The notes under the pieces were generated by a model. The model did not search any database. It worked only from the letters and a program-made list of their open reading frames with translations, and had not been told where the DNA came from. A stretch of DNA of 64,000 nucleotides from Candidatus Tenderia sp. (GTDB lineage: Bacteria > Pseudomonadota > Gammaproteobacteria > Tenderiales > Tenderiaceae), in assembly GCA_031416075.1 (NCBI GenBank), contig JANOSY010000045.1, forward strand, positions 48,131-112,130, in the 5' to 3' direction. Shown here piece by piece: positions 1 to 64,000 of the stretch. Both the position numbers and the translations under genes were made by a program. Every line of letters starts with the position of its first letter. The first letter of the stretch is position 1.

Positions 1-859
1 AGACCACTTCGTAATGGTTCAGCCCCAGTATCAGCAGGCGATGATGGATATGGTTGCGATCGGGACTGAAGGGCGAGCGTCCCTCAGAGATGCGTTTCAC
101 CATCACCATCGCCGTATCCAGCAGCGGCAACCCCAACAGCAGGAACGGCAGCATGGGGCTAAAATCGGCACGGCGCCCCTGCGTCAACATCAACGCCAGC
201 ACACCCACCGTCAACCCCAGGAACTGGCTGCCGCCATCGCCCATAAAGATGCGTGCCGGATGGGTATTAAAGCGCAGGAAACCGAGGATGCTTCCCATCA
301 CCGCCAACCCGATAACACTCACAGCATCGAGCTGCACACCATAAGCGAGAAAGACAATCAGCCCGAGACTCAGAAGCGTTGTCCCCGCTGCCAGACCATC
401 GAGGCCATCGCTGAGATTGATGGCATTGGTGACCGCCAGCAGCACAAACATCGTCAGCGCCACACTCACCCAGAATGGCAACTCCTCCAGCGCCAGAAAA
501 GGGATGCTGGTGATGTGAACATCACCGTAGAAAATGATGGCGGCAATCGCCACGCCCTGTCCCAGAAATTTGAGCCGGTAATCGAGATCGGCGCGATCAT
601 CCCAAACACCAAAAAACAGGATCACACCCAGCCCCAGCAACACCCCTGCCACCTCACGATCCAGCGGCAACCAGACAACCATCGGCACCAGCGCACCTAT
701 GGCCATAGCAATGCCACCAATACGGGGTATGGCACCAACATGGACCTTGCGGCCATCAGGTATATCGACGAATTGAAACCGCTGTGCACCACGCATCAAA
801 GGCGGAATCAACGCCATGGTAATGAGCATGGCGATCACAAAACTCAGCAGCAATACCAT
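1..859 (-). CDS. wecA: WecA/MraY-family (glycosyltransferase family 4) undecaprenyl-phosphate sugar-1-phosphate transferase, 3' end beyond window
   Basis: Not in ORF track. Manual translation from ATG at 859: MVLLLSFVIAMLITMALIPPLM...VDIPDGRKVHVGAIPRIGGIAM...RSPFSPDRNHIHHRLL, typical WecA motifs; runs off the window edge. Confidence 0.85.
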   Translation of the reverse strand, partial: MVLLLSFVIAMLITMALIPPLMRGAQRFQFVDIPDGRKVHVGAIPRIGGIAMAIGALVPMVVWLPLDREVAGVLLGLGVILFFGVWDDRADLDYRLKFLGQGVAIAAIIFYGDVHITSIPFLALEELPFWVSVALTMFVLLAVTNAINLSDGLDGLAAGTTLLSLGLIVFLAYGVQLDAVSVIGLAVMGSILGFLRFNTHPARIFMGDGGSQFLGLTVGVLALMLTQGRRADFSPMLPFLLLGLPLLDTAMVMVKRISEGRSPFSPDRNHIHHRLLILGLNHYEVV

Positions 860-874
860 CTTATCCAGGCCCCG

Positions 875-2458
875 CTAATCAGGAACGTAGCGTGGCAATG
901 CAGGCAACATGGCGGCGGCGAAGCGGGTGAGTGCTGCATCAGCATCAGCAATCTCCTGACCCGGCAACAACGGCGCCATCAGGCGCACCAGCGAACCATC
1001 AGAGCGGCGGCTGTTCATTGCATCCCACAGCAGATAGCCCTTCACCGCATACTCATTGGTAATAATGCGACCACGCTGCTGAAACCAGTAATAGACCAGC
1101 AGCTTCTGCTCGCCCTTCTCGATTAGCGCGCGATTGACCTGCATCGGCTGACCTGCATTCACCACGACTGGCAATCCATATTCGCCAATCTCACTGATCT
1201 TCCAGCCACCACCGGGAAGACAGGCACGCGGTGAATGGGGCACCTTGTCGGCACGCTGGGTGGCGTAATAACCGACATAGAGATTAATCTTGGAACCCTG
1301 CAAATTGCGGTAATCCGCCATCAGATAATCATCAAAATTCAACGCGTCCACATAGATCGCATCAAGACGCTGCGCCTTGCCATCCCACTCATCAAACGCC
1401 ATCGGAAAGGATGAGAACTGCTGACGTTCCGGGATAACCTCCGGCCGCTCAGGCAGCGCATACGAGACCGCCATCACCACCAACACCAATGCGACTGAAA
1501 CATGGAACGGCACGGGGATGGAGCGGTATCTGAAATCCGCCTTGGATGGTGTGGGCTGCGGAAAGGTCAAACCAAATACCTGACGCAACGGCCTCGGGTC
1601 TCGACCGATGCGCGTCAGCAACCACATCTCCAGCGCCAGCACGCCGGTGCAGACCATGAACATCACCCAGCCCTCGAAATCGTGGAGCAGCCCCTCCGCC
1701 ATCGACGGCCCCCAGTACTCCACCGTCACGCCGATCAGGCCGATGCGGATACTGTTGATAATAATGGTGATGGGAATGGTGGAGAGAAACAGCAATACCC
1801 GCTTCCACATAGCCACCTTGAAAAAATAGGCGGCGATTAAGCCAAAGGTCATCAACGGAAAGAGATAGCGCAGACCATTGCACGCCTCGGCCACCTCAAG
1901 CTTGTAGGTTCCGAGATCGATCACATTGCCTTCGAGATAGACAGTGATGCCACAGAGGCGCACCACCGCCACACCCAGTTGCGACGAAATCAGTTGCAAC
2001 GAGTTGGAGAGTCCCTGATTGATAAATCCCGGCAATGGCACCATAAACGCCAGAAACAACAGCGGAACAAAGATCACCCTGAAACCACGCCAGCCAGTAA
2101 ACGCCAGCGCCAGGCCGAACAGCACCACAACAAATGAGTATTGAATAATGGAGTAGGCAGCACCTAGCTGCCCCAGCAGAAAGAACAGCACACCGGCCAG
2201 CGTCAGCCCGGCGCCTGCCCACGCCCCGGAGAACGGGATCGTTTGCAGGAGATCCTTCTTCTGCCAGATCAGAAATAGGGTAATGAACGGGATCAGGTAA
2301 CCGTAGCTATACTCCTCCTGCCCGTTCCACGCCTGAACCATGAAGGAGAGACCATCCTGAAACAGGATAATCGCAAGGGCAACCGCCAAGAGGAGTGCAC
2401 CAAAAACGGCAGGGGACTCTTTCCAGACAGATTCTTCACTAGGAGATATCGTAGACAT
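875..2458 (-). CDS. xrtD: Exosortase D (VPLPA-CTERM-specific) fused to EpsI domain
   Basis: Multi-TM exosortase with catalytic VAEACNGLR, NSIRI and HDFEG motifs, plus C-terminal EpsI domain (HSPRACLPGGGW, YYWFQQRGR). Three VPLP(A/P)-CTERM proteins in window. Start moved to ATG 2458 because a predicted promoter overlaps the longer ORF start at 2512. Confidence 0.9.
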   Translation of the reverse strand: MSTISPSEESVWKESPAVFGALLLAVALAIILFQDGLSFMVQAWNGQEEYSYGYLIPFITLFLIWQKKDLLQTIPFSGAWAGAGLTLAGVLFFLLGQLGAAYSIIQYSFVVVLFGLALAFTGWRGFRVIFVPLLFLAFMVPLPGFINQGLSNSLQLISSQLGVAVVRLCGITVYLEGNVIDLGTYKLEVAEACNGLRYLFPLMTFGLIAAYFFKVAMWKRVLLFLSTIPITIIINSIRIGLIGVTVEYWGPSMAEGLLHDFEGWVMFMVCTGVLALEMWLLTRIGRDPRPLRQVFGLTFPQPTPSKADFRYRSIPVPFHVSVALVLVVMAVSYALPERPEVIPERQQFSSFPMAFDEWDGKAQRLDAIYVDALNFDDYLMADYRNLQGSKINLYVGYYATQRADKVPHSPRACLPGGGWKISEIGEYGLPVVVNAGQPMQVNRALIEKGEQKLLVYYWFQQRGRIITNEYAVKGYLLWDAMNSRRSDGSLVRLMAPLLPGQEIADADAALTRFAAAMLPALPRYVPD

Positions 2459-2507
2459 CAGTGCGGCCAACCAGGAGTAATTCGTGGATCGGTTTATGGT
2501 GGCCGCA

Positions 2508-2541
2508 ATCATGACAACTGTTTATGACGCGGGTATTACAC
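2508..2541 (-). promoter_or_regulatory. Pho-box-like tandem repeat plus -10 upstream of xrtD
   Basis: Minus strand GTGTAAT-ACCC-GCGTCAT-N10-CATGAT. Confidence 0.6.
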
Positions 2542-2584
2542 ACCCCTGCTCTGAACCGGGATAGCAACGAATCAATAGCCGTTA

Positions 2585-3223
2585 TCAGGAAGAGGCAGGT
2601 CGCACCTTTCTTGCAACCAGCAACATACTTTTCCACAGATATGGAAGGCGTCCGATCCCCTGAAACTCCTGCACCTCGAACCCCTCCTCTTCAAGCAGCC
2701 GCGTCAACATGCTGCGCGAGAAGAACTTGATGTGGCCGCCATCCCATAACGGTGACAAGTGCTGGTCCCAGTGGCCGGTCACAGCGAGGGCGAGGTTTTT
2801 GAGATAACCGTGGTAAGGGGTGGTGATAATGAGCCAGCCCCCCTCCTTGAGCACCTGATTGGCAAAGCGTGGCAGGGCGCGCGGGGTATAGAGATGTTCG
2901 ATCACTTCAGTGGAGACCACTGCATCTAAATCGCGTTGCCCCAGTGCCGCTGGATCGTCATAAACACCAAGATGGCTGAATTGTATTTGCGGAGATGACT
3001 CCGCAGCAATGCGTATGCCCTCGGCATCGGCGTCACAACCCATCACATTAAAACCCGAGCGGGCGAGCGCCTTTGCAATATCACCCTTACCACAGCCCAA
3101 ATCCAGTACATTGCGCACCCCTAGGCTACGACACGCATTAACAACAGCGGGTTCAAGGTAGCCATTTGATGGAACGCTCTGATTTACAGTCCATCCGTAA
3201 TCTTCAACCCGGAGATGTGCCAT
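2585..3223 (-). CDS. Class I SAM-dependent methyltransferase
   Basis: VLDLGCGKG motif I, STEVIEHL, GGWLIITTP. Confidence 0.9.
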   Translation of the reverse strand: MAHLRVEDYGWTVNQSVPSNGYLEPAVVNACRSLGVRNVLDLGCGKGDIAKALARSGFNVMGCDADAEGIRIAAESSPQIQFSHLGVYDDPAALGQRDLDAVVSTEVIEHLYTPRALPRFANQVLKEGGWLIITTPYHGYLKNLALAVTGHWDQHLSPLWDGGHIKFFSRSMLTRLLEEEGFEVQEFQGIGRLPYLWKSMLLVARKVRPASS

Positions 3224-3244
3224 GATGACTCCTCTGTTAGATGT

Positions 3245-4147
3245 TCAATGCTTTTGTTCTGACAGCACCGCTGCTTCACCATGAGGAGAGAGTGTGCGCA
3301 TAAATTCGCGTGTAACCTGCCACCATGGTGCTGTTTCGTCCCATGCAGCCGGAGCGTTTCGCTTACCATCCCAATCGCCCCAGATCACGAGACCATCGGC
3401 GTGCTGGTGCACGGTCTCAAGCTGCAAACGCCAGTAGTCCGCAGGCAGATACTGCTGCCCCAGGATTTCATTGCGCTCGGAATATTGAGGCCACAGAAAT
3501 ACATGAACCGACTTGCCATAACGGCGTGCTTCACGCAGGTGGGCCGTGGCATATTTCACCCATGCATCCCGGTCTGGATAGTAGGTATACAACGGCAGAT
3601 AGATGGTATCGACAAGCTCAGCAAAGTCATCAAGACGAGCATTCTCGTCCTGCCATGTCCGGTAGTGGCGACTATCCCTGTTTTCCAGTGACCAATGGTA
3701 TACAACGCCCGGCAAGCGCCCAAAGAATCCAATATTCAGTCCTGGTGCTTCGTTCCTCAGCCACTGCAAGACGGTGATATATTTGGCCTGGCTCTCACGC
3801 ATCTGCGCCTCATCGCCTTCCAGCGGCCAATGTTCTATATCAATGACCACGGGCTTGCGCATGGCACGCAGATCACGCCCTAAACGGCGGACCCGATACT
3901 CGTCAGGCAAACGCTCCATCAGACGTGACGAACGCGTATCTGGCCAGAAACGTGCGGCATAGAGAATTTCGATCGGCTCTATTCCATAACTGTCTAACCT
4001 TGGTTTATTACGGTACAGGGTGGCATCAAACACTTTGAATTTCTCTGTCTCTGGATTGGTTCCTGCCACCGGCGCAGCCAGCGTCAATGTTGGCAGCCAC
4101 AATGCCAGCCACAGCAGTGCCACACGGCGATGAAGTGTGGTTATCAT
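3245..4147 (-). CDS. Secreted GH56 (hyaluronidase)-like TIM-barrel protein, paralog A
   Basis: Signal peptide; VIDIEHWP (DxE), LPLYT, VHVFLWP, DGLVIWG resemble GH56 motifs; clear paralog of 8775..9689. Confidence 0.6.
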   Translation of the reverse strand: MITTLHRRVALLWLALWLPTLTLAAPVAGTNPETEKFKVFDATLYRNKPRLDSYGIEPIEILYAARFWPDTRSSRLMERLPDEYRVRRLGRDLRAMRKPVVIDIEHWPLEGDEAQMRESQAKYITVLQWLRNEAPGLNIGFFGRLPGVVYHWSLENRDSRHYRTWQDENARLDDFAELVDTIYLPLYTYYPDRDAWVKYATAHLREARRYGKSVHVFLWPQYSERNEILGQQYLPADYWRLQLETVHQHADGLVIWGDWDGKRNAPAAWDETAPWWQVTREFMRTLSPHGEAAVLSEQKH

Positions 4148-5385
4148 GCGTACACTTCACTCAGTTGCTGACGTAGCACCTGCCGCCACGCAGAAAACGC
4201 GTAAGACTGGGTGAACCTCTGTTCAAACAAGCGCCGTGCGTTACCGCCCTGCAACACGGTGAGCTGTGGCTGATGATGAGTCATGGATCTGATCTCCCTT
4301 ACAACAGCATCAACATCACCAATGGCAGCAGCAACACCACAATGGTTCTTGCGCAGGATCAATGCTATTTCACCTTCAGTGTCACCGATAAAGAGTGTTG
4401 GACGACCAGCCGCCGCAATGCCATAAAATTTGCTGGGCACGATCAGCCCTTCCAGTTCCGGCCTTAATGAGATCACATGCAGGTCCGGAACACTCAGACT
4501 GAGCGCCAATCGTTCGCGTGGCTGATAGGGCTTGAAGATGACATTCGCCAATCCACGACGCCTGACCATCTCTTCAACCAAAGGTCGTTGCGCACCAGCG
4601 CCGATAAAAACAAAGACGATACTGGCATCACTGTGAAGCATCTCGGCAGCATTGAGCAGGGTTTCAAACTCATGGGCGCGCCCCATGTTTCCAGAGTAGC
4701 CAACGACAAACTTTCCACTCATACTCCACTCATCACGTAGCGTATTTTCCTGTGTCGCCACTGGGTGGATTGCCTCTGAGTCGGACCAGTTGTGGATGAT
4801 TGTCACCGCCTGTGGGGCCACGCCCTGCTCCAGCAATCGTGCCGCCATGCGTTCACCCAGCACAACATTATTGGCAGCTGCCCGCAATGAGACATTTCTC
4901 AGCCAGCGCAGCAACGGCGCACCTGCATGAATCGCCTTTACACCCAGCGCCTCCGCAACCTCCGGAAAGAGATCCTGCACCCAATTGATCAATGTGGCGC
5001 CGCGCAGCTTGGCTACTACCATTGCAACCACCGAGATCAGTGGTGGATCAGTCTTGGCGACGACCACATCATCACGACGCAGCGTGCGCCACAAGCACCA
5101 GGCGGCGCTGAAATAGAAGGTGAGGTAATCCATGGCGCGGCCCAGCAGAGTGCTGCGGCCAAATCGCGTGGTCCAGACACGGTGGACATACACACCGTTG
5201 CAGACCTCCATGGCCGCTAGAATCGCATCCGGATCGTCATAACGTTGACGGCTCGTTACTACATGCACCTCAGCACCATCACGGACCAAATTAGATGCAA
5301 GCTCAAATGCAAGATCACTCAAGAGCTGGCTGGTGGCCGAATGGTCTGGATAGAAATAGCGATTCACAAAAACAGTCTTAGCCAT
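4144..5385 (-). CDS. GT4 family glycosyltransferase (WcaI/WbuB-like)
   Basis: NRYFYPD, WVQDLFPE, YSGNMGRAH, VPSKFYGIAAAGRP. Confidence 0.9.
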   Translation of the reverse strand: MAKTVFVNRYFYPDHSATSQLLSDLAFELASNLVRDGAEVHVVTSRQRYDDPDAILAAMEVCNGVYVHRVWTTRFGRSTLLGRAMDYLTFYFSAAWCLWRTLRRDDVVVAKTDPPLISVVAMVVAKLRGATLINWVQDLFPEVAEALGVKAIHAGAPLLRWLRNVSLRAAANNVVLGERMAARLLEQGVAPQAVTIIHNWSDSEAIHPVATQENTLRDEWSMSGKFVVGYSGNMGRAHEFETLLNAAEMLHSDASIVFVFIGAGAQRPLVEEMVRRRGLANVIFKPYQPRERLALSLSVPDLHVISLRPELEGLIVPSKFYGIAAAGRPTLFIGDTEGEIALILRKNHCGVAAAIGDVDAVVREIRSMTHHQPQLTVLQGGNARRLFEQRFTQSYAFSAWRQVLRQQLSEVYA

Positions 5386-5947
5386 GAACTACAGCCGCCT
5401 CTTCAAAATGGCGCTGACGCACCCGCTCAGCGGGATTGCCACGATAGATCCAATTCTCATCACTATCCTTCTGCAACACGCTGCCGACTGTCAGCACACT
5501 GTTACGGCGGACACGGACACCGGGGCAGACCACACTGGCAGCACCGATCCACGCGCCATCCTCAATGACAATCTCTTTGACAATCAGCGCAAATGCCGGA
5601 TCGTTGTAGTTGTGATTGCCTGTCAGCAGATAGGAATTTTGTGAGAGGCAGACGTTATTGCCGATGCGCACCGACGCCAGATTGTCGATCCAGACCCCCT
5701 CACCAATCCAGACATGGTCACCGATCTCAAGATGCCAAGGATACTTGATGTTGACGCGCGGCTTGATCACTACACCCTTACCAATCTTGGCGCCAAAGGC
5801 ACGCAATACCACGCACTTGGTTCTCGACTCAGGCCAGAGCCATGAGTTGATAAAAATCGCATTGACGCAGTACCACAACAGACGCTTGGTAGCGCCCGCG
5901 CCGGGATGATAGTGACGGTTATCGTACTGTGCCAGGTTCACCGGCAT
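5378..5947 (-). CDS. wcaF: WcaF-like polysaccharide acetyltransferase (LbH hexapeptide repeat)
   Basis: LRAFGAKIGKGVVIKPRVNIKYPWHLEIGDHVWIGE; start set at MPVNLAQY after GGAG. Confidence 0.85.
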   Translation of the reverse strand: MPVNLAQYDNRHYHPGAGATKRLLWYCVNAIFINSWLWPESRTKCVVLRAFGAKIGKGVVIKPRVNIKYPWHLEIGDHVWIGEGVWIDNLASVRIGNNVCLSQNSYLLTGNHNYNDPAFALIVKEIVIEDGAWIGAASVVCPGVRVRRNSVLTVGSVLQKDSDENWIYRGNPAERVRQRHFEEAAVVHG

Positions 5948-6818
5948 GGTCATCTCCGATCTTGTTGACGTCGCGCCGCTGACGCTCATGCTCAAACAGC
6001 TTGGCATCCACCAGAAAGCGATACCAGAACCCCTGCAGGAAGTGGAAAATAAGCCCTTCCTTGCCATCGAGAAAACCAAGACGGATGAAGTAGCGGTAGA
6101 GAAAATAGCAGAGCGGCCTGACAAATAGCGGTACCCGCGCATAGACGTTATCCTTCATCCAGCGCCGAGACTGCGCCTGCGAACCGCCCAGGGATGCCGT
6201 CAACCGTTCACCGGTGCCAGTTTCTGAACGCTTGGCAAGCACATCCAGCACTTCACGGCTGGCGTATTTATTGTGTTTGTCGGTCCAGAAGGTCAGGTCT
6301 TTGTTGTTCTTATCGATCAGGTCGGCATTGATCCTGATAGCGCGACCACTGTTGAGAACGATATGCTCATCCATCCACAGCGCCTCGCAACGGCCAACCC
6401 CATTACGAAACACACGTAATAGCCAGGTAGGATAGTAACCACCATGTTTGATCCAGCGTCCCATGAAATAGACACGGCGGCGAAGATAGATTCCAGAGAC
6501 CACTGGAGGAGCCTCTTCAAGATAGCTCTGGAGTTCTGTCACGAGTTCAGGGGTCAGCTCTTCGTCAGCGTCCATGCGCATGATCCACTCTGTCTGGAAA
6601 TCGAAATGATCCAGCCCCCAGTTGAATTGATCCGCATAGGTAGTCCACTTGCGGCTCGCGACCTGGACACCATAGCGCTGACATATCTCCACCGTATTAT
6701 CATCGCTGCAGGAATCGACTACATAGATATCTCGCGTCAACGGCAACAATGATTCCACACACTTGGCGATGTTCCGCTCCTCGTTGTGGGTAAGAATCAG
6801 CACGGAAACCCTGTTCAT
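5919..6818 (-). CDS. GT2 family glycosyltransferase
   Basis: VSVLILTHNEE, VVDSCSDD, RMDADE; start set at MNRVSV. Confidence 0.9.
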   Translation of the reverse strand: MNRVSVLILTHNEERNIAKCVESLLPLTRDIYVVDSCSDDNTVEICQRYGVQVASRKWTTYADQFNWGLDHFDFQTEWIMRMDADEELTPELVTELQSYLEEAPPVVSGIYLRRRVYFMGRWIKHGGYYPTWLLRVFRNGVGRCEALWMDEHIVLNSGRAIRINADLIDKNNKDLTFWTDKHNKYASREVLDVLAKRSETGTGERLTASLGGSQAQSRRWMKDNVYARVPLFVRPLCYFLYRYFIRLGFLDGKEGLIFHFLQGFWYRFLVDAKLFEHERQRRDVNKIGDDHAGEPGTVR

Positions 6819-6864
6819 TTTCACAACAACCTTTTTGAATTCCATAACAACCATGCCACCCTGA

Positions 6865-7419
6865 TCAGCAGGGATTCCCCAACGGTGCGCCATACCTTGA
6901 TGGTTGCTGCAACATCAATTCATGCTGCCTGATCCCTTCATCGTCGAAACGATAACGCAACACCCTGGCCGGAATACCGGTGACAATGGCGTAAGGCGGC
7001 ACATCCCTGGTCACCACCGCACCTGCCCCTACAATCGCACCGTTACCGATAGTCACGCCACGCATGATGATTGCGCCATGACCAATCAAAACATCGTGCC
7101 CTATATTCGTCACCACCGGCGCTGGTCTTCCCGAAAACCGGATAGGCACACCGGCAACATCGAAGCGATGATCATTGCCAGTAACGACAACGTAAGATGA
7201 AAGACTGGTGTAGTTGCCGATTTTCACTTGTGGCGCAATCTCTACACAAGGACCAAGGTAGACGTAGTCGCCAGCCGCGAATCCAGGACCATGAATCACC
7301 ACATCCCAGGCAACATGAAAGCCCTTGCCAACAGTGGCGCTACGGTAACGAGTTCGTAACAACAGCTGGATGCGTATGGCCTTATAGAACTCGCGCAGAT
7401 GATCAAGACCGGAATTCAT
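6865..7419 (-). CDS. CatB/Vat-like O-acetyltransferase (LbH)
   Basis: IGHDVLIGHGAIIMRGVTIGNGAIVGAGAVVTRDVPPYAIVTGIPARV; ATGA overlap with upstream stop. Confidence 0.85.
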   Translation of the reverse strand: MNSGLDHLREFYKAIRIQLLLRTRYRSATVGKGFHVAWDVVIHGPGFAAGDYVYLGPCVEIAPQVKIGNYTSLSSYVVVTGNDHRFDVAGVPIRFSGRPAPVVTNIGHDVLIGHGAIIMRGVTIGNGAIVGAGAVVTRDVPPYAIVTGIPARVLRYRFDDEGIRQHELMLQQPSRYGAPLGNPC

Positions 7420-8582
7420 GGTCTGCCACGCGCCACTCTGGATGTTTCGCACACAGCCCGCACAAATGTCTCTACCTGACGGTGAGGATTATATTTTTCA
7501 AATATGACAGTTTTGCATGCGTCGGCCATGGCATTCCTGACAGAGACAGGAAATATTGCCTGCTCCATCTTTGCAGCCAAGTCTTCAACATCATCGTAAC
7601 GGTAGAAAAATCCAGTCTTACCCTCAATCACCGCCTCCCACTCGGGGAAGTGGTGCTCAACACGATCATGGATTAATACCGGCGTGCCAAAGACCAGTGC
7701 GTGCATGATGGAGAGTCCAGCGCCTGACGGGATTACCGAAAGATCACTGGCGCCGACCACCAGCCCCAGGTAGCGTTCGTCATAACTCTCACCAAGGAAA
7801 TGAACCAGATCGGCGATATTTAACCGGGCAGCGAGTTGTTCCAGATTGGAACGTTCACCGCCTTCACCCACCAGCGCCACATGAACACGGCGGCCACGCT
7901 GCGCCAGCCGCGCCACCGCCTCCAGCAGCAGATCGAGACGTTTAACCGGCTGCAAGCGCCCGGTGAATACCACCAGCCCCTCGCCCTGCGCAACCCCCAG
8001 TGAACTACGGAAAACGTTGATCTGATCATCACTCTGCTCCGCTGCAATCTCTCTCTGCGTATCAAAGTCCAGCGAGTTATAAACCACATAGAGCGAGTTC
8101 ACATCAAACCCCTTACGCTGCAACAGATCGCGGGCATGTTCACCATAGAGCAGCTGTCCGGCGGCGAGGCGATACAAAGAGCGCCTTATCCACCACTTTG
8201 GCCCCTTCTCGTCACTCAACAAACCTTGCCCCCATAGCAACACTGGAATCCGCAACACTTTTCCAGTGATCAGCAAGGCCCATGCAGTGAGTGAATAGGG
8301 TGAGCCAAGCGCTATTATTGCGTCAGGGCGCTCCCTCAGCATCATCTTCAATGCCTGTGGCTGCCAATAGAGTTCAGGAAGATATGGCAGGCGAATAATA
8401 TAGGTCTGCGCATAGACGGCGCGGATGGCTCGGCCTTCATCGCCGCGCAACGTCTTAAGATAGGGTGTATCCGGCTCTGGATCGGCCACCACCTTGAAAT
8501 GGACATCATCGCGCTTGGATAACAACTCAAAAATGCGCGCTCGATAGTGAGGGATGCAGTTGTATTGAATAATCGTGTTCAT
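7416..8582 (-). CDS. GT4 family glycosyltransferase
   Basis: PHYR, FTGRLQPVKRLD, GLSIMHALVFGTPV; start set at MNTIIQ. Confidence 0.88.
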   Translation of the reverse strand: MNTIIQYNCIPHYRARIFELLSKRDDVHFKVVADPEPDTPYLKTLRGDEGRAIRAVYAQTYIIRLPYLPELYWQPQALKMMLRERPDAIIALGSPYSLTAWALLITGKVLRIPVLLWGQGLLSDEKGPKWWIRRSLYRLAAGQLLYGEHARDLLQRKGFDVNSLYVVYNSLDFDTQREIAAEQSDDQINVFRSSLGVAQGEGLVVFTGRLQPVKRLDLLLEAVARLAQRGRRVHVALVGEGGERSNLEQLAARLNIADLVHFLGESYDERYLGLVVGASDLSVIPSGAGLSIMHALVFGTPVLIHDRVEHHFPEWEAVIEGKTGFFYRYDDVEDLAAKMEQAIFPVSVRNAMADACKTVIFEKYNPHRQVETFVRAVCETSRVARGRP

Positions 8583-8688
8583 TGTTTTGGCTGAACCGTA
8601 TCGACGGCAGTCAGTTCCCTCGTCAACTAAAGAAACGCCCATGACCATCAACATCGCCACCCGCGACAGTCACAGACATAAACTCGAT

Positions 8689-8722
8689 ATTCTCTAACAA
8701 AGGGGTTACGGTTTTGTGACCA
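8689..8722 (-). promoter_or_regulatory. Pho-box-like tandem repeat plus -10, internal EPS promoter
   Basis: Minus strand TGGTCAC-AAAA-CCGTAAC-N10-GAGAAT. Confidence 0.55.
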
Positions 8723-8774
8723 TGCGGTTGTTAATCAACGGCTGAACTCGTTGAATAATGCAATCACCTGCCCT

Positions 8775-9689
8775 TTACTGGCGCGCCTGATTTTGTCTCT
8801 TCAAAAAGCTCTTGGTAACCTTCCACCATGGCGCCTCGTTGTTCCATTTCGCAGGTTTTCCATCACCCCAGCCGCCCCAGATGACGATTCCATCGGCATA
8901 ACGCCGCACCGTTTCCAGCTCCATTCGCCAATAGTCATCACCAATATAGCGCCCGCCGAGCAGCAGGTTGGAGTCATGAAATTGCGGCCATAAAAAGACG
9001 TATACGGGTTTGCCATAAGATTTAGCCGCCTTGATTTGTGAAATGGCCATGCGGCGCCAACCTTCCTGGTCGGTATAGAACGTATACAATGACGGGAACA
9101 GCACATCGACCTCCGCCGCGAGCGGCGCAATAGCCTCGTTTTCGGATTGCCACTGCTTGAAGGAGGAACTCGCCGGATCATTTATCGCGCGCCAATAATC
9201 CACTACTGGTAATACTCCATAGTAGCCCAAGCGGTAATTTTTTCCGGTGGCGCGAAAGCGTCGTATCACCTCAGTATATTTCTCAAGGTTGCGCGCTACT
9301 TCATCTCCATCACCGTTGAGAGGCCAATGCTCTATATCAATGCATATGACCGTGGCATCGGCAGCGATTTGCGCCACGGCAGCCCGGATTGTTGCGTCAT
9401 CAGGCACTCTGTGAAGATCTTTGGCACCCTTCCATAGCTCTGCCTGATAGATCACAGGCAGCGGTCGCAGGCCATAAGAAGATAGGTCTGGTTTGCCGCT
9501 AAATAGAGTCGCGTCGAACACTGGTATCCCACCTGATACGGGCGACGGGCTCAAATAGCCACCGCCACTCTTTTCCATGCCAGCACCAACTGCCGACATG
9601 GCGAACGCCGCCTGTAAGAACACACACATAGCCAGCCAGAAAGCAAGGCGGCCATTATTTATGTTGGATTTTATTGAATACTGAATCAT
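8775..9689 (-). CDS. Secreted GH56 (hyaluronidase)-like TIM-barrel protein, paralog B
   Basis: N-terminal hydrophobic segment; CIDIEHWP, GYYGVLP, LFPSLY, PVYVF, DGIVIWG. Confidence 0.65.
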   Translation of the reverse strand: MIQYSIKSNINNGRLAFWLAMCVFLQAAFAMSAVGAGMEKSGGGYLSPSPVSGGIPVFDATLFSGKPDLSSYGLRPLPVIYQAELWKGAKDLHRVPDDATIRAAVAQIAADATVICIDIEHWPLNGDGDEVARNLEKYTEVIRRFRATGKNYRLGYYGVLPVVDYWRAINDPASSSFKQWQSENEAIAPLAAEVDVLFPSLYTFYTDQEGWRRMAISQIKAAKSYGKPVYVFLWPQFHDSNLLLGGRYIGDDYWRMELETVRRYADGIVIWGGWGDGKPAKWNNEAPWWKVTKSFLKRQNQARQ

Positions 9690-9700
9690 GGCTTATGTAG

Positions 9701-10984
9701 TTAACTCTTATCATCACTGATATCATAGCTGGCCCCAACGTCATGCGCCAGCCTGATATCTGGAAGAACAGCCCTCGTCTCACCCTTCACGCCATGCTGT
9801 ATCTCAACATGCCGGGTTCCCGCCGCAACGCGCGGAAAAAGAATGGCCATAAGAAACAGCAAGGAAGTTGGATTTCCAAAATTAAGCAGATATCGTTCGA
9901 ATAGCGCCAGCACCATATATCCCATGGCCAGCCCGAGTAGCACGGCCTGCACCCGCAGCCACTGTTCATCACCCTGCCTACGCAGTAAATTCACTATCCC
10001 GGCAACAATCAAGGCCATGACACAGACAAACCCCATGAATCCTATTTCTGCGAGAGTGGCAAGATAACCGTTGTGAGCCGAGGTGTTGGTTTTGAGCAGC
10101 CCCTCATGGGCGCGTAGTCCGACTCCTGTCAACGGGTGGTCCAAGGCGAGATCCCAGACCTCCTCCCAAGTTTGCACCCGCCCTGCCGCGCCCGACTGAA
10201 TCCCTCTGTGTTTATCATTGATCGCGAAGTATTGATCAACATGCTTGGCTGCCTCCGGCACCGCCAACACCAGTGCCGAGACCGTGCCTGCCAGAATGAC
10301 TGACGCCAGCACCATTTGTACTGCCCCTTTCCTGCCTTGCAGCAAAACAAATACTATCGTGAACGCCATGAGCACCGCGACCGCAGATGAACGCGATCCG
10401 GTCAGATAAATAATTACAGCGCCGGGGGCAATCAGCGCATAGCGCATCGGGCGATTGGAAAATATACATGCAGCCACCACCACGGACATCGTGACCAACG
10501 AAATTGCATTCGGATTGAGAGGCCCCTTTAGTTGACCGAGACGTGCCCCTGGCACATAGCTGTACCACGCCAGACCGATCAGCAGCGGCAGCATGGCAAG
10601 AACGTAGATACGCAGACCTTTCGCATATGCGTCAGCATCCAGGCGCGCGGAAAAATTGACCGCGATGTAGATTCCGGCAAGATTCAAAACCCAGTAACCC
10701 AGCGACGTATAGATAGCTGGACTCACAAATACCGATATGCCGCTGAACACGACAATCCCGCCAATCATCGTAATGCGCAAGGGGGTGTTCCTGTTGACAA
10801 CCCTTGTCTGCCCCAAAAGCAGAAAGTAGATAAGCGGCCATGAGAGCGCCAATCCAAGCGCAATGAGCGGGGCAAGCGACGGCGACTCTTCACGGCTGAT
10901 CAGACTTGCGGCAAACAACCCCGCCAGCCAGCACCCAAAAATCGTGGCGATACCTCTTGGCGCCCTTGTCACGACCTCATTCAC
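9701..10984 (-). CDS. O-antigen ligase/Wzy-family polymerase
   Basis: Multi-TM; NPNAIS, TGSRSS, GRVQTW, PLTGVG, SAHNGYL. Confidence 0.85.
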   Translation of the reverse strand: MNEVVTRAPRGIATIFGCWLAGLFAASLISREESPSLAPLIALGLALSWPLIYFLLLGQTRVVNRNTPLRITMIGGIVVFSGISVFVSPAIYTSLGYWVLNLAGIYIAVNFSARLDADAYAKGLRIYVLAMLPLLIGLAWYSYVPGARLGQLKGPLNPNAISLVTMSVVVAACIFSNRPMRYALIAPGAVIIYLTGSRSSAVAVLMAFTIVFVLLQGRKGAVQMVLASVILAGTVSALVLAVPEAAKHVDQYFAINDKHRGIQSGAAGRVQTWEEVWDLALDHPLTGVGLRAHEGLLKTNTSAHNGYLATLAEIGFMGFVCVMALIVAGIVNLLRRQGDEQWLRVQAVLLGLAMGYMVLALFERYLLNFGNPTSLLFLMAILFPRVAAGTRHVEIQHGVKGETRAVLPDIRLAHDVGASYDISDDKS

Positions 10985-12326
10985 GGCGCAGCTTCCATAC
11001 CAATACGGAAATCATCAATAACGTGGCAACAGCCGATGCAACCACAATGGATGCCGCGAGTCCAACAACCCCGTAAACCGGAGCCACTAGCCATGCCAAC
11101 GCCAGCAACACAACCACGCTTACAAGATTTCCGATCACCGGCGTTACATAATCGGCAATCGAATAAAACCCGTACATTACAAGACGTGTAATGGCAATGA
11201 ATGGAAGGCTTGCGCACAACACCGCCAGTATCTCGCCAGTTTTCTCCGCCGCCTGGACTGAAAACGCCCCGCCGACAAAGACGAGAGCGATCAGTTCCTG
11301 GGAAAACAGTGCGAGAAGCGTTGCCACAACGGTAGAAAACACCAGCAACAGTGCCGCATATTTCAGCAGCAATCGCGCGCCAGCCGCGCGGTCCGTGGAA
11401 AGGATTTCGGCCAGTTTCGGATATACAACGGTGAGCAACGGCATCACAACCAGCGCCAATGGCACCAGCATGAACGAGGAGGCGTAGTAAAAAGCGGATA
11501 TGGTGCCTGTTTCGAAATGTGACGCGATACTGCGCTGCGCCAATCCATAAACCTGAAATAACAGCTCGCCCGCCAGAACAATGATCACCGCCACCCAGAA
11601 TGGCCGGAGAATCTGGGGACTCATCCCTCGCCAGGAGAGGCGCAACACACCCTTTTTCACCAACAAAAAGGCATACCACGCCAACAGCACGGCATTTCCG
11701 GTGATGATCCCTATTACAAGCGCATATATCCCTACCGAGCGGGAGAAGAGCACCATCGACAGGATACTGGATAGTGAGATAACCGCTCCGCCGATGATCC
11801 CAGGCATGAATATCCGCTGGGTGTTAAGAACGCCGCGCAGCAAACCGGCGACGCTCGAAAACAGTATTCCGATGACAAGCCCCTGCATGATTCTCATGGC
11901 GGTTCCAGAGTGGGATTCGCTCAAATCAGGAAACAGCAGCCTGAAGCCATCATCAAAAAAGGCGATCACGATTGCAACCGCAACGGTCATCATAAGCGCC
12001 ACTTGAGCTATAACCAAGGCTACTAACTTCCGGCGGTCATCAATATCGGGGATGCGTTCCCATTTGCTGATGACCGTCATTTCCAGTGTATTGCCGACCT
12101 GCAACCCCAGAAACATGTAAATTCCGAATACAGCAATGAAAACGTCCAGCTCCTGGCTGACACCAAATTGACGTGCCACAAAGATTTCGCGCAGGAATCC
12201 GAATACCAGAACTATCCCGCTAAGAAACGAAAGCCACGAGAGAGATCTGAGTCGCCTTAACAGCGTGCTAAAGCCTGGGTTCTTTATCACGTCAACCGCA
12301 CTCAATTGAGGATTCGATGAGATCAC
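10977..12326 (-). CDS. MurJ/MviN-like (MOP) flippase
   Basis: GFLREIFVARQFG...D, about 12 TM, YPKLAE, GGAFS typical of MurJ-like exporters. Confidence 0.8.
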   Translation of the reverse strand: MISSNPQLSAVDVIKNPGFSTLLRRLRSLSWLSFLSGIVLVFGFLREIFVARQFGVSQELDVFIAVFGIYMFLGLQVGNTLEMTVISKWERIPDIDDRRKLVALVIAQVALMMTVAVAIVIAFFDDGFRLLFPDLSESHSGTAMRIMQGLVIGILFSSVAGLLRGVLNTQRIFMPGIIGGAVISLSSILSMVLFSRSVGIYALVIGIITGNAVLLAWYAFLLVKKGVLRLSWRGMSPQILRPFWVAVIIVLAGELLFQVYGLAQRSIASHFETGTISAFYYASSFMLVPLALVVMPLLTVVYPKLAEILSTDRAAGARLLLKYAALLLVFSTVVATLLALFSQELIALVFVGGAFSVQAAEKTGEILAVLCASLPFIAITRLVMYGFYSIADYVTPVIGNLVSVVVLLALAWLVAPVYGVVGLAASIVVASAVATLLMISVLVWKLRRE

Positions 12327-12354
12327 ATTTCTGTCTCACACCAATATTCATTAC

Positions 12355-14283
12355 TCATGATTCACTCATCTGTCGGCACCAGTTCTCAAGGACCAGCGTC
12401 TTGCCGGCAACCAGTGCCGGCAACCCCATGGGATTGGGATTTAGCCGCTGGCGCTCACGCCTTGCGGCTTCAGGAGTTATAACGCCATGCTGCACCAGAT
12501 AGCCGTCCAGCAGCTGATCTCCGTAAGCATCCGAAAGCGCCTTGTTCCAGGGACGCCACGGTGGAGAGAAGCCGCGCTTGCGCCTTGCCATGACAAAATC
12601 GGGAACGATGCCTTGCACCGCCTCCCTCAGCCATTTTTTAGGATGCGCGCTGGCCATGCCAGGGTGCACCTTGCTCAATCCAACGACCGTTTCCACAAAC
12701 CTGTAATCCACAAAAGGCAGGCGCAACTCCACTGACGCGGCCATGCTCAGGCGGTCACCTTGAGCAATCCCGTTTTCCATGAGATAGGTTTCACAAATCA
12801 GGCGCATCAACATCACTTCCGGCAACGAATCCGGATCTGAACTGACAAACCCGGAGGTGAGATCATCCTCCAGCATTTGCTCCGAGAAACGGCGTGTATA
12901 CAACCCGCGATGAACCTTTTGTTCGGCATCGCGGAAGCCATGCTCGCTCTCATAAAACACTGCGCGCCCGGCGGCGGAGGTCAGATCCGATTCATATTGT
13001 TGCCATCCAGTGCGTAAGCCGCCCAGCGTTCCCAGCCATTGCAGACCAAGGGTGTATGAGAAAGGCGGTGGAGTGGGTTTCAGGTAATCGAACATCCCTA
13101 TCTTCCCGCCATTACGTAAAACCCACTTGCGCCGGGTGGCAGCCAACGCCTCCCGCACCCAGCGATAGCCCCAGAAGAGTTCATCACCCCCCTGCCCCAT
13201 TAGCATTACCGGAACACCCTGCTCACGGGCGGCCTGCATTACAGCGTAGTACCCAACACCGGCGATATCGGCGATGGGATCATCACGGAAATAGTTGACC
13301 TTCTGGAATTGCGTCACCAGATCAGCAGTCGACAACTCGATTTCATGAAATGGCATATTCAGGTGTTTGGCGAGTTCACGTGCCTGACTGCGCTCATCCT
13401 GCAATGGCGACCCTGCATAACCCACCGTGAATGCCTGCATCGTGCCTGGATATTTTCTAGCCGCCAACGTAGCGACGATGCTGGAATCGAGGCCGCCGCT
13501 GAGCGCCACTCCGATGGGCACATCCGAACGGATGATAAGGTCGCTGATGCGATCAAGCTCCTCCCTGATCGCGGTGACCGGATCAGTTTCGATGGGTGGA
13601 GCATCTTCGATACGCCAGTAAGGACGCTCATGAAATTGCCAGCTATCCAGATCAATGCTGAGAAGGTGGGCAGCAGGCAGCTTCCGCACGCCACGCAATG
13701 CGGTTCTAGGCTCGGGAATGTAGCCGTAATGGTAATAGAGATTTACAGAATGCGGATCGAGTTCAAAAGGCACGACGCCAACACGCACCAGCGCCTTAAG
13801 CTCAGAGGCGAATACTAGCTGTCCATCGCTACTTGCGATGTAGAGAGGTTTTTCCCCCATTCGATCCCGTGCAATCAGTAAACGACGTCTCTTGGTATCC
13901 CACAGCGCGAAGGCGTACATCCCGCGCAGGTGGACCACGCATTGATCGCCATACTCCTCGTAGAGATGCAGGATGGTCTCGCAGTCGCTACCCGTAGCGA
14001 ACCTGTGCCCCGATGCCTCAAGGCGCTGGCGCAACTCGATGAAATTGTATATCTCGCCATTCGCTACCAGAACCAGACTACGATCTTCGTTATAAAGAGG
14101 CTGCCATCCGGTCGTCAAATCAATGATGCTGAGCCGCCGCATTGCCAGGGCAACATGGTGATCATGATAATGCCCTTCGCCGTCCGGACCCCGGTGATAT
14201 AACAACCCATTTAACCGTCCCAGCATCTCGATATGCCCAGACTGAAGTGCATCTCTTGTGATAATTCCAGCAATTCCGCACAT
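12355..14283 (-). CDS. asnB: Asparagine synthase-like glutamine amidotransferase (polysaccharide-associated)
   Basis: MCGIAG, HRGPD, RRLSIID, NGEIYN, LSGGLDSS, GGDELF, DRLSMAASVELRLPF. Confidence 0.92.
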   Translation of the reverse strand: MCGIAGIITRDALQSGHIEMLGRLNGLLYHRGPDGEGHYHDHHVALAMRRLSIIDLTTGWQPLYNEDRSLVLVANGEIYNFIELRQRLEASGHRFATGSDCETILHLYEEYGDQCVVHLRGMYAFALWDTKRRRLLIARDRMGEKPLYIASSDGQLVFASELKALVRVGVVPFELDPHSVNLYYHYGYIPEPRTALRGVRKLPAAHLLSIDLDSWQFHERPYWRIEDAPPIETDPVTAIREELDRISDLIIRSDVPIGVALSGGLDSSIVATLAARKYPGTMQAFTVGYAGSPLQDERSQARELAKHLNMPFHEIELSTADLVTQFQKVNYFRDDPIADIAGVGYYAVMQAAREQGVPVMLMGQGGDELFWGYRWVREALAATRRKWVLRNGGKIGMFDYLKPTPPPFSYTLGLQWLGTLGGLRTGWQQYESDLTSAAGRAVFYESEHGFRDAEQKVHRGLYTRRFSEQMLEDDLTSGFVSSDPDSLPEVMLMRLICETYLMENGIAQGDRLSMAASVELRLPFVDYRFVETVVGLSKVHPGMASAHPKKWLREAVQGIVPDFVMARRKRGFSPPWRPWNKALSDAYGDQLLDGYLVQHGVITPEAARRERQRLNPNPMGLPALVAGKTLVLENWCRQMSES

Positions 14284-14361
14284 TGTATTTAAAACCGCCT
14301 AGTAATGCTGCTATCAACCGCAATGGTGCTTGAAGAAACAAACGCCATCTTGACGTAAATT

Positions 14362-15135
14362 TTACAAATCCATATTTTGCGAATGATTTAATACAGTACC
14401 TATCACATTTACACTCTTGAGCATCTCCATCGCCCGCTGCAGATCGGCCTTGCGCGTTTTACCTTCACGGGCGACCAGCAGCGCTGCATCTATATAAGGT
14501 GAAAATGCCAGCAGATCATCCCTGACCAGAAGTGGCGGCAGATCGAATATCACCAGACGCTCTGGATAGCGCGCCTTCAGCTCCTCGGCCAGCTTCTGCA
14601 TCGGCGGGGAGCTGAGCAGTTCGGAAGAGCTGGAAAATGAGTTGCGGCAGGGAAGTACTACCAGGCGTTCGATCCCTGGGTTGAACAACGCCTCCTGCAC
14701 AGGAACATTATCCAGCAGACAGTCATCAATACCGATTGCTGGATTAAAACCGAGGTAGTTGGCCACGCTGGGGCGCCTCATGTCGAGGTCGACAAGCAGC
14801 ACTGTATGATTGACATCACGCGCCAGACTGATGGCGAGATTGATTGCGGTCAGTGTCCTGCCCTCGCCCTCCCTTGGACTGGTAATCGCCAATGACTTCC
14901 AGTTGTTTTCCCGCATACGATGCAGGATCTGGGTACGGAGCAGCTTGTATGCCGCTGTTTTTTCATCTATGCCGCCAGCGTGGATTACTTTGTTCTTTTC
15001 CAGAACAGCACTATCAAGCTCCACAACACGGGTTTTTGAATAGAGTATGCTCATGCCCTGTTCCGACATGCTGCTATTGAATCGCTCGTCGCGCCAGCCA
15101 TTGTCACTGCTATTATTAACCGCCAGATTTTTCAT
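14362..15135 (-). CDS. CpsD/CapB-family BY-kinase domain protein (stand-alone Wzc C-domain) with Walker A K->R
   Basis: AYKLLRT, ITSPREGEGRT, VDLDMRRP, IFDLPP; no C-terminal Tyr cluster. Confidence 0.85.
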   Translation of the reverse strand: MKNLAVNNSSDNGWRDERFNSSMSEQGMSILYSKTRVVELDSAVLEKNKVIHAGGIDEKTAAYKLLRTQILHRMRENNWKSLAITSPREGEGRTLTAINLAISLARDVNHTVLLVDLDMRRPSVANYLGFNPAIGIDDCLLDNVPVQEALFNPGIERLVVLPCRNSFSSSSELLSSPPMQKLAEELKARYPERLVIFDLPPLLVRDDLLAFSPYIDAALLVAREGKTRKADLQRAMEMLKSVNVIGTVLNHSQNMDL

Positions 15136-15145
15136 ATAAAATCCT

Positions 15146-16897
15146 CTATGCCATTCCAATTCTGCGTTGAATCACGTACCACAACAGATCCAACGGCATA
15201 TAGAGCAGATGAATGGCGACAAGCCCGAGCACAATCATCGCAACAACCGCCAGCGCCAACTGTTGTTTGCGGCGTGTACGCTTGCCGATCTCTGCTACCG
15301 TTTCAATACAGGGAATGGCCACCAGCGGCCTCATTCCCGTTGCTACTGCCAACGCGCCGTTACCGTAGATGGCGGTATCGACACCACCGCTGATTACCGC
15401 CGCGCCAACTCCACCGGCAAATGCAAACACCATCCCCAGCACCATGATCGCCAACCGGTTGGGTTTGAGTGGTTTTTCCGGCATCTCAGGCGGCTCTACC
15501 AGCGTGAAGCGTTCGCCCTTCCTCTCACTCTCCATCACCTGTGCCAGCTGGGCCCCAGTCTGTTTTGCCTTCAGCTCTTTGTAACTTGCCGACGAATTTT
15601 CATAATCACGCAGCAGTTCGCGATATTCGCGCTCGACCTGGGGCATCTGTGTCATGTGCCGTTCGTACTCGGCGAGTTTGATACGTAGCGCTGCCTCTCT
15701 CCTCTCCGCCACTTCAAGCTCCACATTCGCACTTTCCAGTTGCGTCTGGAGCTGGATATAGGCTGGATTACTCGACTTGCCCTTGTTCGCATCATCTGGC
15801 ACCACCACACCGGCCGCCTCTTTCAGCGCCTTGTTGAGCTGGACCAGTTCACTCTCCAGACGTCTTGTTTCAGGATGGTTTGAGGCATATTTCTCTCTGG
15901 CCTCGCTCAGCTGCTCTGAAACCATTGCCTGTTTCCGCAGCAGCTCGTCGCTCGTGTCTACCACTCCAACATCCTTCTTGAGAGAGTCGATCTCTTTGCG
16001 GATACGCACCAGATCGGGGTGCTGTTCGCCATACACCGCAACCATACCCAGATATTTAATCTGGAGTTGTTTGAGCCGGTCTGCCGGTCCCAGGATGCGT
16101 TCACCGTTCTCGGTATAAACATAGGGGTCTCGTGAGATCTGAGCCAGCTGCGATTCCAGATAGGACTTGCGCTCACGCAGTGTTCTCAGCACCATCTGCA
16201 CATCGATCAGATCGCGCTCGGTCCTGTCCATCAGCTGAAAGTTGACCTGGGCAAGATCGGGCAACTGATTGGCATTGCGCTCTTTGAACTGCGCCAGCTT
16301 GTTTTCAATATCTGAAATATGTTCCATGAGTTTATTGACCTCATCGGTCATAAATCCGGATGCCTCGGTTGTAGACTCAGCCCGGCTCTTCAGATTCTCG
16401 TTGAGATAGAGTGATACCAGCTCATTCGCCACCTTCTGTGCCAAAACCGGAGATGAGCTGTCATATGAGACTGTAAATGCAATGGTCGCCTGGGTTGGCT
16501 GACCATTCCTGGGGTCAACCACATCCGCGCTCACCGTCCCCATCTTGATGCTGTCACGCATCTCCTCCAGCACCACCTCCATCGGCTCATCCTCGCGCTC
16601 TTCCGGATAGAGGTTGTACTTTTCAACAATAGTGGTGAGATTTGCCCGTGTCATGACACGTTGGCTGATCACATGGATACGCTGATCGGCAAATGAGGTG
16701 ATCGTCGAGCGCACCATCTCCTGCGGCATCTCCTGCTGCTCGATCAGGATCGTGCCGGTTGAGCGATAGAGTGGCGGCAAGCCGATGGCGATAGCGAATG
16801 ACAACACAGCAATCGTGACTGCGATCACCACCATGCGGGTGCGATAACGGCGCAGCATCGCCAAGTAATGACTTAAATTTTTTTCTTGAGATTCCAT
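15146..16897 (-). CDS. Polysaccharide co-polymerase (GumC/Wzc-N, chain-length determinant)
   Basis: N-terminal TM, PPLYRSTGTILIE, long coiled coil, HPD motif, PEKPLKPNR followed by TM. Confidence 0.9.
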   Translation of the reverse strand: MESQEKNLSHYLAMLRRYRTRMVVIAVTIAVLSFAIAIGLPPLYRSTGTILIEQQEMPQEMVRSTITSFADQRIHVISQRVMTRANLTTIVEKYNLYPEEREDEPMEVVLEEMRDSIKMGTVSADVVDPRNGQPTQATIAFTVSYDSSSPVLAQKVANELVSLYLNENLKSRAESTTEASGFMTDEVNKLMEHISDIENKLAQFKERNANQLPDLAQVNFQLMDRTERDLIDVQMVLRTLRERKSYLESQLAQISRDPYVYTENGERILGPADRLKQLQIKYLGMVAVYGEQHPDLVRIRKEIDSLKKDVGVVDTSDELLRKQAMVSEQLSEAREKYASNHPETRRLESELVQLNKALKEAAGVVVPDDANKGKSSNPAYIQLQTQLESANVELEVAERREAALRIKLAEYERHMTQMPQVEREYRELLRDYENSSASYKELKAKQTGAQLAQVMESERKGERFTLVEPPEMPEKPLKPNRLAIMVLGMVFAFAGGVGAAVISGGVDTAIYGNGALAVATGMRPLVAIPCIETVAEIGKRTRRKQQLALAVVAMIVLGLVAIHLLYMPLDLLWYVIQRRIGMA

Positions 16898-16910
16898 TTC
16901 AGATCACTTC

Positions 16911-18083
16911 TTAATTGCTTTCGGAACGATAGGCCAGTTGCACCATCACTGTTGTCGCACTGGCGTAGGAGATGTCGTTGTCATAACGCTGCCGGGCGTA
17001 GTCAACCCCACCCTCCAGGGTCCATTCTGGCAACCACTGCCACACCACACGCCAGTGCGCCACATCATAGTCACGATCAGGTAGTCCCCCGTACAGATCA
17101 TGGCCAGCTGTTGTCATCACATAACGGTTGGCCATGATGCTGGCGCTGGCCCACACATGCGCACTGATCTCATAAGCCGCAGAGAGAGCCAGCTGATCGG
17201 TTCTTACCAGCAAGCCGTAACCGCTGGGTTCGACTGTTCGACTGCCACGCACTCCCCAACGCACAGCCTCTGTCTCATAGCTCAAGTCCAGCGCCGCAAG
17301 CGATCCGCTTTTGGACTGCGTTCCAAAATCTCCAACACTGCTGGCACGGTGTCCACCCAGCGTCAGGCTGCCACGCAACGACTCCGCCAGCTCCCGCTCC
17401 AGCGCGCAGCGCAGCCCCGTATCCTCTGATGTCACCCTTGCGGTTCTCATCCTGGAGTGATCGACGCTACACCTCACCAGATCACGATCATCGAGTTCGT
17501 GGGAGATGGCCACATTGGCCTGGGCATACTCATATCCCACCAGCGGCGTCGACTCGGCATCCCGATAGTCCTGTTCTTTGTATTTCAGCCCGGTCATCAC
17601 ATTCATGGCGGGGGAGAGCTGCATGTTCAGGTATGGCGCCAGGGACCAGACGTGGCGTTGCTTGTTCACCCCCACATAACCGGTATCGAGAAACTCACTG
17701 GTCAGCGTGGTGTCCCGGGTGTAGTCACCCCTTACTCCAAAATTTCCACGCTCCATTGTCCGGCTGGCGCCAACGCCGACTGCATACTCATTGCGATCAA
17801 GCTCACTCCAGTTCGGATTGCGGATGAAGTGGAGCTGCGGCTCCAGGCTCAGCTCGGTCACTTCAGATGCCCCGATCAGCGGCAAACTCAAATCCAGCCG
17901 GTGCGTGGTCACAGTACGCTCAGGGTTCTGAATCAGATAGGGGTTGGTATTGTGTTGCGACTGCCACATCACTTCCGGCCCGGCACTCCACTCTGTGGCC
18001 GCTTGGGCACCACTCCCCGCCATTGCCGCCAATGTGCACAACACTACACATGCAGCCATGTTTACCCGCAACATTCCCCACAA
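16911..18083 (-). CDS. Outer-membrane beta-barrel protein of EPS export
   Basis: Signal peptide, alternating amphipathic strands, terminal VQLAYR; located between wza and the PCP gene. Confidence 0.7.
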   Translation of the reverse strand: MWGMLRVNMAACVVLCTLAAMAGSGAQAATEWSAGPEVMWQSQHNTNPYLIQNPERTVTTHRLDLSLPLIGASEVTELSLEPQLHFIRNPNWSELDRNEYAVGVGASRTMERGNFGVRGDYTRDTTLTSEFLDTGYVGVNKQRHVWSLAPYLNMQLSPAMNVMTGLKYKEQDYRDAESTPLVGYEYAQANVAISHELDDRDLVRCSVDHSRMRTARVTSEDTGLRCALERELAESLRGSLTLGGHRASSVGDFGTQSKSGSLAALDLSYETEAVRWGVRGSRTVEPSGYGLLVRTDQLALSAAYEISAHVWASASIMANRYVMTTAGHDLYGGLPDRDYDVAHWRVVWQWLPEWTLEGGVDYARQRYDNDISYASATTVMVQLAYRSESN

Positions 18084-18094
18084 GATTCAGAGTC

Positions 18095-18682
18095 TCACGG
18101 CACAACAACAACATCGCCTGGCTTTAGAACAATGTTCTGCTCAAGCTTATTACCCGCCTCGACCTGACTGTAATCGAAAGAAATTGCCTGCTGATTCTCA
18201 CCAGAGCGGCGTAATATTCTTACATTACCTGCATCCGCAAACTTGGCGATACCCGCTGCCATGCTCAACGCCTGCATCACATCGACATTACGGTTCAACA
18301 CATACTCACCAGGCCGGTTAACCTTGCCGATGACATAGATCTTGTTACCCAGAGACTGCTTGACCATCACCGTCACATCCGCATCTGGCACAAACTTCTG
18401 GATGCGGGCAACGATTTCACTGCGCAACAGCTCGATGCCCTTGCCATCGACAATGATCTCACCCAGAAGCGGCATGGCAATGCGGCCATCCGGAGTCACC
18501 ACCACCTCTGCTTGCAGATCAGGCTCACGCCACACGGAGATTTGCAGCACATCACCGGGCTGGATCAGATAGCCCGAGGATACTTGCGGCGAATCAGTCA
18601 CCTCCACCTCCCCAGCTGATGCCGGAGGTACGGGGATGGATGCAATCAAGATGAAAACAGCAACAACCAGATTAAAATTCAC
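18095..18682 (-). CDS. wza: Short polysaccharide export (OPX/Wza-like) protein
   Basis: YLIQPGDVLQISVW, VTPDGRIAMPLLG (PES motif), one SLBB domain, ends LKPGDVVVVP with no OM helix. Confidence 0.9.
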   Translation of the reverse strand: MNFNLVVAVFILIASIPVPPASAGEVEVTDSPQVSSGYLIQPGDVLQISVWREPDLQAEVVVTPDGRIAMPLLGEIIVDGKGIELLRSEIVARIQKFVPDADVTVMVKQSLGNKIYVIGKVNRPGEYVLNRNVDVMQALSMAAGIAKFADAGNVRILRRSGENQQAISFDYSQVEAGNKLEQNIVLKPGDVVVVP

Positions 18683-18732
18683 AACAACTCCAGAACCCCC
18701 ATTAATGGGGAATTACATTTGTAATACGCACA

Positions 18733-18766
18733 AGCATAACGTTCCAAGATGACCCTTTTGTGACAC
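18733..18766 (-). promoter_or_regulatory. Pho-box-like tandem repeat plus -10, main EPS operon promoter
   Basis: Minus strand GTGTCAC-AAAA-GGGTCAT-N10-TATGCT; palindrome ATTACA-TT-TGTAAT immediately downstream (18712-18725). Confidence 0.65.
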
Positions 18767-18767
18767 C

Positions 18768-19265
18768 CTACGTCATTGCCCCCTCAACCCTTCCTGATCG
18801 CCGCATAAATGCCGTCAGAGAGAGCAGCGCCGTTCCCAGCAACCACCCTGCTGCGGGCAGTGGCACCGGCGCCGGGGCAATCAATTGGCTGACCTGAATA
18901 CCATACAGCCCCAACCCCAGCACACCACTTGTCTCACCAAACAGCGCGGCGTAGTAGATCCCTGGGGTGGCGTCAAAAACCAGCTCCCCGGGAGAATCAA
19001 GCCGTGCGACTTCACGCAAACTGGCGGATGAACCACCGACAATAATCAACTCCAGACTTTTAAAACTCTCCGGAAAGGTGAAGTCCACCAGTTTGACCTG
19101 GTACTTGCCTGCGCTGGAGATGGTGAACGGATCAGGCTTTTTATGACTCTCCTGAGCTGTAATAAACCCAACATCCTCATACACCACCATTGCCGCCTGA
19201 GCGGTCCCAATCCCCATCCACAACAGCAGAGTTACCACCACTGCCCTAGCCATCTTGTTATTCAT
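18768..19265 (-). CDS. VPLPA-CTERM sorting domain protein
   Basis: Signal peptide; C-terminal PVPLPAAGWLLGTALLSLTAFMRR; start at MNNKM after AGGAG. Confidence 0.88.
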   Translation of the reverse strand: MNNKMARAVVVTLLLWMGIGTAQAAMVVYEDVGFITAQESHKKPDPFTISSAGKYQVKLVDFTFPESFKSLELIIVGGSSASLREVARLDSPGELVFDATPGIYYAALFGETSGVLGLGLYGIQVSQLIAPAPVPLPAAGWLLGTALLSLTAFMRRSGRVEGAMT

Positions 19266-19306
19266 ATATACGCTCCTGACCAATGTCATAAAACCAAAAA
19301 CGACCC

Positions 19307-19804
19307 TTACTCCGTACCTGAAACCGGCAGTAACCGCTTCTCTCCTGCCGCACCTTCACCACTCTCATGACGCATATATTTGTCATACATGTATTCACGC
19401 AGAACGCCTTGCAGACCCAAGGCATCATCATGCCCCTCCGCCAGCTCCTTCAGACGCAGGTAGGCATAACGATCCTGCCCGCCTGCCAGCGTCACCAGTT
19501 CGACATCACTGCGCTCCACCCGCTGCCCCTCCTCTGCCCGATCATTGATAATCCGCTCCACCATCCCGGCATCAAGATCGAAATAGCTGACAAGCTCGGT
19601 GCCAAACTCCATGAACACTGGCAGCAGGTCACGCCCCACCACCGAATCGTCATGAAACATCCCCAAACGCCCGAGCGTGGCTCTGATGGCAAACCTGAAC
19701 ACATCCGACTCACGCACCCGCAACCGGCGCGCAATTGCCCGTACCTTGTGCAGATCGTTGATGCCGACCCGCAACGACACCATCTGTTTTTTGTTATCGA
19801 TCAT
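19307..19804 (-). CDS. Putative ribbon-helix-helix (CopG-like) DNA-binding protein
   Basis: KKQMVSLRVGINDLHKVRAIARRLRVRESDVFRFAIR fits strand-helix-helix pattern; start set at MIDNKK. Confidence 0.55.
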   Translation of the reverse strand: MIDNKKQMVSLRVGINDLHKVRAIARRLRVRESDVFRFAIRATLGRLGMFHDDSVVGRDLLPVFMEFGTELVSYFDLDAGMVERIINDRAEEGQRVERSDVELVTLAGGQDRYAYLRLKELAEGHDDALGLQGVLREYMYDKYMRHESGEGAAGEKRLLPVSGTE

Positions 19805-19842
19805 CTCGCCCCTTAACAGTTTGTATGTCATTGACAGGTGCA

Positions 19843-19887
19843 ACTGTATAGCAGTGAGATTTCACAGGCATTTCCTTTGTATTACAT
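19843..19887 (-). promoter_or_regulatory. Triple Pho-box-like repeat plus -10 upstream of RHH gene
   Basis: Minus strand ATGTAAT-ACAA-AGGAAAT-GCCT-GTGAAAT-N10-TACAGT. Confidence 0.55.
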
Positions 19888-20010
19888 TTGCTAAAAATTG
19901 CGCATACAACCATGTCGACAATTGTCATTCAGGGCAATGCGGAGCGGCCGATGGACAAAGATTCAGTCTTTTTGTCGAAGAGAAGAGTAGATGTGTAAAG
20001 AGAAGAGATT

Positions 20011-20077
20011 CCGTAATAATACATTTACGCAAACTTAACCGGATATTCACCCGTTGTTAATCATGGCCCTTTAAAGT
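20011..20077 (+). promoter_or_regulatory. Degenerate 11-bp-pitch repeat array plus -10 upstream of VPLPA gene
   Basis: CCGTAAT-AATA-CATTTAC-GCAA-ACTTAAC-CGGA-TATTCAC-CCGT-TGTTAAT-N10-TAAAGT. Confidence 0.45.
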
Positions 20078-20112
20078 TTGGCCTTACCAGTAATTTACTT
20101 TGGAGATCCGTC

Positions 20113-20784
20113 ATGGGTAATACAAAAAGAACACCTCTCTGGCTTGGCCTTGCGACACTAGCCGTGGTGACGTCTCAAGTTCCAGCACAGGCGGCAGTCG
20201 TCACGTATAGCTACGACATGGAGTTCAGTGGTGCGCGGGCGCCAGGAGGTAACGGCCCGTGGCTCATCGCCACATTTGATGACCACAACAGCCAGGGATC
20301 GGTCCGGTTAACAGTCTCCAGCGCCGGACTCGTTTCAGGGGAAAATGTTGGCGGCCTATACTTCAATCTCGATCCGAAACTCATTCCAGCGCAATTATCG
20401 CTCACCTACCTCACCAACACCTCAACAGCCCCAGTGGCAAGCAAAATTTCTCTGGCCAAAGACAGCTACAAGGCTGATGGCGACGGCAAATATGACATCA
20501 AGATGGAATTTCCAAACGGTAGCGGCTTTGATGCGGGGGAGATGCTCGCCTTTGAGATCACCGGCATCAGCACCCTGACAGCCGCTTCATTCTCGTTTCT
20601 GAGTGCACCCGCCGGTGGCCATGGACCTTACTATGCTGCCGCTCACATCCAGAACACTACCGGTGCAGGTCTTGGCGACGGCGGCTGGATCGCCCCGACA
20701 GTACCCCTGCCCGCTGCGGGCTGGCTGTTGGGTTCCGGTCTGATGATGCTCGTTGCTTATGGCAGGAAGGTTTCGAAAATCTAA
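20113..20784 (+). CDS. VPLPA-CTERM sorting domain protein
   Basis: Signal peptide; KADGDGKYDI and YAAAHIQ motifs; C-terminal VPLPAAGWLLGSGLMMLVAYGRK. Confidence 0.9.
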   Translation: MGNTKRTPLWLGLATLAVVTSQVPAQAAVVTYSYDMEFSGARAPGGNGPWLIATFDDHNSQGSVRLTVSSAGLVSGENVGGLYFNLDPKLIPAQLSLTYLTNTSTAPVASKISLAKDSYKADGDGKYDIKMEFPNGSGFDAGEMLAFEITGISTLTAASFSFLSAPAGGHGPYYAAAHIQNTTGAGLGDGGWIAPTVPLPAAGWLLGSGLMMLVAYGRKVSKI

Positions 20785-20808
20785 AATCAGCGTTACAGTG
20801 AATATTCC

Positions 20809-20843
20809 TCCGTTCATGGTTCGACGAGTTCACCACGAACGGA
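20809..20843. repeat. REP-like palindrome between convergent genes
   Basis: TCCGTTCATGGT-TCGACGAGTTC-ACCACGAACGGA, 12-bp stem with one mismatch. Confidence 0.6.
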
Positions 20844-20876
20844 TTTCTGGGAGCGGCATTAGCTCGTAGGGTGGGT

Positions 20877-20904
20877 AGAGCCTGCCCCACGCAGTGCTTT
20901 GGGC
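20877..20904 (+). repeat. 28-bp micro-element copy 1, inside a GTAG-type hairpin
   Basis: AGAGCCTGCCCCACGCAGTGCTTTGGGC; removal restores CGTAGGGTGGG-TATT-TCCGCTCTACG. Confidence 0.75.
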
Positions 20905-20980
20905 ATTTCCGCTCTACGCCTGCTAACCGTGCGTAACTTTGAATCACACCCTCCGCTCGAGGAGTTATTTTGATTCCGTG

Positions 20981-21640
20981 TTATGGAGCAGAGTCATCCG
21001 CCTGCGACTGAAATTTGTGCTGTTCCATCCGGTCGCGGTAAAGCTCAGCGATTGATTCAATTTCGACTCGTTTGAGCTGGGTCACAGGCTCACGCTGTAG
21101 CAAGGCATCCCAGACCCCTTTCCCTTCGTACTGCTGAATCAACTCCTGCGCTGTCTTGTAGAGCGCCTGGTTATCCTTGACGCATTGATTCAGGGTATCG
21201 CCCTTCTGCCCCGTAGATGCCTCAAGTGTGGCGACATGCTCCTCTGACTTGCGCAGTTCGGCGACCAGCTCTTTGTATTTCTCCACCACCTTTTGCAGAC
21301 GCTCCTGAGTCTCGGTGAGCTTCTCTGCCGTGGCCACTCCGCTCTCCTGGGCACGATCCGTAGCACGGGCGCTTTCACCCTGTTGCGCCTTGAGGCGGGT
21401 GATCTCCCGCGTGCTCTCTGTCAATTTCCCTTTTACATCACCCAGCTCTTTTATCTGGCGCTCATTATCTGCCGTCAGCTGCTCCTGTTTGGTTCGCATG
21501 GCATCACGTTCAGCAGTGATCTGTTGCAACAGCGCCGCATTGCCGCCATCTCCACCGCCACGGCGCACCGATTCTGCTGCAACTTGCTGCACAGGCAACA
21601 ATGCAACCAGCATGAAGATCACTGCATGTATCTGCTTCAT
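20981..21640 (-). CDS. Secreted coiled-coil protein, last gene of ExbBD-TonB-porin operon
   Basis: Signal peptide, long heptad region, C-terminal C..N..LY...LLQREPVTQLKRVEIE; GGAGGT RBS before MKQIH. Confidence 0.7.
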   Translation of the reverse strand: MKQIHAVIFMLVALLPVQQVAAESVRRGGGDGGNAALLQQITAERDAMRTKQEQLTADNERQIKELGDVKGKLTESTREITRLKAQQGESARATDRAQESGVATAEKLTETQERLQKVVEKYKELVAELRKSEEHVATLEASTGQKGDTLNQCVKDNQALYKTAQELIQQYEGKGVWDALLQREPVTQLKRVEIESIAELYRDRMEQHKFQSQADDSAP

Positions 21641-21663
21641 TTCGATCACCTCCAAAATTGATC

Positions 21664-23313
21664 CTAGAACTTCACATTGAGATCGAGCTGCACAACATCA
21701 ATCCCCAGTGGCGGACCATCAATCGCGTCCGCACTCAGCCAGCGGAAATTGAAGGCGGTGTTATCCATCAGGCCATACTCAACCCCCATGATCCACCCCT
21801 CGGCATCGGTACCGCCAAGATGGAAGTCGGAGTCGGTGAAGGCATCCACCACCGCATCACGCTCCAGCCGTTTGAAGGCAGCGGTGATACGCCAGTCATC
21901 TGCTTTAGTGATCTGCGGCCAACCCACCGCCAGCTGTACCTGATAGCCCTGGGTGCGGGCCTTCTCCGTATAACCGGTGAGGGCGGAGACCTCATCCTCC
22001 TTGAAGCCATTGTTCCTGACGTAATCACCCGTCAGCACCACATGGACGGGAGCAAAACTTGCCAGATCGGCGCGTAGTGTCAGGTTGATTTCGTTATAGT
22101 CCGAGGCCAGCGCCCAGCGGTCAGTGGCCGCATCGGTATCGTTGCGGATATCGAAGAGTGTATTGCCCTTCTGCATGAACTCTGGCGCCGTGAAGTCATT
22201 CAATTTGCTGTCCAGCGTGTTGCGTTCACCGACGATGTTACGGAAATCGTAATAGGCCAGCGCCACGGTGAAACTGGACTGATTGTCACTGGTCCACTGC
22301 CCGCCAAGCTGCGCACCGAGCAGCCATTTGTCGCGTGATGAGAGTTCAGTCTCTTGCAACGGAAAGGCACCCAGCGTCAAGAACAACGTCTGATCAGCAT
22401 TGGCGAGATCGGAGAGACCATCCTCCTCACCCAATCTGAGCCGGTAAGTGGTCGCCACCCCTTCGAAGTTGAGATCACCATCCCAGACCAGGTCGGTCGA
22501 GACCCACGGATTGGGTATACGCCCGCCCCACACCGTCATGCGATTGAAACCATCGAAATCGTACATGTTGTAACGCAGATAGGCCTGTTCCAGCAGCATG
22601 GTGTAGGGGCGGCCAGAGTTGCCGAGGGTCTGGTTGGTGGAGACCGGGTCGCCACTGTTACCCGTCGCCAGCCGCGTGCCAACCAGTACCTGGTCATTGA
22701 CCTTGGCATCGATGCCAAGCCGCAGACGCATCCGCTCGCGATGGCGACCCTCGGTGGTGTTCAGAAATGGATTGTCGCTCTTACCATAACCACCGGCGCG
22801 ATTGAGCTCAGAGAAATTGACATAGGTCTGCGCCGGATTGTCATCGGCAAAGAGATCGGACTGATGGCGCAGACGCAGATCACCCTTGATCTTGACGTTC
22901 TCCACCCACTCCGGCAGCACACCGGGGATACCCCAGCGCTCCTGCTGCGCCTGCCCCTTGATGTCATTAACCACATCCTCACGCAGGCCGAAACGCACCT
23001 CATCACGAATCGCATTTTTTACCGCCTCGGGCACGTAGGGCACACGCAACGTATCAGGCGACTGCGGCGCGGGCAGCTCACGTGGCGCAGATGATTGTGG
23101 TTGCAGCTGTTTTATCAGCAGATCGCCCTGCTCGGTGCTGATGACCCCCTGTTTAATCAGGGCGCTGATCAGCTCACTCACCGTCTGTTGCAGTGGCGGC
23201 TGAGCTGAAACTGGAGTTGAAGAGGCTACCTCTTCGGCACTCACCTGGAGTGCTGCCGCCACTGCGGCCACGCCAAAAACTGCAACAAGGTTCTTCGGTT
23301 TAAAGGTTTTCAT
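21664..23313 (-). CDS. Putative porin (Porin_5-like outer-membrane beta-barrel)
   Basis: LIKQGVIS, VPYVPEAVK, GDLRLR, RERMRLRLG, STNQTLG, FTDSDFHLGGTDAEG, terminal QLDLNVKF. Confidence 0.85.
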   Translation of the reverse strand: MKTFKPKNLVAVFGVAAVAAALQVSAEEVASSTPVSAQPPLQQTVSELISALIKQGVISTEQGDLLIKQLQPQSSAPRELPAPQSPDTLRVPYVPEAVKNAIRDEVRFGLREDVVNDIKGQAQQERWGIPGVLPEWVENVKIKGDLRLRHQSDLFADDNPAQTYVNFSELNRAGGYGKSDNPFLNTTEGRHRERMRLRLGIDAKVNDQVLVGTRLATGNSGDPVSTNQTLGNSGRPYTMLLEQAYLRYNMYDFDGFNRMTVWGGRIPNPWVSTDLVWDGDLNFEGVATTYRLRLGEEDGLSDLANADQTLFLTLGAFPLQETELSSRDKWLLGAQLGGQWTSDNQSSFTVALAYYDFRNIVGERNTLDSKLNDFTAPEFMQKGNTLFDIRNDTDAATDRWALASDYNEINLTLRADLASFAPVHVVLTGDYVRNNGFKEDEVSALTGYTEKARTQGYQVQLAVGWPQITKADDWRITAAFKRLERDAVVDAFTDSDFHLGGTDAEGWIMGVEYGLMDNTAFNFRWLSADAIDGPPLGIDVVQLDLNVKF

Positions 23314-23367
23314 CTTTTCTCTTAATCCAACTTCTCTTTGAAGAGTGTTAAATAAATGTCACAACGT

Positions 23368-24036
23368 TCAGCCACGCGAACTCAGCCGCAGACGCACCGG
23401 CTGCGGCGTCCCTTCGGGCGGCGGTGAGACACGATCCAGTCCGGTCAATACCGCGCTGATCATCTCGCGCGATGAATCTCCCGAAACATTCTCCACCTGA
23501 TAACGTTCAACCCGGCCACTGGCATCGATCCAGAGCGTGAGATCAACGCTGTAGCGTTTGTTCTTACGCAGCTCTTTGTAGCCGTTGAAAAACTCGGTCA
23601 GATCCTGATCCAGCCGCCGTGTATACCAGCCGAAGCGTGCATCACCGCCGCCGCCGCCAATCAGGCCACGGCCACCCTTGCGCCCCACCAGGCCAAAACC
23701 ATCACCACCAGCGCCGCCATCGGCATCGAGTCCGAGATCATCACCGGCAGGCGCATCATCGGCGGGCTGATCCTGTGGCGCATCGGGTTGCGGTTCGGGA
23801 TCGGGTTGCGGCGTCTCCACCTTCTGCTCCGGCTCCGGCGGCGGCTCCTCCTGCTTGGGTGGCGGCGGCGGTGGCGGTGGTGTAATCAGGGTGATCTGTT
23901 GTGTCTTGAGCCTCGGTGGTGTCACCGTCTCCGACAGGGTCTGCTTGAGCCAGATGAGCAGCGCAATCACCACAACCACCGCCACAGTAATGGCGGCGGC
24001 AGGCAACAGACGCAGATAACGGATATTGGCAGTCAT
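23368..24036 (-). CDS. tonB: TonB-like energy transducer
   Basis: N-terminal TM, poly-Pro linker, C-terminal TonB-like domain (LWIDASGRV...PPPEGTPQPVRLRL). Confidence 0.8.
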   Translation of the reverse strand: MTANIRYLRLLPAAAITVAVVVVIALLIWLKQTLSETVTPPRLKTQQITLITPPPPPPPPKQEEPPPEPEQKVETPQPDPEPQPDAPQDQPADDAPAGDDLGLDADGGAGGDGFGLVGRKGGRGLIGGGGGDARFGWYTRRLDQDLTEFFNGYKELRKNKRYSVDLTLWIDASGRVERYQVENVSGDSSREMISAVLTGLDRVSPPPEGTPQPVRLRLSSRG

Positions 24037-24057
24037 GATGATGAGTGTGGCCCGGTG

Positions 24058-24462
24058 CTACTTCACAAGCTTCTGCGTCACCAGCCCCAGCTGGGTGATC
24101 TCCAGCCTGCCCAGCAGGTCCAGCACATCTACCACATGCTGATACTGCACAGCGCCATCGGCCTTGACCACCACCGGCAGTTCGGGATTACCGGCCTTGA
24201 GCTGACGCAACTGCGCCTCCAGTTCCGGCAATGTCACTGGAGAGGTATCGAGATAGATAGTCCCTTCCGGCGTGATCGTGATCGCCTTGGTCTGTGGTTT
24301 GGCAAGACTCGGGGTTGAACTCGCCGTGGGCAGATTGACCTTGATCCCCTGCACCGTCGCCGTAGCCATGATGATAAAGATAACCAGCAGCACATACGCC
24401 AGATCGAGCATCGCCGTAACATTGATGTCGTCGTAAGGTTTGTTCTCGCCCTGAATCTGCAT
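24058..24462 (-). CDS. exbD: Biopolymer transporter ExbD
   Basis: INVTAMLDLAYVLLVIFII, VNLP, KADGAVQYQHVVDVLD. Confidence 0.92.
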   Translation of the reverse strand: MQIQGENKPYDDINVTAMLDLAYVLLVIFIIMATATVQGIKVNLPTASSTPSLAKPQTKAITITPEGTIYLDTSPVTLPELEAQLRQLKAGNPELPVVVKADGAVQYQHVVDVLDLLGRLEITQLGLVTQKLVK

Positions 24463-24465
24463 CGC

Positions 24466-26214
24466 TTAACTCCCGTGATGTTCAGCAATTTTGCCGATGA
24501 ACTCATCGACAAAGACCTGCATCTCGGCAATAGAATCACGCACACGCGCACCGAGATAGTTGTAACCAAACAGCGCCGGGATGGCAACGACCAGACCGGC
24601 AACCGTAGCTACCAGCGCAGCGGCGATGCCGGGGGCGATGGCATTGATGTTGATATCACCACTGGCGGCGATGGCGGCGAAGGTGATCATGACCCCCACC
24701 ACCGTACCGAGCAGACCGAGGAACGGGCCACCACTGACGGCGATGGTCAGCAACACCATCTGGGCATTGAGCTTCTGGCACTCACGCACCAGGGTGGCAT
24801 CCAGTGCTGCACGGATCGCAACGACCGCCTGCGGCGAGAGACTATTGGCGCTGGCGCCAACCGAACGGCCGACACGCTGATTCAACTCCTGAATCCCGGT
24901 GTGATAGATGTGATAGAGCGGTGAACTCTGATAGTGATCATGCTTGCCAAACAGCGCCATCAGGAACGGTGTGTTCTCCAGCTGCTGGTCAGCATCACTG
25001 ACGCTACTGTCGAGCGCACCGGGATTGTCGAGCCCGAGTTTGCGAAAATCCTTAATAAAATTCCGATTGTCGCGGCCCACACGGCTCAGCAGGAAACCCT
25101 TGCCGATCATGATCAGCCAGCTGATCACCGCCATGATCATCAATATGCCGATCACCACCCAGCCATCGAACGTCACGTTCTGCAGAATCACGCCGAAGTA
25201 GGAGGCACTCTCCTCGCCATCCGCACTCTCCTGCGCCTCATCTTCGCCCAGCGTCAGCAAGGTAGCGGCAGAGCCCTGACCGGCGGCCGCAAAACGCAAC
25301 CACTCGGCGCTGCGCACAGTGGCCGCCACCTGCACCTCATCCATCTCGCCCTTGAAGCCCGAACCGATGATCAATGGCTCATTCAGCGGCGCAAGGTTAG
25401 CAGCGATGCTGCCAGATTCCAGACCATCCACATAGAGCACCACACGGCCAGCAGCGGCAGTCACTGCGAGATGGTGCCAGCTGCCCGGCACAAGCTCTGT
25501 TGCAACTGCGCTTTTTGTAGCGCCGTAACTGACATAAGGTGATGCGCCATCAATACCTAATTTCAAAGCAGAGCCAAGCTGCATGACATTGGCTTTGCTC
25601 TGCGCGCCATCAAGCTTCACCCAGCTGGAGAAACTCCACCCCTTGGCCGGATCGAGCGCCAGCGTGGCACTGGGGCCAGCCTGAATCAGACTGCTGCCAT
25701 CGAATTTAGCACCGGCACCGATCAGCGCCGTCACCGGCTGCGCCGTAAACTGTTGCGGCTGATTGGCATAAGCAGTGGCATCAACAGGCGTGCCCTGCGG
25801 CTCGAAGTGATAGACCAGCGCCTGCTGCGCATCGTAACTGCCCGCCACATCAGCAGCAGAGGCAGCCGCCTTCGGATTGCCGTAATAGAGCCACAACGTA
25901 TCGCCTTTTTTAGCACTGGGCAGCTGCACCCAGAGCATCGCCATCTGGTTGGCAACATCAAATTTTTCGATATGGAATTTTAGCTCGCTCTTGTCATCCC
26001 CAGCAACAAGACGCAGATCAGAACCATCAGGCTTCACATCGGAGAAGTAAGTGAAGTTGCCGGTGTGCAGACGCACCAGCAACGGCGCCGCCTGAACCTC
26101 ATCGGTGGTGTTGATCGTCAACTTCTTACGATACTGCCACTCCTCATTCCACCAGGCCTGAGAGACAGCAGGCAGCAACATCAGTGCTGCTGCAAACAAT
26201 GCGCGAATATTCAT
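24466..26214 (-). CDS. exbB: DUF2341 + LamG-like + MotA/TolQ/ExbB proton-channel fusion
   Basis: WWNEEWQYRKKLTI, DGSDLRLV, YYGNP (DUF2341); WHHLAVT...LYVDG (LamG); GGPFLGLLGTVVGVMITF, APGIAAALVATVAGLVVAIPA (ExbB). Confidence 0.92.
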   Translation of the reverse strand: MNIRALFAAALMLLPAVSQAWWNEEWQYRKKLTINTTDEVQAAPLLVRLHTGNFTYFSDVKPDGSDLRLVAGDDKSELKFHIEKFDVANQMAMLWVQLPSAKKGDTLWLYYGNPKAAASAADVAGSYDAQQALVYHFEPQGTPVDATAYANQPQQFTAQPVTALIGAGAKFDGSSLIQAGPSATLALDPAKGWSFSSWVKLDGAQSKANVMQLGSALKLGIDGASPYVSYGATKSAVATELVPGSWHHLAVTAAAGRVVLYVDGLESGSIAANLAPLNEPLIIGSGFKGEMDEVQVAATVRSAEWLRFAAAGQGSAATLLTLGEDEAQESADGEESASYFGVILQNVTFDGWVVIGILMIMAVISWLIMIGKGFLLSRVGRDNRNFIKDFRKLGLDNPGALDSSVSDADQQLENTPFLMALFGKHDHYQSSPLYHIYHTGIQELNQRVGRSVGASANSLSPQAVVAIRAALDATLVRECQKLNAQMVLLTIAVSGGPFLGLLGTVVGVMITFAAIAASGDININAIAPGIAAALVATVAGLVVAIPALFGYNYLGARVRDSIAEMQVFVDEFIGKIAEHHGS

Positions 26215-26250
26215 GTCAGTGATCTTTCCGGGGTTAACTGAAACGCGGCC

Positions 26251-26284
26251 ATTGTGCCTGCCCTATATTTCATCCCGGTTACGG
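26251..26284 (-). promoter_or_regulatory. Pho-box-like repeat plus -10 upstream of exbB
   Basis: Minus strand CCGTAAC-CGGG-ATGAAAT-N10-CACAAT. Confidence 0.5.
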
Positions 26285-26503
26285 AATGGGACATTATTTG
26301 CTGTTTTTTATTACAAAAATGAGTTTTTTGATTTGGTGGTTATCAGATGGATAAGACCGGAGAGCTGTCGTTGGATTAATCCTTTACCAGATTCGTTATA
26401 ATTCTTGGATTCAACCAATAAGTGCATAACTTGAACAGAGCAGAAGAAAAGGTCAGTCACCTGTAATCTGATCGTTTTTTCTCCGGCAAGAGATGCGACG
26501 AAT

Positions 26504-27497
26504 ATGAGCTACGAGCAACTGACCTACGAACAACGATGTCAGAGAGCCTGCCCCACGAAGTGCCTTGGGTATTTATGTGCTAAAGAAAAGCGATATGAGT
26601 CAACAATATATTGCTGACACTATTGGTGTTAGTCAGCCAACAATTAGTCGAGAGCTCAGACGCAATACTGGTGATCGCGGCTATCGTTTCAAACAAGCCC
26701 AAAAAATGAGCGAAGACCGCCGAATGCAAGCGATTAAGGCCCTCAAAATTACGCCTGAGATGATTCATCTTGTTGAATCAAAACTGCGGCTGGAGTGGAG
26801 TCCAGAACAAATATCGGGTTGGCTGCTGGAAGAGCGGGAAAAAATGCTTAGCCACGAAACAATTTACTTGCATATCTGGGCAGACAAGGCCTCTGGTGGC
26901 GACTTGTTTAGCTTGCTTCGCCGCAAAGGCAAAGCCTACCAGCCCCGCAGTAAAGACCAGGCAGGACGCGGCCATATAAAGAATCGCGTCAGCATTGATG
27001 AGCGCCCAACAATTGTTGATGGAACGGGGCGTGTGGGTGATTGGGAGATCGATTTTGTGATTGGTAAAGGTCACAGTGGCGCTCTGGTGACCATTGTTGA
27101 GCGTGTAACAAGTTTCACCGTATCAAGGCGCATTAATGATAAATCAGCACATACGGTGACCATGGCAACGATCGCCTTGTTAACGCCCTTCAAAGACATG
27201 GTATTAACCATCACCGCCGATAATGGCAAAGAGTTCGCATACCATGAGCTGATAACTCAGGCGCTGGGTGCACAGGTCTACTTCGCCGACCCTTACAGTT
27301 ATTGGCAGCGTGGATTGAATGAAAACACCAATGGCCTTTTACGACAATACTGGCCGAAAAGCACGGGCTTCAAAAAAGTCTCGGCGAATGATGTGTCTGC
27401 GGTTATCATTGAACTTAACGATTGGCCAAGAAAAAAACTAGGGTATAAAACGCCGGCTAAATTAGTGGCTGAACATATGGCTGCAATTGCAGCTTAG
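26504..27497 (+). pseudogene. IS30 transposase, frameshifted by a 28-bp insertion after codon 13
   Basis: MSYEQLTYEQRCQ (from 26504) joins IYVLKKS... in frame only if 26543-26570 is removed; GDWEID, ITADNGKEF, RGLNENTNGLLRQY. Confidence 0.85.
26543..26570 (+). repeat. 28-bp micro-element copy 2, inside IS30 transposase
   Basis: AGAGCCTGCCCCACGAAGTGCCTTGGGT, 25/28 identical to copy 1. Confidence 0.8.
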
Positions 27498-27553
27498 GTG
27501 GTTATGCACTTCGGGGTTGAATCTGCCATTTAATTCAATACCCCGACATGCGC

Positions 27554-27982
27554 TTAACGTAGCTCGACATTTTTTATTACGCCATAGGAGACACTGCCAC
27601 CGTTACTGGATACGACATCGTCACTACGAATAAATAGTTTTCCTTTTGAAAAATAGGCCATCATGATCATTGCGGCGTATTTAGAGCTGATACCCACGCC
27701 CTCTACACCGGGCAAGATCAGTGCTGTGGGTTGGGTCACGTTTAATAGTCCGTATTGCATCGACCTGGTCGGCGAACAACCACTATTTTCGTCAACAGTG
27801 ATACGCATCATTTTCGTTTTTGGCAACGCTGACGAATAGATGCCGGTACTATTATCGAGAAGTTCCGGGGAAGGCGGCGTGGCAAGCATACACTCAACTG
27901 CAAATAGCTTGCTAGACAACAGACTAAGCACGGCAATAGCGGCTATATTTAAACAAACATTCTTTTCATTTTTTTTCATCAT
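27554..27982 (-). CDS. Small secreted hypothetical protein
   Basis: Signal peptide, Cys pair, C-terminal KYAAMIMMAYFSKGKLFIR...IKNVELR similar to upstream neighbour. Confidence 0.65.
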   Translation of the reverse strand: MMKKNEKNVCLNIAAIAVLSLLSSKLFAVECMLATPPSPELLDNSTGIYSSALPKTKMMRITVDENSGCSPTRSMQYGLLNVTQPTALILPGVEGVGISSKYAAMIMMAYFSKGKLFIRSDDVVSSNGGSVSYGVIKNVELR

Positions 27983-28005
27983 GGCATCCTAATCATGGCG
28001 TTTTC

Positions 28006-28491
28006 TTACTTCAATACGACTCGATTTATTAAAGTTTGCCCCAAGTAGCCGTAGCTTTCAATTGATTCGGATGCTTCACCAGAAACGGTTATGGGCTGTT
28101 TTAAAACCACGGCCGTCATTATCATATCGTACAACTTATCGGCAAAAGAGCCCTTTTGATCGACACCCGTTAGGTACATGCTGCTGTAACCGGAAAAAAC
28201 CAGCGGCCCACCAGTTCCTGTTCCGTACACCGTAGCCGTTCCACCCATCAGCGTACATACTTTATCTTCCTTCGCAATAACGATTTTCATAAACATGGAT
28301 ATTGGAGCTTCTGTATCCTGCCCGTTGCGGTTATCCACAACGTGAATTCTAGACGCTGGATAAGTCTCAAAATTCAAGTCACAAGTCATTACACCACTAC
28401 TACCCGCACCCGCATGCGCTGAACCTAAAACAAGCGCGCAGCCACAGCCGACAAGCAGTTTAATAATTCTATGCATCTTATTAGCAATCAT
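28006..28491 (-). CDS. Small secreted hypothetical protein
   Basis: Signal peptide, Cys pair, C-terminal KLYDMIMTAVVLKQPITVSG...INRVVLK. Confidence 0.65.
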   Translation of the reverse strand: MIANKMHRIIKLLVGCGCALVLGSAHAGAGSSGVMTCDLNFETYPASRIHVVDNRNGQDTEAPISMFMKIVIAKEDKVCTLMGGTATVYGTGTGGPLVFSGYSSMYLTGVDQKGSFADKLYDMIMTAVVLKQPITVSGEASESIESYGYLGQTLINRVVLK

Positions 28492-28539
28492 TGGCTCCGT
28501 CCTATATTAATATGATTAATAATCTACTCTCTGCCACCG

Positions 28540-31392
28540 CTACCATTCGAGGAATGGCTGCATCGCTCTATAAGTATTCTGGTAATTTTTAATTAACGGG
28601 TCTAAATTTAGCGCGATTTCACGATCATCACTGATGAGGTCTCCATCGGTATCTTTATTGGTGGACGATGTTCCTCTGCTCGCTTCATAAATATCGCTAA
28701 GCGTATCATTGTCATCGTCTGTATCTGTGTTATTACCGACACCGTCTTCATCGCTATCCAGCCATTCGCTTTTGTTGCGCGGAAATGGGTCGACAGCGTC
28801 GTTATAGCCGTCACTGTCATCGTCGCTGTCGCATGGATTTACTAATCCATCACTATCGGTGTCAGTCCAATCATCGAGATTGGCTGGCGGCAAGTCTGCC
28901 GGGAAATTGGCAATATTGCATCCAGTCCAATTTCTCAGCGTTAAAAAATCTTGGAAATTTTGTGAACGACCCGTGGCTACTTGAGTGCTGATCACTCTCA
29001 ATCTCATCAAGAGATTACCTCGCGGCAATGTGTTTCCGTCTAAAGTACCTAAGTTCTGTTCTCTGGCTCCACCAGCGCCAGAAAACAGTCTTATCCAGCT
29101 ATTGGCTCTATCACATACAAAAAAGTCGCCACTTTCGGTACAGTAGTCGATATCGTATGTGGTTGATACAGAACTGGGGGCGCTTCCATTGACTGCACTG
29201 CCTGACAAGGTAAAACTCCCCTCAAAACGATTTGCGGAATCGTTAGGATAGTTAAACATAACAGCCACCGGCGAATAGAGCGGATCGCCATAGAAAATTC
29301 CGCTGTTGTGTTGCTCAGCAAACCAAACCGCATCGCCCAACGGCAGGCCCCGCATAAAATAGATTAGTGTCTCAAGCGGGTGTGAAGCAAAGGAGTGGCC
29401 ACCCGACTCATGGTGGGAATCACTACCCCAGAATGCCGTGCCATTTAGCCGGTTAAGAAAATTCGCGGCGTAATCTCCTGGGCTGACCATTTCGTGTCCT
29501 TCGGTAAAACTGCTGTTTTTAACCAACTCATGCCCCTGGCCGACCTGTTTCAAACTGATATCGTCAAACCCAACATCCCCTTCGTAGGTGCCAGTACTGC
29601 TAATAACAAGATAGAGGGCGTTATAGGGCATCTCCTCGTTATCCGCCGGAGGCGTTAAGGTAAACAAGAGTTCACCACTATCAGCCCATTCAAGGCTCTC
29701 TGAAATTTGTGGTGTCACGGTAACCGGTCCAAAAATTACTGTTTTGTCGGTATTGTTTTTATCAATAGCCTGCAGTACCACTTGAATCGCCGAACTCTTA
29801 GTCACCTGCTCAGCGCGCCACCACAACCTTGCTTTAAACTGTTGAGGTTGTGAACTACTTAGCAGCTGTGTTTGCGGCAAACCTACGTACTGCATGAAAT
29901 TGATTCTTTTCTCTTTGTCACATGGACTCGCCGCTGGCCATGTCAGTTCACTACTCACTGCATAACAGTTGGCTGAGAAACGCGCATCGCTATTACGAAA
30001 CCAGAGACTCATTGTGTCACTATGGCCTATATCCGTTCTCACATCGGGCAGAGCTAAGTTTTGCAACTGTACCTGATGTGTTTTCCAATCTGTTGGCCAG
30101 ATCTGAAAGAGCGAAACGGGGAATGATTGGTGATTGTAGCCAATAAAACCATTAGCCACACCTGCGCAACGGGTATCGATCTCTTTCATAATATCAACCG
30201 ATTCTGCACGGCAAACATCGGGATCAGGCGCCAGCTTACAGAGGGGCGTTGAACCCACGTAACAGCTGTCATTTTTACGCCAATTTAAAAAAGCTGAGAA
30301 ATAGCCAATCGTCGCATGGCCATCAAGATGCCCAAAATAAGCTAATGCATCATTGACTTTTGGCTGGCGTGAGGTACTGATTCCAGGAGGTGCATCGCTT
30401 TGCATATCTTCGCCGATACTAAGCTGTACAGTACATTGTGGGGGTGTTTTTCCCGTGCTTTCTGACATGCGCAGATAGTGGGTCGAATTACTATAGTCAG
30501 CGCACGCACTGTCACTCTCAGCAAAAAGACCAAACTGGTAACGCCACGGGTCATGATTAAAGGAATTATTTTTTCGTAAAAGTGCCCCCTCTTTTCCTGT
30601 ATAAATTTCTACGTATGAATCGGGGGAACTCTCCCTGCTATAGTCTTTCCAATTCATACCGGCGGTATGACTGATCAATTTACCAAAGAGACCCGACTGC
30701 TCAGCATCAATGGCGCGATCCACCAGTGCGTTTGCTGCCTCAGCGCTTAAGCCATCGATTCGTCCAATGATAAACTCACGATCAGTGGCTGAATCGGTAA
30801 GGCGCATACCTCGACCATCCGCAAAGGCTTTAGCTCGATTTAGCCGTAATAAATCAAATTTAGTATCCCTATCGAAATAGTTAAGTGTCCAATATCTCAG
30901 GTAGTTGTCTACCGATGTCGGCGCCCATGCATCCATTAGTCCGCTATTGTCGACCACCATCCGCGTGGGTATTCCCTTGGTTGTGACTAAATAGCGGATA
31001 TCGGTGTATGCGCGAATCTGATCCATCGACTCAGGACAATAATATGCAGAGGCATAACCCGCGCAGGAGGCAACCGAGATCCCTGGATGAGCGGTGGTAA
31101 TACGCTGCTGCAAGAAGCGAATAACCTGATCACGAAACAGAGTGAATTGCGTCCAACTAATAAAGTATTCTGGCGGCACGTTGACATGCACGATGTTGTT
31201 TCTGCCGATACCTCGTCGCTCGGCGTAGTGCAAACCGACACTGCACGAATCTTTGGAATTGTCGTTGACGATAATCAACACATCATCGCGCACGCCATTG
31301 GTTGACAAAAACTGATCACAAGCGAAGCTGGATACACTATAAAAAATACTCGCAATGAACCAACTGCCTAATGCAATGAGATGGCGTCGCAT
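28540..31392 (-). CDS. TIGR03790-like secreted protein with C-terminal thrombospondin type-3-like Ca-binding repeats
   Basis: VLIIVNDNSKDS...YAERRGIGRNNI, YLVTTKGIP, GRIDG...ALVDRAIDAE, GLPLGDA...YGDPLYSP; DTDSDG/DSDEDGVGNNTDTDDDND repeats. Confidence 0.7.
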   Translation of the reverse strand: MRRHLIALGSWFIASIFYSVSSFACDQFLSTNGVRDDVLIIVNDNSKDSCSVGLHYAERRGIGRNNIVHVNVPPEYFISWTQFTLFRDQVIRFLQQRITTAHPGISVASCAGYASAYYCPESMDQIRAYTDIRYLVTTKGIPTRMVVDNSGLMDAWAPTSVDNYLRYWTLNYFDRDTKFDLLRLNRAKAFADGRGMRLTDSATDREFIIGRIDGLSAEAANALVDRAIDAEQSGLFGKLISHTAGMNWKDYSRESSPDSYVEIYTGKEGALLRKNNSFNHDPWRYQFGLFAESDSACADYSNSTHYLRMSESTGKTPPQCTVQLSIGEDMQSDAPPGISTSRQPKVNDALAYFGHLDGHATIGYFSAFLNWRKNDSCYVGSTPLCKLAPDPDVCRAESVDIMKEIDTRCAGVANGFIGYNHQSFPVSLFQIWPTDWKTHQVQLQNLALPDVRTDIGHSDTMSLWFRNSDARFSANCYAVSSELTWPAASPCDKEKRINFMQYVGLPQTQLLSSSQPQQFKARLWWRAEQVTKSSAIQVVLQAIDKNNTDKTVIFGPVTVTPQISESLEWADSGELLFTLTPPADNEEMPYNALYLVISSTGTYEGDVGFDDISLKQVGQGHELVKNSSFTEGHEMVSPGDYAANFLNRLNGTAFWGSDSHHESGGHSFASHPLETLIYFMRGLPLGDAVWFAEQHNSGIFYGDPLYSPVAVMFNYPNDSANRFEGSFTLSGSAVNGSAPSSVSTTYDIDYCTESGDFFVCDRANSWIRLFSGAGGAREQNLGTLDGNTLPRGNLLMRLRVISTQVATGRSQNFQDFLTLRNWTGCNIANFPADLPPANLDDWTDTDSDGLVNPCDSDDDSDGYNDAVDPFPRNKSEWLDSDEDGVGNNTDTDDDNDTLSDIYEASRGTSSTNKDTDGDLISDDREIALNLDPLIKNYQNTYRAMQPFLEW

Positions 31393-31427
31393 ATAATCTC
31401 CAGTGCGTATTTTTACGAATACGCAGG

Positions 31428-31472
31428 ATTATGCCCACGTATTATTACTGGAGGAATACACCTATATTAAAC
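31428..31472 (-). promoter_or_regulatory. Triple Pho-box-like repeat plus -10 upstream of TIGR03790-like gene
   Basis: Minus strand GTTTAAT-ATAG-GTGTATT-CCTC-CAGTAAT-N10-CATAAT. Confidence 0.55.
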
Positions 31473-31684
31473 AAATCCATTCGCGAACCCGGCGGCTTGT
31501 TGGGAAATCACCTCATTAGGACCAAAGCGATGGACTGGTTAAAAACGATAGCACACTAAAAATACTCGCCACCTTTCATCGTAATGAGGAAACAGAAAAG
31601 TAGAACACATAGCATTTCATGAGCCGTATCTTGCAGTGTCCTCCGGCATGACCGGGGTTGGACTCTCTCAAAATAGCTTGCTCC

Positions 31685-34600
31685 CTATTGAGCATGTGTA
31701 GTCGCCACACGACCCGCAGGTTTTTCACCCTCTGCCGCCTTGGGTAATACGTCGTCACTTTCCTTTGCCAAACGGCTGCCTTTGCCCTGTTCTCTCGACT
31801 TCTTGTTTTCATCATCCCCTGCAGCGACATCACTGGGTGACATAGCGCCAGCAACACCCGCAGTTGAGGCCCCGCCAAATCCGAGCACCTCTACCTCCAG
31901 GAATGCCAGTGCCGAATCTGCTAATGGTGTGGTGGACTTGGCAGCCGCAGCCAGATCTTCGCCACCACTGCTCGCGTTGCTGGCAGAATTACCCGCGTTA
32001 GCCAATCCAGCCGGGACACTTGGCGGCTCAATGCTCGGAACACCGACCGACTCACCGCCAGCGCTGATATTTCCTGCACCCAATACCGCTGTAGCTGCAA
32101 CCACCAGCGCTCCTGCAGAATCGATCCCAGCATCACTGGCATTCACGACACCGCGAGGTGCGGCCAGCGTGGTGCTACCGGGCTCCCTACCCTTGGTACT
32201 GACGGCAGTCCGGATACCACTGCCAGCAATTGCCGCCGGGAACTCCAGCTTCATTTTGCCCGTTTCGTCAAAAGTGATAATCGGTGGTGGTGCTGCAATC
32301 GCCGACTTGGCGCCACGACCGGCATCGATGTTGCCATGCTGAGACCAGATAACGATATCGCCACCATCCAGAGCGAAGACACGCGACTGATTCACCAACA
32401 TGTCCTTGTCGAGATAGATGTTCACATCACCCGACCGTTGCGCCACGATTCCAAGTTCGCTGGGCTCTTTGTGGAATCCATTGGTGGCCGCCAAACCGGC
32501 ATTAATCAACCCCCCTGGCACCACCATATTGATATCGCCGCCATCGACCGTGTGAATGCGACTGAAGTAGAGGCGGACATCGCCTTTATACATACCATCG
32601 CCAAACAGTGTCGCAATGGCGTCATAGCCACGTTGATAACCGGCGCCATTGCCGCCGGTTGCCGCCTCACGCGCCGACTGACTCAGCCCACCGTAAAAAT
32701 GCATCAAGGCAATTTTGCGTTGCGCCTCCTGTGATAGAGAATCCAATGCAGCAAATACATTATTATCACTTATCTCCTGATTGCCGGTCACTCTCCGCAT
32801 GGCCGTAGCGACCTCGGATCGTGAGTTCCCATCCAATTGAGCATAATGGGTCAGATAAGCCACATAATCCAACGCCTTGCTTATGCCCGCTTCGACCGTA
32901 ACATTGGCGCCGGTTTCGGTGAGCAAGAGATTGCGTGTATTACCAATCGCCACGACCCCTTCTGAGGTACCCAGATCGACATCACGGCCAGCCACCAAGT
33001 TCAACTCGCCTGGGCCGGCCAGTTCAATACCAGCGCTAGCATTGGTAATCAATGAACCATCGGCATCACGACGGCTACTAAACATGATGTCGCGTCCAGC
33101 CTGTAACAATGTCACATCTTCGTCTGTCAAATTCTGAAGGTGTAACTGAAGGTCACGAATATCCTGGCCTGCCACGATGCTTGCCTGCTTAGGCAACTCA
33201 AAGATCAAAATGGACTGCCCGCCACCCGCCGATTCTATGCTGCCCTTACGAGCTACAATATTTACAGGTGCACCATCATCCTTGTGTGCCAACACAGATG
33301 ATGAGCCATCCAGACGTGTTGCTGCATCAGCAAAGGTCTTGGCAGGGTTGGCGATGCTGGGCAACAGTTCCAGATCCGTGTCGCTCATCTTGATAGCGAC
33401 TGCTTCGTTCGTCTCCGTCTTTATATCTTCATCTGCCAACAAAGAGAGACTGCCATGGGGTGACGGGAACAACTTAAAGGATTTGTCGATATATATACTG
33501 CCACGCAATGCCGAGACTTCCAGATCGCCAGGATAAACCGTAACTGCTGTGGACTCATCTCCCTGGAAACTGATGCCTGGATAACCATCTGTCAGCGCAC
33601 TGGTTTCATTGCGCAAAGTGATGTCTCCCGCCAGGCTGTCAAGTTTTATGCCGCTGTCGGGGCCATAGGTAAAGAAAAATGACTGTAACTGACCTCGGCT
33701 TTGTGCTTGTTTGCTACTCGGTGGCAAAGCTGTTGGATTGAGAACTGTTTCTATATTCATACCATTTCTTGCAAGAACATCATAACGGCCTCTCCCGAGC
33801 GCCAGTATCGCACCCACGCCACTATCATCCAGATTCAGCGCCCCCCCGCTACGGAGCCTCCCGGCACCACCGTCCACATAAAACGTACCGCCATTGATAT
33901 CCCCACCAGCCTTGACATTCAAATTACCGCCGCCCAGGAACCGGACTTCGTTATCGAGAAAACCAGCGCTAAAACTACCATTGGCAGGCGTTCCCTGCGG
34001 TTGCCCGGTACCCGGTGCCACCACCGATAACTGCTTGATACTTCCCCCGGCATCAATGGTGACATCGCCTCCACCAAAGGCGGCTATATTTTGCTTGAAC
34101 ATATCGTTATTTGACTTATCTTTGAAGTTCACGCTCCAGGCTGTTGGGAGATTTCCATCACTGCCAAAATTCCCCATGCGGAATAACCAGTCATTAATAA
34201 ACTGGGTTGAGTCGGCACTTAAAATGTCGCCCGCTATCTGGAGATTCACCTCGCCACCGCGAACGGGATAGACCCCCGTAAAGATACCCGGCACCCAGGA
34301 GAGGGGTAAGGTACCGTAGCCGCCTGATTGTCCAGCACTGAAAATTGAGCTTCCCTCACCACTGAAATTCAGAACTCCACCACTTGCCACGGAGATATTT
34401 CCAGACCCCGTGCGAACCTGTACGCCTTCTGCCAGGACAACACCACCCTCACCCTTAACCACAGCCCCCATATCAGCACTGCCCAGATCAGAACCGCCGG
34501 TCAACTGATAGGACCAGGAAGCACTATCGAGCAACCGGCCGTTTACCGAATTATTCTTTACAGGCCCCGATCCATTGCTTGCAGTAGCCCGGATGATCCC

Positions 34601-37600
34601 GGTCTCGATACCATCGCTCAGACCAGCATCAAAATTTAATTTTCCGGCTGCGCGTAGCATCAACATGCCGGGCTCACTATTAAAACGCCAGATCTGTTTC
34701 TTGCCCGCAGTCTTATCGCGCGCCGCAAAATCCCACGCCTTGGATACAGTTAGATCACCCGCGCTGTAGATGTCCACACCCGGTTGAAGATGGAAACGGG
34801 AATCACCTGCCATATTCAGATTCGTAGCGATATCCGCCGCATGTGTCATGTATATCTTGGTGTCGGCAAAGATCTGATTCTGCAGCGCCGAATCAACCTC
34901 AGTCGCTTCATAGCTGCGGAATGCCTGAACTGCAATCGATTCCGCGCCACGAATAGTACCGTCCAATGAACTCACCGCGACGCCAGCGCCTACTCGTGGT
35001 GCACGAATCTCCACCTTGCCACCTACATATTGCAACGCAGCATCTTCGCCCGAACGGGTACCGGAGACATCGATCACCGAAGCATCCGCTTCATTTTCTG
35101 CATCAACAGCTATAACACCGTCGGTGGTGGCAAGGATGACGTGACCACCAGCCTCATCGGAACCCGTCGCCCGTGCATCGATACGAGTGGTTCCATACAA
35201 ATGTACGTCGTCTTTTGCTTGCAGCACTATTTCACCGCCTTTTTCGGCGGCAGAATTGATATGACCGTGTATCTCGATCGCACCATCATCAGCGCTAAAA
35301 CGCACCTGCCGCGCATTGACAGAATCGTCCTCGGCAATTATCAGATCCCCATGGCGCTGACGCAACTTGCGTTCACCACCAAAACCGCTCTCATTGAGCT
35401 TGCGATTGAGCGTCGAGAAATCGGCGACTGAGCCAAGATCAAGTTTGACGATACCTTGATCGGCGCCGTTTTCATCGTGTGCATCCACACTACCTTTCAG
35501 GATCAACTCACCCGACGCTGCGGATACATTCAACGTTCCTGCATCTGCACCTGCCACGCCCTTCAGTAAAATAGTAGCGCCAGAATCCAGAATCACATCA
35601 CCATCAACACTGTGCAATGTTATGGCTCCAGCAGGTGTTGCGACCGTCATGTCGGAAAACTGTTCGATTCTGCCGCTGACATCAATTGCCGCACCAGCGA
35701 TCAGATGAACATCTCCCTTATTAGCCTTCAACCTGAGATCCCCAGACGGAAGTTGAACCGAAGTGCCAAAGGTGACATCACTGCCTTCAAAGCTCAGGCG
35801 CGCACCGAGACCGGCGGGCTCAACCTTCTGAGGGGAGGCCAACGCCAACACCTCCAGCTTGCCGCGCGCGCTGATAGCGCTATCCGAACCTGATTCGGCG
35901 GTGATCACTGCTGTCCGCAACCTCAAATCACCATCAACGTTCAGCGTCTTATCACCGTCATTACTCCGGTCTACGGTGCCTGCAACTCGTACTTGGCGCC
36001 GTGCGGATATATCTGCCGATGCAAAACCATCTATTTTGAACTCCCCCGCACCCAGTAATAAATCATCCGTCGTCACATCCAGATGAGCCGCATCGGTTGC
36101 CGTACTATCACTGGTACTCGCCACATTCTTCAGTTCAAGGATATCAGCCACAATACTGGCAGTGGTTGCTTCCGTACCATGTCCCACCAGCCCGGCCGCC
36201 GCCAGTGTCAGCTGTTTCATGTTCAGATTGACATTGCCGTATAAATCCACCGTTTCACGGCTATTTAATGTCAGTTGATCCATCTGCAAACTACTGAGTT
36301 GTTCCTGCGTCAATACCAGACCCGATGTGCCGACAGGTGCATCGCCAAGGCTGATGTGCTTGGCGCCCAGACTCAGATTTCCACCGTGCATGTCCAGTGT
36401 TCCGCTCATCACGGTATCGTGGCTCGACTCCAGGAACATCGACTGCGCTGCACCAAGCGTGGCGCCGACATCTATCAGCAGATCTCCTTTTACACCCTGT
36501 GCATCAATGCGCTGCGCCTTCAGCGGTGCACCTGCTGAAATCTGCAACAGGGCACCATCACCATGAAGCGTGTAATTGACACCGGCAGCTGCGCCCTTAC
36601 CGCTTGCCACCAATTTCGTGCCTGACTCCACTTTGGTTTCATCACTCGCAGCAAGCAGTAACTCAGGAACAGTGATCTGCGCACCTGATTTCACGGTTAC
36701 TTTGGTCGCTGTCGTGACCAACTCCACCGCATCACCGCTCTCCATGCGATGACCACCCAAGAGGATGCTCTCTGCGCCGAGTGAGTTAAGATTAGCAACT
36801 GTCACTTGCACTGTGCCATCATCCGCACCGCGCTGCGACACAATGGTCAGTTTCTCGGCCTCCAGATCGACGCGTGCGCCCCGGCCATGATCAGCATTTG
36901 CGCGTAACTCACCATCCAGCTGCAATTCATCTGTGACACTGATCGCCACGCGGCCAGCATCTTGCGGCAATAGCGGCACCGGCTGTTTGGCCGCGATAGC
37001 GTGGCGTGCAATAAAGTCATTGGCAAAACTATCCTGATATTCGCTACGGGTACGGGCAATCGCACCTGGCGCCACGGTGTAACCTGACCAACGCGACTCG
37101 CGGATATCAGTGCCTGCCACGGTACGATAACCGCCAACCAGAATACTGCTATCGGTTTGTCTCACTGCGAGATCGGAACCAAAATCCTGTGTGCCTGCCT
37201 GCTTCGTCACCAGATAGGCACCCGGCAATAGCGCATAACGCGCCGGTAACAACAGATAGTCGCCCTCAGCCAACCCGCTGCCTGCAGCAAGGTGAATACT
37301 ATCGCCAGGTTTTATATCAGTTCCGCCAAACTCCAACGGATCATAGGGACCATAACCGCGCAGCCACGGTAAAACGGCATAGGTATTGTCAGAATTTTTC
37401 GGATCCAATACGTCGTGTGAACCACCAGGACCAGCTACAAACTGGTAAGCGTAGAGATCACCGCCACCGGAAACATCGATGGTTGCACCCGCTTGCTGCA
37501 CTACCGAAGGCGCCTGCAAACTTAAATTCTGTGCAGGAAGTGTAGAGTTCTGACCAAACACCCGCTGCCCCCTGTCAGCTACTGGATAAATCCAATCCAG

Positions 37601-40600
37601 GCCATTTTCTGTTCTACCAAAGGGGATGGTCTCTCCACTGGCCGAAGTCGAGGTCAAACTTCCTTTCGCCAGCACCAGAGTATCAGCGGCAATCATCTGA
37701 ATGTCGCCAAACGGCGCCTTCACTACGCCACCTTGATAGATGTTGTCAGCCTTCATGATTAGATTGGAGCCCGCCGACAATACCGGAGCCGGGTCAGCCG
37801 CTGCTACGGGAAGCACACTCAAATTGCCGTCGGAACGGGTTACCTCAATGCTGTACTGCGTTAAGGTGGAGGGATAGAGCTGAGCCGCGCTTAGCTCAAG
37901 ATTGCCGAAACTGTTAAGACTCCCGCGCCACTCGTTGCCATTACCAAGCGGCAACAAACCACGCATCCGGATATCACCCTCACTGTTGAGACTCGCTTGC
38001 TGCCATCCTTGCAGAGTTACATTGCCAATGAGATCGATATGTTGTGCCTCGATTTCGAGCTGACCATCCGCCCCATTCGACTCTGGCTGCACCGCATCGG
38101 CCGCACCGCTGTCGGCCAAAGCCACATACGCCGCCGCAATCCTGGAATCACCTCCGACGTTGTTCAATAGCGGAGCATCGAAGACGACACTGCGTTTGAG
38201 GTCAATGTTCACATGATCAAGATTGATCTGGCCACTTATTCGCGCCCCGTCCCGGTTCAACACCATATCACTGGCACGCAAGGTAAGACTGTCAAAACCA
38301 CCGTCTTCTACTGCGTTTGCGCTCACTACTGCCTGGCCATTCATTGTTCCCGGCAGCGCTGTGCCGGGTTTCCACTTCGCAGGAAGCGCAACGCCCTGAG
38401 CCGCCAACGTAATCACTCGCGGACCTGTTGGAAAATCCAGATAGGGTTGCGGCGGCGTCAATAGGGGATTGCCACGCTTAAGTGCATCCAATGCCACAGA
38501 TAACTCTCCGCCCACCGCACCTGAACCACCGGCATGACCGGTGAGCGTTCCAGAAAGCACCATACCTTCTGCAGCCGTCAACCGGATCGCACCGGCGTTA
38601 CTGGCGATTGTCTGTAATGTTCCGTTGATGGCAGAACCCTGTGACCGCACCAGCAACTCTGCTGCCGTGCCAGACACATCAAGGAGTGAACCCACGTCAG
38701 TAACGATATAGCCATTATCAGCTGTCACATTGATCTGACCACCGGATAAAACTTCACCCATGTTCAGATCAAGTGTGTTGGGCATCAGCTCTACAACGCC
38801 TTGCGCTAGCAGGCGCGCCTGAGAACCCAAATGGATTGCAAGCTCAGGATGGTAGTAAATGTCTTCAGGAAAGATTGTTTTTGGGAGGGAGACTTGCAGA
38901 TCAATCTCCCCGGCGGGTGCCGACAACACACCGTTGATATCGACACCATGATCGGAGGACAAGCTCAGCTTAGCGCCGCTATCGGCCTCGATCCGCGCCC
39001 CCGCCTCAATCTCAAAATGCGCGGGGGTAAAGTTAAACGCCGCTGTCTGACTCAAATTCAAGCTCAAGTCGACAGGACGGCGTCGGTCATCCGGCAACAT
39101 CACTGCCGAACTGAACTCGGAAATGTCGGAACCAGTCGCGCGGCGTAAATAATCACCCTCCAGCATCAAGGTCGATGCTCGCGGCTGCACCACGGTATCA
39201 GCTGCGACAATGATGCCGCCCAGATTGGAAGTGAGCGTATAACTACTAAAACCGCCTTGCTGGAAGAATTCAGGTGTCCGCAGCAATTCACCAGGAAGAT
39301 CACTACCAGACTGACCGATGCGCAAGGTATTCGTTTCGATACTCAGCGTGCCGCCCTTGCCAGCGGCGTAGGCATGGATATCACCCCCCAACTCCATTTC
39401 CGCTCCTGCCTCCAAGGAGACCCGGCTCAGCAATGAAATATCGCCGCCATTGCCCGCAGACAACTTGCCCTTCGCATCAACAAAGGCGCCACCATCTGCT
39501 TCGATGACGCTGCCGGAGGCCAGCTTCAGATCACCTTGTGCATTCAATGCGACCGCCCCGCCGTTTATCAACAACGGCTCTGTGCCAGGGATAACATTGG
39601 TCAAAGAGTAATCGTTTACCCATACACCGCTGACATCAATATACGAGCGTTCACCCATGGTGATCGGTCGATTGACAACATCCTTGGTCTGAATAGTGGC
39701 CAAAGAGACTCTACCTGCCGGTACAGTGATGCTGCCGTCAATACTAACCCCGGAACCGCTAACCTTGAATTCGCCTCCCGCCGGAAGGTTTATGGTCGTT
39801 CCTTCAGGTATGTCCACCGAACCGTTGTGATTCAATATCAAACGACCGACGCCACCCTCTTGCAACAAACGGGGATCGATCGTAATGCTTTTACTTGGAT
39901 CAAGTGCTGTCTCTGGGTCATATGCTTCAGCTGATGCGTGGGCAAATTTCACCGTGGCAGGATCGTACTTTAATCCGCCTTGGCCCAACTTCACGAGATC
40001 CAAATTCAGGGTTCCCAATTCAGGCGAACGCTTCGGATTACGCTGATAGTTACCATACGTAACACCCGCCAGTACATCGCCCTCCAAACGCAACGCGCTT
40101 GAAGTGACATTGAAGGTTCCGGCTGACCTACCCTCGGTATATTTATCTTCGTAATATCCTTGCGCAACGGGACCAGCGATAGTCCATGCCTGCTTCATGC
40201 CCCACTTGGCATCCGTGCGCGTATATTCACCGAGAACACCGTCATAAATCAGATTCGGATCAGCATCGCTGATATCATAAATTTTGCTATCGGAAACCAG
40301 TTTGGTGGTGTTCATCCAACCAGCGTCATAATTCACTTTGCCGCCGGAGATATCCACCTTCGACTCGGGCGCCATAACGAAATCGCCTTCCGAAGCGACA
40401 TTCACTGTTCCACCCACCGCGAGGCGCTCACCCACATCGCGTTTGATCTTGGCAAGTTCGCCGGAAATATCAGCGATTGGAATTTCCTTGCGAATATCGA
40501 TGATCACCTTCTTGCCACGCAACACGCCATCACGCTGCAGGGGAGAGTCCTTGAGTTCGTTGGAGAACAGTTCTAGCTGGATCTCGTTACGATCCATCGC

Positions 40601-41890
40601 CAGTTCCGTGCTGGTTGTACCGCCAACATCGATCAGGGTTCCCGATTCCATGATCACACGACTGCCGTTCCTCTCGGTATTGGCTACAGCGGCATCGCCA
40701 GGATTCGCTGTCGCTGTCAAATTCACATTGCCACCTGGCACCACAAGCTGCGCCCTCTCGCTCAGCAGAATCTCCTTCGCCACCACGTCCACCTGCGAAA
40801 GCGCCTGCTTCTGCTGATCCACAGCGGTGGCTCTATCATCCAGTTCCGGCAACACCTCAGTGCGGCTCCCCGCACCAAACGTTACCCGAGCTGCCTGACC
40901 ATCTCGCTCAGTGGATATCCCTTTCAATACATATTTATTTGTATCGAGCGTAGGTTCCCCCTGCGCATGAGCAATCAGACGGATCGAACCATTATTGTTG
41001 ACCGTGGTGGTTGCGGAGACGAGCCCATCCTGATTGACAGCAAATCCCATCATGGTGATATTGCCGCGCTTGGCCAAGATCTCACCCAGGTTGCGTACAT
41101 CGCCACCGGTCCCCACCTCCACCAGCAGACCGCGCAGATTTGGATCGTCGGATCGCTGCAACCAGACCTTGTCCTGGCTGGCGGCAAGAATCGTCTGCCC
41201 GTCAGGTGTTTCGATTTTGCCGCTATTTTCGATCACCGGCGCCAGGATCATGATACGGCCACCATCGACACTGCGCAGCTCGGCACCGGTCTCGATCCGG
41301 ACCGACCCCATCGGCCCCTCGGCAACGAAGGCGGCCTTCCCCTGATTCACCTCCTGCAAAATACCGGTATCAGTGAAAACATTGTCGTCGATGTTCAAGG
41401 TCGACACTGTCAGTGAATTCACATCAACCCTAGCCCCCGGACCAAACAGCATGCCGTTGCGATTGATGAGAAAGACCTGGCCGTTGGCGCTCAACGCCCC
41501 CTGGATGTTGCTGGGATCGGCCTGATAGATCCGGTTCAGCGCCACCGACCCGGCATCAGGCTGGTTGAACTGCACCTTGTTACCGGCGCTGATGTTGAAG
41601 CTCTGCCAGTTGAGGATCGCCTTGTCGCTCTGCTGATTCACATAAAGCGTGCTGCCGTTGCTTGCCAGTGAAGCCTGGCCGGAGCTGATCCAGCCATTGG
41701 CGCCGCCCATGGTCGAACAGCCGGTGGTGCAGGGGATTGGCAGTTCAGAACGCACCGGCAGATCGGCGCGCGCCGGAGTTGCCGCAACAAGCGCCCCGCC
41801 CAGCGTCAACAATCGGATATAGAGACCTAAACCACGCAACACCGCATTTAAGTTTTTGACTCTCTTGCGACCTAATCTCAATCCAAACAT
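31685..41890 (-). CDS. TpsA filamentous hemagglutinin-family exoprotein with C-terminal DUF3739-like domain (PdtA-like)
   Basis: TPS domain (QQSDKAILNWQSFNI, ALNRI, ANGQVFLINRNG), beta-helix repeats, internal YLLLPARYALLPGAY, C-terminal IVIWSQHGNIDAGRGAKS...GSGI...APRGVVNASDAGI...EVEVLGFG. Confidence 0.92.
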   Translation of the reverse strand: MFGLRLGRKRVKNLNAVLRGLGLYIRLLTLGGALVAATPARADLPVRSELPIPCTTGCSTMGGANGWISSGQASLASNGSTLYVNQQSDKAILNWQSFNISAGNKVQFNQPDAGSVALNRIYQADPSNIQGALSANGQVFLINRNGMLFGPGARVDVNSLTVSTLNIDDNVFTDTGILQEVNQGKAAFVAEGPMGSVRIETGAELRSVDGGRIMILAPVIENSGKIETPDGQTILAASQDKVWLQRSDDPNLRGLLVEVGTGGDVRNLGEILAKRGNITMMGFAVNQDGLVSATTTVNNNGSIRLIAHAQGEPTLDTNKYVLKGISTERDGQAARVTFGAGSRTEVLPELDDRATAVDQQKQALSQVDVVAKEILLSERAQLVVPGGNVNLTATANPGDAAVANTERNGSRVIMESGTLIDVGGTTSTELAMDRNEIQLELFSNELKDSPLQRDGVLRGKKVIIDIRKEIPIADISGELAKIKRDVGERLAVGGTVNVASEGDFVMAPESKVDISGGKVNYDAGWMNTTKLVSDSKIYDISDADPNLIYDGVLGEYTRTDAKWGMKQAWTIAGPVAQGYYEDKYTEGRSAGTFNVTSSALRLEGDVLAGVTYGNYQRNPKRSPELGTLNLDLVKLGQGGLKYDPATVKFAHASAEAYDPETALDPSKSITIDPRLLQEGGVGRLILNHNGSVDIPEGTTINLPAGGEFKVSGSGVSIDGSITVPAGRVSLATIQTKDVVNRPITMGERSYIDVSGVWVNDYSLTNVIPGTEPLLINGGAVALNAQGDLKLASGSVIEADGGAFVDAKGKLSAGNGGDISLLSRVSLEAGAEMELGGDIHAYAAGKGGTLSIETNTLRIGQSGSDLPGELLRTPEFFQQGGFSSYTLTSNLGGIIVAADTVVQPRASTLMLEGDYLRRATGSDISEFSSAVMLPDDRRRPVDLSLNLSQTAAFNFTPAHFEIEAGARIEADSGAKLSLSSDHGVDINGVLSAPAGEIDLQVSLPKTIFPEDIYYHPELAIHLGSQARLLAQGVVELMPNTLDLNMGEVLSGGQINVTADNGYIVTDVGSLLDVSGTAAELLVRSQGSAINGTLQTIASNAGAIRLTAAEGMVLSGTLTGHAGGSGAVGGELSVALDALKRGNPLLTPPQPYLDFPTGPRVITLAAQGVALPAKWKPGTALPGTMNGQAVVSANAVEDGGFDSLTLRASDMVLNRDGARISGQINLDHVNIDLKRSVVFDAPLLNNVGGDSRIAAAYVALADSGAADAVQPESNGADGQLEIEAQHIDLIGNVTLQGWQQASLNSEGDIRMRGLLPLGNGNEWRGSLNSFGNLELSAAQLYPSTLTQYSIEVTRSDGNLSVLPVAAADPAPVLSAGSNLIMKADNIYQGGVVKAPFGDIQMIAADTLVLAKGSLTSTSASGETIPFGRTENGLDWIYPVADRGQRVFGQNSTLPAQNLSLQAPSVVQQAGATIDVSGGGDLYAYQFVAGPGGSHDVLDPKNSDNTYAVLPWLRGYGPYDPLEFGGTDIKPGDSIHLAAGSGLAEGDYLLLPARYALLPGAYLVTKQAGTQDFGSDLAVRQTDSSILVGGYRTVAGTDIRESRWSGYTVAPGAIARTRSEYQDSFANDFIARHAIAAKQPVPLLPQDAGRVAISVTDELQLDGELRANADHGRGARVDLEAEKLTIVSQRGADDGTVQVTVANLNSLGAESILLGGHRMESGDAVELVTTATKVTVKSGAQITVPELLLAASDETKVESGTKLVASGKGAAAGVNYTLHGDGALLQISAGAPLKAQRIDAQGVKGDLLIDVGATLGAAQSMFLESSHDTVMSGTLDMHGGNLSLGAKHISLGDAPVGTSGLVLTQEQLSSLQMDQLTLNSRETVDLYGNVNLNMKQLTLAAAGLVGHGTEATTASIVADILELKNVASTSDSTATDAAHLDVTTDDLLLGAGEFKIDGFASADISARRQVRVAGTVDRSNDGDKTLNVDGDLRLRTAVITAESGSDSAISARGKLEVLALASPQKVEPAGLGARLSFEGSDVTFGTSVQLPSGDLRLKANKGDVHLIAGAAIDVSGRIEQFSDMTVATPAGAITLHSVDGDVILDSGATILLKGVAGADAGTLNVSAASGELILKGSVDAHDENGADQGIVKLDLGSVADFSTLNRKLNESGFGGERKLRQRHGDLIIAEDDSVNARQVRFSADDGAIEIHGHINSAAEKGGEIVLQAKDDVHLYGTTRIDARATGSDEAGGHVILATTDGVIAVDAENEADASVIDVSGTRSGEDAALQYVGGKVEIRAPRVGAGVAVSSLDGTIRGAESIAVQAFRSYEATEVDSALQNQIFADTKIYMTHAADIATNLNMAGDSRFHLQPGVDIYSAGDLTVSKAWDFAARDKTAGKKQIWRFNSEPGMLMLRAAGKLNFDAGLSDGIETGIIRATASNGSGPVKNNSVNGRLLDSASWSYQLTGGSDLGSADMGAVVKGEGGVVLAEGVQVRTGSGNISVASGGVLNFSGEGSSIFSAGQSGGYGTLPLSWVPGIFTGVYPVRGGEVNLQIAGDILSADSTQFINDWLFRMGNFGSDGNLPTAWSVNFKDKSNNDMFKQNIAAFGGGDVTIDAGGSIKQLSVVAPGTGQPQGTPANGSFSAGFLDNEVRFLGGGNLNVKAGGDINGGTFYVDGGAGRLRSGGALNLDDSGVGAILALGRGRYDVLARNGMNIETVLNPTALPPSSKQAQSRGQLQSFFFTYGPDSGIKLDSLAGDITLRNETSALTDGYPGISFQGDESTAVTVYPGDLEVSALRGSIYIDKSFKLFPSPHGSLSLLADEDIKTETNEAVAIKMSDTDLELLPSIANPAKTFADAATRLDGSSSVLAHKDDGAPVNIVARKGSIESAGGGQSILIFELPKQASIVAGQDIRDLQLHLQNLTDEDVTLLQAGRDIMFSSRRDADGSLITNASAGIELAGPGELNLVAGRDVDLGTSEGVVAIGNTRNLLLTETGANVTVEAGISKALDYVAYLTHYAQLDGNSRSEVATAMRRVTGNQEISDNNVFAALDSLSQEAQRKIALMHFYGGLSQSAREAATGGNGAGYQRGYDAIATLFGDGMYKGDVRLYFSRIHTVDGGDINMVVPGGLINAGLAATNGFHKEPSELGIVAQRSGDVNIYLDKDMLVNQSRVFALDGGDIVIWSQHGNIDAGRGAKSAIAAPPPIITFDETGKMKLEFPAAIAGSGIRTAVSTKGREPGSTTLAAPRGVVNASDAGIDSAGALVVAATAVLGAGNISAGGESVGVPSIEPPSVPAGLANAGNSASNASSGGEDLAAAAKSTTPLADSALAFLEVEVLGFGGASTAGVAGAMSPSDVAAGDDENKKSREQGKGSRLAKESDDVLPKAAEGEKPAGRVATTHAQ

Positions 41891-41926
41891 GGCAAGCTCC
41901 TCTCCACTGCGCGTGCTGTAAGCACT

Positions 41927-43510
41927 TTAGAATTCATAACGGGTGTTGAAATGAAAACGCGCATCACTGCGCTTGATGCTGCCCGCATCTTCCAGAGGCG
42001 AGGCCCAGTCGAGGGCGACAATAATATTTTTGGCGGCCACCAGCCGGGCACCGACGCCCGCGCTGGCCAGATGCTGTCTGGCTGTTTCAGAGGGAAGCGG
42101 ATCCTGGCGCTTCAACCAGGCGCTGTCGGCAAACAGCAGCAGTTGCAAATCGTTGAGCCACGGCCAGCTGGCCGGGAGCAACGGCGGGCTGCGCAGCTCC
42201 AGGTTGGCCAGCAGCGCATCGTCACCCATCGCCTGCGATTCGGGATAACCGCGCACCGTGTCGACGCCACCGGCATTGAACTGTTCGTTACTGATCAAGG
42301 GTGAATCACTCAGCTGCGCGCCCAGATGGAGACGCCAGGTGCTCTTCATGAAGCCCGCGTGCAGCCGTTCGACATCGACATTTAAATGGCTGAAATTGGC
42401 CTTGGCATTAAACCGTTTGTTGCGGAACTCCTCCTCACTGTTGCCGAAGATGCGCAGACCAAACGAGCCACCCAGCGAATAACTGGTCGAGCCCTGCCCA
42501 TCCTGCTGACGGCGGTTGAATTTCGCCTGGCCGACGGCATAACTGATCGGTGTCGAAATACCGTTGCCATCGGGCAGCAGCACCTCCTGGCGTTGATCCT
42601 TGTATTGAACCCCGAGCGAGAGTCCCTGGCTCACCCGTTTCACCGCCGGTAACTGCCGCTGCCAGGTGACGCCATAGATATCACCGTTGCCGAGCACGCC
42701 CAGAGTACCGAGCGCCGCCGAGTGACTCACCGAGTGCACGGCGGAAAAATTCCAGCGCGCCTGCTCCACCGGGATGGAGTAACCCAGCACCCAGACCCGC
42801 ACCTCTTCCCACTGCTGCGGCGAGGCCTGATAGTTCAGCGATGCAGTGTGATGGCGCTGCCACAGATTGGCGTAACTCAGCCCCGCCTCCATGCGCAGAT
42901 GAGAACTACCGAGCGTGTAGCGGTCATTGAAACCGAGGCTGCCATGCAGCGGCGAGTGATCCTCGACCTTCAGTTCAGCCTCCATCGTGCCGGGCTCGAT
43001 ACCGGGGCGAAATACAGGATTGAGGGTGCGGTCCGGCGCCACGGCGCTGGCCGCCGCCAGCTGCGCTTGTAGTGTCGGCAGATGCAAAGGAGAGCCCGGT
43101 TGCAGTGCCGGAATCTCATCACGCAGATCGCGCGGTGAAAAATAGCGTGCGCCGGTGACGCGGAAACGTTCGATCTTGCTCTCAACCACCTGCAGGCGGA
43201 TCACACCATCGTTCGCCTCCTGCTCAGGAATGTTCACCAGCACGGCGGCATAACCTGCATCACGATAGGCCTGCTCCAGATCACGCTTCGCTGCCTCGAC
43301 ATCGGCCAGGCTTTTGTTACTGCCCAGAAATGGGTAGACCACATTTTCCACCGAGGCGCGCGGCAACAGCGTCGCCCCCTCCACCTGAAACTCCCAGACA
43401 TCAAAACGTGGCTCAGCCGCTGCTGGCGGCACCTCGTTCGCCTGCACAGCACCGCACCAACACACCAGCACCACCACAACAGAACGCTTCATTGCAGATC
43501 CAAAACTCAT
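41927..43510 (-). CDS. TpsB (ShlB/FhaC/HecB) outer-membrane transporter
   Basis: POTRA (FDVWEFQVEGATLL, YRDAGY), YANLWQRHH, EQFNAGGVDTVRGY; start uncertain (43510 or 43492). Confidence 0.92.
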   Translation of the reverse strand: MSFGSAMKRSVVVVLVCWCGAVQANEVPPAAAEPRFDVWEFQVEGATLLPRASVENVVYPFLGSNKSLADVEAAKRDLEQAYRDAGYAAVLVNIPEQEANDGVIRLQVVESKIERFRVTGARYFSPRDLRDEIPALQPGSPLHLPTLQAQLAAASAVAPDRTLNPVFRPGIEPGTMEAELKVEDHSPLHGSLGFNDRYTLGSSHLRMEAGLSYANLWQRHHTASLNYQASPQQWEEVRVWVLGYSIPVEQARWNFSAVHSVSHSAALGTLGVLGNGDIYGVTWQRQLPAVKRVSQGLSLGVQYKDQRQEVLLPDGNGISTPISYAVGQAKFNRRQQDGQGSTSYSLGGSFGLRIFGNSEEEFRNKRFNAKANFSHLNVDVERLHAGFMKSTWRLHLGAQLSDSPLISNEQFNAGGVDTVRGYPESQAMGDDALLANLELRSPPLLPASWPWLNDLQLLLFADSAWLKRQDPLPSETARQHLASAGVGARLVAAKNIIVALDWASPLEDAGSIKRSDARFHFNTRYEF

Positions 43511-43588
43511 GTGAAATCCAACCTCGACACAATTCACAGACGGCCTGAAAAAAATCAGCACAGACCCAGTAAAAACCTCAAGACGGGC

Positions 43589-43633
43589 ATTATGCGCGAC
43601 ACGTATTACATGGCAGTTACATCTCTGTTACAC
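43589..43633 (-). promoter_or_regulatory. Triple Pho-box-like repeat plus -10 upstream of tpsB
   Basis: Minus strand GTGTAAC-AGAG-ATGTAAC-TGCC-ATGTAAT-N10-CATAAT. Confidence 0.75.
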
Positions 43634-43783
43634 AAAAAAGAGGGGGGCTGATTCAGACCAACAGCGGAGCTGTTAAATTCAGCATGGAATAGGAGACAAG
43701 AAGCATCATTCTGGCAAAGTTCCAGTCTTCACCGCGATGAGCAGAGGAGGCAATGGCAAATGAAGTTGAGGACACCTGAAAAT

Positions 43784-43816
43784 AAAAAAGCAGCGGCGCC
43801 ACAAGTGCGCCGCTGC
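43784..43816 (-). terminator. Rho-independent terminator of 43836..45260
   Basis: Minus strand GCAGCGGCGC-ACTTGTG-GCGCCGCTGC-TTTTTT, 20 nt after stop. Confidence 0.88.
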
Positions 43817-43835
43817 CAGTTACAGTCTCAGAAAA

Positions 43836-45260
43836 TTACAGTTGAGACTCTACGTTGTTGATTGCAGGTACGGCACAGTTGTTCACCTTGCCACCCTGGA
43901 TCGCGTGGCTGCCTTGGGCAACCGGACCCGTTGCATCGGTCACCAGATAGCCGTTGGTGTTCAGGGACATATAACCGCCCTTACCAAAGCTGTGGTTGAA
44001 GCTGGCATTGATGGTGTTAATGATCGAGGGCTTGCCGGACTGCTTGGCGAGCGCGCTCAGGATCGTTGGAACGCGGCTATCGGAATAACTAACAGTCTTA
44101 CGCCACTGCATGGTCTCTTCCGCCCAGTCAAAGTACTTGTTGCTCTTGGCATTGTCCACAGTCGGAGCTACGCCATCAACCTTGATGAAACGGTAGTTCT
44201 TGGCATGAGTTGCATTCTTTTCGGTGGACTGAATACCGATAGCCCAGTTGCCCGCAACCTCTTCATTGTTCATACAGGTCTCAACATCACCCGAGCCCTC
44301 GCCCTGAGTCACGATCGGACCGAAGTCGACATCGCTATCCGCAGCGGCTACCAGTCCCCCGGCGACACAAGGGTTGGCCAGGAATTTGGCCTGGAACTGA
44401 GCCTGGGTGCCAGAACCTGGCACACGGCGGCAGATGTGCACAAAGCTGTCAGCAGGTGCGGTCACACCGGGAACAGCAGTCAAAGCAGTCGTCAGACCGC
44501 CCACCTTCAACTGGGTCCAGTCGGTCATGCCACCTACAGCCATCAGGCCAGCGATCTGCTGTTTGCTCAGGCTCGGCATATGAGCATCAGTAAAATCACC
44601 GACAGTCTTATTTTGAGCCCGCTGCAATGCCGCGTACAGCTTGTCATTCACGATCACACCGAACACGCCACCACGAGTGGAGACAACATTCGGGAGATTA
44701 TCGAGCACAGTTTTGGATACGGCTGAAAAACCGGCAGGGACGTTCGGACCAACAAACAGTGCTGGCTCTACGTCTGACATGCCGCCATCCGGGCCGGTCG
44801 CATTGGTCTGGAAGTTGGAGGTCTCGTCGTAGCCGCAGTTGTACTTGTTGGTGCCAGCAGAAGTACAGTTACCGCTGCTGACGCCCATGAACTTGACGCT
44901 GGCATCAGCCATGGCGACCGGAGCTACACCCCACCCTGAACCACCCTTCGAGCGCTTGAAGATCAGCACTTTGGTATCGGCAGCCAGGCCGGTGATCTTG
45001 GTCTTGTCAAGGGTACAGGAGAAAGCGGTCTGCCAAGAACCAGCGCTGGAACCACTGGCCACGCCGTTGTCAGAATAGGTATCCAAGGTGTCCTTGCACA
45101 GCTGGGGCATCAGCAATTGCAGACCTTTGTCCTGGGCACTGGCACCAGAGATGTAGATCTTGAGCGCACCGGTAGCTGCATCAGCAGGGGCAAAGGCATG
45201 GGCCTGACCGACAACCAGGCCAGTAGCAGCCATGGCGAGTACGATAGATTTTAATTTCAT
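43836..45260 (-). CDS. Secreted PstS/DING-like (PBP2 superfamily) protein, Cys-rich
   Basis: Signal peptide; ISGASAQ, GGSGWGV, GGMSDV, CRRVPGSGTQ, WAIG, VKVDGVAPT-like (IKVDGVAPT) parallel PstS-family motifs. Confidence 0.6.
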   Translation of the reverse strand: MKLKSIVLAMAATGLVVGQAHAFAPADAATGALKIYISGASAQDKGLQLLMPQLCKDTLDTYSDNGVASGSSAGSWQTAFSCTLDKTKITGLAADTKVLIFKRSKGGSGWGVAPVAMADASVKFMGVSSGNCTSAGTNKYNCGYDETSNFQTNATGPDGGMSDVEPALFVGPNVPAGFSAVSKTVLDNLPNVVSTRGGVFGVIVNDKLYAALQRAQNKTVGDFTDAHMPSLSKQQIAGLMAVGGMTDWTQLKVGGLTTALTAVPGVTAPADSFVHICRRVPGSGTQAQFQAKFLANPCVAGGLVAAADSDVDFGPIVTQGEGSGDVETCMNNEEVAGNWAIGIQSTEKNATHAKNYRFIKVDGVAPTVDNAKSNKYFDWAEETMQWRKTVSYSDSRVPTILSALAKQSGKPSIINTINASFNHSFGKGGYMSLNTNGYLVTDATGPVAQGSHAIQGGKVNNCAVPAINNVESQL

Positions 45261-45348
45261 GATAATTCTCCGGTTAAGGTAATTTAAAAACCCGATAACA
45301 CTAAAATGGTGAGCAGCAAAAATGGCTGCTCTCTGCCCTCATCCAAGC

Positions 45349-45381
45349 CCCCCTCTCTCCCTCAGAGAGGGAGAGAGGGGG
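45349..45381. repeat. Perfect 15-bp pyrimidine/purine hairpin (boxC-like)
   Basis: CCCCCTCTCTCCCTC-AGA-GAGGGAGAGAGGGGG; second small hairpin GAGCAGC...GCTGCTC at 45311-45331. Confidence 0.7.
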
Positions 45382-45412
45382 TAATGTAGCAATTTCTCAG
45401 CTAACGGTAGAG

Positions 45413-46285
45413 TTAGACTGACAGGACTTCATCCTGCTGGCGGCGGCGGGCAACACCCACCAGACCGGCCAAGGCGGAACCGAGCAGCAGTACTGCTGGG
45501 GGCAGCGGTACCGGGGGAGCAGAGGCGACGTCATAGCTCAGGGCGCCATTGGCGGTCAGAGCCCATGTTCCGGCAAACAGATCGGTGTAAGTACCTGCGG
45601 GGGAGGTCAGCTTATTGGTAGCCGGGTCATACTTTGCACCGATATGATAGAAGGCCAGGCTCGTGCCTACTGCGGCCTCGTCATTAAAAGTCAACGACCT
45701 GCCAATGTCGCTTGACCAGGTAATAGCATTGCCGTAATAACCATCGTCAGTCGAAGACGTATTCGTGGTGCTACGGTTCTGGGCATAAGCATTCAGGGCG
45801 TCACCAAACTGGACGTTGGCATCACTGTTAGCACCGGCGATATAGCTATTAGCCTGCAACATAGACGACTTGAGATTGGTGTAGCTCATGCTGGACACAG
45901 CGCTGGAAGCATCATTGGAAGTGGCATACAGGCCGTACTTGGCCACGTCTGCGCCAGGTTTGTCTGTACGCACACCCACCAGGTTCCAGACCATGTTGGC
46001 GGAATTGTTATTGCCAAACAGATTGGTGTAAACGCTGTCAGTCGCAAGTTTGGCAGTGAAAGAGCTGTTCCATGAGGAGCTTGAAGAACTGCCTAGACTG
46101 GTAATAAAATCGTCGACGGTGATACCCAGATCGCGGGTATATGATTCTGCGGCAACTGAATCGTATACGGACAGAAACAATTCGCCTGCGCCCTGGCCAG
46201 ACTGCCCTGGGTTGATCGCGGCATTGGCACCACCAGCGGCCACCATGGCCAGTGCGGCAACTACCGCTTTTATTTTGAATTTCAT
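45413..46285 (-). CDS. VPLPA-CTERM sorting domain protein
   Basis: Signal peptide; GELFLSVYD...SYTRDLG; C-terminal PVPLPPAVLLLGSALAGLVGVARRR. Confidence 0.92.
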   Translation of the reverse strand: MKFKIKAVVAALAMVAAGGANAAINPGQSGQGAGELFLSVYDSVAAESYTRDLGITVDDFITSLGSSSSSSWNSSFTAKLATDSVYTNLFGNNNSANMVWNLVGVRTDKPGADVAKYGLYATSNDASSAVSSMSYTNLKSSMLQANSYIAGANSDANVQFGDALNAYAQNRSTTNTSSTDDGYYGNAITWSSDIGRSLTFNDEAAVGTSLAFYHIGAKYDPATNKLTSPAGTYTDLFAGTWALTANGALSYDVASAPPVPLPPAVLLLGSALAGLVGVARRRQQDEVLSV

Positions 46286-46393
46286 TGCTAGACTCCTGTT
46301 TATTTAGGTTATGGCTTGCGCCGTTTTGTTTCCCAGCCCTCCTCTTTGTTGGCAACCCACTGCCGCCAACAAGCCGAGCCAGAATGTCTAAAC

Positions 46394-46487
46394 AACGGTG
46401 GTAACCCAGCCATCTTGGCGCTTCCATGTTCACACCTAGATCTGTGGCTTTCCGACCCCGCCTCGCAACGGGAGTGGCAGTTCCGTC
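46394..46487 (-). ncRNA. Cyclic di-GMP-I (GEMM) riboswitch in the leader of the VPLPA/PstS-like operon
   Basis: Minus strand GACGG-AACT-GCCACT-CCCGTT-GCGA-GGCGGG-GTCGGAAAGCCACAGATCT...AGATGGCTGGGTTACC-A-CCGTT: P1, GNRA-capped P2 and P3 as in the Vc2 aptamer. Confidence 0.8.
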
Positions 46488-46573
46488 TTACTGTCACCAA
46501 CTACGTGGCACCTCATGCACCCCGATATGCCGGACCTCATATCCGGCTGCCTGAATTTCCAGCGGCGACGGCA

Positions 46574-46618
46574 ATTGTTGACCAACAAGATTTCGCCGTG
46601 ATTAATGCAATGTTAATT
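46574..46618 (-). promoter_or_regulatory. Degenerate Pho-box-like array plus weak -10 upstream of riboswitch
   Basis: Minus strand AATTAAC-ATTG-CATTAAT-CACG-GCGAAAT-N10-AACAAT. Confidence 0.4.
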
Positions 46619-46676
46619 TTTTATATCAATGGGGAACTTATAAGGAGGGGGATAAACACGGAGTTATATGCAGTGT

Positions 46677-46704
46677 GCCCAAAGCACTACGTGGGGCAGG
46701 CTCT
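46677..46704 (-). repeat. 28-bp micro-element copy 3, inside a GTAG-type REP
   Basis: Minus strand AGAGCCTGCCCCACGTAGTGCTTTGGGC; removal restores GCAGTGTGGGTAAGCG-TTTTTT-GCGTAACCCACC. Confidence 0.78.
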
Positions 46705-46829
46705 GGGTAAGCGTTTTTTGCGTAACCCACCAAGCCTGCGAAGCACACAATCTTTCTTTCTTCATCCACTCGATACCACCCCCGCATTACATCCGTGTGA
46801 CAGTAATCGAGACGCTCAAACAGCCCCCG

Positions 46830-46858
46830 CTGTCATCTTTCTGTAGTGAAACTGTCAT
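46830..46858 (+). promoter_or_regulatory. Near-consensus Pho box array upstream of T2SS operon
   Basis: CTGTCAT-CTTT-CTGTAGT-GAAA-CTGTCAT; no convincing -10 at N10. Confidence 0.7.
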
Positions 46859-46908
46859 AGCCTTGCCTTCCCGAACAAGACCATTCACAGCAACAGACCG
46901 GAATCATC

Positions 46909-47331
46909 ATGCAACATCAAAGAATAAATCCTGAACTTGGTTTTACACTGCTGGAGTTACTGGTGGTGATGGTCATCATCGGCCTGCTGGCCGGTTATGT
47001 CGGGCCAAAATATTTTACCCAGGTCGGCAAATCGGAAGTGAAAACCGCCAAGGCGCAGATCGTGGCGCTGGAGCAGGCGTTCGATCAGTATCGTCTCGAT
47101 ACCGGCCACTACCCCACCACTGAGCAAGGGCTGGCAGCGCTCTTCGTTAAACCTGGCGATGAACCAAAGTGGAACGGCCCCTATCTGAAAAAAGCGACAC
47201 CGCCGGACCCGTGGGGCAAGCCCTATATTTATAAACAACCGGGCGAGCACGGCGAACTTGATCTGCTCTCTTACGGCAAGGATGGCCAGCCGGGTGGCAG
47301 TGACAACGCTGCTGACATCACCAACTGGTAA
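46909..47331 (+). CDS. gspG: T2SS major pseudopilin
   Basis: G/FTLLELLVVMVII, YRLDTGHYPTTEQGL, DPWGKPY, SYGKDGQPGG, DITNW. Confidence 0.96.
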   Translation: MQHQRINPELGFTLLELLVVMVIIGLLAGYVGPKYFTQVGKSEVKTAKAQIVALEQAFDQYRLDTGHYPTTEQGLAALFVKPGDEPKWNGPYLKKATPPDPWGKPYIYKQPGEHGELDLLSYGKDGQPGGSDNAADITNW

Positions 47332-47336
47332 TAGCC

Positions 47337-48524
47337 ATGCTCTTCGATGTAAAAGCGTTAAAAGGCCGTGATGCTGCACTGCTGACACTCGAAGCTGGCA
47401 GTGTTGACGATGCCCGTGCTCAGGTGCTACGTCAGGGTTACACCATTATCAGTTGCACGCCGCGCGGTGTGCAGTTGAATACTCTGTTTAAACGCCAGAC
47501 ACCGTTTCCGCTGTCGCTCTTTAGCCAGGAGTTGCTGGCGCTGTTGCAGGCGGGACTCAACCTAGTGGAGGCGATCAGCGCGCTGGCGGAGAAGGAGTCG
47601 CGTCACGAGATCAAAAAGATTTTCGACGGGCTGCTGCACTCGTTGCGTGAGGGGCGGACGCTCTCTACGGCCATGGAGCAGTTGCCACGCATCTTCCCGC
47701 CGCTCTACATCGCCACGGTGCGCAGCAGTGAACGTACCGGTAATTTGCATGATGCGTTGTCACGCTACATCGCCTATCAGGCACAGGTGGAGCTGCTGAA
47801 GAAGAAGATCGTCAGCGCATCGATCTATCCGCTGCTGTTGCTGGCGGTGGGTGGCCTGGTGATGCTGTTTTTGATGGGGTATGTAGTGCCGCGTTTCAGC
47901 GGCATCTACGAGAGTTCTGGCCAGGATATTCCGTGGCTGTCGCAGCTGTTGTTAAGCTGGGGCAAGCTGATACAGAGTCACGGCGAGAGCGCGCTGCTGG
48001 TGCTTTTGCTACTGGCAACAATTGCAGGCTATGCAGCCACCCGCGCTGAAGTACGTGGCTGGTCTCTGCGCCAGCTGTGGCGCATCCCCACCCTCGGCGA
48101 GCGTATGCGTCTTTATCAACTGGCGCGCTTTTATCGCACTGTGAGCATGTTGCTGCGCGGCGGTATTCCGGTGGTGACGGCGCTGGAGATGGTCGGCGGG
48201 CTGCTGCAACCGGCGATGCGCGTACAACTTGTCAGCGCCACGGGCCACATCCGCAATGGCCGTGCGATTTCAGAGGCGCTGGAGCTGGAGGGGCTGAGCA
48301 CGCCCGTGGCGCAACGCCTGCTGCTGGTGGGCGAACGCAGTGGCGAGATGGGCGAGATGATGGAGCGCATCGCCGCCTTTTACGATGAGGAGATGGCGCG
48401 CTGGGTGGAGTGGTTCACACGCATCTTTGAACCGGCGTTGATGGCGGTGATCGGACTGGTGATTGGGTTCATCGTGATCCTGATGTATCTGCCCATCTTT
48501 GAACTGGCGGGCAATATTCAATGA
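47337..48524 (+). CDS. gspF: T2SS inner-membrane platform protein F
   Basis: Two T2SSF repeats, ASIYP, GERSGEM, EPALM...MYLPIFEL. Confidence 0.95.
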   Translation: MLFDVKALKGRDAALLTLEAGSVDDARAQVLRQGYTIISCTPRGVQLNTLFKRQTPFPLSLFSQELLALLQAGLNLVEAISALAEKESRHEIKKIFDGLLHSLREGRTLSTAMEQLPRIFPPLYIATVRSSERTGNLHDALSRYIAYQAQVELLKKKIVSASIYPLLLLAVGGLVMLFLMGYVVPRFSGIYESSGQDIPWLSQLLLSWGKLIQSHGESALLVLLLLATIAGYAATRAEVRGWSLRQLWRIPTLGERMRLYQLARFYRTVSMLLRGGIPVVTALEMVGGLLQPAMRVQLVSATGHIRNGRAISEALELEGLSTPVAQRLLLVGERSGEMGEMMERIAAFYDEEMARWVEWFTRIFEPALMAVIGLVIGFIVILMYLPIFELAGNIQ

Positions 48525-50221
48525 GTGTAGTGAATGCAGTCGCGCTCGAACCTCAGACGACACTTACCGTGGAGCAGGTGCGTGCCGCGCGGCAACGCGC
48601 CGCAGAATTGAAACAGCCCTTCACCCAGGTGTTAGAGGAACAACTGGGGCTGACAGCCGCAGAGTTTGTCACTGCGCTCGGTGCTGCAACCCGTTACCCG
48701 ATATTGACCATGGCGCAGCTGCATGGCCTGGCTCACGACTTCGAGATAATCCCGTTCGTCGAGGCGACACGCCGCTGCTGCATCGCCTTCCGTGATGGCG
48801 GCGGTGCGCTGCTGCTGGTCATCGCCGACCCCTTCAACCACGCACTGCTGGAGTGGGCCGATGCCATCATCACTGCCCACTACACTCTCCACATTGCCCA
48901 CAGCAGCGACATCAGCGCCTACCTCTCGCGTCATGAAGAGAGTCTGCGGGCGATGGACAGTTTTGTTCCCGATTTGGAACAGGTGCAGAGCAACGTCAGT
49001 GGTATCGAGGATCTGTCGCTGCTCAGCATCAGCGAGGACAGCAGCCCGGTGGTGCGGCTGGTGCACTCGACGCTTTACGACGGTCTCAAGAGCAGCGCCA
49101 GCGATATCCATCTTGAGGTGCACGCCTCAGGGATGACGATCAAGTACCGCATTGACGGCGTGCTGATCACCGCAAGTGCAGTGCAAGGCGTGGAAGTGGC
49201 GGAACAGGTTCTGTCGCGCATCAAGGTGATGGCGGAGCTGGACATCGCCGAACGACGCATCCCTCAGGATGGCCGCTTCAAGGTGGCGGTACGTGGCCGC
49301 GAGGTGGACTTCCGCGTCTCGATCATGCCGTCGCTGTTTGGCGAGGATGCGGTGCTGCGTATCCTCGACCGTAGCGCGGTGAGCCAGCAGAGCCAGTCGG
49401 TGCGGCTCGATATCCTTGGCTTCGATGATGGCACACTCAGCGGCTTCCGCCGCCTCACCGCAGAGCCTTACGGCATGGTGCTGGTGACCGGCCCGACCGG
49501 CAGCGGCAAGACCACCACGCTCTATGGTGCCATCACCGAGATCAACAACGGCCACGACAAGATCATCACCATCGAAGACCCGGTGGAATATCAGCTGCAC
49601 GGCGTGTTGCAGATCCCCGTCAACGAAAAGAAGGGGCTGACCTTTGCCCGTGGCCTGCGCTCGATCCTGCGCCACGATCCGGACAAGATCATGGTGGGCG
49701 AGATCCGCGATGCGGAGACGGCGCAGATTGCGGTGCAGTCGGCGCTCACCGGACACCTTGTGCTCACTACCGTGCACGCCAACAACGTCTTCGATGTGCT
49801 GGGCCGCTTCATGCACATGGGCGTTGACCCTTACAGCTTCGTCTCGGCATTGAATGGCATCCTCGCACAACGATTGGTGCGAGTGATCTGCCCCCACTGC
49901 GCCGTTGATGCTGCACCTGATACTGAGTTACTGCGCATCTCGGGGCTGCATGGTAATGCCATTCATAAATTCAAATTCAGAGAGGGGCAAGGGTGCGGCC
50001 ACTGCCGTGGCACAGGTTACAAGGGACGTAAGGCGATTGGTGAACTGCTGACATTGAATGACGAGATTCGTGAGCTGATCGTCAGCCGTGCACCGCTACG
50101 CAGCATAAAAGAGGCGGCGCGTCACGCCGGTACCCGTTACCTCAGAGAGAGCGCGTTGCGCCTGGTCGAGAGCGGCGACACTACATTGCAGGAGATCAAC
50201 CGTGTCACTACTACGGCGTAA
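48521..50221 (+). CDS. gspE: T2SS ATPase E
   Basis: ASDIHLE, PQDGR, GPTGSGKTTT, TIEDPVE, LRHDPDKIMVGEIRD, CPHC/CGHC zinc motif. Confidence 0.96.
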   Translation: MSVVNAVALEPQTTLTVEQVRAARQRAAELKQPFTQVLEEQLGLTAAEFVTALGAATRYPILTMAQLHGLAHDFEIIPFVEATRRCCIAFRDGGGALLLVIADPFNHALLEWADAIITAHYTLHIAHSSDISAYLSRHEESLRAMDSFVPDLEQVQSNVSGIEDLSLLSISEDSSPVVRLVHSTLYDGLKSSASDIHLEVHASGMTIKYRIDGVLITASAVQGVEVAEQVLSRIKVMAELDIAERRIPQDGRFKVAVRGREVDFRVSIMPSLFGEDAVLRILDRSAVSQQSQSVRLDILGFDDGTLSGFRRLTAEPYGMVLVTGPTGSGKTTTLYGAITEINNGHDKIITIEDPVEYQLHGVLQIPVNEKKGLTFARGLRSILRHDPDKIMVGEIRDAETAQIAVQSALTGHLVLTTVHANNVFDVLGRFMHMGVDPYSFVSALNGILAQRLVRVICPHCAVDAAPDTELLRISGLHGNAIHKFKFREGQGCGHCRGTGYKGRKAIGELLTLNDEIRELIVSRAPLRSIKEAARHAGTRYLRESALRLVESGDTTLQEINRVTTTA

Positions 50222-51017
50222 GGAGCTATCCATTACACTCAGTCCGCAACAGATAACACTGACCTTGCGGCGCAACGGCTGGCGTGATGTAAACACACAA
50301 CAGCTGGCGCTGCCCTGCATGCCTACCGGCCCTGCTCCCTGGACAGCGCCGCTAGCGGTGTTGGAAAACCTGTTCAAACAGGAGCAGTGGAGTTCAGGCA
50401 ACGTCACGGTGATCCTCTCCAACCATTTTGTGCGCTACATGCTCATCCCCTGGAGCGAGATGCTGCTGCGCAGCAGTGAGCAGCAGGCCTATCTCCAGCA
50501 TCTATTCAGCGACACTTACGGCGACACTGCGGCACGCTACCAGTTGCGTCTCAGCCCATCTGCACCCGGCATGGAACGTATCGCCAGTGCGATTGAAAAC
50601 ACCCTGCTGGAACAGCTGCGTGCCACGATTGCTGACGCGGGCCTGCGGCTAGAATCGATCCAGCCATGGCTGATGTTTAACTTTAACAAACACAGGCACC
50701 AGGCCAGCCGTGAAGGGGGCTGGTTTGTAACCGTTGAATCGGGCGTGATTGGCATTATCGGCATGGCAAATGGCGCGTGGCAGCTGGTACGAACTCTGCG
50801 TTGTGGACCACACTGGCAGCAGGAGCTGCATACTGCCCTGGAGCGGCTCTACCTGAGCGGTGGTGCTGACAATATTCCAAAAATCCTGCGCTGGTGTTCA
50901 ACCGATACACATCAGGCCGACCCAGCATTCAACAGTGAGTGGCGGGTGATCCGGCTCGAATCGAAACGCAATGGTGCTGAAAAAACAGTCGCCGCGCCGT
51001 TAGCAACAGCAGATTGA
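50202..51017 (+). CDS. GspL-cytoplasmic/PilM-like component
   Basis: Operon position after gspE; VILSNHFVRYMLIPW; no TM. Confidence 0.6.
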   Translation: MSLLRRKELSITLSPQQITLTLRRNGWRDVNTQQLALPCMPTGPAPWTAPLAVLENLFKQEQWSSGNVTVILSNHFVRYMLIPWSEMLLRSSEQQAYLQHLFSDTYGDTAARYQLRLSPSAPGMERIASAIENTLLEQLRATIADAGLRLESIQPWLMFNFNKHRHQASREGGWFVTVESGVIGIIGMANGAWQLVRTLRCGPHWQQELHTALERLYLSGGADNIPKILRWCSTDTHQADPAFNSEWRVIRLESKRNGAEKTVAAPLATAD

Positions 51018-51024
51018 TGCAGCG

Positions 51025-51552
51025 ATGGATGCACTGAGACTCGACTACCAGATCTCATCACGACGGCCACAGCCGCTGCTGCTGTTGCTGTTACTCATCG
51101 GCGCGATTGCGGCCATCGTCATCACCACGGAGTACAGCACGCTGCAACAGCAGATTGAAGAACGTACCGCCACACTACAACAGTTGCGTCTGGCGCACGG
51201 CGTAAAACCTCAACCGTCGCAAAAGGAGCTACGTCTCTCTGTCGAGATGCAGAAGGGGCGGGACAATATTCTGGCCCGGCTCTCCCTGCCGTGGGTGCCA
51301 CTTTTCAAGGCGCTGGAGAGTGCACAGGACAAAAATGTTTCACTGCTCGCCATTGAACCCAATGTCAAAACCGGAACCGTGCGCCTCACTGCCGAGACCA
51401 GCTCGCTGAAACAGGCTCTGACCTATCTCGACAGGTTGCAGCAACAGCAGGCGCTCAGCGAAGTGACACTCATCGAACATGAGATTGCAGTGGAGACAGC
51501 GGGGCAACCGCTGCGCTTCACCCTGAGCCTTGCATGGAGTCACGGACAATGA
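51025..51552 (+). CDS. PilN/GspL-periplasmic-like component
   Basis: TM + coiled coil + PWVPLFKALE...LLAIEP...YLDRL ferredoxin-like domain. Confidence 0.7.
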   Translation: MDALRLDYQISSRRPQPLLLLLLLIGAIAAIVITTEYSTLQQQIEERTATLQQLRLAHGVKPQPSQKELRLSVEMQKGRDNILARLSLPWVPLFKALESAQDKNVSLLAIEPNVKTGTVRLTAETSSLKQALTYLDRLQQQQALSEVTLIEHEIAVETAGQPLRFTLSLAWSHGQ

Positions 51553-52097
51553 ACCCACTGCAACAACAGTTGCGCTGGTGGAGTGAACGGCTGGGCTGGG
51601 CAGGCATGGCCGCCATTGCCCTGCTGCTCTCTGCGCTGCTGGCCTACGCCATTGCGGTCATGCCGGCGCAACAACAGCTGTTGCAGCTGGAGCAGGAGAT
51701 TACAGATGAACAGCGACACACTCAGACACAACAGGCCCAGACTAGGGCAGTCGAGGAGTCGCAGAGTTCCAGGCAGGCGCGCTTCTATGGCGAATTTCCC
51801 CAGCAGCACGACATCTCAAAGATACTGGATAAACTCTATGCCGCCGCCAAACATTCGAACCTCACCCTGCAACGAGGCGACTACAAATTGAAGCGCGACA
51901 GCAACAGCCAGTTCCTGCGTTACGAGATCGAACTGCCGGTGCAGGGGCGCTACCCCGCGATCCAGGGTTTTGCCTACCGGGCGCTGAAGGAGATCCCAAC
52001 ACTGGCGCTCGATGAGATCAGCTTCAAGCGCGAAGCGGCCAATGCTGCGTTGGTGCAGGCAAAACTCCACTTCACACTCTATCTGCTGGAGCAGTGA
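51549..52097 (+). CDS. PilO/GspM-like component
   Basis: TM + coiled coil + RYEIELPVQGRYPAIQGF...LALDEISFKR. Confidence 0.75.
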   Translation: MNPLQQQLRWWSERLGWAGMAAIALLLSALLAYAIAVMPAQQQLLQLEQEITDEQRHTQTQQAQTRAVEESQSSRQARFYGEFPQQHDISKILDKLYAAAKHSNLTLQRGDYKLKRDSNSQFLRYEIELPVQGRYPAIQGFAYRALKEIPTLALDEISFKREAANAALVQAKLHFTLYLLEQ

Positions 52098-52597
52098 TGG
52101 CAGCGACAGAAAAAAAACGGCAGTGGTTTATGGGGGGGGCGCTGGCGCTCACCCTCGGTGCTGTTGCCTGGGTCAGCCAGTTTGAAAGCAGTGATGCAGA
52201 TGCAGCTATTGCCAACGCGCCGCATAAAACGACCCGCCATGAATCGTATGCGCAAACATCGCAACGGACAACACCAGGCACCGAGCCATTGGCGCGCTAT
52301 AGCGACAGCGTGAAGGATATTTTTGCTACGCCTGTGACACAGCAGCCACTGCCACAAATGCCACAAGAGATCGCCGTACCGGAGGCACCACCCCTCCCCT
52401 TCACCTACATGGGGCGCGTGGTCGAGAACGGCAACGAGTTGATCTTTCTCGCCACTGCGCAACACAACTACATGGCGCACAGCGGCGATGTTCTCGAAAG
52501 TAATTATCGCATCGACAGCATCGGCAATGGTCAGGTGGTCTTTACCTACCTGCCGCTGGCAATTACCCAAACACTAGCAATTGGAGAGTCAGAGTGA
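52097..52597 (+). CDS. PilP/GspC-like component
   Basis: N-terminal TM, Pro-rich linker, APPLPFTYMG...GDVLESNYRIDSI; directly before secretin. Confidence 0.6.
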   Translation: MAATEKKRQWFMGGALALTLGAVAWVSQFESSDADAAIANAPHKTTRHESYAQTSQRTTPGTEPLARYSDSVKDIFATPVTQQPLPQMPQEIAVPEAPPLPFTYMGRVVENGNELIFLATAQHNYMAHSGDVLESNYRIDSIGNGQVVFTYLPLAITQTLAIGESE

Positions 52598-54492
52598 TCT
52601 GTTTTGCACGAAGTACATTATTTGTCACCCTGCTCTCCGCGTTGATGATGACAGGCTGCGCAACCACCACCGATCACTCTACAAATGAGAGGGCAGAGAG
52701 CGCCAGCGAACGCACCGATACCATGCGCCAGCGCGACCTGTCGCTGTTGCGCTGGCAGAGCATCGCCGAGACCGCTCGCAATGGCGCTGACCTCGACAGT
52801 GCTGAGTCCGCCTACCGCAACATGCTGGCCATCGACCCTGCCAATCGCCGCGCCAGTTATGGCCTGGAGCAGCTGGCCAACGAACACCGCCATCGCAACA
52901 TCATCGCCGTAGCGGAGAAGCAGCTACAGCAGGGCGATATGGCCACGGCGCAGGAGAGTCTGCGCCCGGTGCTGATCGAAAATCCAAAACAGCGCCAGGC
53001 GTTGGCGCTGCAACGGCAGATTGAAGAGCAGCAAGTGAAAGTCAGCTATCGTCCGGTGCTCAATGCCAGTGCGCGCAAGCCCATCACCCTTGAGTTCCGC
53101 GATGCCAGTCTGCGCTCTATCTTTGAGATGATCTCGCGCCTCTCCAGCATCAACTTCATCTTCGACAAGGAGGTGCGGCCAGAGCTGAAGGCGACGATCC
53201 TGATGAAGGATGGCACCATCGAAGAGGCGGTGAAGATGCTGCTGCTCACCAACCAGCTGGAGCAGAAGATACTCAACGGCAATACGGTACTGATCTATCC
53301 CAATACACCGGCGCGCAGCCGCGACTATCAGGAGCTGGTGGTGAAGAGTTTTTATCTCGGCAATGCCGATGTTAAACAGACCCTCAACATGATCAAGACC
53401 ATCATCAAGAGCAAGGATGTCTATCTTGATGAACGGCTCAATCTGCTGGTGGTGCGCGACACACCCGAAGCAATCGCCATGGCGGAAAAACTGATCGCGG
53501 CGCAGGATCTGGCAGAGCCGGAGGTGATGCTGGAGATGGAGGTGTTGGAGGTCAGCACCAGCCGTCTCTCCGAACTCGGCATCAGCTATCCTGACCAGAT
53601 GGGATTTGGTATCGTGGGCGGCCTCACCGGTGCGCAAACGGGCGGCGTGCTGTCTCTCAACCAGCTTCACAACATCACTGACGACATGGTCAAGGTGACG
53701 TTGCCGGATCCGGCGATACTGCTCAAACTCAGCAACACCGACACCAATAGCAACCTGCTGGCCAATCCCCGCATCCGGGTGAAGAACCGCGAGAAGGCCA
53801 GGATCCATATCGGTGAAAGAGTACCCGTTATCACCACCACCTCCACCGCCAATGTCGGCATCTCCGAGTCGGTCAACTATCTTGAAGTAGGACTCAAGCT
53901 CAATGTCGAACCCGATATCCATCTTGATAATGATGTCGCCATCAAGGTCGGGCTTGAGGTCAGCAACATCATAGACACCATCACCACCACCTCGGGTTCA
54001 AAAACCTATCGCCTCGGCACCCGCACCGCCGAGACCACCCTGCGCCTCAAGGATGGCGAGACCCAGGTGCTGGCGGGGCTGATCCAGGATATGGATCGCA
54101 AGTCGGCGCGGAAGGTGCCGCTGCTCGGTGATATTCCGCTGCTTGGCCGCCTCTTCTCCAGCGAGGGCAATGACAAAAGCAAGACCGAGATCATGCTGCT
54201 GATCACACCGCACATCATCCGCAACCTGGAGCGCCCCGCCGCCAATATTACTGAATTCATGTCGGGGACCGAGGGCAGTGTCGGTGCCACCCGTCTCACG
54301 CTGGCACCCTCTTCAGGCAGTGTCTCTGTCTCTGCAATGCCCGTCAGCCACGATGCTCCGGCAACGATGGAGAGTGGTGTTGCCAGCACACCGCAGGAAC
54401 AAGGGCCACAGCCTTATGCAGCGCCGGTGTTGCCGCAGGTGCCACAGGTCGAGCAGGGGCAGGACCTGAACGAGCCTGTGCCTGAAGAGTAA
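52594..54492 (+). CDS. gspD: T2SS secretin, lipoprotein with N-terminal TPR-like region
   Basis: Lipobox MTGC, ITLEFRDASL, LLANPRIRV, IGERVPV, LKDGETQVLAGLI, KVPLLGDIPLLGRLFS, ITPHII. Confidence 0.95.
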   Translation: MICFARSTLFVTLLSALMMTGCATTTDHSTNERAESASERTDTMRQRDLSLLRWQSIAETARNGADLDSAESAYRNMLAIDPANRRASYGLEQLANEHRHRNIIAVAEKQLQQGDMATAQESLRPVLIENPKQRQALALQRQIEEQQVKVSYRPVLNASARKPITLEFRDASLRSIFEMISRLSSINFIFDKEVRPELKATILMKDGTIEEAVKMLLLTNQLEQKILNGNTVLIYPNTPARSRDYQELVVKSFYLGNADVKQTLNMIKTIIKSKDVYLDERLNLLVVRDTPEAIAMAEKLIAAQDLAEPEVMLEMEVLEVSTSRLSELGISYPDQMGFGIVGGLTGAQTGGVLSLNQLHNITDDMVKVTLPDPAILLKLSNTDTNSNLLANPRIRVKNREKARIHIGERVPVITTTSTANVGISESVNYLEVGLKLNVEPDIHLDNDVAIKVGLEVSNIIDTITTTSGSKTYRLGTRTAETTLRLKDGETQVLAGLIQDMDRKSARKVPLLGDIPLLGRLFSSEGNDKSKTEIMLLITPHIIRNLERPAANITEFMSGTEGSVGATRLTLAPSSGSVSVSAMPVSHDAPATMESGVASTPQEQGPQPYAAPVLPQVPQVEQGQDLNEPVPEE

Positions 54493-54495
54493 TTA

Positions 54496-54987
54496 ATGGT
54501 GATCTCTTCACGTCGAACCACAACAGGCTTCACCCTTATCGAACTGGTGATGACTGTTGCTATTCTCGGTCTGCTGGCGACCATGGTAGTTCCCGTTGCA
54601 CAACTGGCCGCGCAACGCGACAAGGAGAAGGATCTACGTAGCGCACTGCGTGAAATCAGAGGCGCGCTCGATGCCTACAAGATAGCTGTCGATCAGGGCA
54701 AAATTGCCAGGTCGGCGGTATCGGCCTCTGGCTATCCAGAATCGCTGGGCGATCTTGTTGAAGGAGTCGATGACCTCGGCAACGCCAAGAGTGGCAAACG
54801 CTATTTTCTGCGGCGTATCCCTCGTGATCCTTTTACGCACGATGTAAACCTGAGCGCCGAAGAGAGCTGGGGGTTGCGCAGTTACAGCAGCCCGCCCGAT
54901 GATCCGCGCGAAGGTGATGATGTCTACGATGTCTATTCGCTCAGCAACGGGACCGGCCTGAATGGCATCCCTTACCGGGAGTGGTAA
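54496..54987 (+). CDS. T2SS pseudopilin (GspG-like minor)
   Basis: [35 protein letters not shown]. Confidence 0.88.
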
Positions 54988-55379
54988 TGATGAACCTACG
55001 CAGAGTGCGTCACTGCATCGGCTTCACCCTCATCGAACTGCTGGTGGTGATGGCAATCATCGCCACACTGCTAACCCTGGCGGTGCCGCGTTATTTCAAC
55101 AGCCTGGAAAAATCGAAAGAGGCGGTGTTGCGCCAGGACCTGGCCACTATGCGCGATGCCATCGACAAATATGTTGCTGACAAGGGCAAATATCCGGAGT
55201 CGCTGGAGAGTCTGGCAACAGAGAAGTATCTGCGTCACATTCCTGTCGATCCACTCACTGATCTCAATGACAGCTGGTTGACCAGCAGCCCGGATGACAC
55301 TTCATTGACAGGTGTGAGTGATGTACACAGCGGCGCTGAAGGCCAGAGCCATGATGGAACCGCCTATGGTGAGTGGTAA
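54987..55379 (+). CDS. T2SS pseudopilin (GspG-like minor)
   Basis: G/FTLIELLVVMAII, RDAIDKY, YLRHIPVDP, DVHSGA. Confidence 0.88.
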   Translation: MMNLRRVRHCIGFTLIELLVVMAIIATLLTLAVPRYFNSLEKSKEAVLRQDLATMRDAIDKYVADKGKYPESLESLATEKYLRHIPVDPLTDLNDSWLTSSPDDTSLTGVSDVHSGAEGQSHDGTAYGEW

Positions 55380-55854
55380 CCGCAGGCAGTCCGGCTTCAC
55401 CTTCCTCGGCCTGCTCTTTTTCATCAGCGTGATGGGGATCGGCATGGCGGCCACCGGCGTGGTCTGGCGGCAGGATGCACAGCGTGACAAGGAGCGCGAA
55501 CTGCTCTTCATCGGCGCCGAGTTCCGCCGCGCTATCGTGCTCTATTACGAGCGTACACCGGGTGCGGTGAAATCCTATCCAAAAAATCTGGATGAGCTGC
55601 TCAAGGACAAACGCCATGTCACGACACAGCGCTATCTGCGCCGCATCTATCGCGATCCAATGACGGGTGGAATGGAGTGGGGAGTGGTGCGCCGCCCCGA
55701 CGGGACTATCATTGGCGTCTTCAGTCTTGCAAAAGATACGCCTATCAAGCGAGCTGGTTTTGCAGCGGAGGAGAAACTGTTTCAGTCGGCAAAACAATAT
55801 TCTGACTGGAAGTTTGTTTACCAGCAACAGATTGCAGCAGTCACCAAAAAATAG
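55366..55854 (+). CDS. T2SS pseudopilin lacking E5 (GspK-like tip candidate)
   Basis: G/FTFLGLL (no Glu5), REKE-like RDKERELL, YLRRIYRDPMT, YSDWKF. Confidence 0.8.
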   Translation: MVSGNRRQSGFTFLGLLFFISVMGIGMAATGVVWRQDAQRDKERELLFIGAEFRRAIVLYYERTPGAVKSYPKNLDELLKDKRHVTTQRYLRRIYRDPMTGGMEWGVVRRPDGTIIGVFSLAKDTPIKRAGFAAEEKLFQSAKQYSDWKFVYQQQIAAVTKK

Positions 55855-55869
55855 TGCTTATCAACTTCA

Positions 55870-56127
55870 TTAAAGTTTTTTATCTTCTGAATGGCTTAGA
55901 AAGATTGTGGCGCTTTCATAACCCAATGGATAAGAATCTTCTTTACCAACATCATCTAGGTTACGATCAAGAAAGTTTCTTATTAGTGAAATCAGCGATA
56001 ACCGGCTCGAACAGTCGCCAGACACTGTTTCATTAACTACCCACGCTCCTGTCACATGTGAATATTCCATCGGATCGTCATACGCTTCTGGTGTGAACAT
56101 GATTTCTGTATTCATTGTCGCCCCCAT
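55870..56127 (-). CDS. Short hypothetical protein or remnant
   Basis: ORF fills the gap directly after the GlyGly-CTERM gene; AT-rich, no recognisable motif. Confidence 0.3.
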   Translation of the reverse strand: MGATMNTEIMFTPEAYDDPMEYSHVTGAWVVNETVSGDCSSRLSLISLIRNFLDRNLDDVGKEDSYPLGYESATIFLSHSEDKKL

Positions 56128-56130
56128 TAT

Positions 56131-57780
56131 TTATTGAATATAACGCCGTGCCACTCGACGACGTATCGCCACTGCGCTCAGCAACAGCATCCCAAACCAC
56201 CCATCCATAGCTCCACTACCACCGCCGCTGCTACTACTCACACCACCACCTGTGTCAACAGGAGTTTCTGTACTCACCGGCTTCACCGTAACATTCACCT
56301 GCGCCACCACTGGCTCGGCGTCACGCACATCAGAGACCCTATAGCTGAAGCTGTCATTACCCTGAAAGCCTTGAGGGGCTGTATAGGTGATGGTGCCATC
56401 GTCATTGAGGACTACCGTGCCCCCCTGTGTCGAGCTGCCGTCAGCACCGGCCAAATGGAGCACATCGTTATCGGGATCGGTGTCATTGGCCAGTACATGG
56501 AGGGTAATGTTTTCGCCGGGTATCAGCTTCACCATGTCATCCGCAGGGGTGGGCGCACTGTTGGCAGTCCTGAAAACAGAAACCTTACCGCCATTATCAG
56601 CAGGTGCCGCTGCATAGAGATAGGCGCCGTTAGGGGTTGGTGTCATTGATAACACACCGTTGCTGCTCGTACTCTGCACCTCAATGAACTTAAGTTTACG
56701 GCTATCCGGTTCGGTACTGAATATGGCGATAGCGCTCTGCGTTCCACTGGCCCCGAAGCTGACATAGACTCGCGAACCGTTGGGGCTGGCTATGACGGAG
56801 GTGATGGCATTGAATTGAGGCACCTTGGCCTGCGTCCAGGCTTCGAGGTAGCTCACCTTGCAGTTATCGGAATTACGTTTAAAGACCGCCAGGGCGTTGT
56901 CGGTTGTGCCTGCCACATAGAGATTGATGCCATCAGGACTCAATGCTACCGAGCTTGCTCCGGATAATCCTGTAACACCCTTACTTGGATCATTGCGCAA
57001 GGCTTCGACAAAACTCAGACGGCCACTGCTATCACGGCTGAAGACAGCGACTGCATTGTCAACAGCGCCCGCCACAAAAAGACATTTTCCATCGGGTGTG
57101 AGGGCCAGACCAGCACTGTCTGCCAGGCCGTCAACACCACTCTTTGTCTCCAGAGGGGTCAGCTCTCCCGTTGTGGTGTCGCGACCAAACACAGAGACCG
57201 AGTTTTTGCCAGAGAAGTAGAGACTCTTACCATCACTGCTGATGGCAAGGTCGCTTGCCTTATCCGGCGCTTCATAGCTTTTCTTGAAGGTTAATTCGCC
57301 ACTGCCTGGATCGCGGACATAGAGCGCCACCTTAGGCTTTTCTTTGTTATCCAGCGGTGATAAGGCCACATAGAGATTGGCACCATCAGCAGTGACAATC
57401 ACTTTTAATGGCAGATGACTGCTGCCAAGATCATCAGCGGCAAGATGAAAGCCTATATAAGAGGGCTGACCATTGGTATCACGCTTGAACAACCCGATTC
57501 CGGCATCAGTCGCCGCTGCCACATAGATGTGTCTGTTATCAGGCGAAATGGCTAGATTGCTGGCACCACCAAGACCAATAGGGCTATCGACGACGTTGCT
57601 GTAGGTTTTTTTAAATTCAAGGTCGCCAGCCTGAACCGCCGTTATGCCTGAAACAGACAGCAGCATCACCCCAGCCAGGGGGCGCAACAGAGAAACGGGA
57701 TTCGATCCCCTCCACATACCATTCAGCGGCGCGCGATACATTTCAGGCAGACTCCTTGAAGCAACGTCAGGGAGATGCAC
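56131..57780 (-). CDS. Lactonase-type beta-propeller + Ig-like domain + GlyGly-CTERM surface protein
   Basis: Repeated (I/L)SPDG..LYVA blades, VLANDTDPDND...GTITYT...DSFSYRVSD, C-terminal SSGGGSGAM-hydrophobic-RRR. Confidence 0.85.
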   Translation of the reverse strand: MHLPDVASRSLPEMYRAPLNGMWRGSNPVSLLRPLAGVMLLSVSGITAVQAGDLEFKKTYSNVVDSPIGLGGASNLAISPDNRHIYVAAATDAGIGLFKRDTNGQPSYIGFHLAADDLGSSHLPLKVIVTADGANLYVALSPLDNKEKPKVALYVRDPGSGELTFKKSYEAPDKASDLAISSDGKSLYFSGKNSVSVFGRDTTTGELTPLETKSGVDGLADSAGLALTPDGKCLFVAGAVDNAVAVFSRDSSGRLSFVEALRNDPSKGVTGLSGASSVALSPDGINLYVAGTTDNALAVFKRNSDNCKVSYLEAWTQAKVPQFNAITSVIASPNGSRVYVSFGASGTQSAIAIFSTEPDSRKLKFIEVQSTSSNGVLSMTPTPNGAYLYAAAPADNGGKVSVFRTANSAPTPADDMVKLIPGENITLHVLANDTDPDNDVLHLAGADGSSTQGGTVVLNDDGTITYTAPQGFQGNDSFSYRVSDVRDAEPVVAQVNVTVKPVSTETPVDTGGGVSSSSGGGSGAMDGWFGMLLLSAVAIRRRVARRYIQ

Positions 57781-57809
57781 AACGCACTCCCCTTATTATG
57801 AATTCGCAA

Positions 57810-57843
57810 ATTTTATGCTGCGTAGATTACAGCCGTATGAACA
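57810..57843 (-). promoter_or_regulatory. Pho-box-like repeat plus -10 upstream of GlyGly-CTERM gene
   Basis: Minus strand TGTTCAT-ACGG-CTGTAAT-N10-TAAAAT. Confidence 0.7.
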
Positions 57844-57904
57844 GCCGCTAGAGAAGCATAGAAGTTAAATTACCCCCGGCATACATGGACGCCCACTTTT
57901 TGCC

Positions 57905-58160
57905 AGGCTTTCAATTGATGATTCTGAGTAGGTAAAGATTGCAGCCATACATCCGGACTTTCGATGAAGCTTTCGCTCCTGTCCCTGATGGAATCCGCTG
58001 ATCGAGTCCTCAACAAAGCCACGCACTTTATGTGCGACGCCGGGGACAGGTTTGCTCGATCAAGGTCTGACCAGTCTCGCCATCATCTCATGATTGCCTG
58101 TGCAATCGGTGGTGCTCCGCCTTCAACGCGTTGTATTCCGGTTTTACTCTACTGCTCTGA
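57905..58160 (-). ncRNA. Predicted bridge/seekRNA region of the IS1111 element (boundaries approximate)
   Basis: Stem GATCGAG/CTCGATC encloses CCCCGGC and GGCTTTG (match to target) around hairpin CGCAC-ATAAA-GTGCG; ATGTAT and CCATCA resemble the donor junction. Confidence 0.6.
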
Positions 58161-58166
58161 TTACAC

Positions 58167-59205
58167 TCAGGCAGCCGTAGCTGTCTGGGCATAATCAGAT
58201 TGGAATATCCTCTCCTTTGCCAGGAGTGCCCAGACAATTCGGGCATTTTTGTTCGCCAGGGCAACAGCGGCTACATTCTTGTTGCGCCGTGCCATGAATG
58301 AGCTTTCTCAACCAGCTGTCCGGTGCCGCTTTTTTCTCCGCAAGCCGGGTCACGGCTCGTGCTCCGTGAATCAACAAGGTGCGTAGGTAGGTATCTCCGC
58401 GTTTGCTGATGCCAAGTAATCTCTGCTTGCCGCCGCTTGAACACTGCCTGGGAACCAGCCCCATCCACGCCGCCATCTGACGACCATTCTTGAACTCGCT
58501 GGCATCACCCACAGTCGCCACGAGGGCGCTGGCCGTGATCGGACCGATCTCAGGAATATCCGCCAGCTTCATACTGGCAACGTTGTTGGTATGCCACGTC
58601 CGTATCTGCGCTTCCAACTCTTTGGCCTGGCGATCCATCACTTTCAGGTTGTCGGCCAACCGTTCGAGCAGTCTCCGCATCGTATCAGGCATTCCATTCT
58701 CGGCATCTTCCAGTATCTCCGGTATGCGCTTGGCGATGACATCTACCCTTTTCGGAATAATTATGCCGAACTCAGAAAGTAGCCCCCTAATCTGGTTGCC
58801 TTGTGCCGTTCGTGCCTTGACGAAACCCTGCCTCGCCCGATGCACTGAAAGGATGGCTTCTTGCTCGACATTTTTTATCGGCACAAAGCGCATCGTGGGG
58901 CGACCCATGGCTTCGCAAATCGCTTCTGCATTCGCTACGTCATTCTTGTTTGTCTTCACATACGGTTTCACGAACCGCGGCACCATCAACTTGGCCGTGT
59001 ACCCATACTCGCCAAGCTTCCTCGTCCAGTGATGCGCACTGCCACAGTGCTTCCATGCCTATCAAACAGGGTTCCAGATTCGCAAAAAATTTCCCCTATC
59101 TTTCCGTTTCAACGGTTTCCGCAGCACAGTGTTGCCCTGCTCATCCACGCCATGAAACTGAAATACTTCCTTTGCCAAGTCGATGCCAATTGTCATGATT
59201 TTCAT
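58167..59205 (-). pseudogene. IS110-family recombinase, at least three frameshifts
   Basis: MKIMTIGIDLAKEVFQFHG / GMEA-CGSAHHW / KNDVANAEAICEA / SSGG..ISKRGD / RRNKNVA are in different frames. Confidence 0.88.
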
Positions 59206-59364
59206 TTCAGACACTCCTCTCTGTATAGTGGTCATTACTGCAACCGCTACTTTGGCACTCTGATGCCGTATCGGAAAGTGGGCGTCCATACCATTAAAGC
59301 CGGGGGCTTATTGGGTGAGCGCCTCAAAGGCGCCATTAAACCGTGAACCGCCCAAGGCGGTTGA

Positions 59365-59796
59365 TCATACTCCGAGCTTCATCTGGTCATAGCACTCATC
59401 TTCCGACTCTTGGTTCTTGATGTAGGCTCTTACCATCGCCTCATCAAGCCCAAATGTCGAAACAAAGTAGCCACTCGCCCAGAAATTTTCGCCTGTAAAA
59501 TTTCTTTCACGGCCACCAAACTTACGAGCCACCTGAATGGCACTCTTGCCTTTGATAAACCCCACCATGTTCGACACCGCATACTTCGGTGGAATACTCA
59601 GACACATATGGACATGATCACCCATCAGGTGACCCTCAACAATCGTACACTTTTTGTGTTTTGCCAGCTCATGGAATATCTCTCCAAAATGCCGCTTCAA
59701 CACTCCAAAAATACGCTTCTTTCGTCGTTTGGGGATAAACACCACATGGTATTTACAATCCCAACGCGTATGACTCAGACTTTGATACTCTTTCAT
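59365..59796 (-). CDS. tnpA: IS200/IS605 TnpA (Y1 HUH transposase)
   Basis: CKYHVVFIPK, DHVHM (HUH), IKGKSA, FWASGYFVST, YIKNQ; start codon sequestered in hairpin 59793-59839. Confidence 0.93.
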   Translation of the reverse strand: MKEYQSLSHTRWDCKYHVVFIPKRRKKRIFGVLKRHFGEIFHELAKHKKCTIVEGHLMGDHVHMCLSIPPKYAVSNMVGFIKGKSAIQVARKFGGRERNFTGENFWASGYFVSTFGLDEAMVRAYIKNQESEDECYDQMKLGV

Positions 59797-59923
59797 TGTG
59801 AACCTCGTTCTCTTGGCAGAGACCCCAGATTCACAATGACCGCCGTATAGGTCAAACCTAGGTGAGTCCCCCGGCAGAGCCGGGGGTTTACCTCACTTAA
59901 TTAATGTTCAACATCCAGCCCTT

Positions 59924-59968
59924 TTGTCACAAAAATGTAATCGCTGTGTAACCTTCATTGGTTCTAAT
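59924..59968 (+). promoter_or_regulatory. Triple Pho-box-like repeat plus -10 upstream of phoB paralog (autoregulation)
   Basis: TTGTCAC-AAAA-ATGTAAT-CGCT-GTGTAAC-N10-TCTAAT. Confidence 0.75.
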
Positions 59969-60000
59969 CTGCGCTCACTTTCCAGCAAAGAATGATGTAT

Positions 60001-60690
60001 ATGGCAGAGAGAATCTTGGTTGTTGAGGATGAAGCTGCAATCCGCGAGATGTTGTCAATGACATTGACCCGTGCCGGCTTCGAAATAATGGTCGTCGGCA
60101 GTGTGTCGCAGGCGCGTGGACTGATCATGGACCGGCGTCCCAATCTAATTCTTCTCGACTGGATGCTGCCGGATACCAGCGGGCTGGAGTATGCACGCAT
60201 CCTCAAGAAGGATGCCATGACCCGTGAGATACCGATCATCATGGTCACTGCACGTGGCGATGAGGGCGACAGGGTGAAGGGGCTGGAGGTGGGCGCGGAT
60301 GATTACGTCATCAAACCGTTCTCATCCAAGGAGCTGGTGGCCCGCATCAAGACAGTATTGCGCCGTGGCGCACCGCCAGGTGACAACCATATCATTCAGG
60401 TAGATGGTATGCGTGTCGATCTCGCCGGACATCGTGCAATGATCAACAACACAATTCTCGATCTCGGCCCCACCGAGTTCCGCCTGCTACACTTCTTCAT
60501 CACCCATCCCGACCGTGTTTATAGCCGTAGCCAACTGCTTGATCAGATCTGGGGTGGGTCGATCTGCATTGGAGAGCGCGCGGTAGATGTTCACATTAGG
60601 CGGCTGCGTCAGGCGCTCGCTACGCACAACCATGATCAGTATGTGCAGACGGTGCGCGGCACGGGGTATCGCTTCTCAATGCTGGTCTGA
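60001..60690 (+). CDS. phoB: PhoB-like response regulator, no adjacent phoR
   Basis: [67 protein letters not shown]. Confidence 0.88.
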   Translation: [229 protein letters not shown]

Positions 60691-60750
60691 TCTCTGCTGT
60701 GAAATCGTGGGGATAATCGTGGGGCGGCCATCAACCGCCCCTCTTTGTTT

Positions 60751-61416
60751 TTACAGACTCTCGCCCGCTTCAGGCATCTCTTTCAGTTTGGCTGCTGGCA
60801 GATAACCGGAGACAACCTCGCCATTATCCAGAATGATGGTTGGCGTACCGGTAAGAGCAATCTGATCCGCCAGTTCGATGTTTCTGGCAATCGGGTTGGC
60901 GCAGCTCTTTTTAGCCACATCCTTTCCAAGCTTAACCTCAGTCAGAGCCTTGTGTCGGTCATCTGCACACCAGACCGACTCAGCCTTGGCGGCAGATTCT
61001 GAATCGACCCCGTCACGGGGGAAGAGCATATAACGAACCTCGATCCCATAACCATTCAGCTCTTCTATCTCCTGATGCAGCTTGCGGCAGTACCCGCAGT
61101 CCACATCGGTAAACACGGTCACATGGTGTTTCACCTCTTTGGGAGTGAACATAATCATGCTGTTCTGATCCAGCGATTCCACCAGCAGACGCCGTGCGGC
61201 GGAGCGGCTCTCCTCAGTCAGATTTTTCTTCTGGGCAAGATCAAACACCTCCCCCCGGATCAGAAACAGACCATCAGCAGAGGCGTAATAGATCTCAGTG
61301 CCGTACTTCACCTCATAAATCCCGGCGATGGGGGTCTGGACAATTTGTTCAGGCTGCATAGCAGGAATCGCCTTTTGCCCAGCCACTTCTTCATCACGCC
61401 GCCCTACTCCTAACAT
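60751..61416 (-). pseudogene. dsbC: DsbC disulfide isomerase, apparently 5'-truncated (no signal peptide)
   Basis: TPIAGIYEV, VFTDVDCGYCRKLH, GTPT, GYLPA; N-terminus lacks a hydrophobic signal and abuts IS630. Confidence 0.65.
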
Positions 61417-61426
61417 AAGTTACTAA

Positions 61427-62461
61427 CTAAGCACTTGCAAAGGATACCGAAGATTCTTGAAAAAATGATTTTATTAACGATTTATCATTTTTTATTCTTT
61501 GCAGGTCATTGGTTACCCGCTGCTTAAGCGATTCACCTTCCTTCAGCGGTTTCTTCGATGTTCCCATGTGACGCATTTGGTTCCAAACCAATTCATCTGA
61601 ATTAATATCGGGCGCATAGGGCGGTAAAAGGTAAATGCTCAGCTTGCCTTCAAGCCCGGCAACGTACTCTTTCACTTTATTGGATTTATGCACGGGATGG
61701 CCGTCCATAATGGCGAACACGGGCTTTTTTCTGTTCTTCATGAAAGCGCTTAAACATTCTATAAATTTGTCTGCATTAAATCGCCCAGAATAGACGTGAT
61801 ACCAAAAATCACCTTTATTGGACAGCGCGGATATCGCATTAATGGATTGCCTTTGGCCGCTCGTTTTAACAATCGGCGTTTGACCTTTGAGTCCCCAGGT
61901 TCGCTGTAGCGGATCGTCTGAACGAATCCCTGCTTCATCTAACCAAAATATCTCTGCCCCCTGTTTTTGAGCCTCTTTCTGAATCTTTGGATACTCTTTT
62001 TCTTTCCACTCTTTAACAGCTTCTTCGTCTCTTTCGTAGGCGCGCCGTAATGGCTTTTGGGGCGTCAAGCCTAAACGATATAGTAGATTGCCCACTGCCG
62101 TTACGCTTAACTCAATAGCAAATCTATCTGCGATAAGGTCGGCGACGATTTGACGTGTCCACAAACCAAAATCAAATCCGTATTGCCGTGGGTCACCATT
62201 GATTATCCAGCGCTTTACCTCTTGTGCTTCAAGTTCCGACAATGCTCTATTACGCCCCGTGCGTGGAATCGGGGCTAGCGCATCAAGGCCTTTCTCTCTG
62301 GCAATGCGCAGCCATTTGTAAATGGTTTTATCACCTAATCCGTAGCTGCGACCAACATCAGCTGCCGATTCTCCCGTGAATACGCGCTGGATCGCGAGTC
62401 TTCTCAGTAGCGATTGTTCGTCTGTCGATAATTTGCGTGCATCGTATTTCATGGGCCGCAT
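61427..62461 (-). mobile_element. IS630-family transposase (element ends not resolved)
   Basis: HTH region, WLDEAG, IMDGHPVH, LPPYAPDINSDELVW. Confidence 0.9.
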
Positions 62462-62761
62462 TATCGTACAAAAATAACCTGCGTGGCATTCCTTATTTGT
62501 TTCTTGTTAGCATGTGAATTAAAAAAATTAAACCGGCTAGAATGCTACTTTAGATTGATTACAAAGTAGTGACGCCAATAGGCATATTTTTTGCCAAATC
62601 CTCCAGCGTGAATGACAAAATGACCATAACTGTTGGCACCTAGTGAAGGCGAGTGTCTACTTATGTTAAGGGTGGTCAGATACCTACCCACAACCACAAT
62701 CGTATCAGCACACGTACAGACTCAACGGGTAGGTGTCTGACAAGACTTAACAACAGCTGTC

Positions 62762-63346
62762 TGTAGTGGTCAAGTAATTTTGGACACCTCGATAGATTGT
62801 TTTGCTGAAAACTGTTTCTCGTAGACTATCGGTGCTAAATTTCCCAATGCGGAATGGCGTCGTGTGCAGTTGTAAAATCCCACGATGTATTCTGTCACGT
62901 CCTTATTGGCTTCCATCTGATTCGCGTATTCCCGTTGCCATACCCGCTCCATCTTCAAGTTCAAAAAGAAGCGCTCCATCACTGCGTTATCCCAGCAATT
63001 ACCTTTGCGGCTCATGCTGCAAATGATGCCGTGTTGCTTAAGCAAGACCTGGTATTCATGGCTGGCGTACTGGCTGCCTCGATCCGAATGCAGCATCAGC
63101 CCAGCCGTCGGCTGCCGCTGCCCAATCGCCTTCTGTAACGCCTGGCAGACCAACGCTGCTGGCAGGGTGGGACTCATCGCCCAGCCGATGATCTTGCGTG
63201 AATGTAAATCCATCACCGCCGCCAAATACAGCCAGCCCGTTCTGGTGCGGATGTAAGTAATATCAGACGTCCACGCTTGATTCGACTTCGCGGGATTGAA
63301 CTGGCGATTGAGCAGGTTCTCCGCCACCGGCAAGTCGTGCTTGCTG
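62762..63346 (-). mobile_element. IS3-family element, 3' fragment (integrase core and right IR), interrupted by ISAs1
   Basis: WTSDITY, HSDRGSQY, SRKGNCWDNAVMERFF; IR TGTAGTGGTCAAGTAATTTTGGACAC at 62762. Confidence 0.88.
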
Positions 63347-64000
63347 CAGGGCTCCCTCATTAAAATTTAGCCCTAAGAACGGTATCCATAAAGCCGTAGT
63401 CCCAGCCGGCGAGCTTTCTCATCCTCTTCAAGCTCACTCGTGGATGATCCTTCTTCACCAAACGCAACAGATTCAGCACCGCCTTTTTGATGATGGCGAC
63501 ATTCGTCGGGGCATTTCCTTTTCGAATCCGGCTGTGGTCATCGCCAAAGCAGACATCCAGTACCCAATGCAGTTTGTTTTCGATGCCCCAATGCTGGCGC
63601 ACGGCATTAAGTGCAGTTTCGGGGTGCGCTGGGAGGCTGCTGATGTAGTAGCGATTCTCGACGGAGACCTGGCCTTTTATGTCTCGCGTCCCTTCAATTT
63701 CAATCACGCTACGCAGGTGGCTCCAGTGGGGATGGCGTTCCTTTAGCCACTGAGTATCTGCGGTGATGGTGCATTTGCGTCTCTCGATACGGCCATGGCC
63801 TTTATCCAGCTCTTCGCTTGTCGCAAATACGATGGCACCGGGCCTCTCTTCGAACAGTGGACGGACGTCGTCGTTTAAACTTCCTTGATTGCCCTTTAGG
63901 CCAATGACATAGTCCGCTTTACGTTCGACAATCTTGTCCACGACTTTGGTTTGGCAGCCCATGGCGTCAAGCGTAATGATTGCGCCGGTAATGTCTAGAA
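63347..64000 (-). mobile_element. ISAs1-family element, partial (transposase 63360..>64000)
   Basis: ITLDAMGCQ, LKGNQG, GHGRIERR, VRQHWGIENKLHWVLDV; terminal CAGGGC at 63347. Confidence 0.9.

What the first reader, a model, noticed from the sequence alone, without database searches (positions are those of the whole stretch)
2508..59968. One promoter grammar unites the whole island: a putative private PhoB-type regulon
Seen: twelve intergenic sites carry 7-mers at exact 11-bp pitch (core GT(C/A)A(T/C), sometimes GAAAT), always oriented with the downstream gene. In eleven of them a -10-like hexamer follows after exactly 10 nt: xrtD (2508-2541), internal GT (8689-8722), wza operon (18733-18766), RHH gene (19843-19887), VPLPA (20011-20077), exbB (26251-26284), TIGR03790-like (31428-31472), tpsB (43589-43633), riboswitch leader (46574-46618), GlyGly-CTERM gene (57810-57843) and phoB (59924-59968). 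The twelfth is a near-consensus triple box before gspG (46830-46858). Established: PhoB binds tandem 11-bp repeats placed 10 bp upstream of -10, in place of -35. Inference: EPS, exosortase, TPS, TonB motor and T2SS are switched on together by the PhoB-like protein encoded at the island edge. Some sites are degenerate and were found by eye.
Basis: partly seen in the sequence, partly recalled or inferred. Interest (0 to 1): 0.88.

Follow-up and report, generated by a model that had tools for sequence, protein, structure and literature searches.

The report
Island wired into the phosphate-starvation regulon
Nearly every operon of a 60-kb surface-polysaccharide and secretion island starts with the DNA signature of the bacterial phosphate-starvation switch, and the island carries its own unusual second copy of that switch protein.

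Summary
All twelve sites are at the stated coordinates. Eleven have 11-bp-pitch NTGTMAY-type units, a 10-nt gap and a -10-like hexamer.

A model trained only on six non-island Pho promoters (pstC, phoB-phoR and pstS here; phoB in three relatives) finds 8 hits (score >=14) in the window's intergenic DNA. Other intergenic DNA predicts 0.12 and shuffles give 0.04.

In two congeners, nine sites are 74-100% identical while their flanks are 34-81% identical.

The same grammar precedes pstC, phoB-phoR, pstS and a PhoX-like phosphatase gene, so these are ordinary Pho boxes, not a private code.

Support varies by site:
- VPLPA is unsupported.
- The RHH and riboswitch-leader sites are conserved but have non-canonical GAAAT boxes.
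- gspG has top-ranking boxes but no -10.

The island-edge regulator is a real second PhoB: 325.5 bits against a cutoff of 296.2, with no adjacent kinase. I found it only in the island-bearing congeners. Its clade replaces the invariant base-contact Thr194 with Ala (21 of 21 clusters, against 0 of 99 other close PhoBs).

Phosphate-controlled T2SS/TPS/ExbBD clusters (P. aeruginosa) and EPS genes (S. meliloti) are already known. I call this a new variant of a known kind. No expression or binding data exist.

The parts
2508..2541 (-). Pho-box promoter of xrtD (2 units + N10 + CATGAT). The true xrtD start is probably ATG 2458, not 2512.
   Evidence: Canonical-model score 22.2. 88% and 74% identical in G001 and G004, against 60% and 47% for the flanks. 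Start codons. XrtD scores 557 bits against TIGR04152.
8689..8722 (-). Candidate Pho-box promoter before the glycosyltransferase/acetyltransferase block 2585-8660.
   Evidence: Canonical model 14.7 but leave-one-out only 4.0. The sequence is not conserved in G001 (29%), although G001 has its own GTTTAAC-N4-GTTTAAC pair at that place (score 12.8).
18733..18766 (-). Pho-box promoter of the wza-type export / chain-length / tyrosine-kinase / flippase block 8775-18682.
   Evidence: Canonical model 20.7. 97% and 76% identical, against 81% and 61% for the flanks. Gene families.
19843..19887 (-). Conserved three-unit promoter (TGTAAT, GGAAAT, TGAAAT + N10 + TACAGT) before a small gene (likely start ATG 19804) and the VPLPA-CTERM gene 18768-19289.
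   Evidence: 98% and 89% identical, against 57% and 53% for the flanks. Leave-one-out 10.2. It fails the canonical model at -1.6.
20011..20077 (+). Not supported.
   Evidence: Leave-one-out 7.0 with 1.5 chance hits expected. Canonical model 7.1. 57% identical in G001 against 46% for the flank.
26251..26284 (-). Pho-type promoter (CGTAAC, TGAAAT + N10 + CACAAT) of exbB(DUF2341-LamG-MotA/ExbB)-exbD-222 aa-Porin_5-224 aa, spanning 20981-26214.
   Evidence: Leave-one-out 12.6 and canonical model 12.6. 88% and 91% identical, against 65% and 56% for the flanks. Domains.
31428..31472 (-). Pho-box promoter of the TIGR03790-family gene block 27554-31392.
   Evidence: Canonical model 15.5. Scores 17.9 with a PWM that did not include it. 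No ortholog in G001 or G004, so conservation cannot be tested.
43589..43633 (-). Triple Pho box (TGTAAC, TGTAAC, TGTAAT) + N10 + CATAAT before tpsB-tpsA (31685-43561).
   Evidence: Two exact dimers. Triple-box score 19.9. Canonical model 15.9. 96% and 78% identical, against 35% and 34% for the flanks.
46574..46618 (-). Conserved promoter with degenerate units (TTAAC, TTAAT, GAAAT) + N10 + AACAAT, about 80 nt upstream of the riboswitch.
   Evidence: Leave-one-out 13.8. 87% identical in G001 against 54% for the flank. It fails the canonical model at 2.8.
46397..46488 (-). c-di-GMP-I riboswitch in the leader of genes 45413-46285 and 43836-45260.
   Evidence: Rfam RF01051, 48.5 bits against a gathering score of 35.
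46830..46858 (+). Triple Pho box (CTGTCAT, CTGTAGT, CTGTCAT) before gspG and the T2SS operon 46909-55854. There is no recognisable -10 at any gap of 6-14 nt.
   Evidence: Third-best triple-box score in the genome, 21.8. 29 of 29 bases identical in G001 although G001 has lost most of the T2SS. -10 scan.
57810..57843 (-).
   Evidence: Canonical model 22.1. 91% and 76% identical, against 45% and 41% for the flanks. Domains.
59924..59968 (+). Triple Pho box (TGTCAC, TGTAAT, TGTAAC) + N10 + TCTAAT before the second phoB.
   Evidence: Second-best triple-box score in the genome, 25.0. Canonical model 21.3. 98% and 82% identical, against 53% and 46% for the flanks. Also kept in metagenome loci L137 and L140.
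59992..60690 (+). Second PhoB ('PhoB2'), with no kinase gene beside it. Likely start ATG 60001.
   Evidence: TIGR02154 at 325.5 bits against a cutoff of 296.2. 53% identical to the genome's PhoB1, which sits beside phoR and pstS on contig C24. Recognition helix reads RAVDVHIRRLRQ, with Ala at the Thr194 position.

Best explanation
The sites are Pho boxes. They are tandem 11-bp-pitch binding units for a phosphorylated PhoB dimer or oligomer, placed 10 nt upstream of a sigma-70 -10 hexamer in place of a -35 element.

They make the island a block of the cell's phosphate-starvation (Pho) regulon. The island comprises XrtD/VPLPA-CTERM exopolysaccharide genes, a two-partner secretion pair, an ExbB/ExbD/porin unit, a type II secretion system and its likely cargo. 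The same grammar drives pstC, phoB-phoR and pstS; a PhoX-like phosphatase gene carries the boxes.

The island also carries its own Pho-box-driven PhoB paralog (PhoB2), which has no kinase gene beside it.

Inferred mechanism: when phosphate is scarce, PhoR phosphorylates PhoB1. PhoB1 turns on pst, phoBR and phoB2. PhoB2 is then phosphorylated by cross-talk and reinforces or takes over activation of the island promoters.

Shown here: the motif, its spacing, its enrichment, its conservation, its identity with the canonical Pho promoters, and the PhoB-class nature of both regulators.

Inferred only: binding, induction by low phosphate, and which PhoB acts.
For: (1) Architecture: units, a 10-nt gap and a -10 in 11 of 11 reader sites, and in pstC, phoB1 and the PrsT-like promoter.

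(3) The reverse test: a model trained only on six canonical non-island promoters scores xrtD 22.2, GlyGly 22.1, phoB2 21.3, wza 20.7, tpsB 15.9, TIGR03790 15.5, internal GT 14.7 and exbB 12.6. That is 8 window hits >=14 against 0.12 expected from other intergenic DNA and 0.04 from shuffles. In the genome-wide list, 14 loci score >=14, are intergenic and lie within 100 nt of a downstream start. Nine are in or abutting the island, 3 are training promoters and 2 are others.

(4) Footprints: in G001 and G004 the sites of xrtD, wza, RHH, exbB, tpsB, GlyGly and phoB2, and in G001 also the riboswitch-leader and gspG sites, are 74-100% identical. The 80 nt upstream are 34-81% identical.

(5) The -10 lies 24-51 nt before the likely start codons.

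(6) PhoB2 scores above the PhoB cutoff. It keeps the acidic pocket, Asp, Thr and Lys of the receiver domain (alignment; roles recalled) and Val197, Arg201 and Arg219 (contacts from a passage of PMC3973317).

(7) PhoB2 and the island travel together. Both are in G000, G001 and G004, and neither was found in G003, which is 98% complete.

(8) Precedent: the P. aeruginosa vreAIR-hxc T2SS-lapA-pdtA-phdA-pdtB-exbB2D2-tonB4 cluster is low-phosphate/PhoB controlled, with PhoB gel shifts on three of its promoters (passages of PMC4971064 and PMC7035377). S. meliloti EPS II genes carry PHO boxes (passages of review PMC3233446).
Against: - There are no expression, transcription-start or binding data.
- Three of the 11 promoter-type sites fail the canonical model (RHH -1.6, riboswitch leader 2.8, VPLPA 7.1). 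VPLPA is also barely conserved.
- gspG has boxes but no -10, so it cannot work exactly like the others.
- The canonical model rests on only six promoters (12 half-sites).
- The footprint genomes are two congeners and are not independent.
- Conservation shows constraint, not PhoB binding.
- Intergenic DNA was defined by a crude ORF caller that made errors in the window.
- PhoB2 has lost the Thr194 base contact, so it may not read these boxes the way PhoB1 does.
Confidence: 0.75

Rival explanations
1. Private or tiered regulon. PhoB2 has a shifted DNA specificity, caused by Thr194Ala and Lys204Gln on the recognition helix, and is the real and necessary activator of some or all island promoters. 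The GAAAT-box promoters (RHH, exbB, riboswitch leader) would be the clearest cases. PhoB1 would only switch on phoB2.
For: - Ala at the Thr194 position occurs in 21 of 21 protein clusters that are >=76% identical to PhoB2, and in 0 of the 99 next-best PhoB homologs. It also occurs in 0 of 40 PhoBs from relatives.
- Thr194 is one of four base-specific contacts in the PhoB-DNA structure (passage of PMC3973317).
- The GAAAT units are kept in all three genomes, and I saw none in the canonical promoters read.
- PhoB2 is co-inherited with the island.
- Two PhoB-class genes in one genome are rare: 4 of 401 class genomes sampled. The four copies from the other three two-PhoB genomes whose recognition helix I could read (of six loci) keep Thr.
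Against: - Most island boxes are indistinguishable from canonical ones and score as high as pst and phoB promoters under a canonical-only model.
- TGTAAY units occur at phoB promoters of relatives without PhoB2.
- Arg201, Val197 and Arg219 are kept.
- Too few half-sites exist to show any systematic island-versus-canonical difference.
- No kinase for PhoB2 is evident, so it probably depends on PhoR in any case.
Confidence: 0.17
2. PhoB2 modulates or antagonises rather than activates. It would occupy Pho boxes, or form mixed dimers with PhoB1, and damp or delay island (or pst) expression, or tie it to another signal.
For: - The loop before the recognition helix reads WGGS(I/V)(C/F)IGER in PhoB2, where the canonical PhoBs listed (P0022-P0030) read WG(G/S)NVY(I/V)(E/D)ER. 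That this loop is where PhoB touches sigma-70 is my recollection and comes from no call.
- PhoB2 has no adjacent kinase.
Against: - Trp and Gly of the loop are kept.
- The I-G pair of that loop is shared with this genus's own PhoB1.
- The gene sits in and travels with an island whose promoters need an activator, because they lack a -35.
- Nothing here tests activation.
Confidence: 0.05
3. The boxes serve another OmpR-family regulator, or are AT-rich promoter features without a dedicated factor, and the likeness to Pho boxes is coincidental.
For: - The genome encodes about eleven full-length OmpR/PhoB-family regulators.
- The RHH and riboswitch-leader units deviate from the canonical half-site.
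Against: - Cross-retrieval works in both directions between island sites and the pstC, phoB and pstS promoters.
- The spacing is fixed at 10 nt.
- The boxes themselves are selectively conserved.
Confidence: 0.03

Closest known systems
E. coli-type Pho box promoters (pstS, phoB)
   Same: Two or more 7-bp direct repeats at 11-bp pitch, with the last one 10 nt upstream of the -10 and replacing the -35. The phoB gene drives itself from such a box (passages of PMC4971064). The E. coli consensus is recalled.
   Different: The local consensus is TGTCAT (distal) plus TGTAAY (proximal). Arrays of 3 units are common. Some island units read GAAAT.
P. aeruginosa PUMA3 / Hxc / PdtAB / ExbB2D2-TonB4 low-phosphate cluster
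   Same: One chromosomal block joins a type II secretion system, a two-partner secretion pair and an ExbB-ExbD unit. All are induced by phosphate starvation through PhoB, with Pho boxes at several promoters (passages of PMC4971064 and PMC7035377).
   Different: In P. aeruginosa the relay is an ECF sigma factor (VreI) working with PhoB, and the boxes lie upstream of a -35/-10 pair. Here no sigma factor gene is present. The boxes replace the -35, the island adds an exosortase/EPS system, and the relay candidate is a second PhoB. I did not test gene-by-gene homology to the P. aeruginosa cluster.
S. meliloti galactoglucan (EPS II) genes under PhoB
   Same: Exopolysaccharide operons with PHO boxes, activated under phosphate limitation together with a cluster-encoded helper regulator (passages of review PMC3233446).
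   Different: The polysaccharide machinery differs. The helper there is WggR (MarR-type, recalled), not a PhoB paralog.
PrsK/PrsR control of PEP-CTERM/XrtA systems
   Same: A dedicated response regulator associated with an exosortase/EPS locus. This genome has a PrsR above cutoff elsewhere, on contig C38.
   Different: PrsR is an NtrC-type regulator. That it is sigma-54-dependent is recalled. The XrtD island shows Pho boxes and a PhoB paralog instead.

Membership tests
PhoB-dependent (Pho box) promoter | Two or more 7-bp direct repeats at 11-bp pitch resembling the organism's canonical Pho half-site. | tested here: met
   Met for xrtD, wza, tpsB, GlyGly, phoB2, TIGR03790, internal GT, exbB and gspG under a half-site model trained on pstC, phoB and pstS promoters only. 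Not met for RHH, the riboswitch leader and VPLPA.
PhoB-dependent (Pho box) promoter | The proximal repeat ends 10 nt upstream of a -10 hexamer and takes the place of the -35. | tested here: met
   A gap of 10 nt gives the best -10 in 11 of 11 sites. gspG fails.
PhoB-dependent (Pho box) promoter | Bound by phosphorylated PhoB. | not testable with these tools
   Needs gel-shift, DAP-seq or ChIP-seq assays.
PhoB-dependent (Pho box) promoter | Transcription is induced by phosphate limitation and starts about 7 nt after the hexamer. | not testable with these tools
   No RNA data could be examined.
PhoB (TIGR02154) | Whole-protein score above the curated cutoff. | tested here: met
   325.5 bits against 296.2. 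The genome's other PhoB scores 345.7.
PhoB (TIGR02154) | Receiver domain with the phospho-acceptor Asp and the conserved acidic, Thr and Lys residues. | tested here: met
   A gap-free alignment to PhoB1 and to E. coli PhoB receiver structures shows the DE, LLDWMLP, MVTA and KPF motifs kept. The residue roles are recalled.
PhoB (TIGR02154) | Base-specific contacts Thr194, Val197, Arg201 and Arg219. | tested here: not met
   Val, Arg and Arg are kept. Thr194 is Ala in all 21 clusters of the clade. The contact list comes from a passage of PMC3973317.
PhoB (TIGR02154) | Encoded with its kinase PhoR. | tested here: not met
   The neighbours are dsbC and IS elements here, and dsbC in G001. The only PhoR above cutoff is beside PhoB1 on C24.
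VPLPA-CTERM / XrtD exosortase system | XrtD together with VPLPA-CTERM substrates. | tested here: met
   XrtD scores 557 bits against a cutoff of 400. The genome's only two ORFs ending in a VPLPA tail are at 18768-19289 and 20113-20784 (motif search of my own).

The most novel reading that the evidence does not exclude
PhoB2 founds a specificity-shifted PhoB subfamily (Thr194Ala, Lys204Gln). It rides on a mobile surface/secretion island and forms a two-tier cascade: canonical PhoB turns on phoB2 through the TGTCAC unit, and PhoB2 then reads relaxed boxes (TGAAAT/GGAAAT) that canonical PhoB reads poorly. Part of the island would then be truly private while still keyed to phosphate.
Probability: 0.17. 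Interest if true: 0.7.

Novelty: new variant of a known kind. Interest (0 to 1): 0.5.

Why it matters
- The analysis yields a concrete, testable regulon for an uncultured-type gammaproteobacterium. Under phosphate scarcity the cell would rebuild its surface and secretion apparatus: exosortase-dependent polysaccharide, a giant two-partner-secretion protein, a type II secretion system with cargo, and an ExbBD-porin unit.
- It points to a phosphate link for an XrtD/VPLPA-CTERM system. I made no literature search on how these systems are regulated.
- It identifies a small natural PhoB subfamily that has changed one of only four base-reading residues. That is a ready-made case for studying how a duplicated or imported response regulator shares or splits a DNA code with the resident one.

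Tried and rejected
- RNA evidence: no RNA holder was listed for window 41900-47400.
- First metagenome DNA pattern (the phoB2 triple box) found nothing. A back-translated PhoB2 helix pattern found 4 short loci, of which 2 held the promoter.
- A full-column PWM from six canonical promoters was overfitted and gave erratic scores. I replaced it with a pooled half-site plus -10 model.
- TGTAAY as a PhoB2-specific box: rejected, because relatives without PhoB2 use TGTAAC or TGTAAT at their phoB promoters.
- The extra exact dimer at 46786-46802 (-) is not conserved in G001 and scores only 11.2. I treat it as chance.
- PhoB2 origin: a quick tree puts its clade (support 100, stem 0.48) outside the family's PhoB1 clade, with an unresolved position and a long-branch warning. 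It also shares a rare Gly in the pre-helix loop with its own genus's PhoB1. Duplication versus import is left open.
- Literature searches for 'two PhoB', 'PhoB paralog', 'PhoB2', 'second PhoB' and 'orphan PhoB', and for PhoB with T194A, found no paper on such a paralog. The 'PhoB2' hits in the one paper I opened were superscript reference numbers; the other listed hits were judged from titles and abstracts only. Subscription journals are not covered.
- Earlier notes of this scan held nothing on this locus.
- Complex prediction and structure prediction were not used. No claim here depends on a fold or a complex.


Full report
**What is in the window.**
The window is the last 64 kb of a 112-kb contig of a 3.49-Mb draft genome. 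Family scans give the following map.
- An XrtD exosortase (557 bits).
- Glycosyltransferases and acetyltransferases, a flippase-like protein, an amidotransferase, a tyrosine autokinase, a chain-length determinant and a Wza-type exporter.
- The genome's only two ORFs with a VPLPA-type C-terminal tail.
- An ExbB-like protein with DUF2341 and LamG domains, followed by ExbD, a 222-aa ORF and a Porin_5 protein.
- A TIGR03790-family protein.
- A TpsB/TpsA pair; the TpsA is 3,401 aa.
- Two genes behind a c-di-GMP-I riboswitch (Rfam 48.5 bits).
- A type II secretion operon.
- A beta-propeller/Ig-like protein.
- IS elements.
- A PhoB-class regulator at the right edge.

**The observation.**
Cut into 11-nt units, each of the eleven promoter-type sites ends with 6 nt and then a hexamer. 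The hexamers are CATGAT, GAGAAT, TATGCT, TACAGT, TAAAGT, CACAAT, CATAAT, CATAAT, AACAAT, TAAAAT and TCTAAT.

I scanned gaps of 6-14 nt between the proximal 7-mer and a TATAAT-like hexamer. The 10-nt gap is best in 11 of 11 sites. gspG has none.

With likely start codons corrected for xrtD (ATG 2458) and the small RHH-type gene (ATG 19804), the hexamers lie 24-51 nt before the start codons.

**Is it more than chance?**
- Exact TGTMAY-N5-TGTMAY occurs 9 times in the genome, 5 of them in the window.
- Leave-one-out PWMs were compared with a crude set of 1,742 intergenic segments totalling 298,003 bp, of which 3,178 bp lie in the window. This makes phoB, GlyGly and xrtD individually strong (0.01-0.05 chance hits expected in the window's intergenic DNA). 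tpsB, the riboswitch leader and exbB are moderate (0.15-0.25). TIGR03790, RHH and wza are weak (0.4-0.7). VPLPA and the internal-GT site are not distinguishable from chance (1.5 and 5).
It pools the half-sites and the -10 of six canonical promoters: pstC, phoB1 and pstS of this genome, and phoB of G006, G007 and G017.
- That model scores xrtD 22.2, GlyGly 22.1, phoB2 21.3, wza 20.7, tpsB 15.9, TIGR03790 15.5, internal GT 14.7, exbB 12.6, VPLPA 7.1, riboswitch leader 2.8 and RHH -1.6.
- The window's intergenic DNA holds 8 hits >=14 in 7,470 positions. The rest of the genome's intergenic DNA holds 9 in 574,938 positions, 3 of which are the training sites. That predicts 0.12.
- Three hundred dinucleotide-preserving shuffles of the window's intergenic DNA give a mean of 0.04 and a maximum of 1.
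- A boxes-only triple-unit scan of the whole genome ranks pstS first, phoB2 second, gspG third and tpsB seventh.

**What the motif is.**
Its best intergenic hits outside the window are as follows.
- A 751-aa PstC gene (25.8).
- The canonical phoB, which is followed by phoR and pstS (18.9).
- A PrsT-like TPR gene immediately left of the window (18.5).
- pstS (17.6).

The boxes-only triple-unit scan also finds boxes about 60 nt before a PhoX-like alkaline phosphatase gene.

In the family, phoB promoters of genomes that have only one PhoB read CTGTCATAAT-CCTGTAAC-N10-TCTAAT. This is the island grammar. The motif is therefore the organism's ordinary Pho box.

In the genome-wide list, 14 loci score >=14, are intergenic and lie within 100 nt of a downstream start. 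Nine are in or abutting the island, three are training promoters and two are others. If the prediction holds, the island is the largest part of this cell's Pho regulon.

**Conservation.**
Two of four congeners carry the island: G001 on one contig at 66-88% DNA identity, and G004 in pieces. G003 is 98% complete and has neither the island nor the second PhoB. G002 is 84% complete and uninformative.

I anchored upstream regions on the start of each downstream gene and aligned them. Each entry below gives site identity, then identity of the 80 nt upstream.
- xrtD: 88%/60% (G001) and 74%/47% (G004).
- wza: 76%/61% and 97%/81%.
- RHH: 89%/53% and 98%/57%.
- exbB: 88%/65% and 91%/56%.
- tpsB: 78%/34% and 96%/35%.
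- Riboswitch leader: 87%/54% (G001 only).
- gspG: 100%/53% (G001 only).
- GlyGly: 76%/41% and 91%/45%.
- phoB2: 82%/46% and 98%/53%.
- VPLPA: 57%/46%.
- Internal GT: 29%/45%. G001 has its own GTTTAAC-N4-GTTTAAC pair with a -10 at that place.
- The TIGR03790 gene has no ortholog to compare.

In G001 the T2SS has decayed to remnants, yet the gspG boxes and the first 41 codons of gspG remain.

In G001, G004 and two metagenome contigs, the beta-propeller gene (or its counterpart) and phoB2 are divergent neighbours sharing one intergenic region with both sites. In this genome an IS110-family and an IS200-family element lie between them.

**Site-by-site verdict.**
- Supported by both the canonical model and conservation: xrtD, wza, tpsB, GlyGly, phoB2 and, more weakly, exbB.
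- Supported by the canonical model only: TIGR03790 and internal GT.
- Boxes strong and conserved but no -10: gspG.
- Strongly conserved but with GAAAT/TTAAY units that the canonical model rejects: RHH and the riboswitch leader.
- Unsupported: VPLPA.
- One further good site lies just outside the window, before the PrsT-like gene. It is conserved in G001.

**The regulators.**
The genome has two proteins above the PhoB cutoff. PhoB1 sits with the only PhoR above cutoff and with pstS. PhoB2 is the window's gene and has no kinase beside it here or in G001.

The two are 53% identical without gaps. The PhoB2 DNA-binding domain aligns without gaps to E. coli PhoB structures.

How rare a second PhoB is:
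- In the 17 family genomes, a second PhoB occurs only in G000, G001 and G004.
- In a sample of 401 genomes of the class, four have two. That tally includes the unpublished genomes G055, G133, G277 and G287, each with one match. Nothing else here rests on them.

The recognition helix:
- PhoB2's helix reads RAVDVHIRRLRQ where canonical PhoBs read RTVDVHIRRLRK.
- The Thr is invariant in 40 of 40 PhoBs from relatives and in the 99 next-best database homologs.
- All 21 protein clusters >=76% identical to PhoB2 have Ala and Gln.
[quoted passage not shown] PhoB2 therefore keeps three of the four base-specific contacts and has lost one.
- Of the six PhoB loci in the other three two-PhoB genomes, the four whose recognition helix I could read keep Thr.

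A quick tree places the PhoB2 clade on a long stem outside the family's PhoB1 clade, with its position unresolved.

**How it most likely works.**
Shown: the promoter grammar, its enrichment, its conservation, its identity with the canonical Pho promoters, and two PhoB-class regulators, one of them island-borne and itself behind a triple Pho box.

Inferred:
- Low phosphate activates PhoR and PhoB1.
- PhoB1 activates pst, phoBR and phoB2.
- PhoB2, phosphorylated by cross-talk, adds to or takes over activation of the island.
- The operon behind the riboswitch would then answer to phosphate and c-di-GMP together.

Whether PhoB2 reads a relaxed box (the GAAAT promoters) is open. TGTAAY is not its signature, because single-PhoB relatives use it.

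**Comparison with what is known.**
- The promoter type is the classical Pho box (passages of PMC4971064).
- A chromosomal block joining a T2SS, a TPS pair and ExbBD under phosphate/PhoB control is known in P. aeruginosa, where an ECF sigma factor is the relay.
- EPS genes with PHO boxes are known in S. meliloti.
- What differs here is full coverage of an XrtD/VPLPA exosortase island by such promoters, and a co-inherited PhoB paralog with an altered recognition helix.
- My searches found no paper on such a paralog. I read passages only and opened no supplements.

**Verdict.**
This is a Pho-regulon island, not a private code, with an unusual second PhoB whose role is untested.

Noticed in passing
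window 46397-46488 (-): A c-di-GMP-I riboswitch (48.5 bits) lies about 80 nt downstream of a conserved Pho-type promoter. The two genes behind it (45413-46285, and 43836-45260 with a weak, sub-threshold PBP_like_2 match) may integrate phosphate and c-di-GMP signals.
   Followed up: partly
window 20804-20912 and 46668-46760: Short repeat elements, about 30-90 nt in the matches, have dozens of 86-100% identical copies scattered over all four congeners. They look like REP/MITE-type elements and sit in island intergenic regions.
   Followed up: no
L029 (G001:C5) about 4989-5111, against window 46909-55854: G001 has lost almost the whole T2SS operon. Only fragments matching window 48717-48960 and 55789-55854 remain. 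It keeps the triple Pho box at 29 of 29 bases and the first 41 codons of gspG.
   Followed up: partly
window 57964-59850 and 61427-62461: IS110-family and IS200-family elements separate the beta-propeller gene from phoB2, which are direct divergent neighbours in G001 and G004. An IS630-family element abuts the dsbC start. In metagenome relatives a Pho-box-like site (score 16.9) lies 3' of phoB2 on the opposite strand, at L140:2371-2404, about where a dsbC promoter would be; the gene there was not checked. That sequence is absent from this window.
   Followed up: partly
G000:C12:20646-20701 (-): An array of about five TTTCAT-type units at 11-bp pitch lies 18 nt before a Fic-domain gene. It is one of two high-scoring Pho-like promoters outside the island and the pst/pho genes.
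   Followed up: partly
G000:C56:32807-32836 (-): Three Pho-type units lie about 60 nt before a PhoX-like alkaline phosphatase gene, which is followed by a single-domain response regulator.
   Followed up: partly
G000:C45:47339-47372 (-), just left of the window: A PrsT-like TPR gene (806 aa) has a good Pho-box promoter that is conserved in G001. The island and its grammar therefore extend beyond the window's left edge.
   Followed up: yes
window 46786-46802 (-): An exact TGTCAC-N5-TGTAAT dimer lies opposite the gspG boxes. It is not conserved in G001 and scores low with a -10 included, so it is probably chance.
   Followed up: yes
window 2458-2512 and 19804-19843: The longest-ORF starts of xrtD and of the small RHH-type gene overlap their own -10 hexamers. 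Downstream ATGs at 2458 and 19804 fit homolog alignments and ribosome-binding sites better.
   Followed up: partly
G000:C38:3674-5005: A PrsR-type PEP-CTERM-box response regulator scores above cutoff elsewhere in the genome. The cell probably runs a second exosortase system under a different regulator.
   Followed up: no

Follow-up and report, generated by a model that had tools for sequence, protein, structure and literature searches.

A 28-nucleotide hairpin-like sequence inserted at exact positions in insertion sequences, REPs and its own copies in Candidatus Tenderia and other bacteria

Results

Three copies of a 28-nt sequence interrupt three different hosts

The window analysed here is a 64,000-nucleotide stretch of Candidatus Tenderia sp. 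DNA, in which an IS30-family insertion sequence, a GTAG-type REP and another hairpin are each interrupted by one copy of the same 28-nt sequence (Table 1). A pattern search found these three copies, already reported in a preliminary description of the window, with 0 mismatches, when 0 are expected by chance and none of 100 dinucleotide shuffles of the window contained a match to the 28-mer pattern. Each copy is directly followed by an A on its 3' side, and the copies differ solely at the N of the triloop (C, A or T), at one T/C position of the CTTT bulge (IS30 copy) and at the last base (C or T), as previously described.

Table 1. Features of the window that carry, or correspond to sites that elsewhere carry, the 28-nt element
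Feature	Position (strand)	Details	Basis
Empty REP-F hairpin	20807..20843 (+)	CCTCCGTTC..GAACGGA	Comparison with filled copies
Host hairpin of copy 1	20866..20917 (+)	GTAGGGTGGGT / ATTTCCGCTCTAC; element between 20876 and 20905	Sequence reading
Copy 1	20877..20904 (+)	Triloop GCA	Pattern match
IS30-family insertion sequence	26404..27528 (+)	1125 bp with the 28-mer	Homology to L001 and L002 ends there
IS30 transposase, first 13 codons	26504..26542 (+)	MSYEQLTYEQRCQ; cut off by the element	
Copy 2	26543..26570 (+)	Triloop GAA; within the HTH-coding start of the IS30 transposase gene	
IS30 transposase, remainder	26571..27497 (+)	308 codons + stop; 0 internal stops, open, shifted +1 relative to the start	
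GTAG-type REP hosting copy 3	46670..46731 (+)		Comparison with uninterrupted REPs C65:11427, C46:10109 and C17:140908
Copy 3	46677..46704 (-)	Triloop GTA	Pattern match

The window IS30 transposase matches Pfam rve and HTH_38, and the HTH_38 match starts at profile position 13, immediately 3' of copy 2. Since 28 mod 3 is 1, which is the frame offset, removing 28 nt puts 26504-26542 in phase with 26571-27494; the proposal that deletion restores the transposase frame is thus upheld, and uninterrupted relatives, which read ..gatgccag / att.. at the insertion point, agree with it. Whole-contig IS30 relatives (L009, L048 and L058) measure 1095-1098 bp. Copy 3 separates the REP head GCAGTGT from GGGTAAGCG-TTTTTT-GCGTAACCCACC, and other REPs of this type in the genome show how the head is split (GTAG(G/T)GT / GGGT), so that restoration of a GTAG-type REP by deletion also holds. 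Restoration of a GTAG-type hairpin at copy 1 is weakly confirmed: deletion leaves the inferred stem GTAGGG..CTCTAC, with 6 bp including one G-T, which makes a hairpin but is atypical as a REP. The A at 20905, 3' of copy 1, is predicted to close the outer stem of the element with T 20883. Finally, the window contains a REP-F hairpin that is empty, while about 10 other REP-F copies in the genome are filled between ..CACGA and ACGG.., equivalent here to 20838/20839 (rows compared: C33, C45:15491, C58, C76, C24:156860, C2:16136, C55 and C89).

The element has exact boundaries and a covarying hairpin

The genome under study (G000) contains about 30 copies, 21 of which are found at no more than 2 mismatches versus 0 for a reversed control, and each of four sister species of the genus (G001-G004) contains 18-50. 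At least 122 exact-core stretches were detected in further Gammaproteobacteria, and in a few bacteria outside that class, by an exact-pattern search that is biased towards intact elements, and the ends were identical in all 84 foreign copies that were read. Carriers include many marine and sediment bacteria, with a patchy distribution over the class (8/401 genomes).

Pooling 211 distinct copies gave 96 non-redundant flank contexts, all unrelated, over which the boundaries of the 28-mer are exact and constant. A 27-nt core is flanked by A on both sides (A-GAGCC-TGCCC-C(R)C-GNA-G(Y)G-CTTT-GGGY-A) and one of these two A's is that of the target, so that the element reads as a 28-nt insertion adjoining an A with a pyrimidine next. 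Indeed, flank base +1 is A in 90 of the 96 contexts, in agreement with the flank preference described earlier, and base +2 is C or T in 84; other flank information is small, giving a target information of about 3 bits that comes mostly from the A at +1. Only 41/96 contexts have C or T immediately 5' of the left junction. The head of the element is AGAG (A in 202, G in 205, A in 179 and G in 206 of the 211 copies at positions 1-4), and these copies lack the canonical GT[AG]G tag of RAYT substrates. The two ends (AGAGCC.. and ..TTTGGGY) do not form inverted repeats, and no target duplication was found beyond one ambiguous shared A; a MITE was rejected on these two grounds.

As a single strand, the element is predicted to form a bulged hairpin preceded by an unpaired 6-nt 5' tail, with an outer stem TGCCC/GGGYA and an inner C-R-C/G-Y-G mini-hairpin closed by a GNA triloop. 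The E13-E19 pair covaries over the 96 contexts (A-T 45, G-C 44, G-T 6, A-C 1), independently of the state of the last base, and the minimum free energy fold of copy 3 is the bulged hairpin with T7-A29 and G8-C28 paired. In folding energy, the element does not surpass shuffled sequence (z from -0.83 to +0.56), so that the hairpin reading relies on covariation and not on folding energy. Rfam gave no match at the three window sites (gathering threshold) or in five foreign loci carrying the element (E up to 1), and no ribozyme or intron model matched element loci; a self-splicing intron or known structured RNA was therefore rejected. No consistent predicted structure was found around insertion sites.

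Filled and empty sites, nests and recurrent hosts point to movement

The preliminary description proposed a minimal non-autonomous element that invades REPs and other mobile DNA, a view borne out by the 96 contexts, by empty sites and by nests and tandems. Double self-nests (L002/L083 and L100), triple self-nests (L142 and L140) and tandems (L147-L149) were found, every self-insertion falling 5' of an A in the host copy. An empty REP adjoins filled REPs at the RAYT gene of contig C87, and the IS110 copies L139 and L140 are each empty at the insertion site of the other. Transposase genes confirmed by Pfam as being of IS30, IS6, IS3 and IS110 type are each split at one point that recurs, as for IS3 OrfB, which is interrupted in 5 loci at the C(W/Y) / DNA codon; rve/IS481-like and DUF772/IS5-like genes have at least one insertion each, and a Y1-like gene, recognised by motif only, is also interrupted. 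The split falls between adjacent Pfam profile positions, and the flanking frames lie 31 nt apart (28 + 3) in 5/6 host genes checked. REP hairpins and NTS-like hairpins are interrupted at fixed points too, the latter being CGTC hairpins that host the element in 7 loci at CGTC^ATTCC. Within the hosts, these hot spots lie where the DNA is most conserved.

IS6 copies carry two sites, for which all four state combinations exist (6 copies filled at both, 4 at site b only, 2 at site a only), and site b is uninterrupted in 17 of 30 copies. In the IS6 tree, filled and empty copies are intermixed, even within both well-supported clades, and occur as sister tips. Filled tips tend to have longer branches (median 0.195 vs 0.13), elements remain intact even where host branches are long (0.2-0.45 changes per site) and all 10 copies filled at site b share one element subtype.

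All four IS30 N-termini in G000 carry the element, an outcome that the preliminary description took as telling against its reading; it was literally observed, yet the reading stands, since these copies belong to three subfamilies (37-45% amino acid identity), each interrupted at the same codon, and 72/74 relatives elsewhere are empty at ..GATGCCAG / AT... Further filled copies exist in G001 and G004, those of G000 and G001 occupying different genomic places, while the IS30 fragments of G002 and G003 lack the insert. The insert measures 26, 28, 28 or 29 nt at this site, and at least 56 nt when nested. Three filled IS30 copies with open frames have dN/dS values of 0.17-0.26, whereas an empty pair of similar dS has 0.05, and their 28-mers, which differ at 2/28 positions while dS is 0.36, are better conserved than synonymous sites; judged from these comparisons, insertion may be recent. 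Several filled copies contain extra stops or truncations (IS30 C2 and C70; L200 and L201). The element shifts the reading frame of host transposase genes, and it is partly shown that the invaded genes are switched off. In contigs assembled from public runs, none bridges an empty site, and no insertion or excision event was directly observed.

Candidate mobilising enzymes in the genome

G000 contains 8 Y1_Tnp matches; the 28-mer is absent within 5 kb of 7 of these, and the eighth has a weak look-alike only. The 28-mer itself does not flank any Y1 or GIY-YIG gene of G000. On either side of the C87 RAYT lies, in inverted orientation, a 36-37-nt long form with the head and tail of the 28-mer, so that the suggestion of a RAYT or TnpA gene flanked by the motif came out in weak form only, for the long form at one RAYT but for the bare 28-mer at none. 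This longer sequence has in turn been inserted into the GTAG REPs of this RAYT, and nested 28-mers lie in a REP adjoining a G001 RAYT. The four sister species have no close ortholog of the RAYT flanked by the long form (best identity 65-66%), although it is they that hold the most element copies. No match to RVT_1 (reverse transcriptase) was found in G000, which is 99.98% complete, while control genomes gave matches. G000 also has two small GIY-YIG genes, on contigs C17 and C89; the C17 gene is embedded in REP-F hairpins, where the 28-mer is present only as an insert in two.

Discussion

The spread of REP-like hairpins and of other very small repeats has long been a puzzle, clear insertion events being rare. 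A comparable case may be the SDR1-8 repeats of Nostocaceae described by Elhai and colleagues in 2008 (Genome Res 18:1484), which are reportedly hairpins of 21-27 nt with compensatory changes, are said to occur inside SDR copies and other repeats with a mobiliser not identified, and for which an RNA route was reportedly proposed; they are not known to have fixed insertion points in transposase genes. Like SDRs, the 28-mer is a very small dispersed unit found inside its own copies and other repeats, which is shared behaviour and not shared descent; unlike them, it occurs in a different phylum, is apparently unrelated in sequence, and was found here without an RT gene. SDR5 also inserts into HIP1 (PMC5861425).

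The element resembles REPs or REPINs with their RAYT (TnpA_REP) in its size class (20-65 nt), its imperfect bulged palindrome with an unpaired 5' tail, its dispersed copies, often close by in opposite orientation, and the RAYT gene of G000 flanked by the long form; REPs are themselves known within genes and within other palindromes (PMC3733652 and PMC6006769). It differs from them in having no GT[AG]G or CGTC tag and an AGAG head in at least 179/211 copies, in being inserted as a single unit and not as a doublet, in its modest copy number (18-50 per genome), in interrupting genes, mostly transposase genes, out of frame, in nesting in itself and in that no cognate RAYT was demonstrated.

NTS/SRM repeats of Ssn nucleases (Chenal et al. 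2025, PMC11893778) are similar in being hairpins of roughly 28 nt whose unpaired flank defines their orientation, with a GC-rich stem and an A-rich short loop, and act only as single-stranded DNA, but their CGTC tag and their stem differ from those of the element. Membership in this system, in which a CGTC-tagged hairpin flanks a cd10448 GIY-YIG gene, was rejected, with the CGTC tag absent and the C17 GIY-YIG gene flanked by REP-F, which is another repeat; the NTS-like hairpins found here are hosts of the 28-mer and not its equivalents. IS200/IS605 elements and their transposase-less derivatives, PATEs, also insert (PMC6006769) beside a fixed short target without duplication, with the left cleavage site in the flank and the right one within the element, and have a hairpin with guide bases at its foot. 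By contrast, the 28-mer has one hairpin and not two ends, targets a single A (plus pyrimidine) and not 4-5 nt, and is several times smaller. An IS200/IS605-derived miniature element, with distinct left and right ends that each have a subterminal hairpin, was rejected considering the one hairpin in 28 nt and the target of about 3 bits, mostly A at +1.

Altogether, we think it reasonably probable that the 28-mer is a very small non-autonomous mobile element that is moved as single-stranded DNA by a trans-acting HUH enzyme and spreads aboard the ISs it invades. An HUH tyrosine enzyme of the RAYT or IS200 TnpA type, which is our best guess for the mobiliser, would bind the hairpin and then cut and rejoin the element. 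T7-G8 at the hairpin foot may pair with the Y-A of the 3' end, thereby selecting the cleavage site in a role that would resemble that of the guide tetranucleotide of RAYTs and IS608. Invaded insertion sequences would then carry the element between bacteria as a passenger. This route is favoured by the lack of RVT_1, the 8 Y1_Tnp matches, the RAYT with the long form and the finding that RAYT cleavage falls at dinucleotides (CA or CT, for example) selected by the 4 nt that lie at the foot of the hairpin (PMC8266576). It is disfavoured by the fact that no enzyme is tied to the element, by the lack of a close ortholog of that RAYT in the copy-rich sister species, by the missing GT[AG]G tag, by the folding energies and by its single hairpin, which is unable to provide two ends such as IS200/IS605 elements use; moreover, C or T before the left junction in only 41/96 contexts argues against a single guide pairing with both cleavage sites, which needs C/T there.

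Other explanations account for part of these observations. If an Ssn-like GIY-YIG nuclease or a RAYT nicked hairpins or other single-stranded sites and the 28-mer was copied into the break from another copy during repair, without being cut out and pasted, one would understand why the two small GIY-YIG genes include one embedded in REP-F hairpins, two of them filled, and why NTS-like CGTC hairpins are hosts; SsnA also binds its hairpin of about 28 nt only as ssDNA and cuts a few nt upstream (PMC11893778). Considering, however, that junctions are base-exact in 96 contexts without flanking homology to prime copying, that the bare 28-mer flanks no GIY-YIG gene in G000 and that CGTC^ATTCC is not the SsnA cut, which lies 3 nt upstream of the motif in the same paper, we find this unlikely. 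Somewhat less likely still is that the 28-mer entered each host once, long ago, and has since only multiplied with the multiplication, recombination and transfer of its hosts, short-patch gene conversion keeping copies identical. About 10 of the roughly 32 G000 copies sit at one REP-F position, are all of ACGAAGT type and differ by 1-3 changes each, as fits an old composite family, and the single subtype at IS6 site b (10/10), the location of hot spots in the most conserved host DNA and the patchy spread (8/401 genomes), which fits carriage by IS elements, also agree with such passive carriage. Yet it is at odds with the 96 unrelated contexts, the self-nests and tandems, the filled and empty IS6 sister tips with all four two-site combinations and the intact elements on long host branches, and the three IS30 subfamilies sharing one codon have flanks too divergent for conversion.

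It also seems very unlikely that the insert is tolerated or useful, being removed from message or DNA, or bypassed, so that transposases work and the 28-mer acts as an intron-like IS switch. Many of the genes with an insert show no other damage and can be rejoined in phase, and the filled IS30 copies, at different places in G000 and G001, have dN/dS well below 1 and 28-mers more conserved than synonymous sites; but this dN/dS is 3-5x that of the empty pair, filled IS6 branches tend to be longer, several filled copies have further stops or truncations, no ribozyme or intron model matched, and the varying insert length at the IS30 site fits no single frameshift or fixed splice. We give hardly any credit to an RNA route, in which the element would be transcribed and its transcript turned into DNA again, as reportedly suggested for the cyanobacterial SDRs: G-T intermediates exceed A-C ones (6 vs 1), as expected if G-U pairs are tolerated, but DNA hairpins tolerate G-T too, and apparent 5'-truncated right halves mostly resolve as right parts of nested hosts. 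In addition, G000 lacks RVT_1 where controls were positive, and no Rfam family matched.

Returning to the ssDNA element moved in trans, neither the flanks, with about 3 bits, nor structure prediction, which gave nothing consistent, explains its repeated insertion at the same codons, and the recurrence in unrelated transposase families suggests either an as yet unrecognised targeting rule or selection for IS silencing. An improbable extension is that an IS-control system works through the 28-mer, with a domesticated ssDNA enzyme inserting it as a plug at a small set of conserved sites in transposase genes. If so, the plugged families would be IS30, IS6, IS3, IS110, IS5-like, rve-type and Y1, precise removal of the plug could turn resident jumping genes, once off, perhaps on again, and the targeting rule, not being written in these 3 bits, would be of a new kind.

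The element is among the smallest mobile DNA elements seen, and its 28 nt put it at the lower end of the size range of mobile DNA. It supplies base-exact boundaries, many filled/empty pairs, self-nesting and hot spots clonable as traps, and some carriers exist as cultured isolates (L233 and L258). For annotation, it matters that such inserts render intact-looking IS copies non-functional, and for assembly that they break metagenome assemblies. In public assemblies, contigs ended inside the element.

A 28-nt element interrupts IS30 transposase genes at a single hot spot

The 28-nt pattern is present at all three of its described places in the window (see table) with 0 mismatches, and it had no match in 100 dinucleotide shuffles. 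Direct reading confirmed that the base following each copy is an A, and that the copies differ in the triloop base, in one T/C of the CTTT run (in the IS30 copy) and in the last base. The preliminary description had also proposed that removing the element restores the frame of the IS30 transposase gene, and this holds: the frame offset between the 13 codons at 26504-26542 and the 308 codons at 26571-27494 is one, equal to 28 mod 3.

That this is a small mobile element with empty sites in its hosts was borne out by 80 IS30 relatives fetched from named genomes, 74 of which have the N-terminal anchor. The hot spot, which lies between GATGCCAG and AT, is uninterrupted in 72 of these 74 and filled only in two loci of the window's genus, L001 and L002; L001 has the IS alone in common with the window (96.5% identity), with different flanks. 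Whether every genomic IS30 copy is filled depends on where one looks: not among these relatives, but indeed in the window's own genome (G000; 3.49 Mb, 95 contigs, the window lying on C45), where all four IS30 N-termini (C45, C2, C20 and C70) are filled after the same ..RYQ codon. These four copies represent three subfamilies with 37-45% amino acid identity, and their inserts are 28, 26, 29 and 28 nt long; since these lengths differ, a reading in which the insert would be bypassed or frameshifted over was rejected. Among the sister species of the genus, IS30 fragments without an insert occur in G002 and G003; G004 has three filled ones, two of them with one element nested in another.

Three filled IS30 copies with intact 308-codon frames showed dN/dS values of 0.17-0.26, compared with 0.05 for an empty pair of similar divergence. 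The 28-mers of the window IS30 and of L002 differ at 2/28 positions, where dS is 0.36. Extra stops and truncations in C2, C70, L200 and L201 show decay of the host genes.

Intergenic DNA around sites 1 and 3 was not alignable with the sister species G001, and none of the assembled contigs of four public DNA runs spans an empty site. In such contigs, the related strain X3 retains the 28-mer at site 1, those of X2 stop inside the IS30 copy and X5 carries a nested element variant.

The 27 nt that lead up to the IS30 hot spot, encoding ..QLTYEQRCQ, are nearly invariant as DNA, including synonymous positions, in relatives (L003-L080) whose protein identity is 57-76%, which hints at a function at the nucleic-acid level.

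Coordinates of the element copies and of associated features
Feature	Location	Strand	Remarks
Element copy 1	window 20877-20904	+	
Element copy 2	window 26543-26570	+	in IS30 transposase gene
Element copy 3	window 46677-46704	-	
Host IS30	window 26404-27528		
Near-invariant stretch before hot spot	window 26516-26542		
Empty REP-F (host repeat)	window 20807-20843		
c-di-GMP-I riboswitch aptamer, RF01051	window 46397-46488	-	48.5 bits, full-length model match
IS110-like transposase ORF	window 58195-58989	-	
IS200-type Y1 transposase ORF	window 59365-59796	-	143 aa
RAYT gene	G000:C87:482-1012		
Long form	G000:C87:421-455		8 extra middle bases
Long form	G000:C87:1048-1090		8 extra middle bases
Long form	G000:C65 near 13111	-	8 extra middle bases
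Long form	L161:739-775		8 extra middle bases
Small GIY-YIG gene	G000:C17:139688-139906		L136 1502-1882
YVDLNP-motif gene	L331:660-1442	-	multi-copy family
Second micro-hairpin	L200 and L201, ~276-297		in IS6 transposase genes

The same IS6 sites appear to have been filled repeatedly

We then have 30 IS6 copies from four genomes, which were picked for the similarity of their proteins, whether or not they held the element. This sample is free of intact-element bias and does include some decayed elements (4 changes in L368-b, 3 in L353-a). Site b was filled in 10 copies, uninterrupted in 17 and not reached in 3, and site a was filled in 8; all combinations were seen, with both sites filled in 6 copies, only b in 4 and only a in 2. 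In a tree of 23 copies, based on a 186-nt alignment and with many weak forks, filled and empty copies were intermixed, also inside both well-supported clades; the other 7 copies were left out because their match did not span codons 2-62. Filled tips had a median branch of 0.195 versus 0.13, which is a trend only. Differing element subtypes occur at site a and a single subtype at site b. Altogether, the IS6 and IS30 comparisons indicate that the same sites were filled repeatedly and fairly recently, or else that the element was precisely lost; the host gene decays afterwards. We have high confidence in the mobility of the element; in terms of biological role, silencing of IS copies is seen as a consequence of its insertion and not as a function.

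In two genomes (loci L200 and L201), these IS6 transposase genes are also interrupted by another micro-hairpin, ~16-22 nt long (core CCGGCAYACCGG) and unrelated to the first; the L190 copy lacks it.

A conserved hairpin preceding an A

The copies from G000 and from all fetched loci were pooled into 211 distinct copies with 30-nt flanks, which flank-similarity clustering reduced to 96 contexts. The 28 positions are almost fixed in the 211 copies, the variable ones being position 3 (A in 179, G in 26), position 13 (A/G), position 16 in the loop (A in 166, T in 33, C in 11), position 19 (T/C) and position 28 (C/T). Positions 13 and 19 covary over the 96 contexts (A-T 45, G-C 44, G-T 6, A-C 1), and this holds irrespective of position 28, so that the pairing is not simply a matter of two clonal lineages. 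Nearest-neighbour folding energies were no better than those of shuffles (z from -0.83 to +0.56), so that the hairpin claim rests on this covariation and on the known stability of GCGNAGC mini-hairpins (PMC13037366).

The A at +1 seen in the window is general (90/96 contexts), and it is followed by C or T at +2 in 84/96, with T rare at -1 (7/96); the remaining flank positions carry low information, for a flank total of ~3 bits. Since position 1 of the element is also an A, one A is common to element and target, and the element can alternatively be noted as a 27-nt core with an A on either side. Two further pairs, T7 with the +1 A and G8 with Y28, can lengthen the outer stem (TGCCC/GGGYA), a fold that the MFE structure of copy 3 has. 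No covariation between element and flank positions was found beyond noise in the 96 contexts.

Insertion into itself, into host repeats and into other transposase genes

The element also inserts into itself, forming double nests (L002/L083, L100), triple nests (L142, L140) and tandems (L147-L149), and in every self-insertion the next base is an A of the copy that was entered (CCCC^ACG, GCG^AAG or GGGY^AGAG). "Right-half" partial copies were considered as 5' truncations and this was rejected, as most are nested hosts. GTAG-type REPs with differing stems are interrupted at GTAGGGT^, and a second split point, AAGCGT^TGCGCAGC, accounts for 6/9 copies in G007, a genome of the same family. REP-F is interrupted at CACGA^ACGG in ~10 copies and NTS-like CGTC hairpins at CGTC^ATTCC in 7 loci.

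Among transposase genes, Pfam profiles place the insertion between positions 4-26 and 28-98 of DDE_Tnp_IS240 in IS6, at the rve end/rve_2 start in IS3 (C(W/Y)-DNA codon junction, 5 loci), and between DEDD_Tnp_IS110 and Transposase_20 in IS110. An IS481-like rve_3 gene, a DUF772 (IS5-like) gene and another rve gene are further hosts; IS256-like and IS91-like hosts are putative, being named from short motifs only, and Pfam gave nothing on the IS91-like pieces. In 5/6 host genes checked, the flanking open frames lie 31 nt (28 + 3) apart, so that removal of the element rejoins them in phase. A multi-copy gene with a YVDLNP motif, listed for Y1 subclass 2.3 in PMC6006769, is also a host and is placed in that subclass by the motif alone; the PF01797 profile did not report it.

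This YVDLNP gene family comprises the L331 gene and ~45 related places in genomes G042 and G043; of the DNA matches, 33 come from one genome and 13 from the other. Some copies hold the 28-mer between their N-terminal HCV and RRAFLC codons, and others are 28-37 nt shorter there.

Neither target sequence nor predicted structure accounts for the fixed sites that the element favours in other mobile DNA: folding of natural empty IS30 and IS6 sites revealed no common structure, and the target motif holds little information beyond the A at +1 and the pyrimidine at +2.

Abundance, range and relation to known repeats

The genome-wide search used a 24-nt core, of which G000 has 21 copies at <=2 mismatches (reversed control, 0) and 32 at <=5 substitutions. 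When 41 relatives were searched, the core was found in 11 genomes: all 5 genomes of the genus carry it (28, 24, 30, 18 and 50 matches), and outside the genus but in the same family there are 9 matches in G007 and a few each in five other genomes, with none in the 24 genomes from other families. Across the class, sampled evenly, 8/401 genomes were positive. At least 122 exact-pattern stretches occur in named species genomes, many of them Gammaproteobacteria; copies found by exact pattern are biased towards intact elements. The carriers among the matches listed include Ectothiorhodospiraceae, Chromatiaceae, Halioglobus, Halieaceae, Cycloclasticus, Kangiellaceae, Amphritea, Zhongshania, Exilibacterium, Porticoccaceae and 'Ca. 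Tenderia', together with two Thiobacillus contigs and one MAG labelled Planctomycetaceae. By record title, the carriers include the isolates Zhongshania guokunii ZS6-22T (L233) and Halioglobus japonicus BC5_1 (L258). The distribution is thus patchy but wide, and the sequence is almost invariant.

The element is real, precisely bounded, 28 nt long and recurrently inserting, and it is of the kind of REPs and cyanobacterial small dispersed repeats, behaving like both. However, it has neither the defining GTAG or CGTC tag nor a demonstrated partner enzyme, and we therefore assign it to neither group. REPs inside genes and palindromes (PMC3733652) and in-frame REPs inside RAYT genes (PMC6006769) are described in published work. 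A word search of open-access text gave no description of the 28-mer, nor of out-of-frame REP-like inserts at fixed codons of many transposase families, although similar repeats might be listed in supplements of REP papers.

G000 also contains overlapping 14-mers each occurring 27 times, which implies a repeat of >100 nt in ~27 copies, as well as a 36-copy motif and hexamer tandem repeats. The riboswitch aptamer in the window lies ~190 nt from copy 3.

Candidate mobilisers

Spread by an RNA route is unlikely in G000, since this 99.98% complete genome has no match to an RVT_1 gene. Movement by an HUH single-strand enzyme would fit the hairpin, the short unpaired 5' tail and the absence of duplication; the left cleavage site would then lie in the flank and the right one within the element. 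RAYTs are described in PMC8266576 as cutting at CT or CA dinucleotides chosen by hairpin-foot bases, and by analogy T7-G8 could choose the terminal Y-A as cleavage site. Against such a mover, a C or T precedes the left junction in only 41/96 contexts, the GTAG tag is absent and each element has a single hairpin. Our confidence in the HUH route is moderate to low. Nick-and-repair via a small GIY-YIG nuclease remains a rival: such genes are present in G000, one of them (on C17) has REP-F hairpins to either side of it, with the 28-mer in two of these hairpins, and Ssn enzymes of this kind bind 28-nt hairpins as single-stranded DNA according to PMC11893778.

G000 has 8 Y1_Tnp matches, and genomes of the family hold several RAYT paralogs each. 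A RAYT, TnpA or IS110 gene flanked by the motif, which the preliminary description suggested looking for, was found only in a weak sense: beside the G000 Y1 genes the bare 28-mer has only weak or partial look-alikes, but the RAYT gene on C87 has a 36-37-nt long form on both sides, in inverted orientation, with head AGAGYCTGCCCCGCGA and tail TTGGGCA as in the element. In genome G011, the long form differs from the 28-mer by 8 additional nt. Long forms have themselves been inserted, before AT, into the GTAG REPs (GTAGGGCGCAAT-type) that belong to this RAYT, at the point where loop and arm meet; an empty REP adjoins them, and nested 28-mers lie in a REP beside a G001 RAYT. The four sister species (G001-G004) contain no close orthologs of the C87 RAYT, and the RAYT link is thus suggestive only. 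The subclass-2.3-like Y1 gene, a host of the element in other genomes, had no match with the query used in G000, G001, G004 and G007.

In the window, the IS200-type Y1 ORF lies directly beside the IS110-like ORF; no 28-mer flanks this pair (58195-59796), and a weak core look-alike lies inside the IS110-like ORF. The 3' end of the C17 GIY-YIG gene runs into a REP-F hairpin.

Follow-up and report, generated by a model that had tools for sequence, protein, structure and literature searches.

Insertion sequences of the IS1111 group are marked by subterminal inverted repeats, by extensions of 7 nt at the left end and 3 nt at the right end, and by a long non-coding region that follows the transposase gene tnp (PMC11187229). 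Four such elements, ISEc11, ISPa11, ISKpn4 and ISPst6, were described by Siddiquee et al. 2024 (PMC11187229), with a promoter that is formed at the circle junction and with seekRNAs in which the complement of the top strand of the target lies 5′ of the complement of the bottom strand, the two short matches overlapping in the target. These elements insert without target duplication, and among the targets given in that paper are a short linear site, attC and REP. IS621 (Durrant et al. 2024, PMC11208160) relies on one RNA that has two loops, one for the target and one for the donor, each loop reading both strands around a shared core, and according to the same paper the RNA of IS1111 elements lies in the right end, with donor-binding bases often placed in a multi-loop. 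The REP-targeting members of the IS110 family include IS621, ISPa11, ISPpu9 and ISPpu10, which insert into a repeated extragenic palindrome in a specific orientation (Tobes and Pareja 2006, PMC1525189). Both the mechanism, published in 2024 for IS110 and IS1111, and the general targeting of REP, attC and Tn21-family ends are already known. In the case of the Tn3-family (Tn21) transposons, an IS1111-family element reportedly targets the functional end of another mobile element, and the transposon that receives it is said to be moved by a DDE transposase with duplex inverted repeats. The bridge RNA of IS621 was reportedly also the subject of Hiraizumi et al. 2024.

Here we describe an IS1111-group element in a 64,000-nt stretch of a Candidatus Tenderia sp. 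contig (JANOSY010000045.1; the whole stretch is called the window), and compare it with these systems. We consider it very probable that this element, now dead, entered the loop of the subterminal hairpin at the right end of an IS200 copy by RNA-guided recombination. The positions of all features are collected in Table 1.

Table 1. Features of the IS1111-group element and of the IS200 copy that contains it (window positions).
Feature	Positions	Strand	Basis or remark
IS1111-group insertion sequence, decayed copy, 1415 bp	57882..59296	-	Pfam DEDD_Tnp_IS110 and Transposase_20; ends common to relatives
Left end: 7-nt extension TAATGGT (59290-59296) and 15-bp subterminal inverted repeat (59275-59289)	59275..59296	-	Sequence reading
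Right end: subterminal inverted repeat (57885-57899) and 3-nt extension GTA (57882-57884)	57882..57899	-	Sequence reading
Transposase pseudogene	58167..59205	-	Frame breaks near 59096, 59048 and 58294; 346 aa in intact relatives
Predicted bridge/seek RNA core, from helix 1 5′ strand (58102-58107) to 3′ strand (57937-57942)	57937..58107	-	Alignment A1, covariation
Target-binding loop, basal stem GATCGAG/CTCGATC (58055-58061 / 58000-58006)	58000..58061	-	Compensatory changes; guides track flanks
5′ target guide CCCCGGC	58039-58045	-	Complementary to top strand of right flank
3′ target guide GGCUUUG	58014-58020	-	Identical to left flank plus TG
Donor-binding loop	57947..57994	-	Matches to element ends; helix covariation
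5′ donor guide AUUCCAU	57988-57994	-	Complementary to consensus left-end bases 3-9
3′ donor guide AUGUAU	57947-57952	-	Last 5 right-end bases and first left-end base
Donor-loop inner helix GGAC/GUCC and hairpin	57981-57984 / 57955-57958; hairpin 57966-57979	-	Covariation
Complete IS200 copy, interrupted by the IS1111 element (about 630 bp when the insert is subtracted)	57862..59904	-	Divergence of genome copies; ends approximate within a few bases
IS200 tnpA, 143 aa, open reading frame intact	59365..59796	-	Pfam Y1_Tnp PF01797, E 3.1e-35
Outer half of split right-end hairpin: CCCCCGGC (57873-57880) and A (57881)	57873..57881	.	Sequence reading
Inner half of split right-end hairpin: AAGCCGGGGG, that is AA and GCCGGGGG	59297..59307	.	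Uninterrupted copies exist
Intact IS200 left-end hairpin CCCCCGGC-AGA-GCCGGGGG, upstream of tnpA	59868..59886	.	One mismatch to 3′ target guide

On its own strand the IS1111 element opens with TAATGGT followed by ATGGACGCCCACTTT, and closes with the same 15-mer in inverted form and then GTA, the two 15-bp repeats being perfect. A piece of 264 aa, the largest reading frame of the element, matched PF01548 (E 1.1e-7) and PF02371 (E 9.9e-25) in Pfam. Ends of the form TAATGG...CATGTA or CAATGG...CATGTA also delimit 36 other elements from public genomes, which lie in 35 of 80 related loci, and since these relatives have the same ends in common, the boundaries that had been proposed by a reading of the sequence alone (the sequence-only reading) are right. 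With ISEc11, ISPa11, ISKpn4 and ISPst6 the element shares the subterminal repeats, the 7-nt and 3-nt extensions and a non-coding region downstream of tnp (PMC11187229), and on its sequence we assign it to the IS1111 group of the IS110 family, as a dead member rather than a non-member. It is present as a single copy in its own genome (3.49 Mb), where no further copies and only three distant IS110-family fragments were found. A search of plasmids for a named close relative returned only an 'IS110 family transposase' from Aeromonas salmonicida, at no more than 72% identity.

The element that received the insertion has a Y1 HUH transposase as its sole gene, and from its sequence we place it in the IS200 group of the IS200/IS605 family. 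Many IS200 copies with the same hairpin arms were found at contig ends of the genome (95 contigs), and to judge from the points at which the genome copies diverge, there are 18 nt between the left-end hairpin and the IS200 end on its side, and 10-11 nt between the right-end hairpin and the other IS200 end. This is like the asymmetric layout of IS608, in which the palindromes bound by the transposase lie 19 and 10 nt from the ends (PMC3201880), and by analogy with the work on IS608 the IS200 transposase would be expected to bind these hairpins on single-stranded DNA. Deleting 57882-59296 restores the hairpin CCCCCGGC-AAA-GCCGGGGG. The same uninterrupted right-end hairpin with its natural AAA loop is present in other IS200 copies of the genome, and four metagenome runs have contigs whose match to the window starts at 59296 and which read ...CCCCCGGC before that point, again the uninterrupted AAA-loop form. 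The uninterrupted site has a loop of 3 nt, and apart from the base that element and flank have in common there is no target duplication, as in the published seekRNA elements (PMC11187229). The claim that an IS1111 element sits in the loop of an IS200 terminal hairpin is borne out by the junctions, by Pfam and by the uninterrupted copies, and the twin hairpin that had been pointed out at 59868-59886 was found there, with the loop AGA.

The 3′ non-coding region of the element comprises 285 nt, from the stop at 58167 to the end at 57882, and we infer from its sequence that a bridge/seek RNA is made from it. Alignment A1, which covers the last ~230 nt of 35 distinct elements, was used with a hand-written structure of 41 pairs: 95.8% of cells were paired, compared with 29-41% when the partners were slid, and 17 pairs had changed on both sides, a count that was reached in none of 500 shuffles. 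The RNAalifold consensus agrees with the pair count made on the hand-written structure. No match was found in Rfam 15 for window positions 57000-60600 at E up to 1, and no curated family there covers the RNA; in a search of sequencing runs no RNA runs containing the stretch were found, and the four matching runs are those with DNA contigs. The stem GATCGAG/CTCGATC and the motifs CCCCGGC, GGCTTTG, ATGTAT and CCATCA (57986-57991), which the sequence-only reading had picked out, are all in place on the minus strand.

In the target-binding loop, the basal stem has 8 bp, six of which show 6-14 compensatory changes per pair, and in the window it consists of the seven pairs given in Table 1 plus one further pair. 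Above it follow an inner stem of 3 bp and then a distal hairpin, and the two unpaired stretches between inner stem and distal hairpin are the most variable part of A1. It is these two sides of the internal loop that contain CCCCGGC and GGCUUUG in the window, in the same order and with the same overlap in the target as in the published IS1111 seekRNAs. The relation between these stretches and the insertion sites was measured in 31 elements with varied flanks, each with at least 10 nt of both flanks, by comparing the 5′ stretch with the reverse complement of the right flank and the 3′ stretch with the left flank plus two bases, and summing the two longest exact matches. Elements matched their own flanks over a mean of 13.45 nt (range 9-16; 7+7 in the window), compared with a mean of 6.19 nt for 888 mismatched pairings with the flanks of other elements. 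Two of the mismatched pairs reached 15-16 nt, which probably reflects near-identical targets that had passed the filter. The sequence GCCGGGG is the partner of the 5′ guide in the window, and the next base of the guide, G, faces the crossover T. In L002, the closest relative, that guide position is A and the match extends over 9 nt. The guides of another relative, L013, fit its own site poorly (5+4 nt).

The correspondence between guides and target could also be a coincidence, in which case an element that happened to enter a hairpin would carry two 7-mer matches in a non-coding region without any role in site choice. Two 7-mers within 285 nt are indeed weak evidence when taken alone, and the arms of the target are GC-rich and self-complementary. 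However, the gap between own and mismatched flanks contradicts this explanation, as do the covariation of the structure and the recovery of the same junction by a search that used the guides alone (described below), and we regard it as extremely improbable. The two 7-mers, which had been proposed as guides from the window, thus lie on unpaired sides of a loop whose structure is supported by covariation, and the corresponding positions track the flanks across the relatives.

Donor guides can be read in the same RNA, and the first donor assignment stood in part: ATGTAT was upheld, while CCATCA is better replaced by AUUCCAU. Exact matches to the element's own ends were found for the 5′ donor guide in 31 of 35 elements and for the 3′ donor guide in 34 of 35; in L048 the right end and the guide have both changed, and the 5′ match is broken in L029, L048 and L075. 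The inner helix GGAC/GUCC shows one type of compensatory change, which occurs in six sequences, and the covariation of the donor loop as a whole is mostly a single split between two clades, plus L048. An AGC/GCU basal helix was considered for this loop and dropped, as it is broken by the C-type elements. Helix 1 encloses the target loop and puts the donor bases in a multi-loop, as is often the case in IS1111 elements (PMC11208160), and the RNA lies in the 3′ region, downstream of the gene, whereas that of IS621 lies upstream of its gene; in having one RNA with a target and a donor loop that each read both strands around a shared core, the two elements are alike.

In 33 of 34 cases the element and its right flank begin with the same base, which is T in 20 and C in 13; one case is an exception. 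This suggests that exchange takes place at one pyrimidine that both have in common. Donor and target thus share only one pyrimidine here, compared with the CT dinucleotide that forms the core of IS621. The steps of insertion that we propose are as follows, the exact chemistry of the exchange being our inference. The 3′ non-coding region would encode a bridge/seek RNA of ~170 nt with two loops, the 5′ guide CCCCGGC would pair in the right half of the site (T-GCCGGGG) with the top strand, and the 3′ guide GGCUUUG with the bottom strand from the left half through the crossover (GGCTT-T-G), which would give CCCCCGGCTT^TGCCGGGGG as the insertion point for this guide pair. The donor guides AUUCCAU and AUGUAU would read the abutted ends of the excised circle, and exchange would take place at the one pyrimidine that the element's first base shares with the first base of the right flank. 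Since the arms of the site are palindromic, the TTT loop alone would set the orientation of the insertion, which is the same as that of IS200 tnpA. The joining of the ends would also create a TATAAT box, ~17 nt after a TTGGCA-like box: the abutted ends read TA/TAAT, 17 nt after CTGGCA in the window and TTGGCA in most relatives. Read in this way, the sequence fits the junction promoter known for the family and is a candidate for one; for ISEc11, ISPa11, ISKpn4 and ISPst6 a promoter at the circle junction has been described (PMC11187229).

Among the 36 relatives from public genomes, L001, L002 and L013 lie in the same kind of hairpin as the window element, and the flanks of the others are quite different. 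When metagenomes were scanned with nothing but the guide pair and the intervening hairpin as the query, 27 contigs were obtained, two of which (L084 and L102) had neither element ends nor a transposase and were set aside as chance matches. As the set was chosen by its guide pair, it tests the site and not how common such elements are: 19 of the 21 visible right junctions were half hairpins, starting with TGCCGGGG or a close variant (one mismatch in L081, four extra bases in L103), and all 14 visible left junctions were half hairpins, ending in ..CCGGCTT or ..CCGGCTC. The right junctions of L090 and L106 were not hairpins. Elements with this guide pair are thus found again in the hairpin in which the window copy lies, as would be expected from the sequence-only reading, and the specificity probably belongs to whole lineages, for which the end hairpins of IS200-type elements are a recurrent and harmless place to land.

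That reading had suggested checking whether the flanks are always IS200 hairpins, and a complete IS200 is not present in every case. Among ten insertions with at least 440 nt of left flank, tnpA is present in six; three (L002, L095 and L107) have a right-end-like tail only, without tnpA (nhmmer E 1e-3, 7e-3 and 5e-6, respectively), and one (L087) has neither tail nor tnpA. An IS200 tnpA lies directly upstream and co-oriented in the window, L083, L089, L092 (where it is frameshifted), L094 and L096, and in L098 it starts just downstream of an insertion into a left-end hairpin; L001 and L081 also lie in left-end hairpins, as judged by flank similarity. All insertions that are linked to tnpA are co-oriented with it. 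In the window's own genome, the 13-mer GGCTTTGCCGGGG, which spans both guides, occurs 13 times in 3.49 Mb compared with 0.1 expected, and 12 of these exact sites are IS200 end hairpins (8 right-end and 4 left-end), with one elsewhere. All 13 are unoccupied.

These contexts leave room for another explanation, namely that the guides are aimed at GC-rich hairpin repeats generally, such as solo hairpins, REP-like units or miniature elements derived from IS200, and that a complete IS200 is one carrier among others with no specific relationship to the IS1111 element. It could account for the short right-end-like tails of L002, L095 and L107, which have no tnpA within 1.4-3.5 kb upstream, and for the hairpins of L087 and L013, which have no recognisable IS200 context; in addition, REPs are said to resemble the subterminal hairpins of IS200/IS605 elements (PMC3333891), and IS110-family elements are known to target REPs (PMC1525189). 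On the other hand, nearly all exact sites in the window's genome are IS200 ends, tnpA adjoins most of the insertions with enough left flank, and the sites without tnpA keep IS200 right-end-like tails and so look like IS200 remnants. We therefore hold this explanation to be possible, though rather unlikely, and prefer RNA-guided insertion into IS200 end hairpins.

The distribution of the hairpin target among the relatives was examined on a quick IQ-TREE tree of 98 transposase segments, 16 of which were labelled hairpin, 77 other and 5 too short. The hairpin label appears in a clade of 5 that includes the window (SH-aLRT 95), in a clade of 7 (98) and in four rows elsewhere, and the starred branches force at least 3 changes of label, with elements of other targets in between. 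As the tree is a quick one and its metagenome rows were selected by their guides, we take this as a hint of repeated gain or loss of the hairpin specificity.

The insertion separates the hairpin arms that are expected to bind the IS200 transposase, and for this reason an occupied IS200 copy should no longer move. The insertion may both immobilise the IS200 copy and give the IS1111 element a safe site. It is conceivable that the splitting of the hairpin is itself a selected function, by which the element or the host gains from disabling IS200, so that the element would be a parasite or controller of IS200 and not merely the user of a safe site. Both left-end and right-end hairpins, the presumed binding sites of the transposase, are hit, and on the quick tree the guide pair is seen at three or more places, with elements of other targets in between. 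Nevertheless, a repeated, non-essential and horizontally spreading site accounts for this pattern with no need for damage to be selected, 12 empty sites and numerous IS200 copies persist in the genome beside the dead IS1111 copy, and the sample in the tree is biased, its metagenome rows having been chosen by guide pair; we believe that selection for damage is quite improbable. In a broader form of the idea, several IS1111 lineages would be specialised hyperparasites of IS200, whose bridge RNAs, according to the tree, were programmed at least three times against the hairpin needed for binding by the IS200 transposase; such elements would travel along with IS200, inactivate the copies they enter and limit the IS200 load. 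In this form the REP targeting of IS110 and IS1111 elements would descend from the same habit, because REPs resemble the end hairpins of IS200/IS605 elements. This broader form is speculative, and we consider it unlikely.

Compared with the described systems, what appears to be unreported is only the IS200-hairpin target. The targets named in PMC11187229 include a short linear site, attC and REP, whereas the target in the window is the loop and the arms of an IS200 end hairpin. With the REP-targeting elements, the window element has in common an orientation-specific insertion into a repeated palindrome (PMC1525189). REPs, however, are host repeats that are handled by a domesticated Y1 transposase, while the palindrome in the window is still the end of an autonomous IS200. 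Similarly, the Tn21-type transposons are said to be elements with a DDE transposase and duplex inverted repeats, whereas here the element that is hit is a single-strand HUH transposon and the site its hairpin. No IS1111 or IS110 element aimed at IS200 ends turned up in a full-text search of the literature; an equivalent target may be listed among the target logos of ~300 ISfinder entries that accompany PMC11187229. In PMC11187229, PMC11208160 and PMC1525189, 'IS200' occurs in other contexts only. Because REPs resemble IS200/IS605 end hairpins (PMC3333891), the IS200-hairpin target is a natural neighbour of the known cases.

The locus reveals no new mechanism, and its value lies in how cleanly this natural case can be read: each of the four guide segments of the IS1111 RNA can be compared with a known target or a known donor, with covariation over dozens of relatives. 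It should be useful for the guide rules of the IS1111 branch, which is less studied than IS621, with regard to the single shared pyrimidine and to the orientation of a palindromic site that is set by its loop. It also adds the ends of single-strand HUH transposons to the mobile-element landing sites of RNA-guided insertion sequences, and hints that the targeting of IS200 ends and that of REPs may be linked.

The copy in the window is a pseudogene, unlike ISEc11, ISPa11, ISKpn4 and ISPst6. Over 303 aa its transposase is 77.6% identical to that of L001, an intact protein of 346 aa, and compared with the L001 protein the gene remains in one frame save for 16 codons between ~59096 and ~59048, which contain two stops, and shifts frame again near 58294. 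The recombinase had been called frameshifted, and it is indeed broken, by three frameshifting indels rather than one, together with the two in-frame stops. In addition, position 7 of the left end (59290) is T in the window, while 20 of 21 other TAATGG-type rows have A, and this base mismatches the element's own donor guide. With its three frameshifts and the left-end mismatch this copy cannot be active, and the case for activity rests on its relatives. One dead copy beside 12 empty IS200 targets fits an inactive element. Variant contigs from another study (X3/X4) have the consensus base at 59290 and, compared with the window, contain an additional base after 59096 and lack one base at 59048 and four bases at 58294, the X3 contig covering the element being wholly within repeated DNA and possibly another locus than that of the window. 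Two runs, X1 and X2, reproduce the window exactly, X1 possibly being the source sample of this DNA, and the breaks are therefore probably real for this population. The best-matching DNA runs are labelled freshwater sediment metagenomes.

In all four metagenome DNA runs whose contigs match the window, summed contig depth rose to 5-10 times that of adjacent bins at four places, which correspond to the right end of the IS1111-group element, the 5′ part of its guide RNA and both ends of the surrounding IS200 copy. Depth of this order shows that these sequences are common to many other contigs of the same communities. One 973-nt contig from run X1, ending at window position 57882, joins the right end of a related element to non-hairpin flanking sequence, and this contig presumably represents a relative carrying other guides.

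In the 3.49-Mb, 95-contig genome assembly containing the window, IS200 is a multi-copy family comprising two or more sequence types. Over 20 of the contig ends in that assembly break off about 90-120 nt within IS200 ends, and the family is a main cause of its fragmentation. The IS200 copy in the window closely adjoins the end of a 549-aa open reading frame, and a response regulator gene begins at 59992 (table below).

Features around the IS200 copy, bins of raised depth and example contig ends
Feature	Position	Strand	Remark
549-aa open reading frame	56131-57780	-	lactonase-type beta-propeller and cadherin-like/Big_9 domains
PhoB-type response regulator gene	starts at 59992		
High-depth bins	57864-57957, 58052-58145, 59274-59367, 59838-59931		summed contig depth, four runs
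Contig ends stopping inside IS200	C3:105, C14:112, C21, C29, C44		examples, same genome assembly

Locus L013, from public genomes, has guides resembling those of the window element, but its insertion lies in a diverged hairpin, between CCCCGGCTC and TACCGGGGG, to which its guides are a poor match. The L013 transposase gene is also disrupted, with a longest frame of 243 aa. At the right junction of L103, a metagenome contig, four additional bases (tgca), a repeat of the element's last bases, separate the element end from the hairpin half.

Three other metagenome contigs (L081, L093 and L104) contain only the 3′ part of an element of this kind, consisting of the guide-RNA region and the right end, with no transposase gene upstream of it. 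A hairpin half adjoins this part in L081 and L093, and in the latter similarity begins exactly where the conserved RNA starts. Each of these three loci represents either the remnant of an element or a guide-RNA module standing alone.

Tandem or possibly nested arrangements were observed on two further metagenome contigs. In L092, the 3′ part of a hairpin-targeting element precedes the beginning of another IS110-family transposase gene, which suggests possible nesting of the two elements; upstream, the IS200 tnpA carries a frameshift. L090 carries two guide-RNA regions in tandem, separated by a C-terminal fragment of a transposase, and its right flank is a piece of another IS110-family gene rather than a hairpin.
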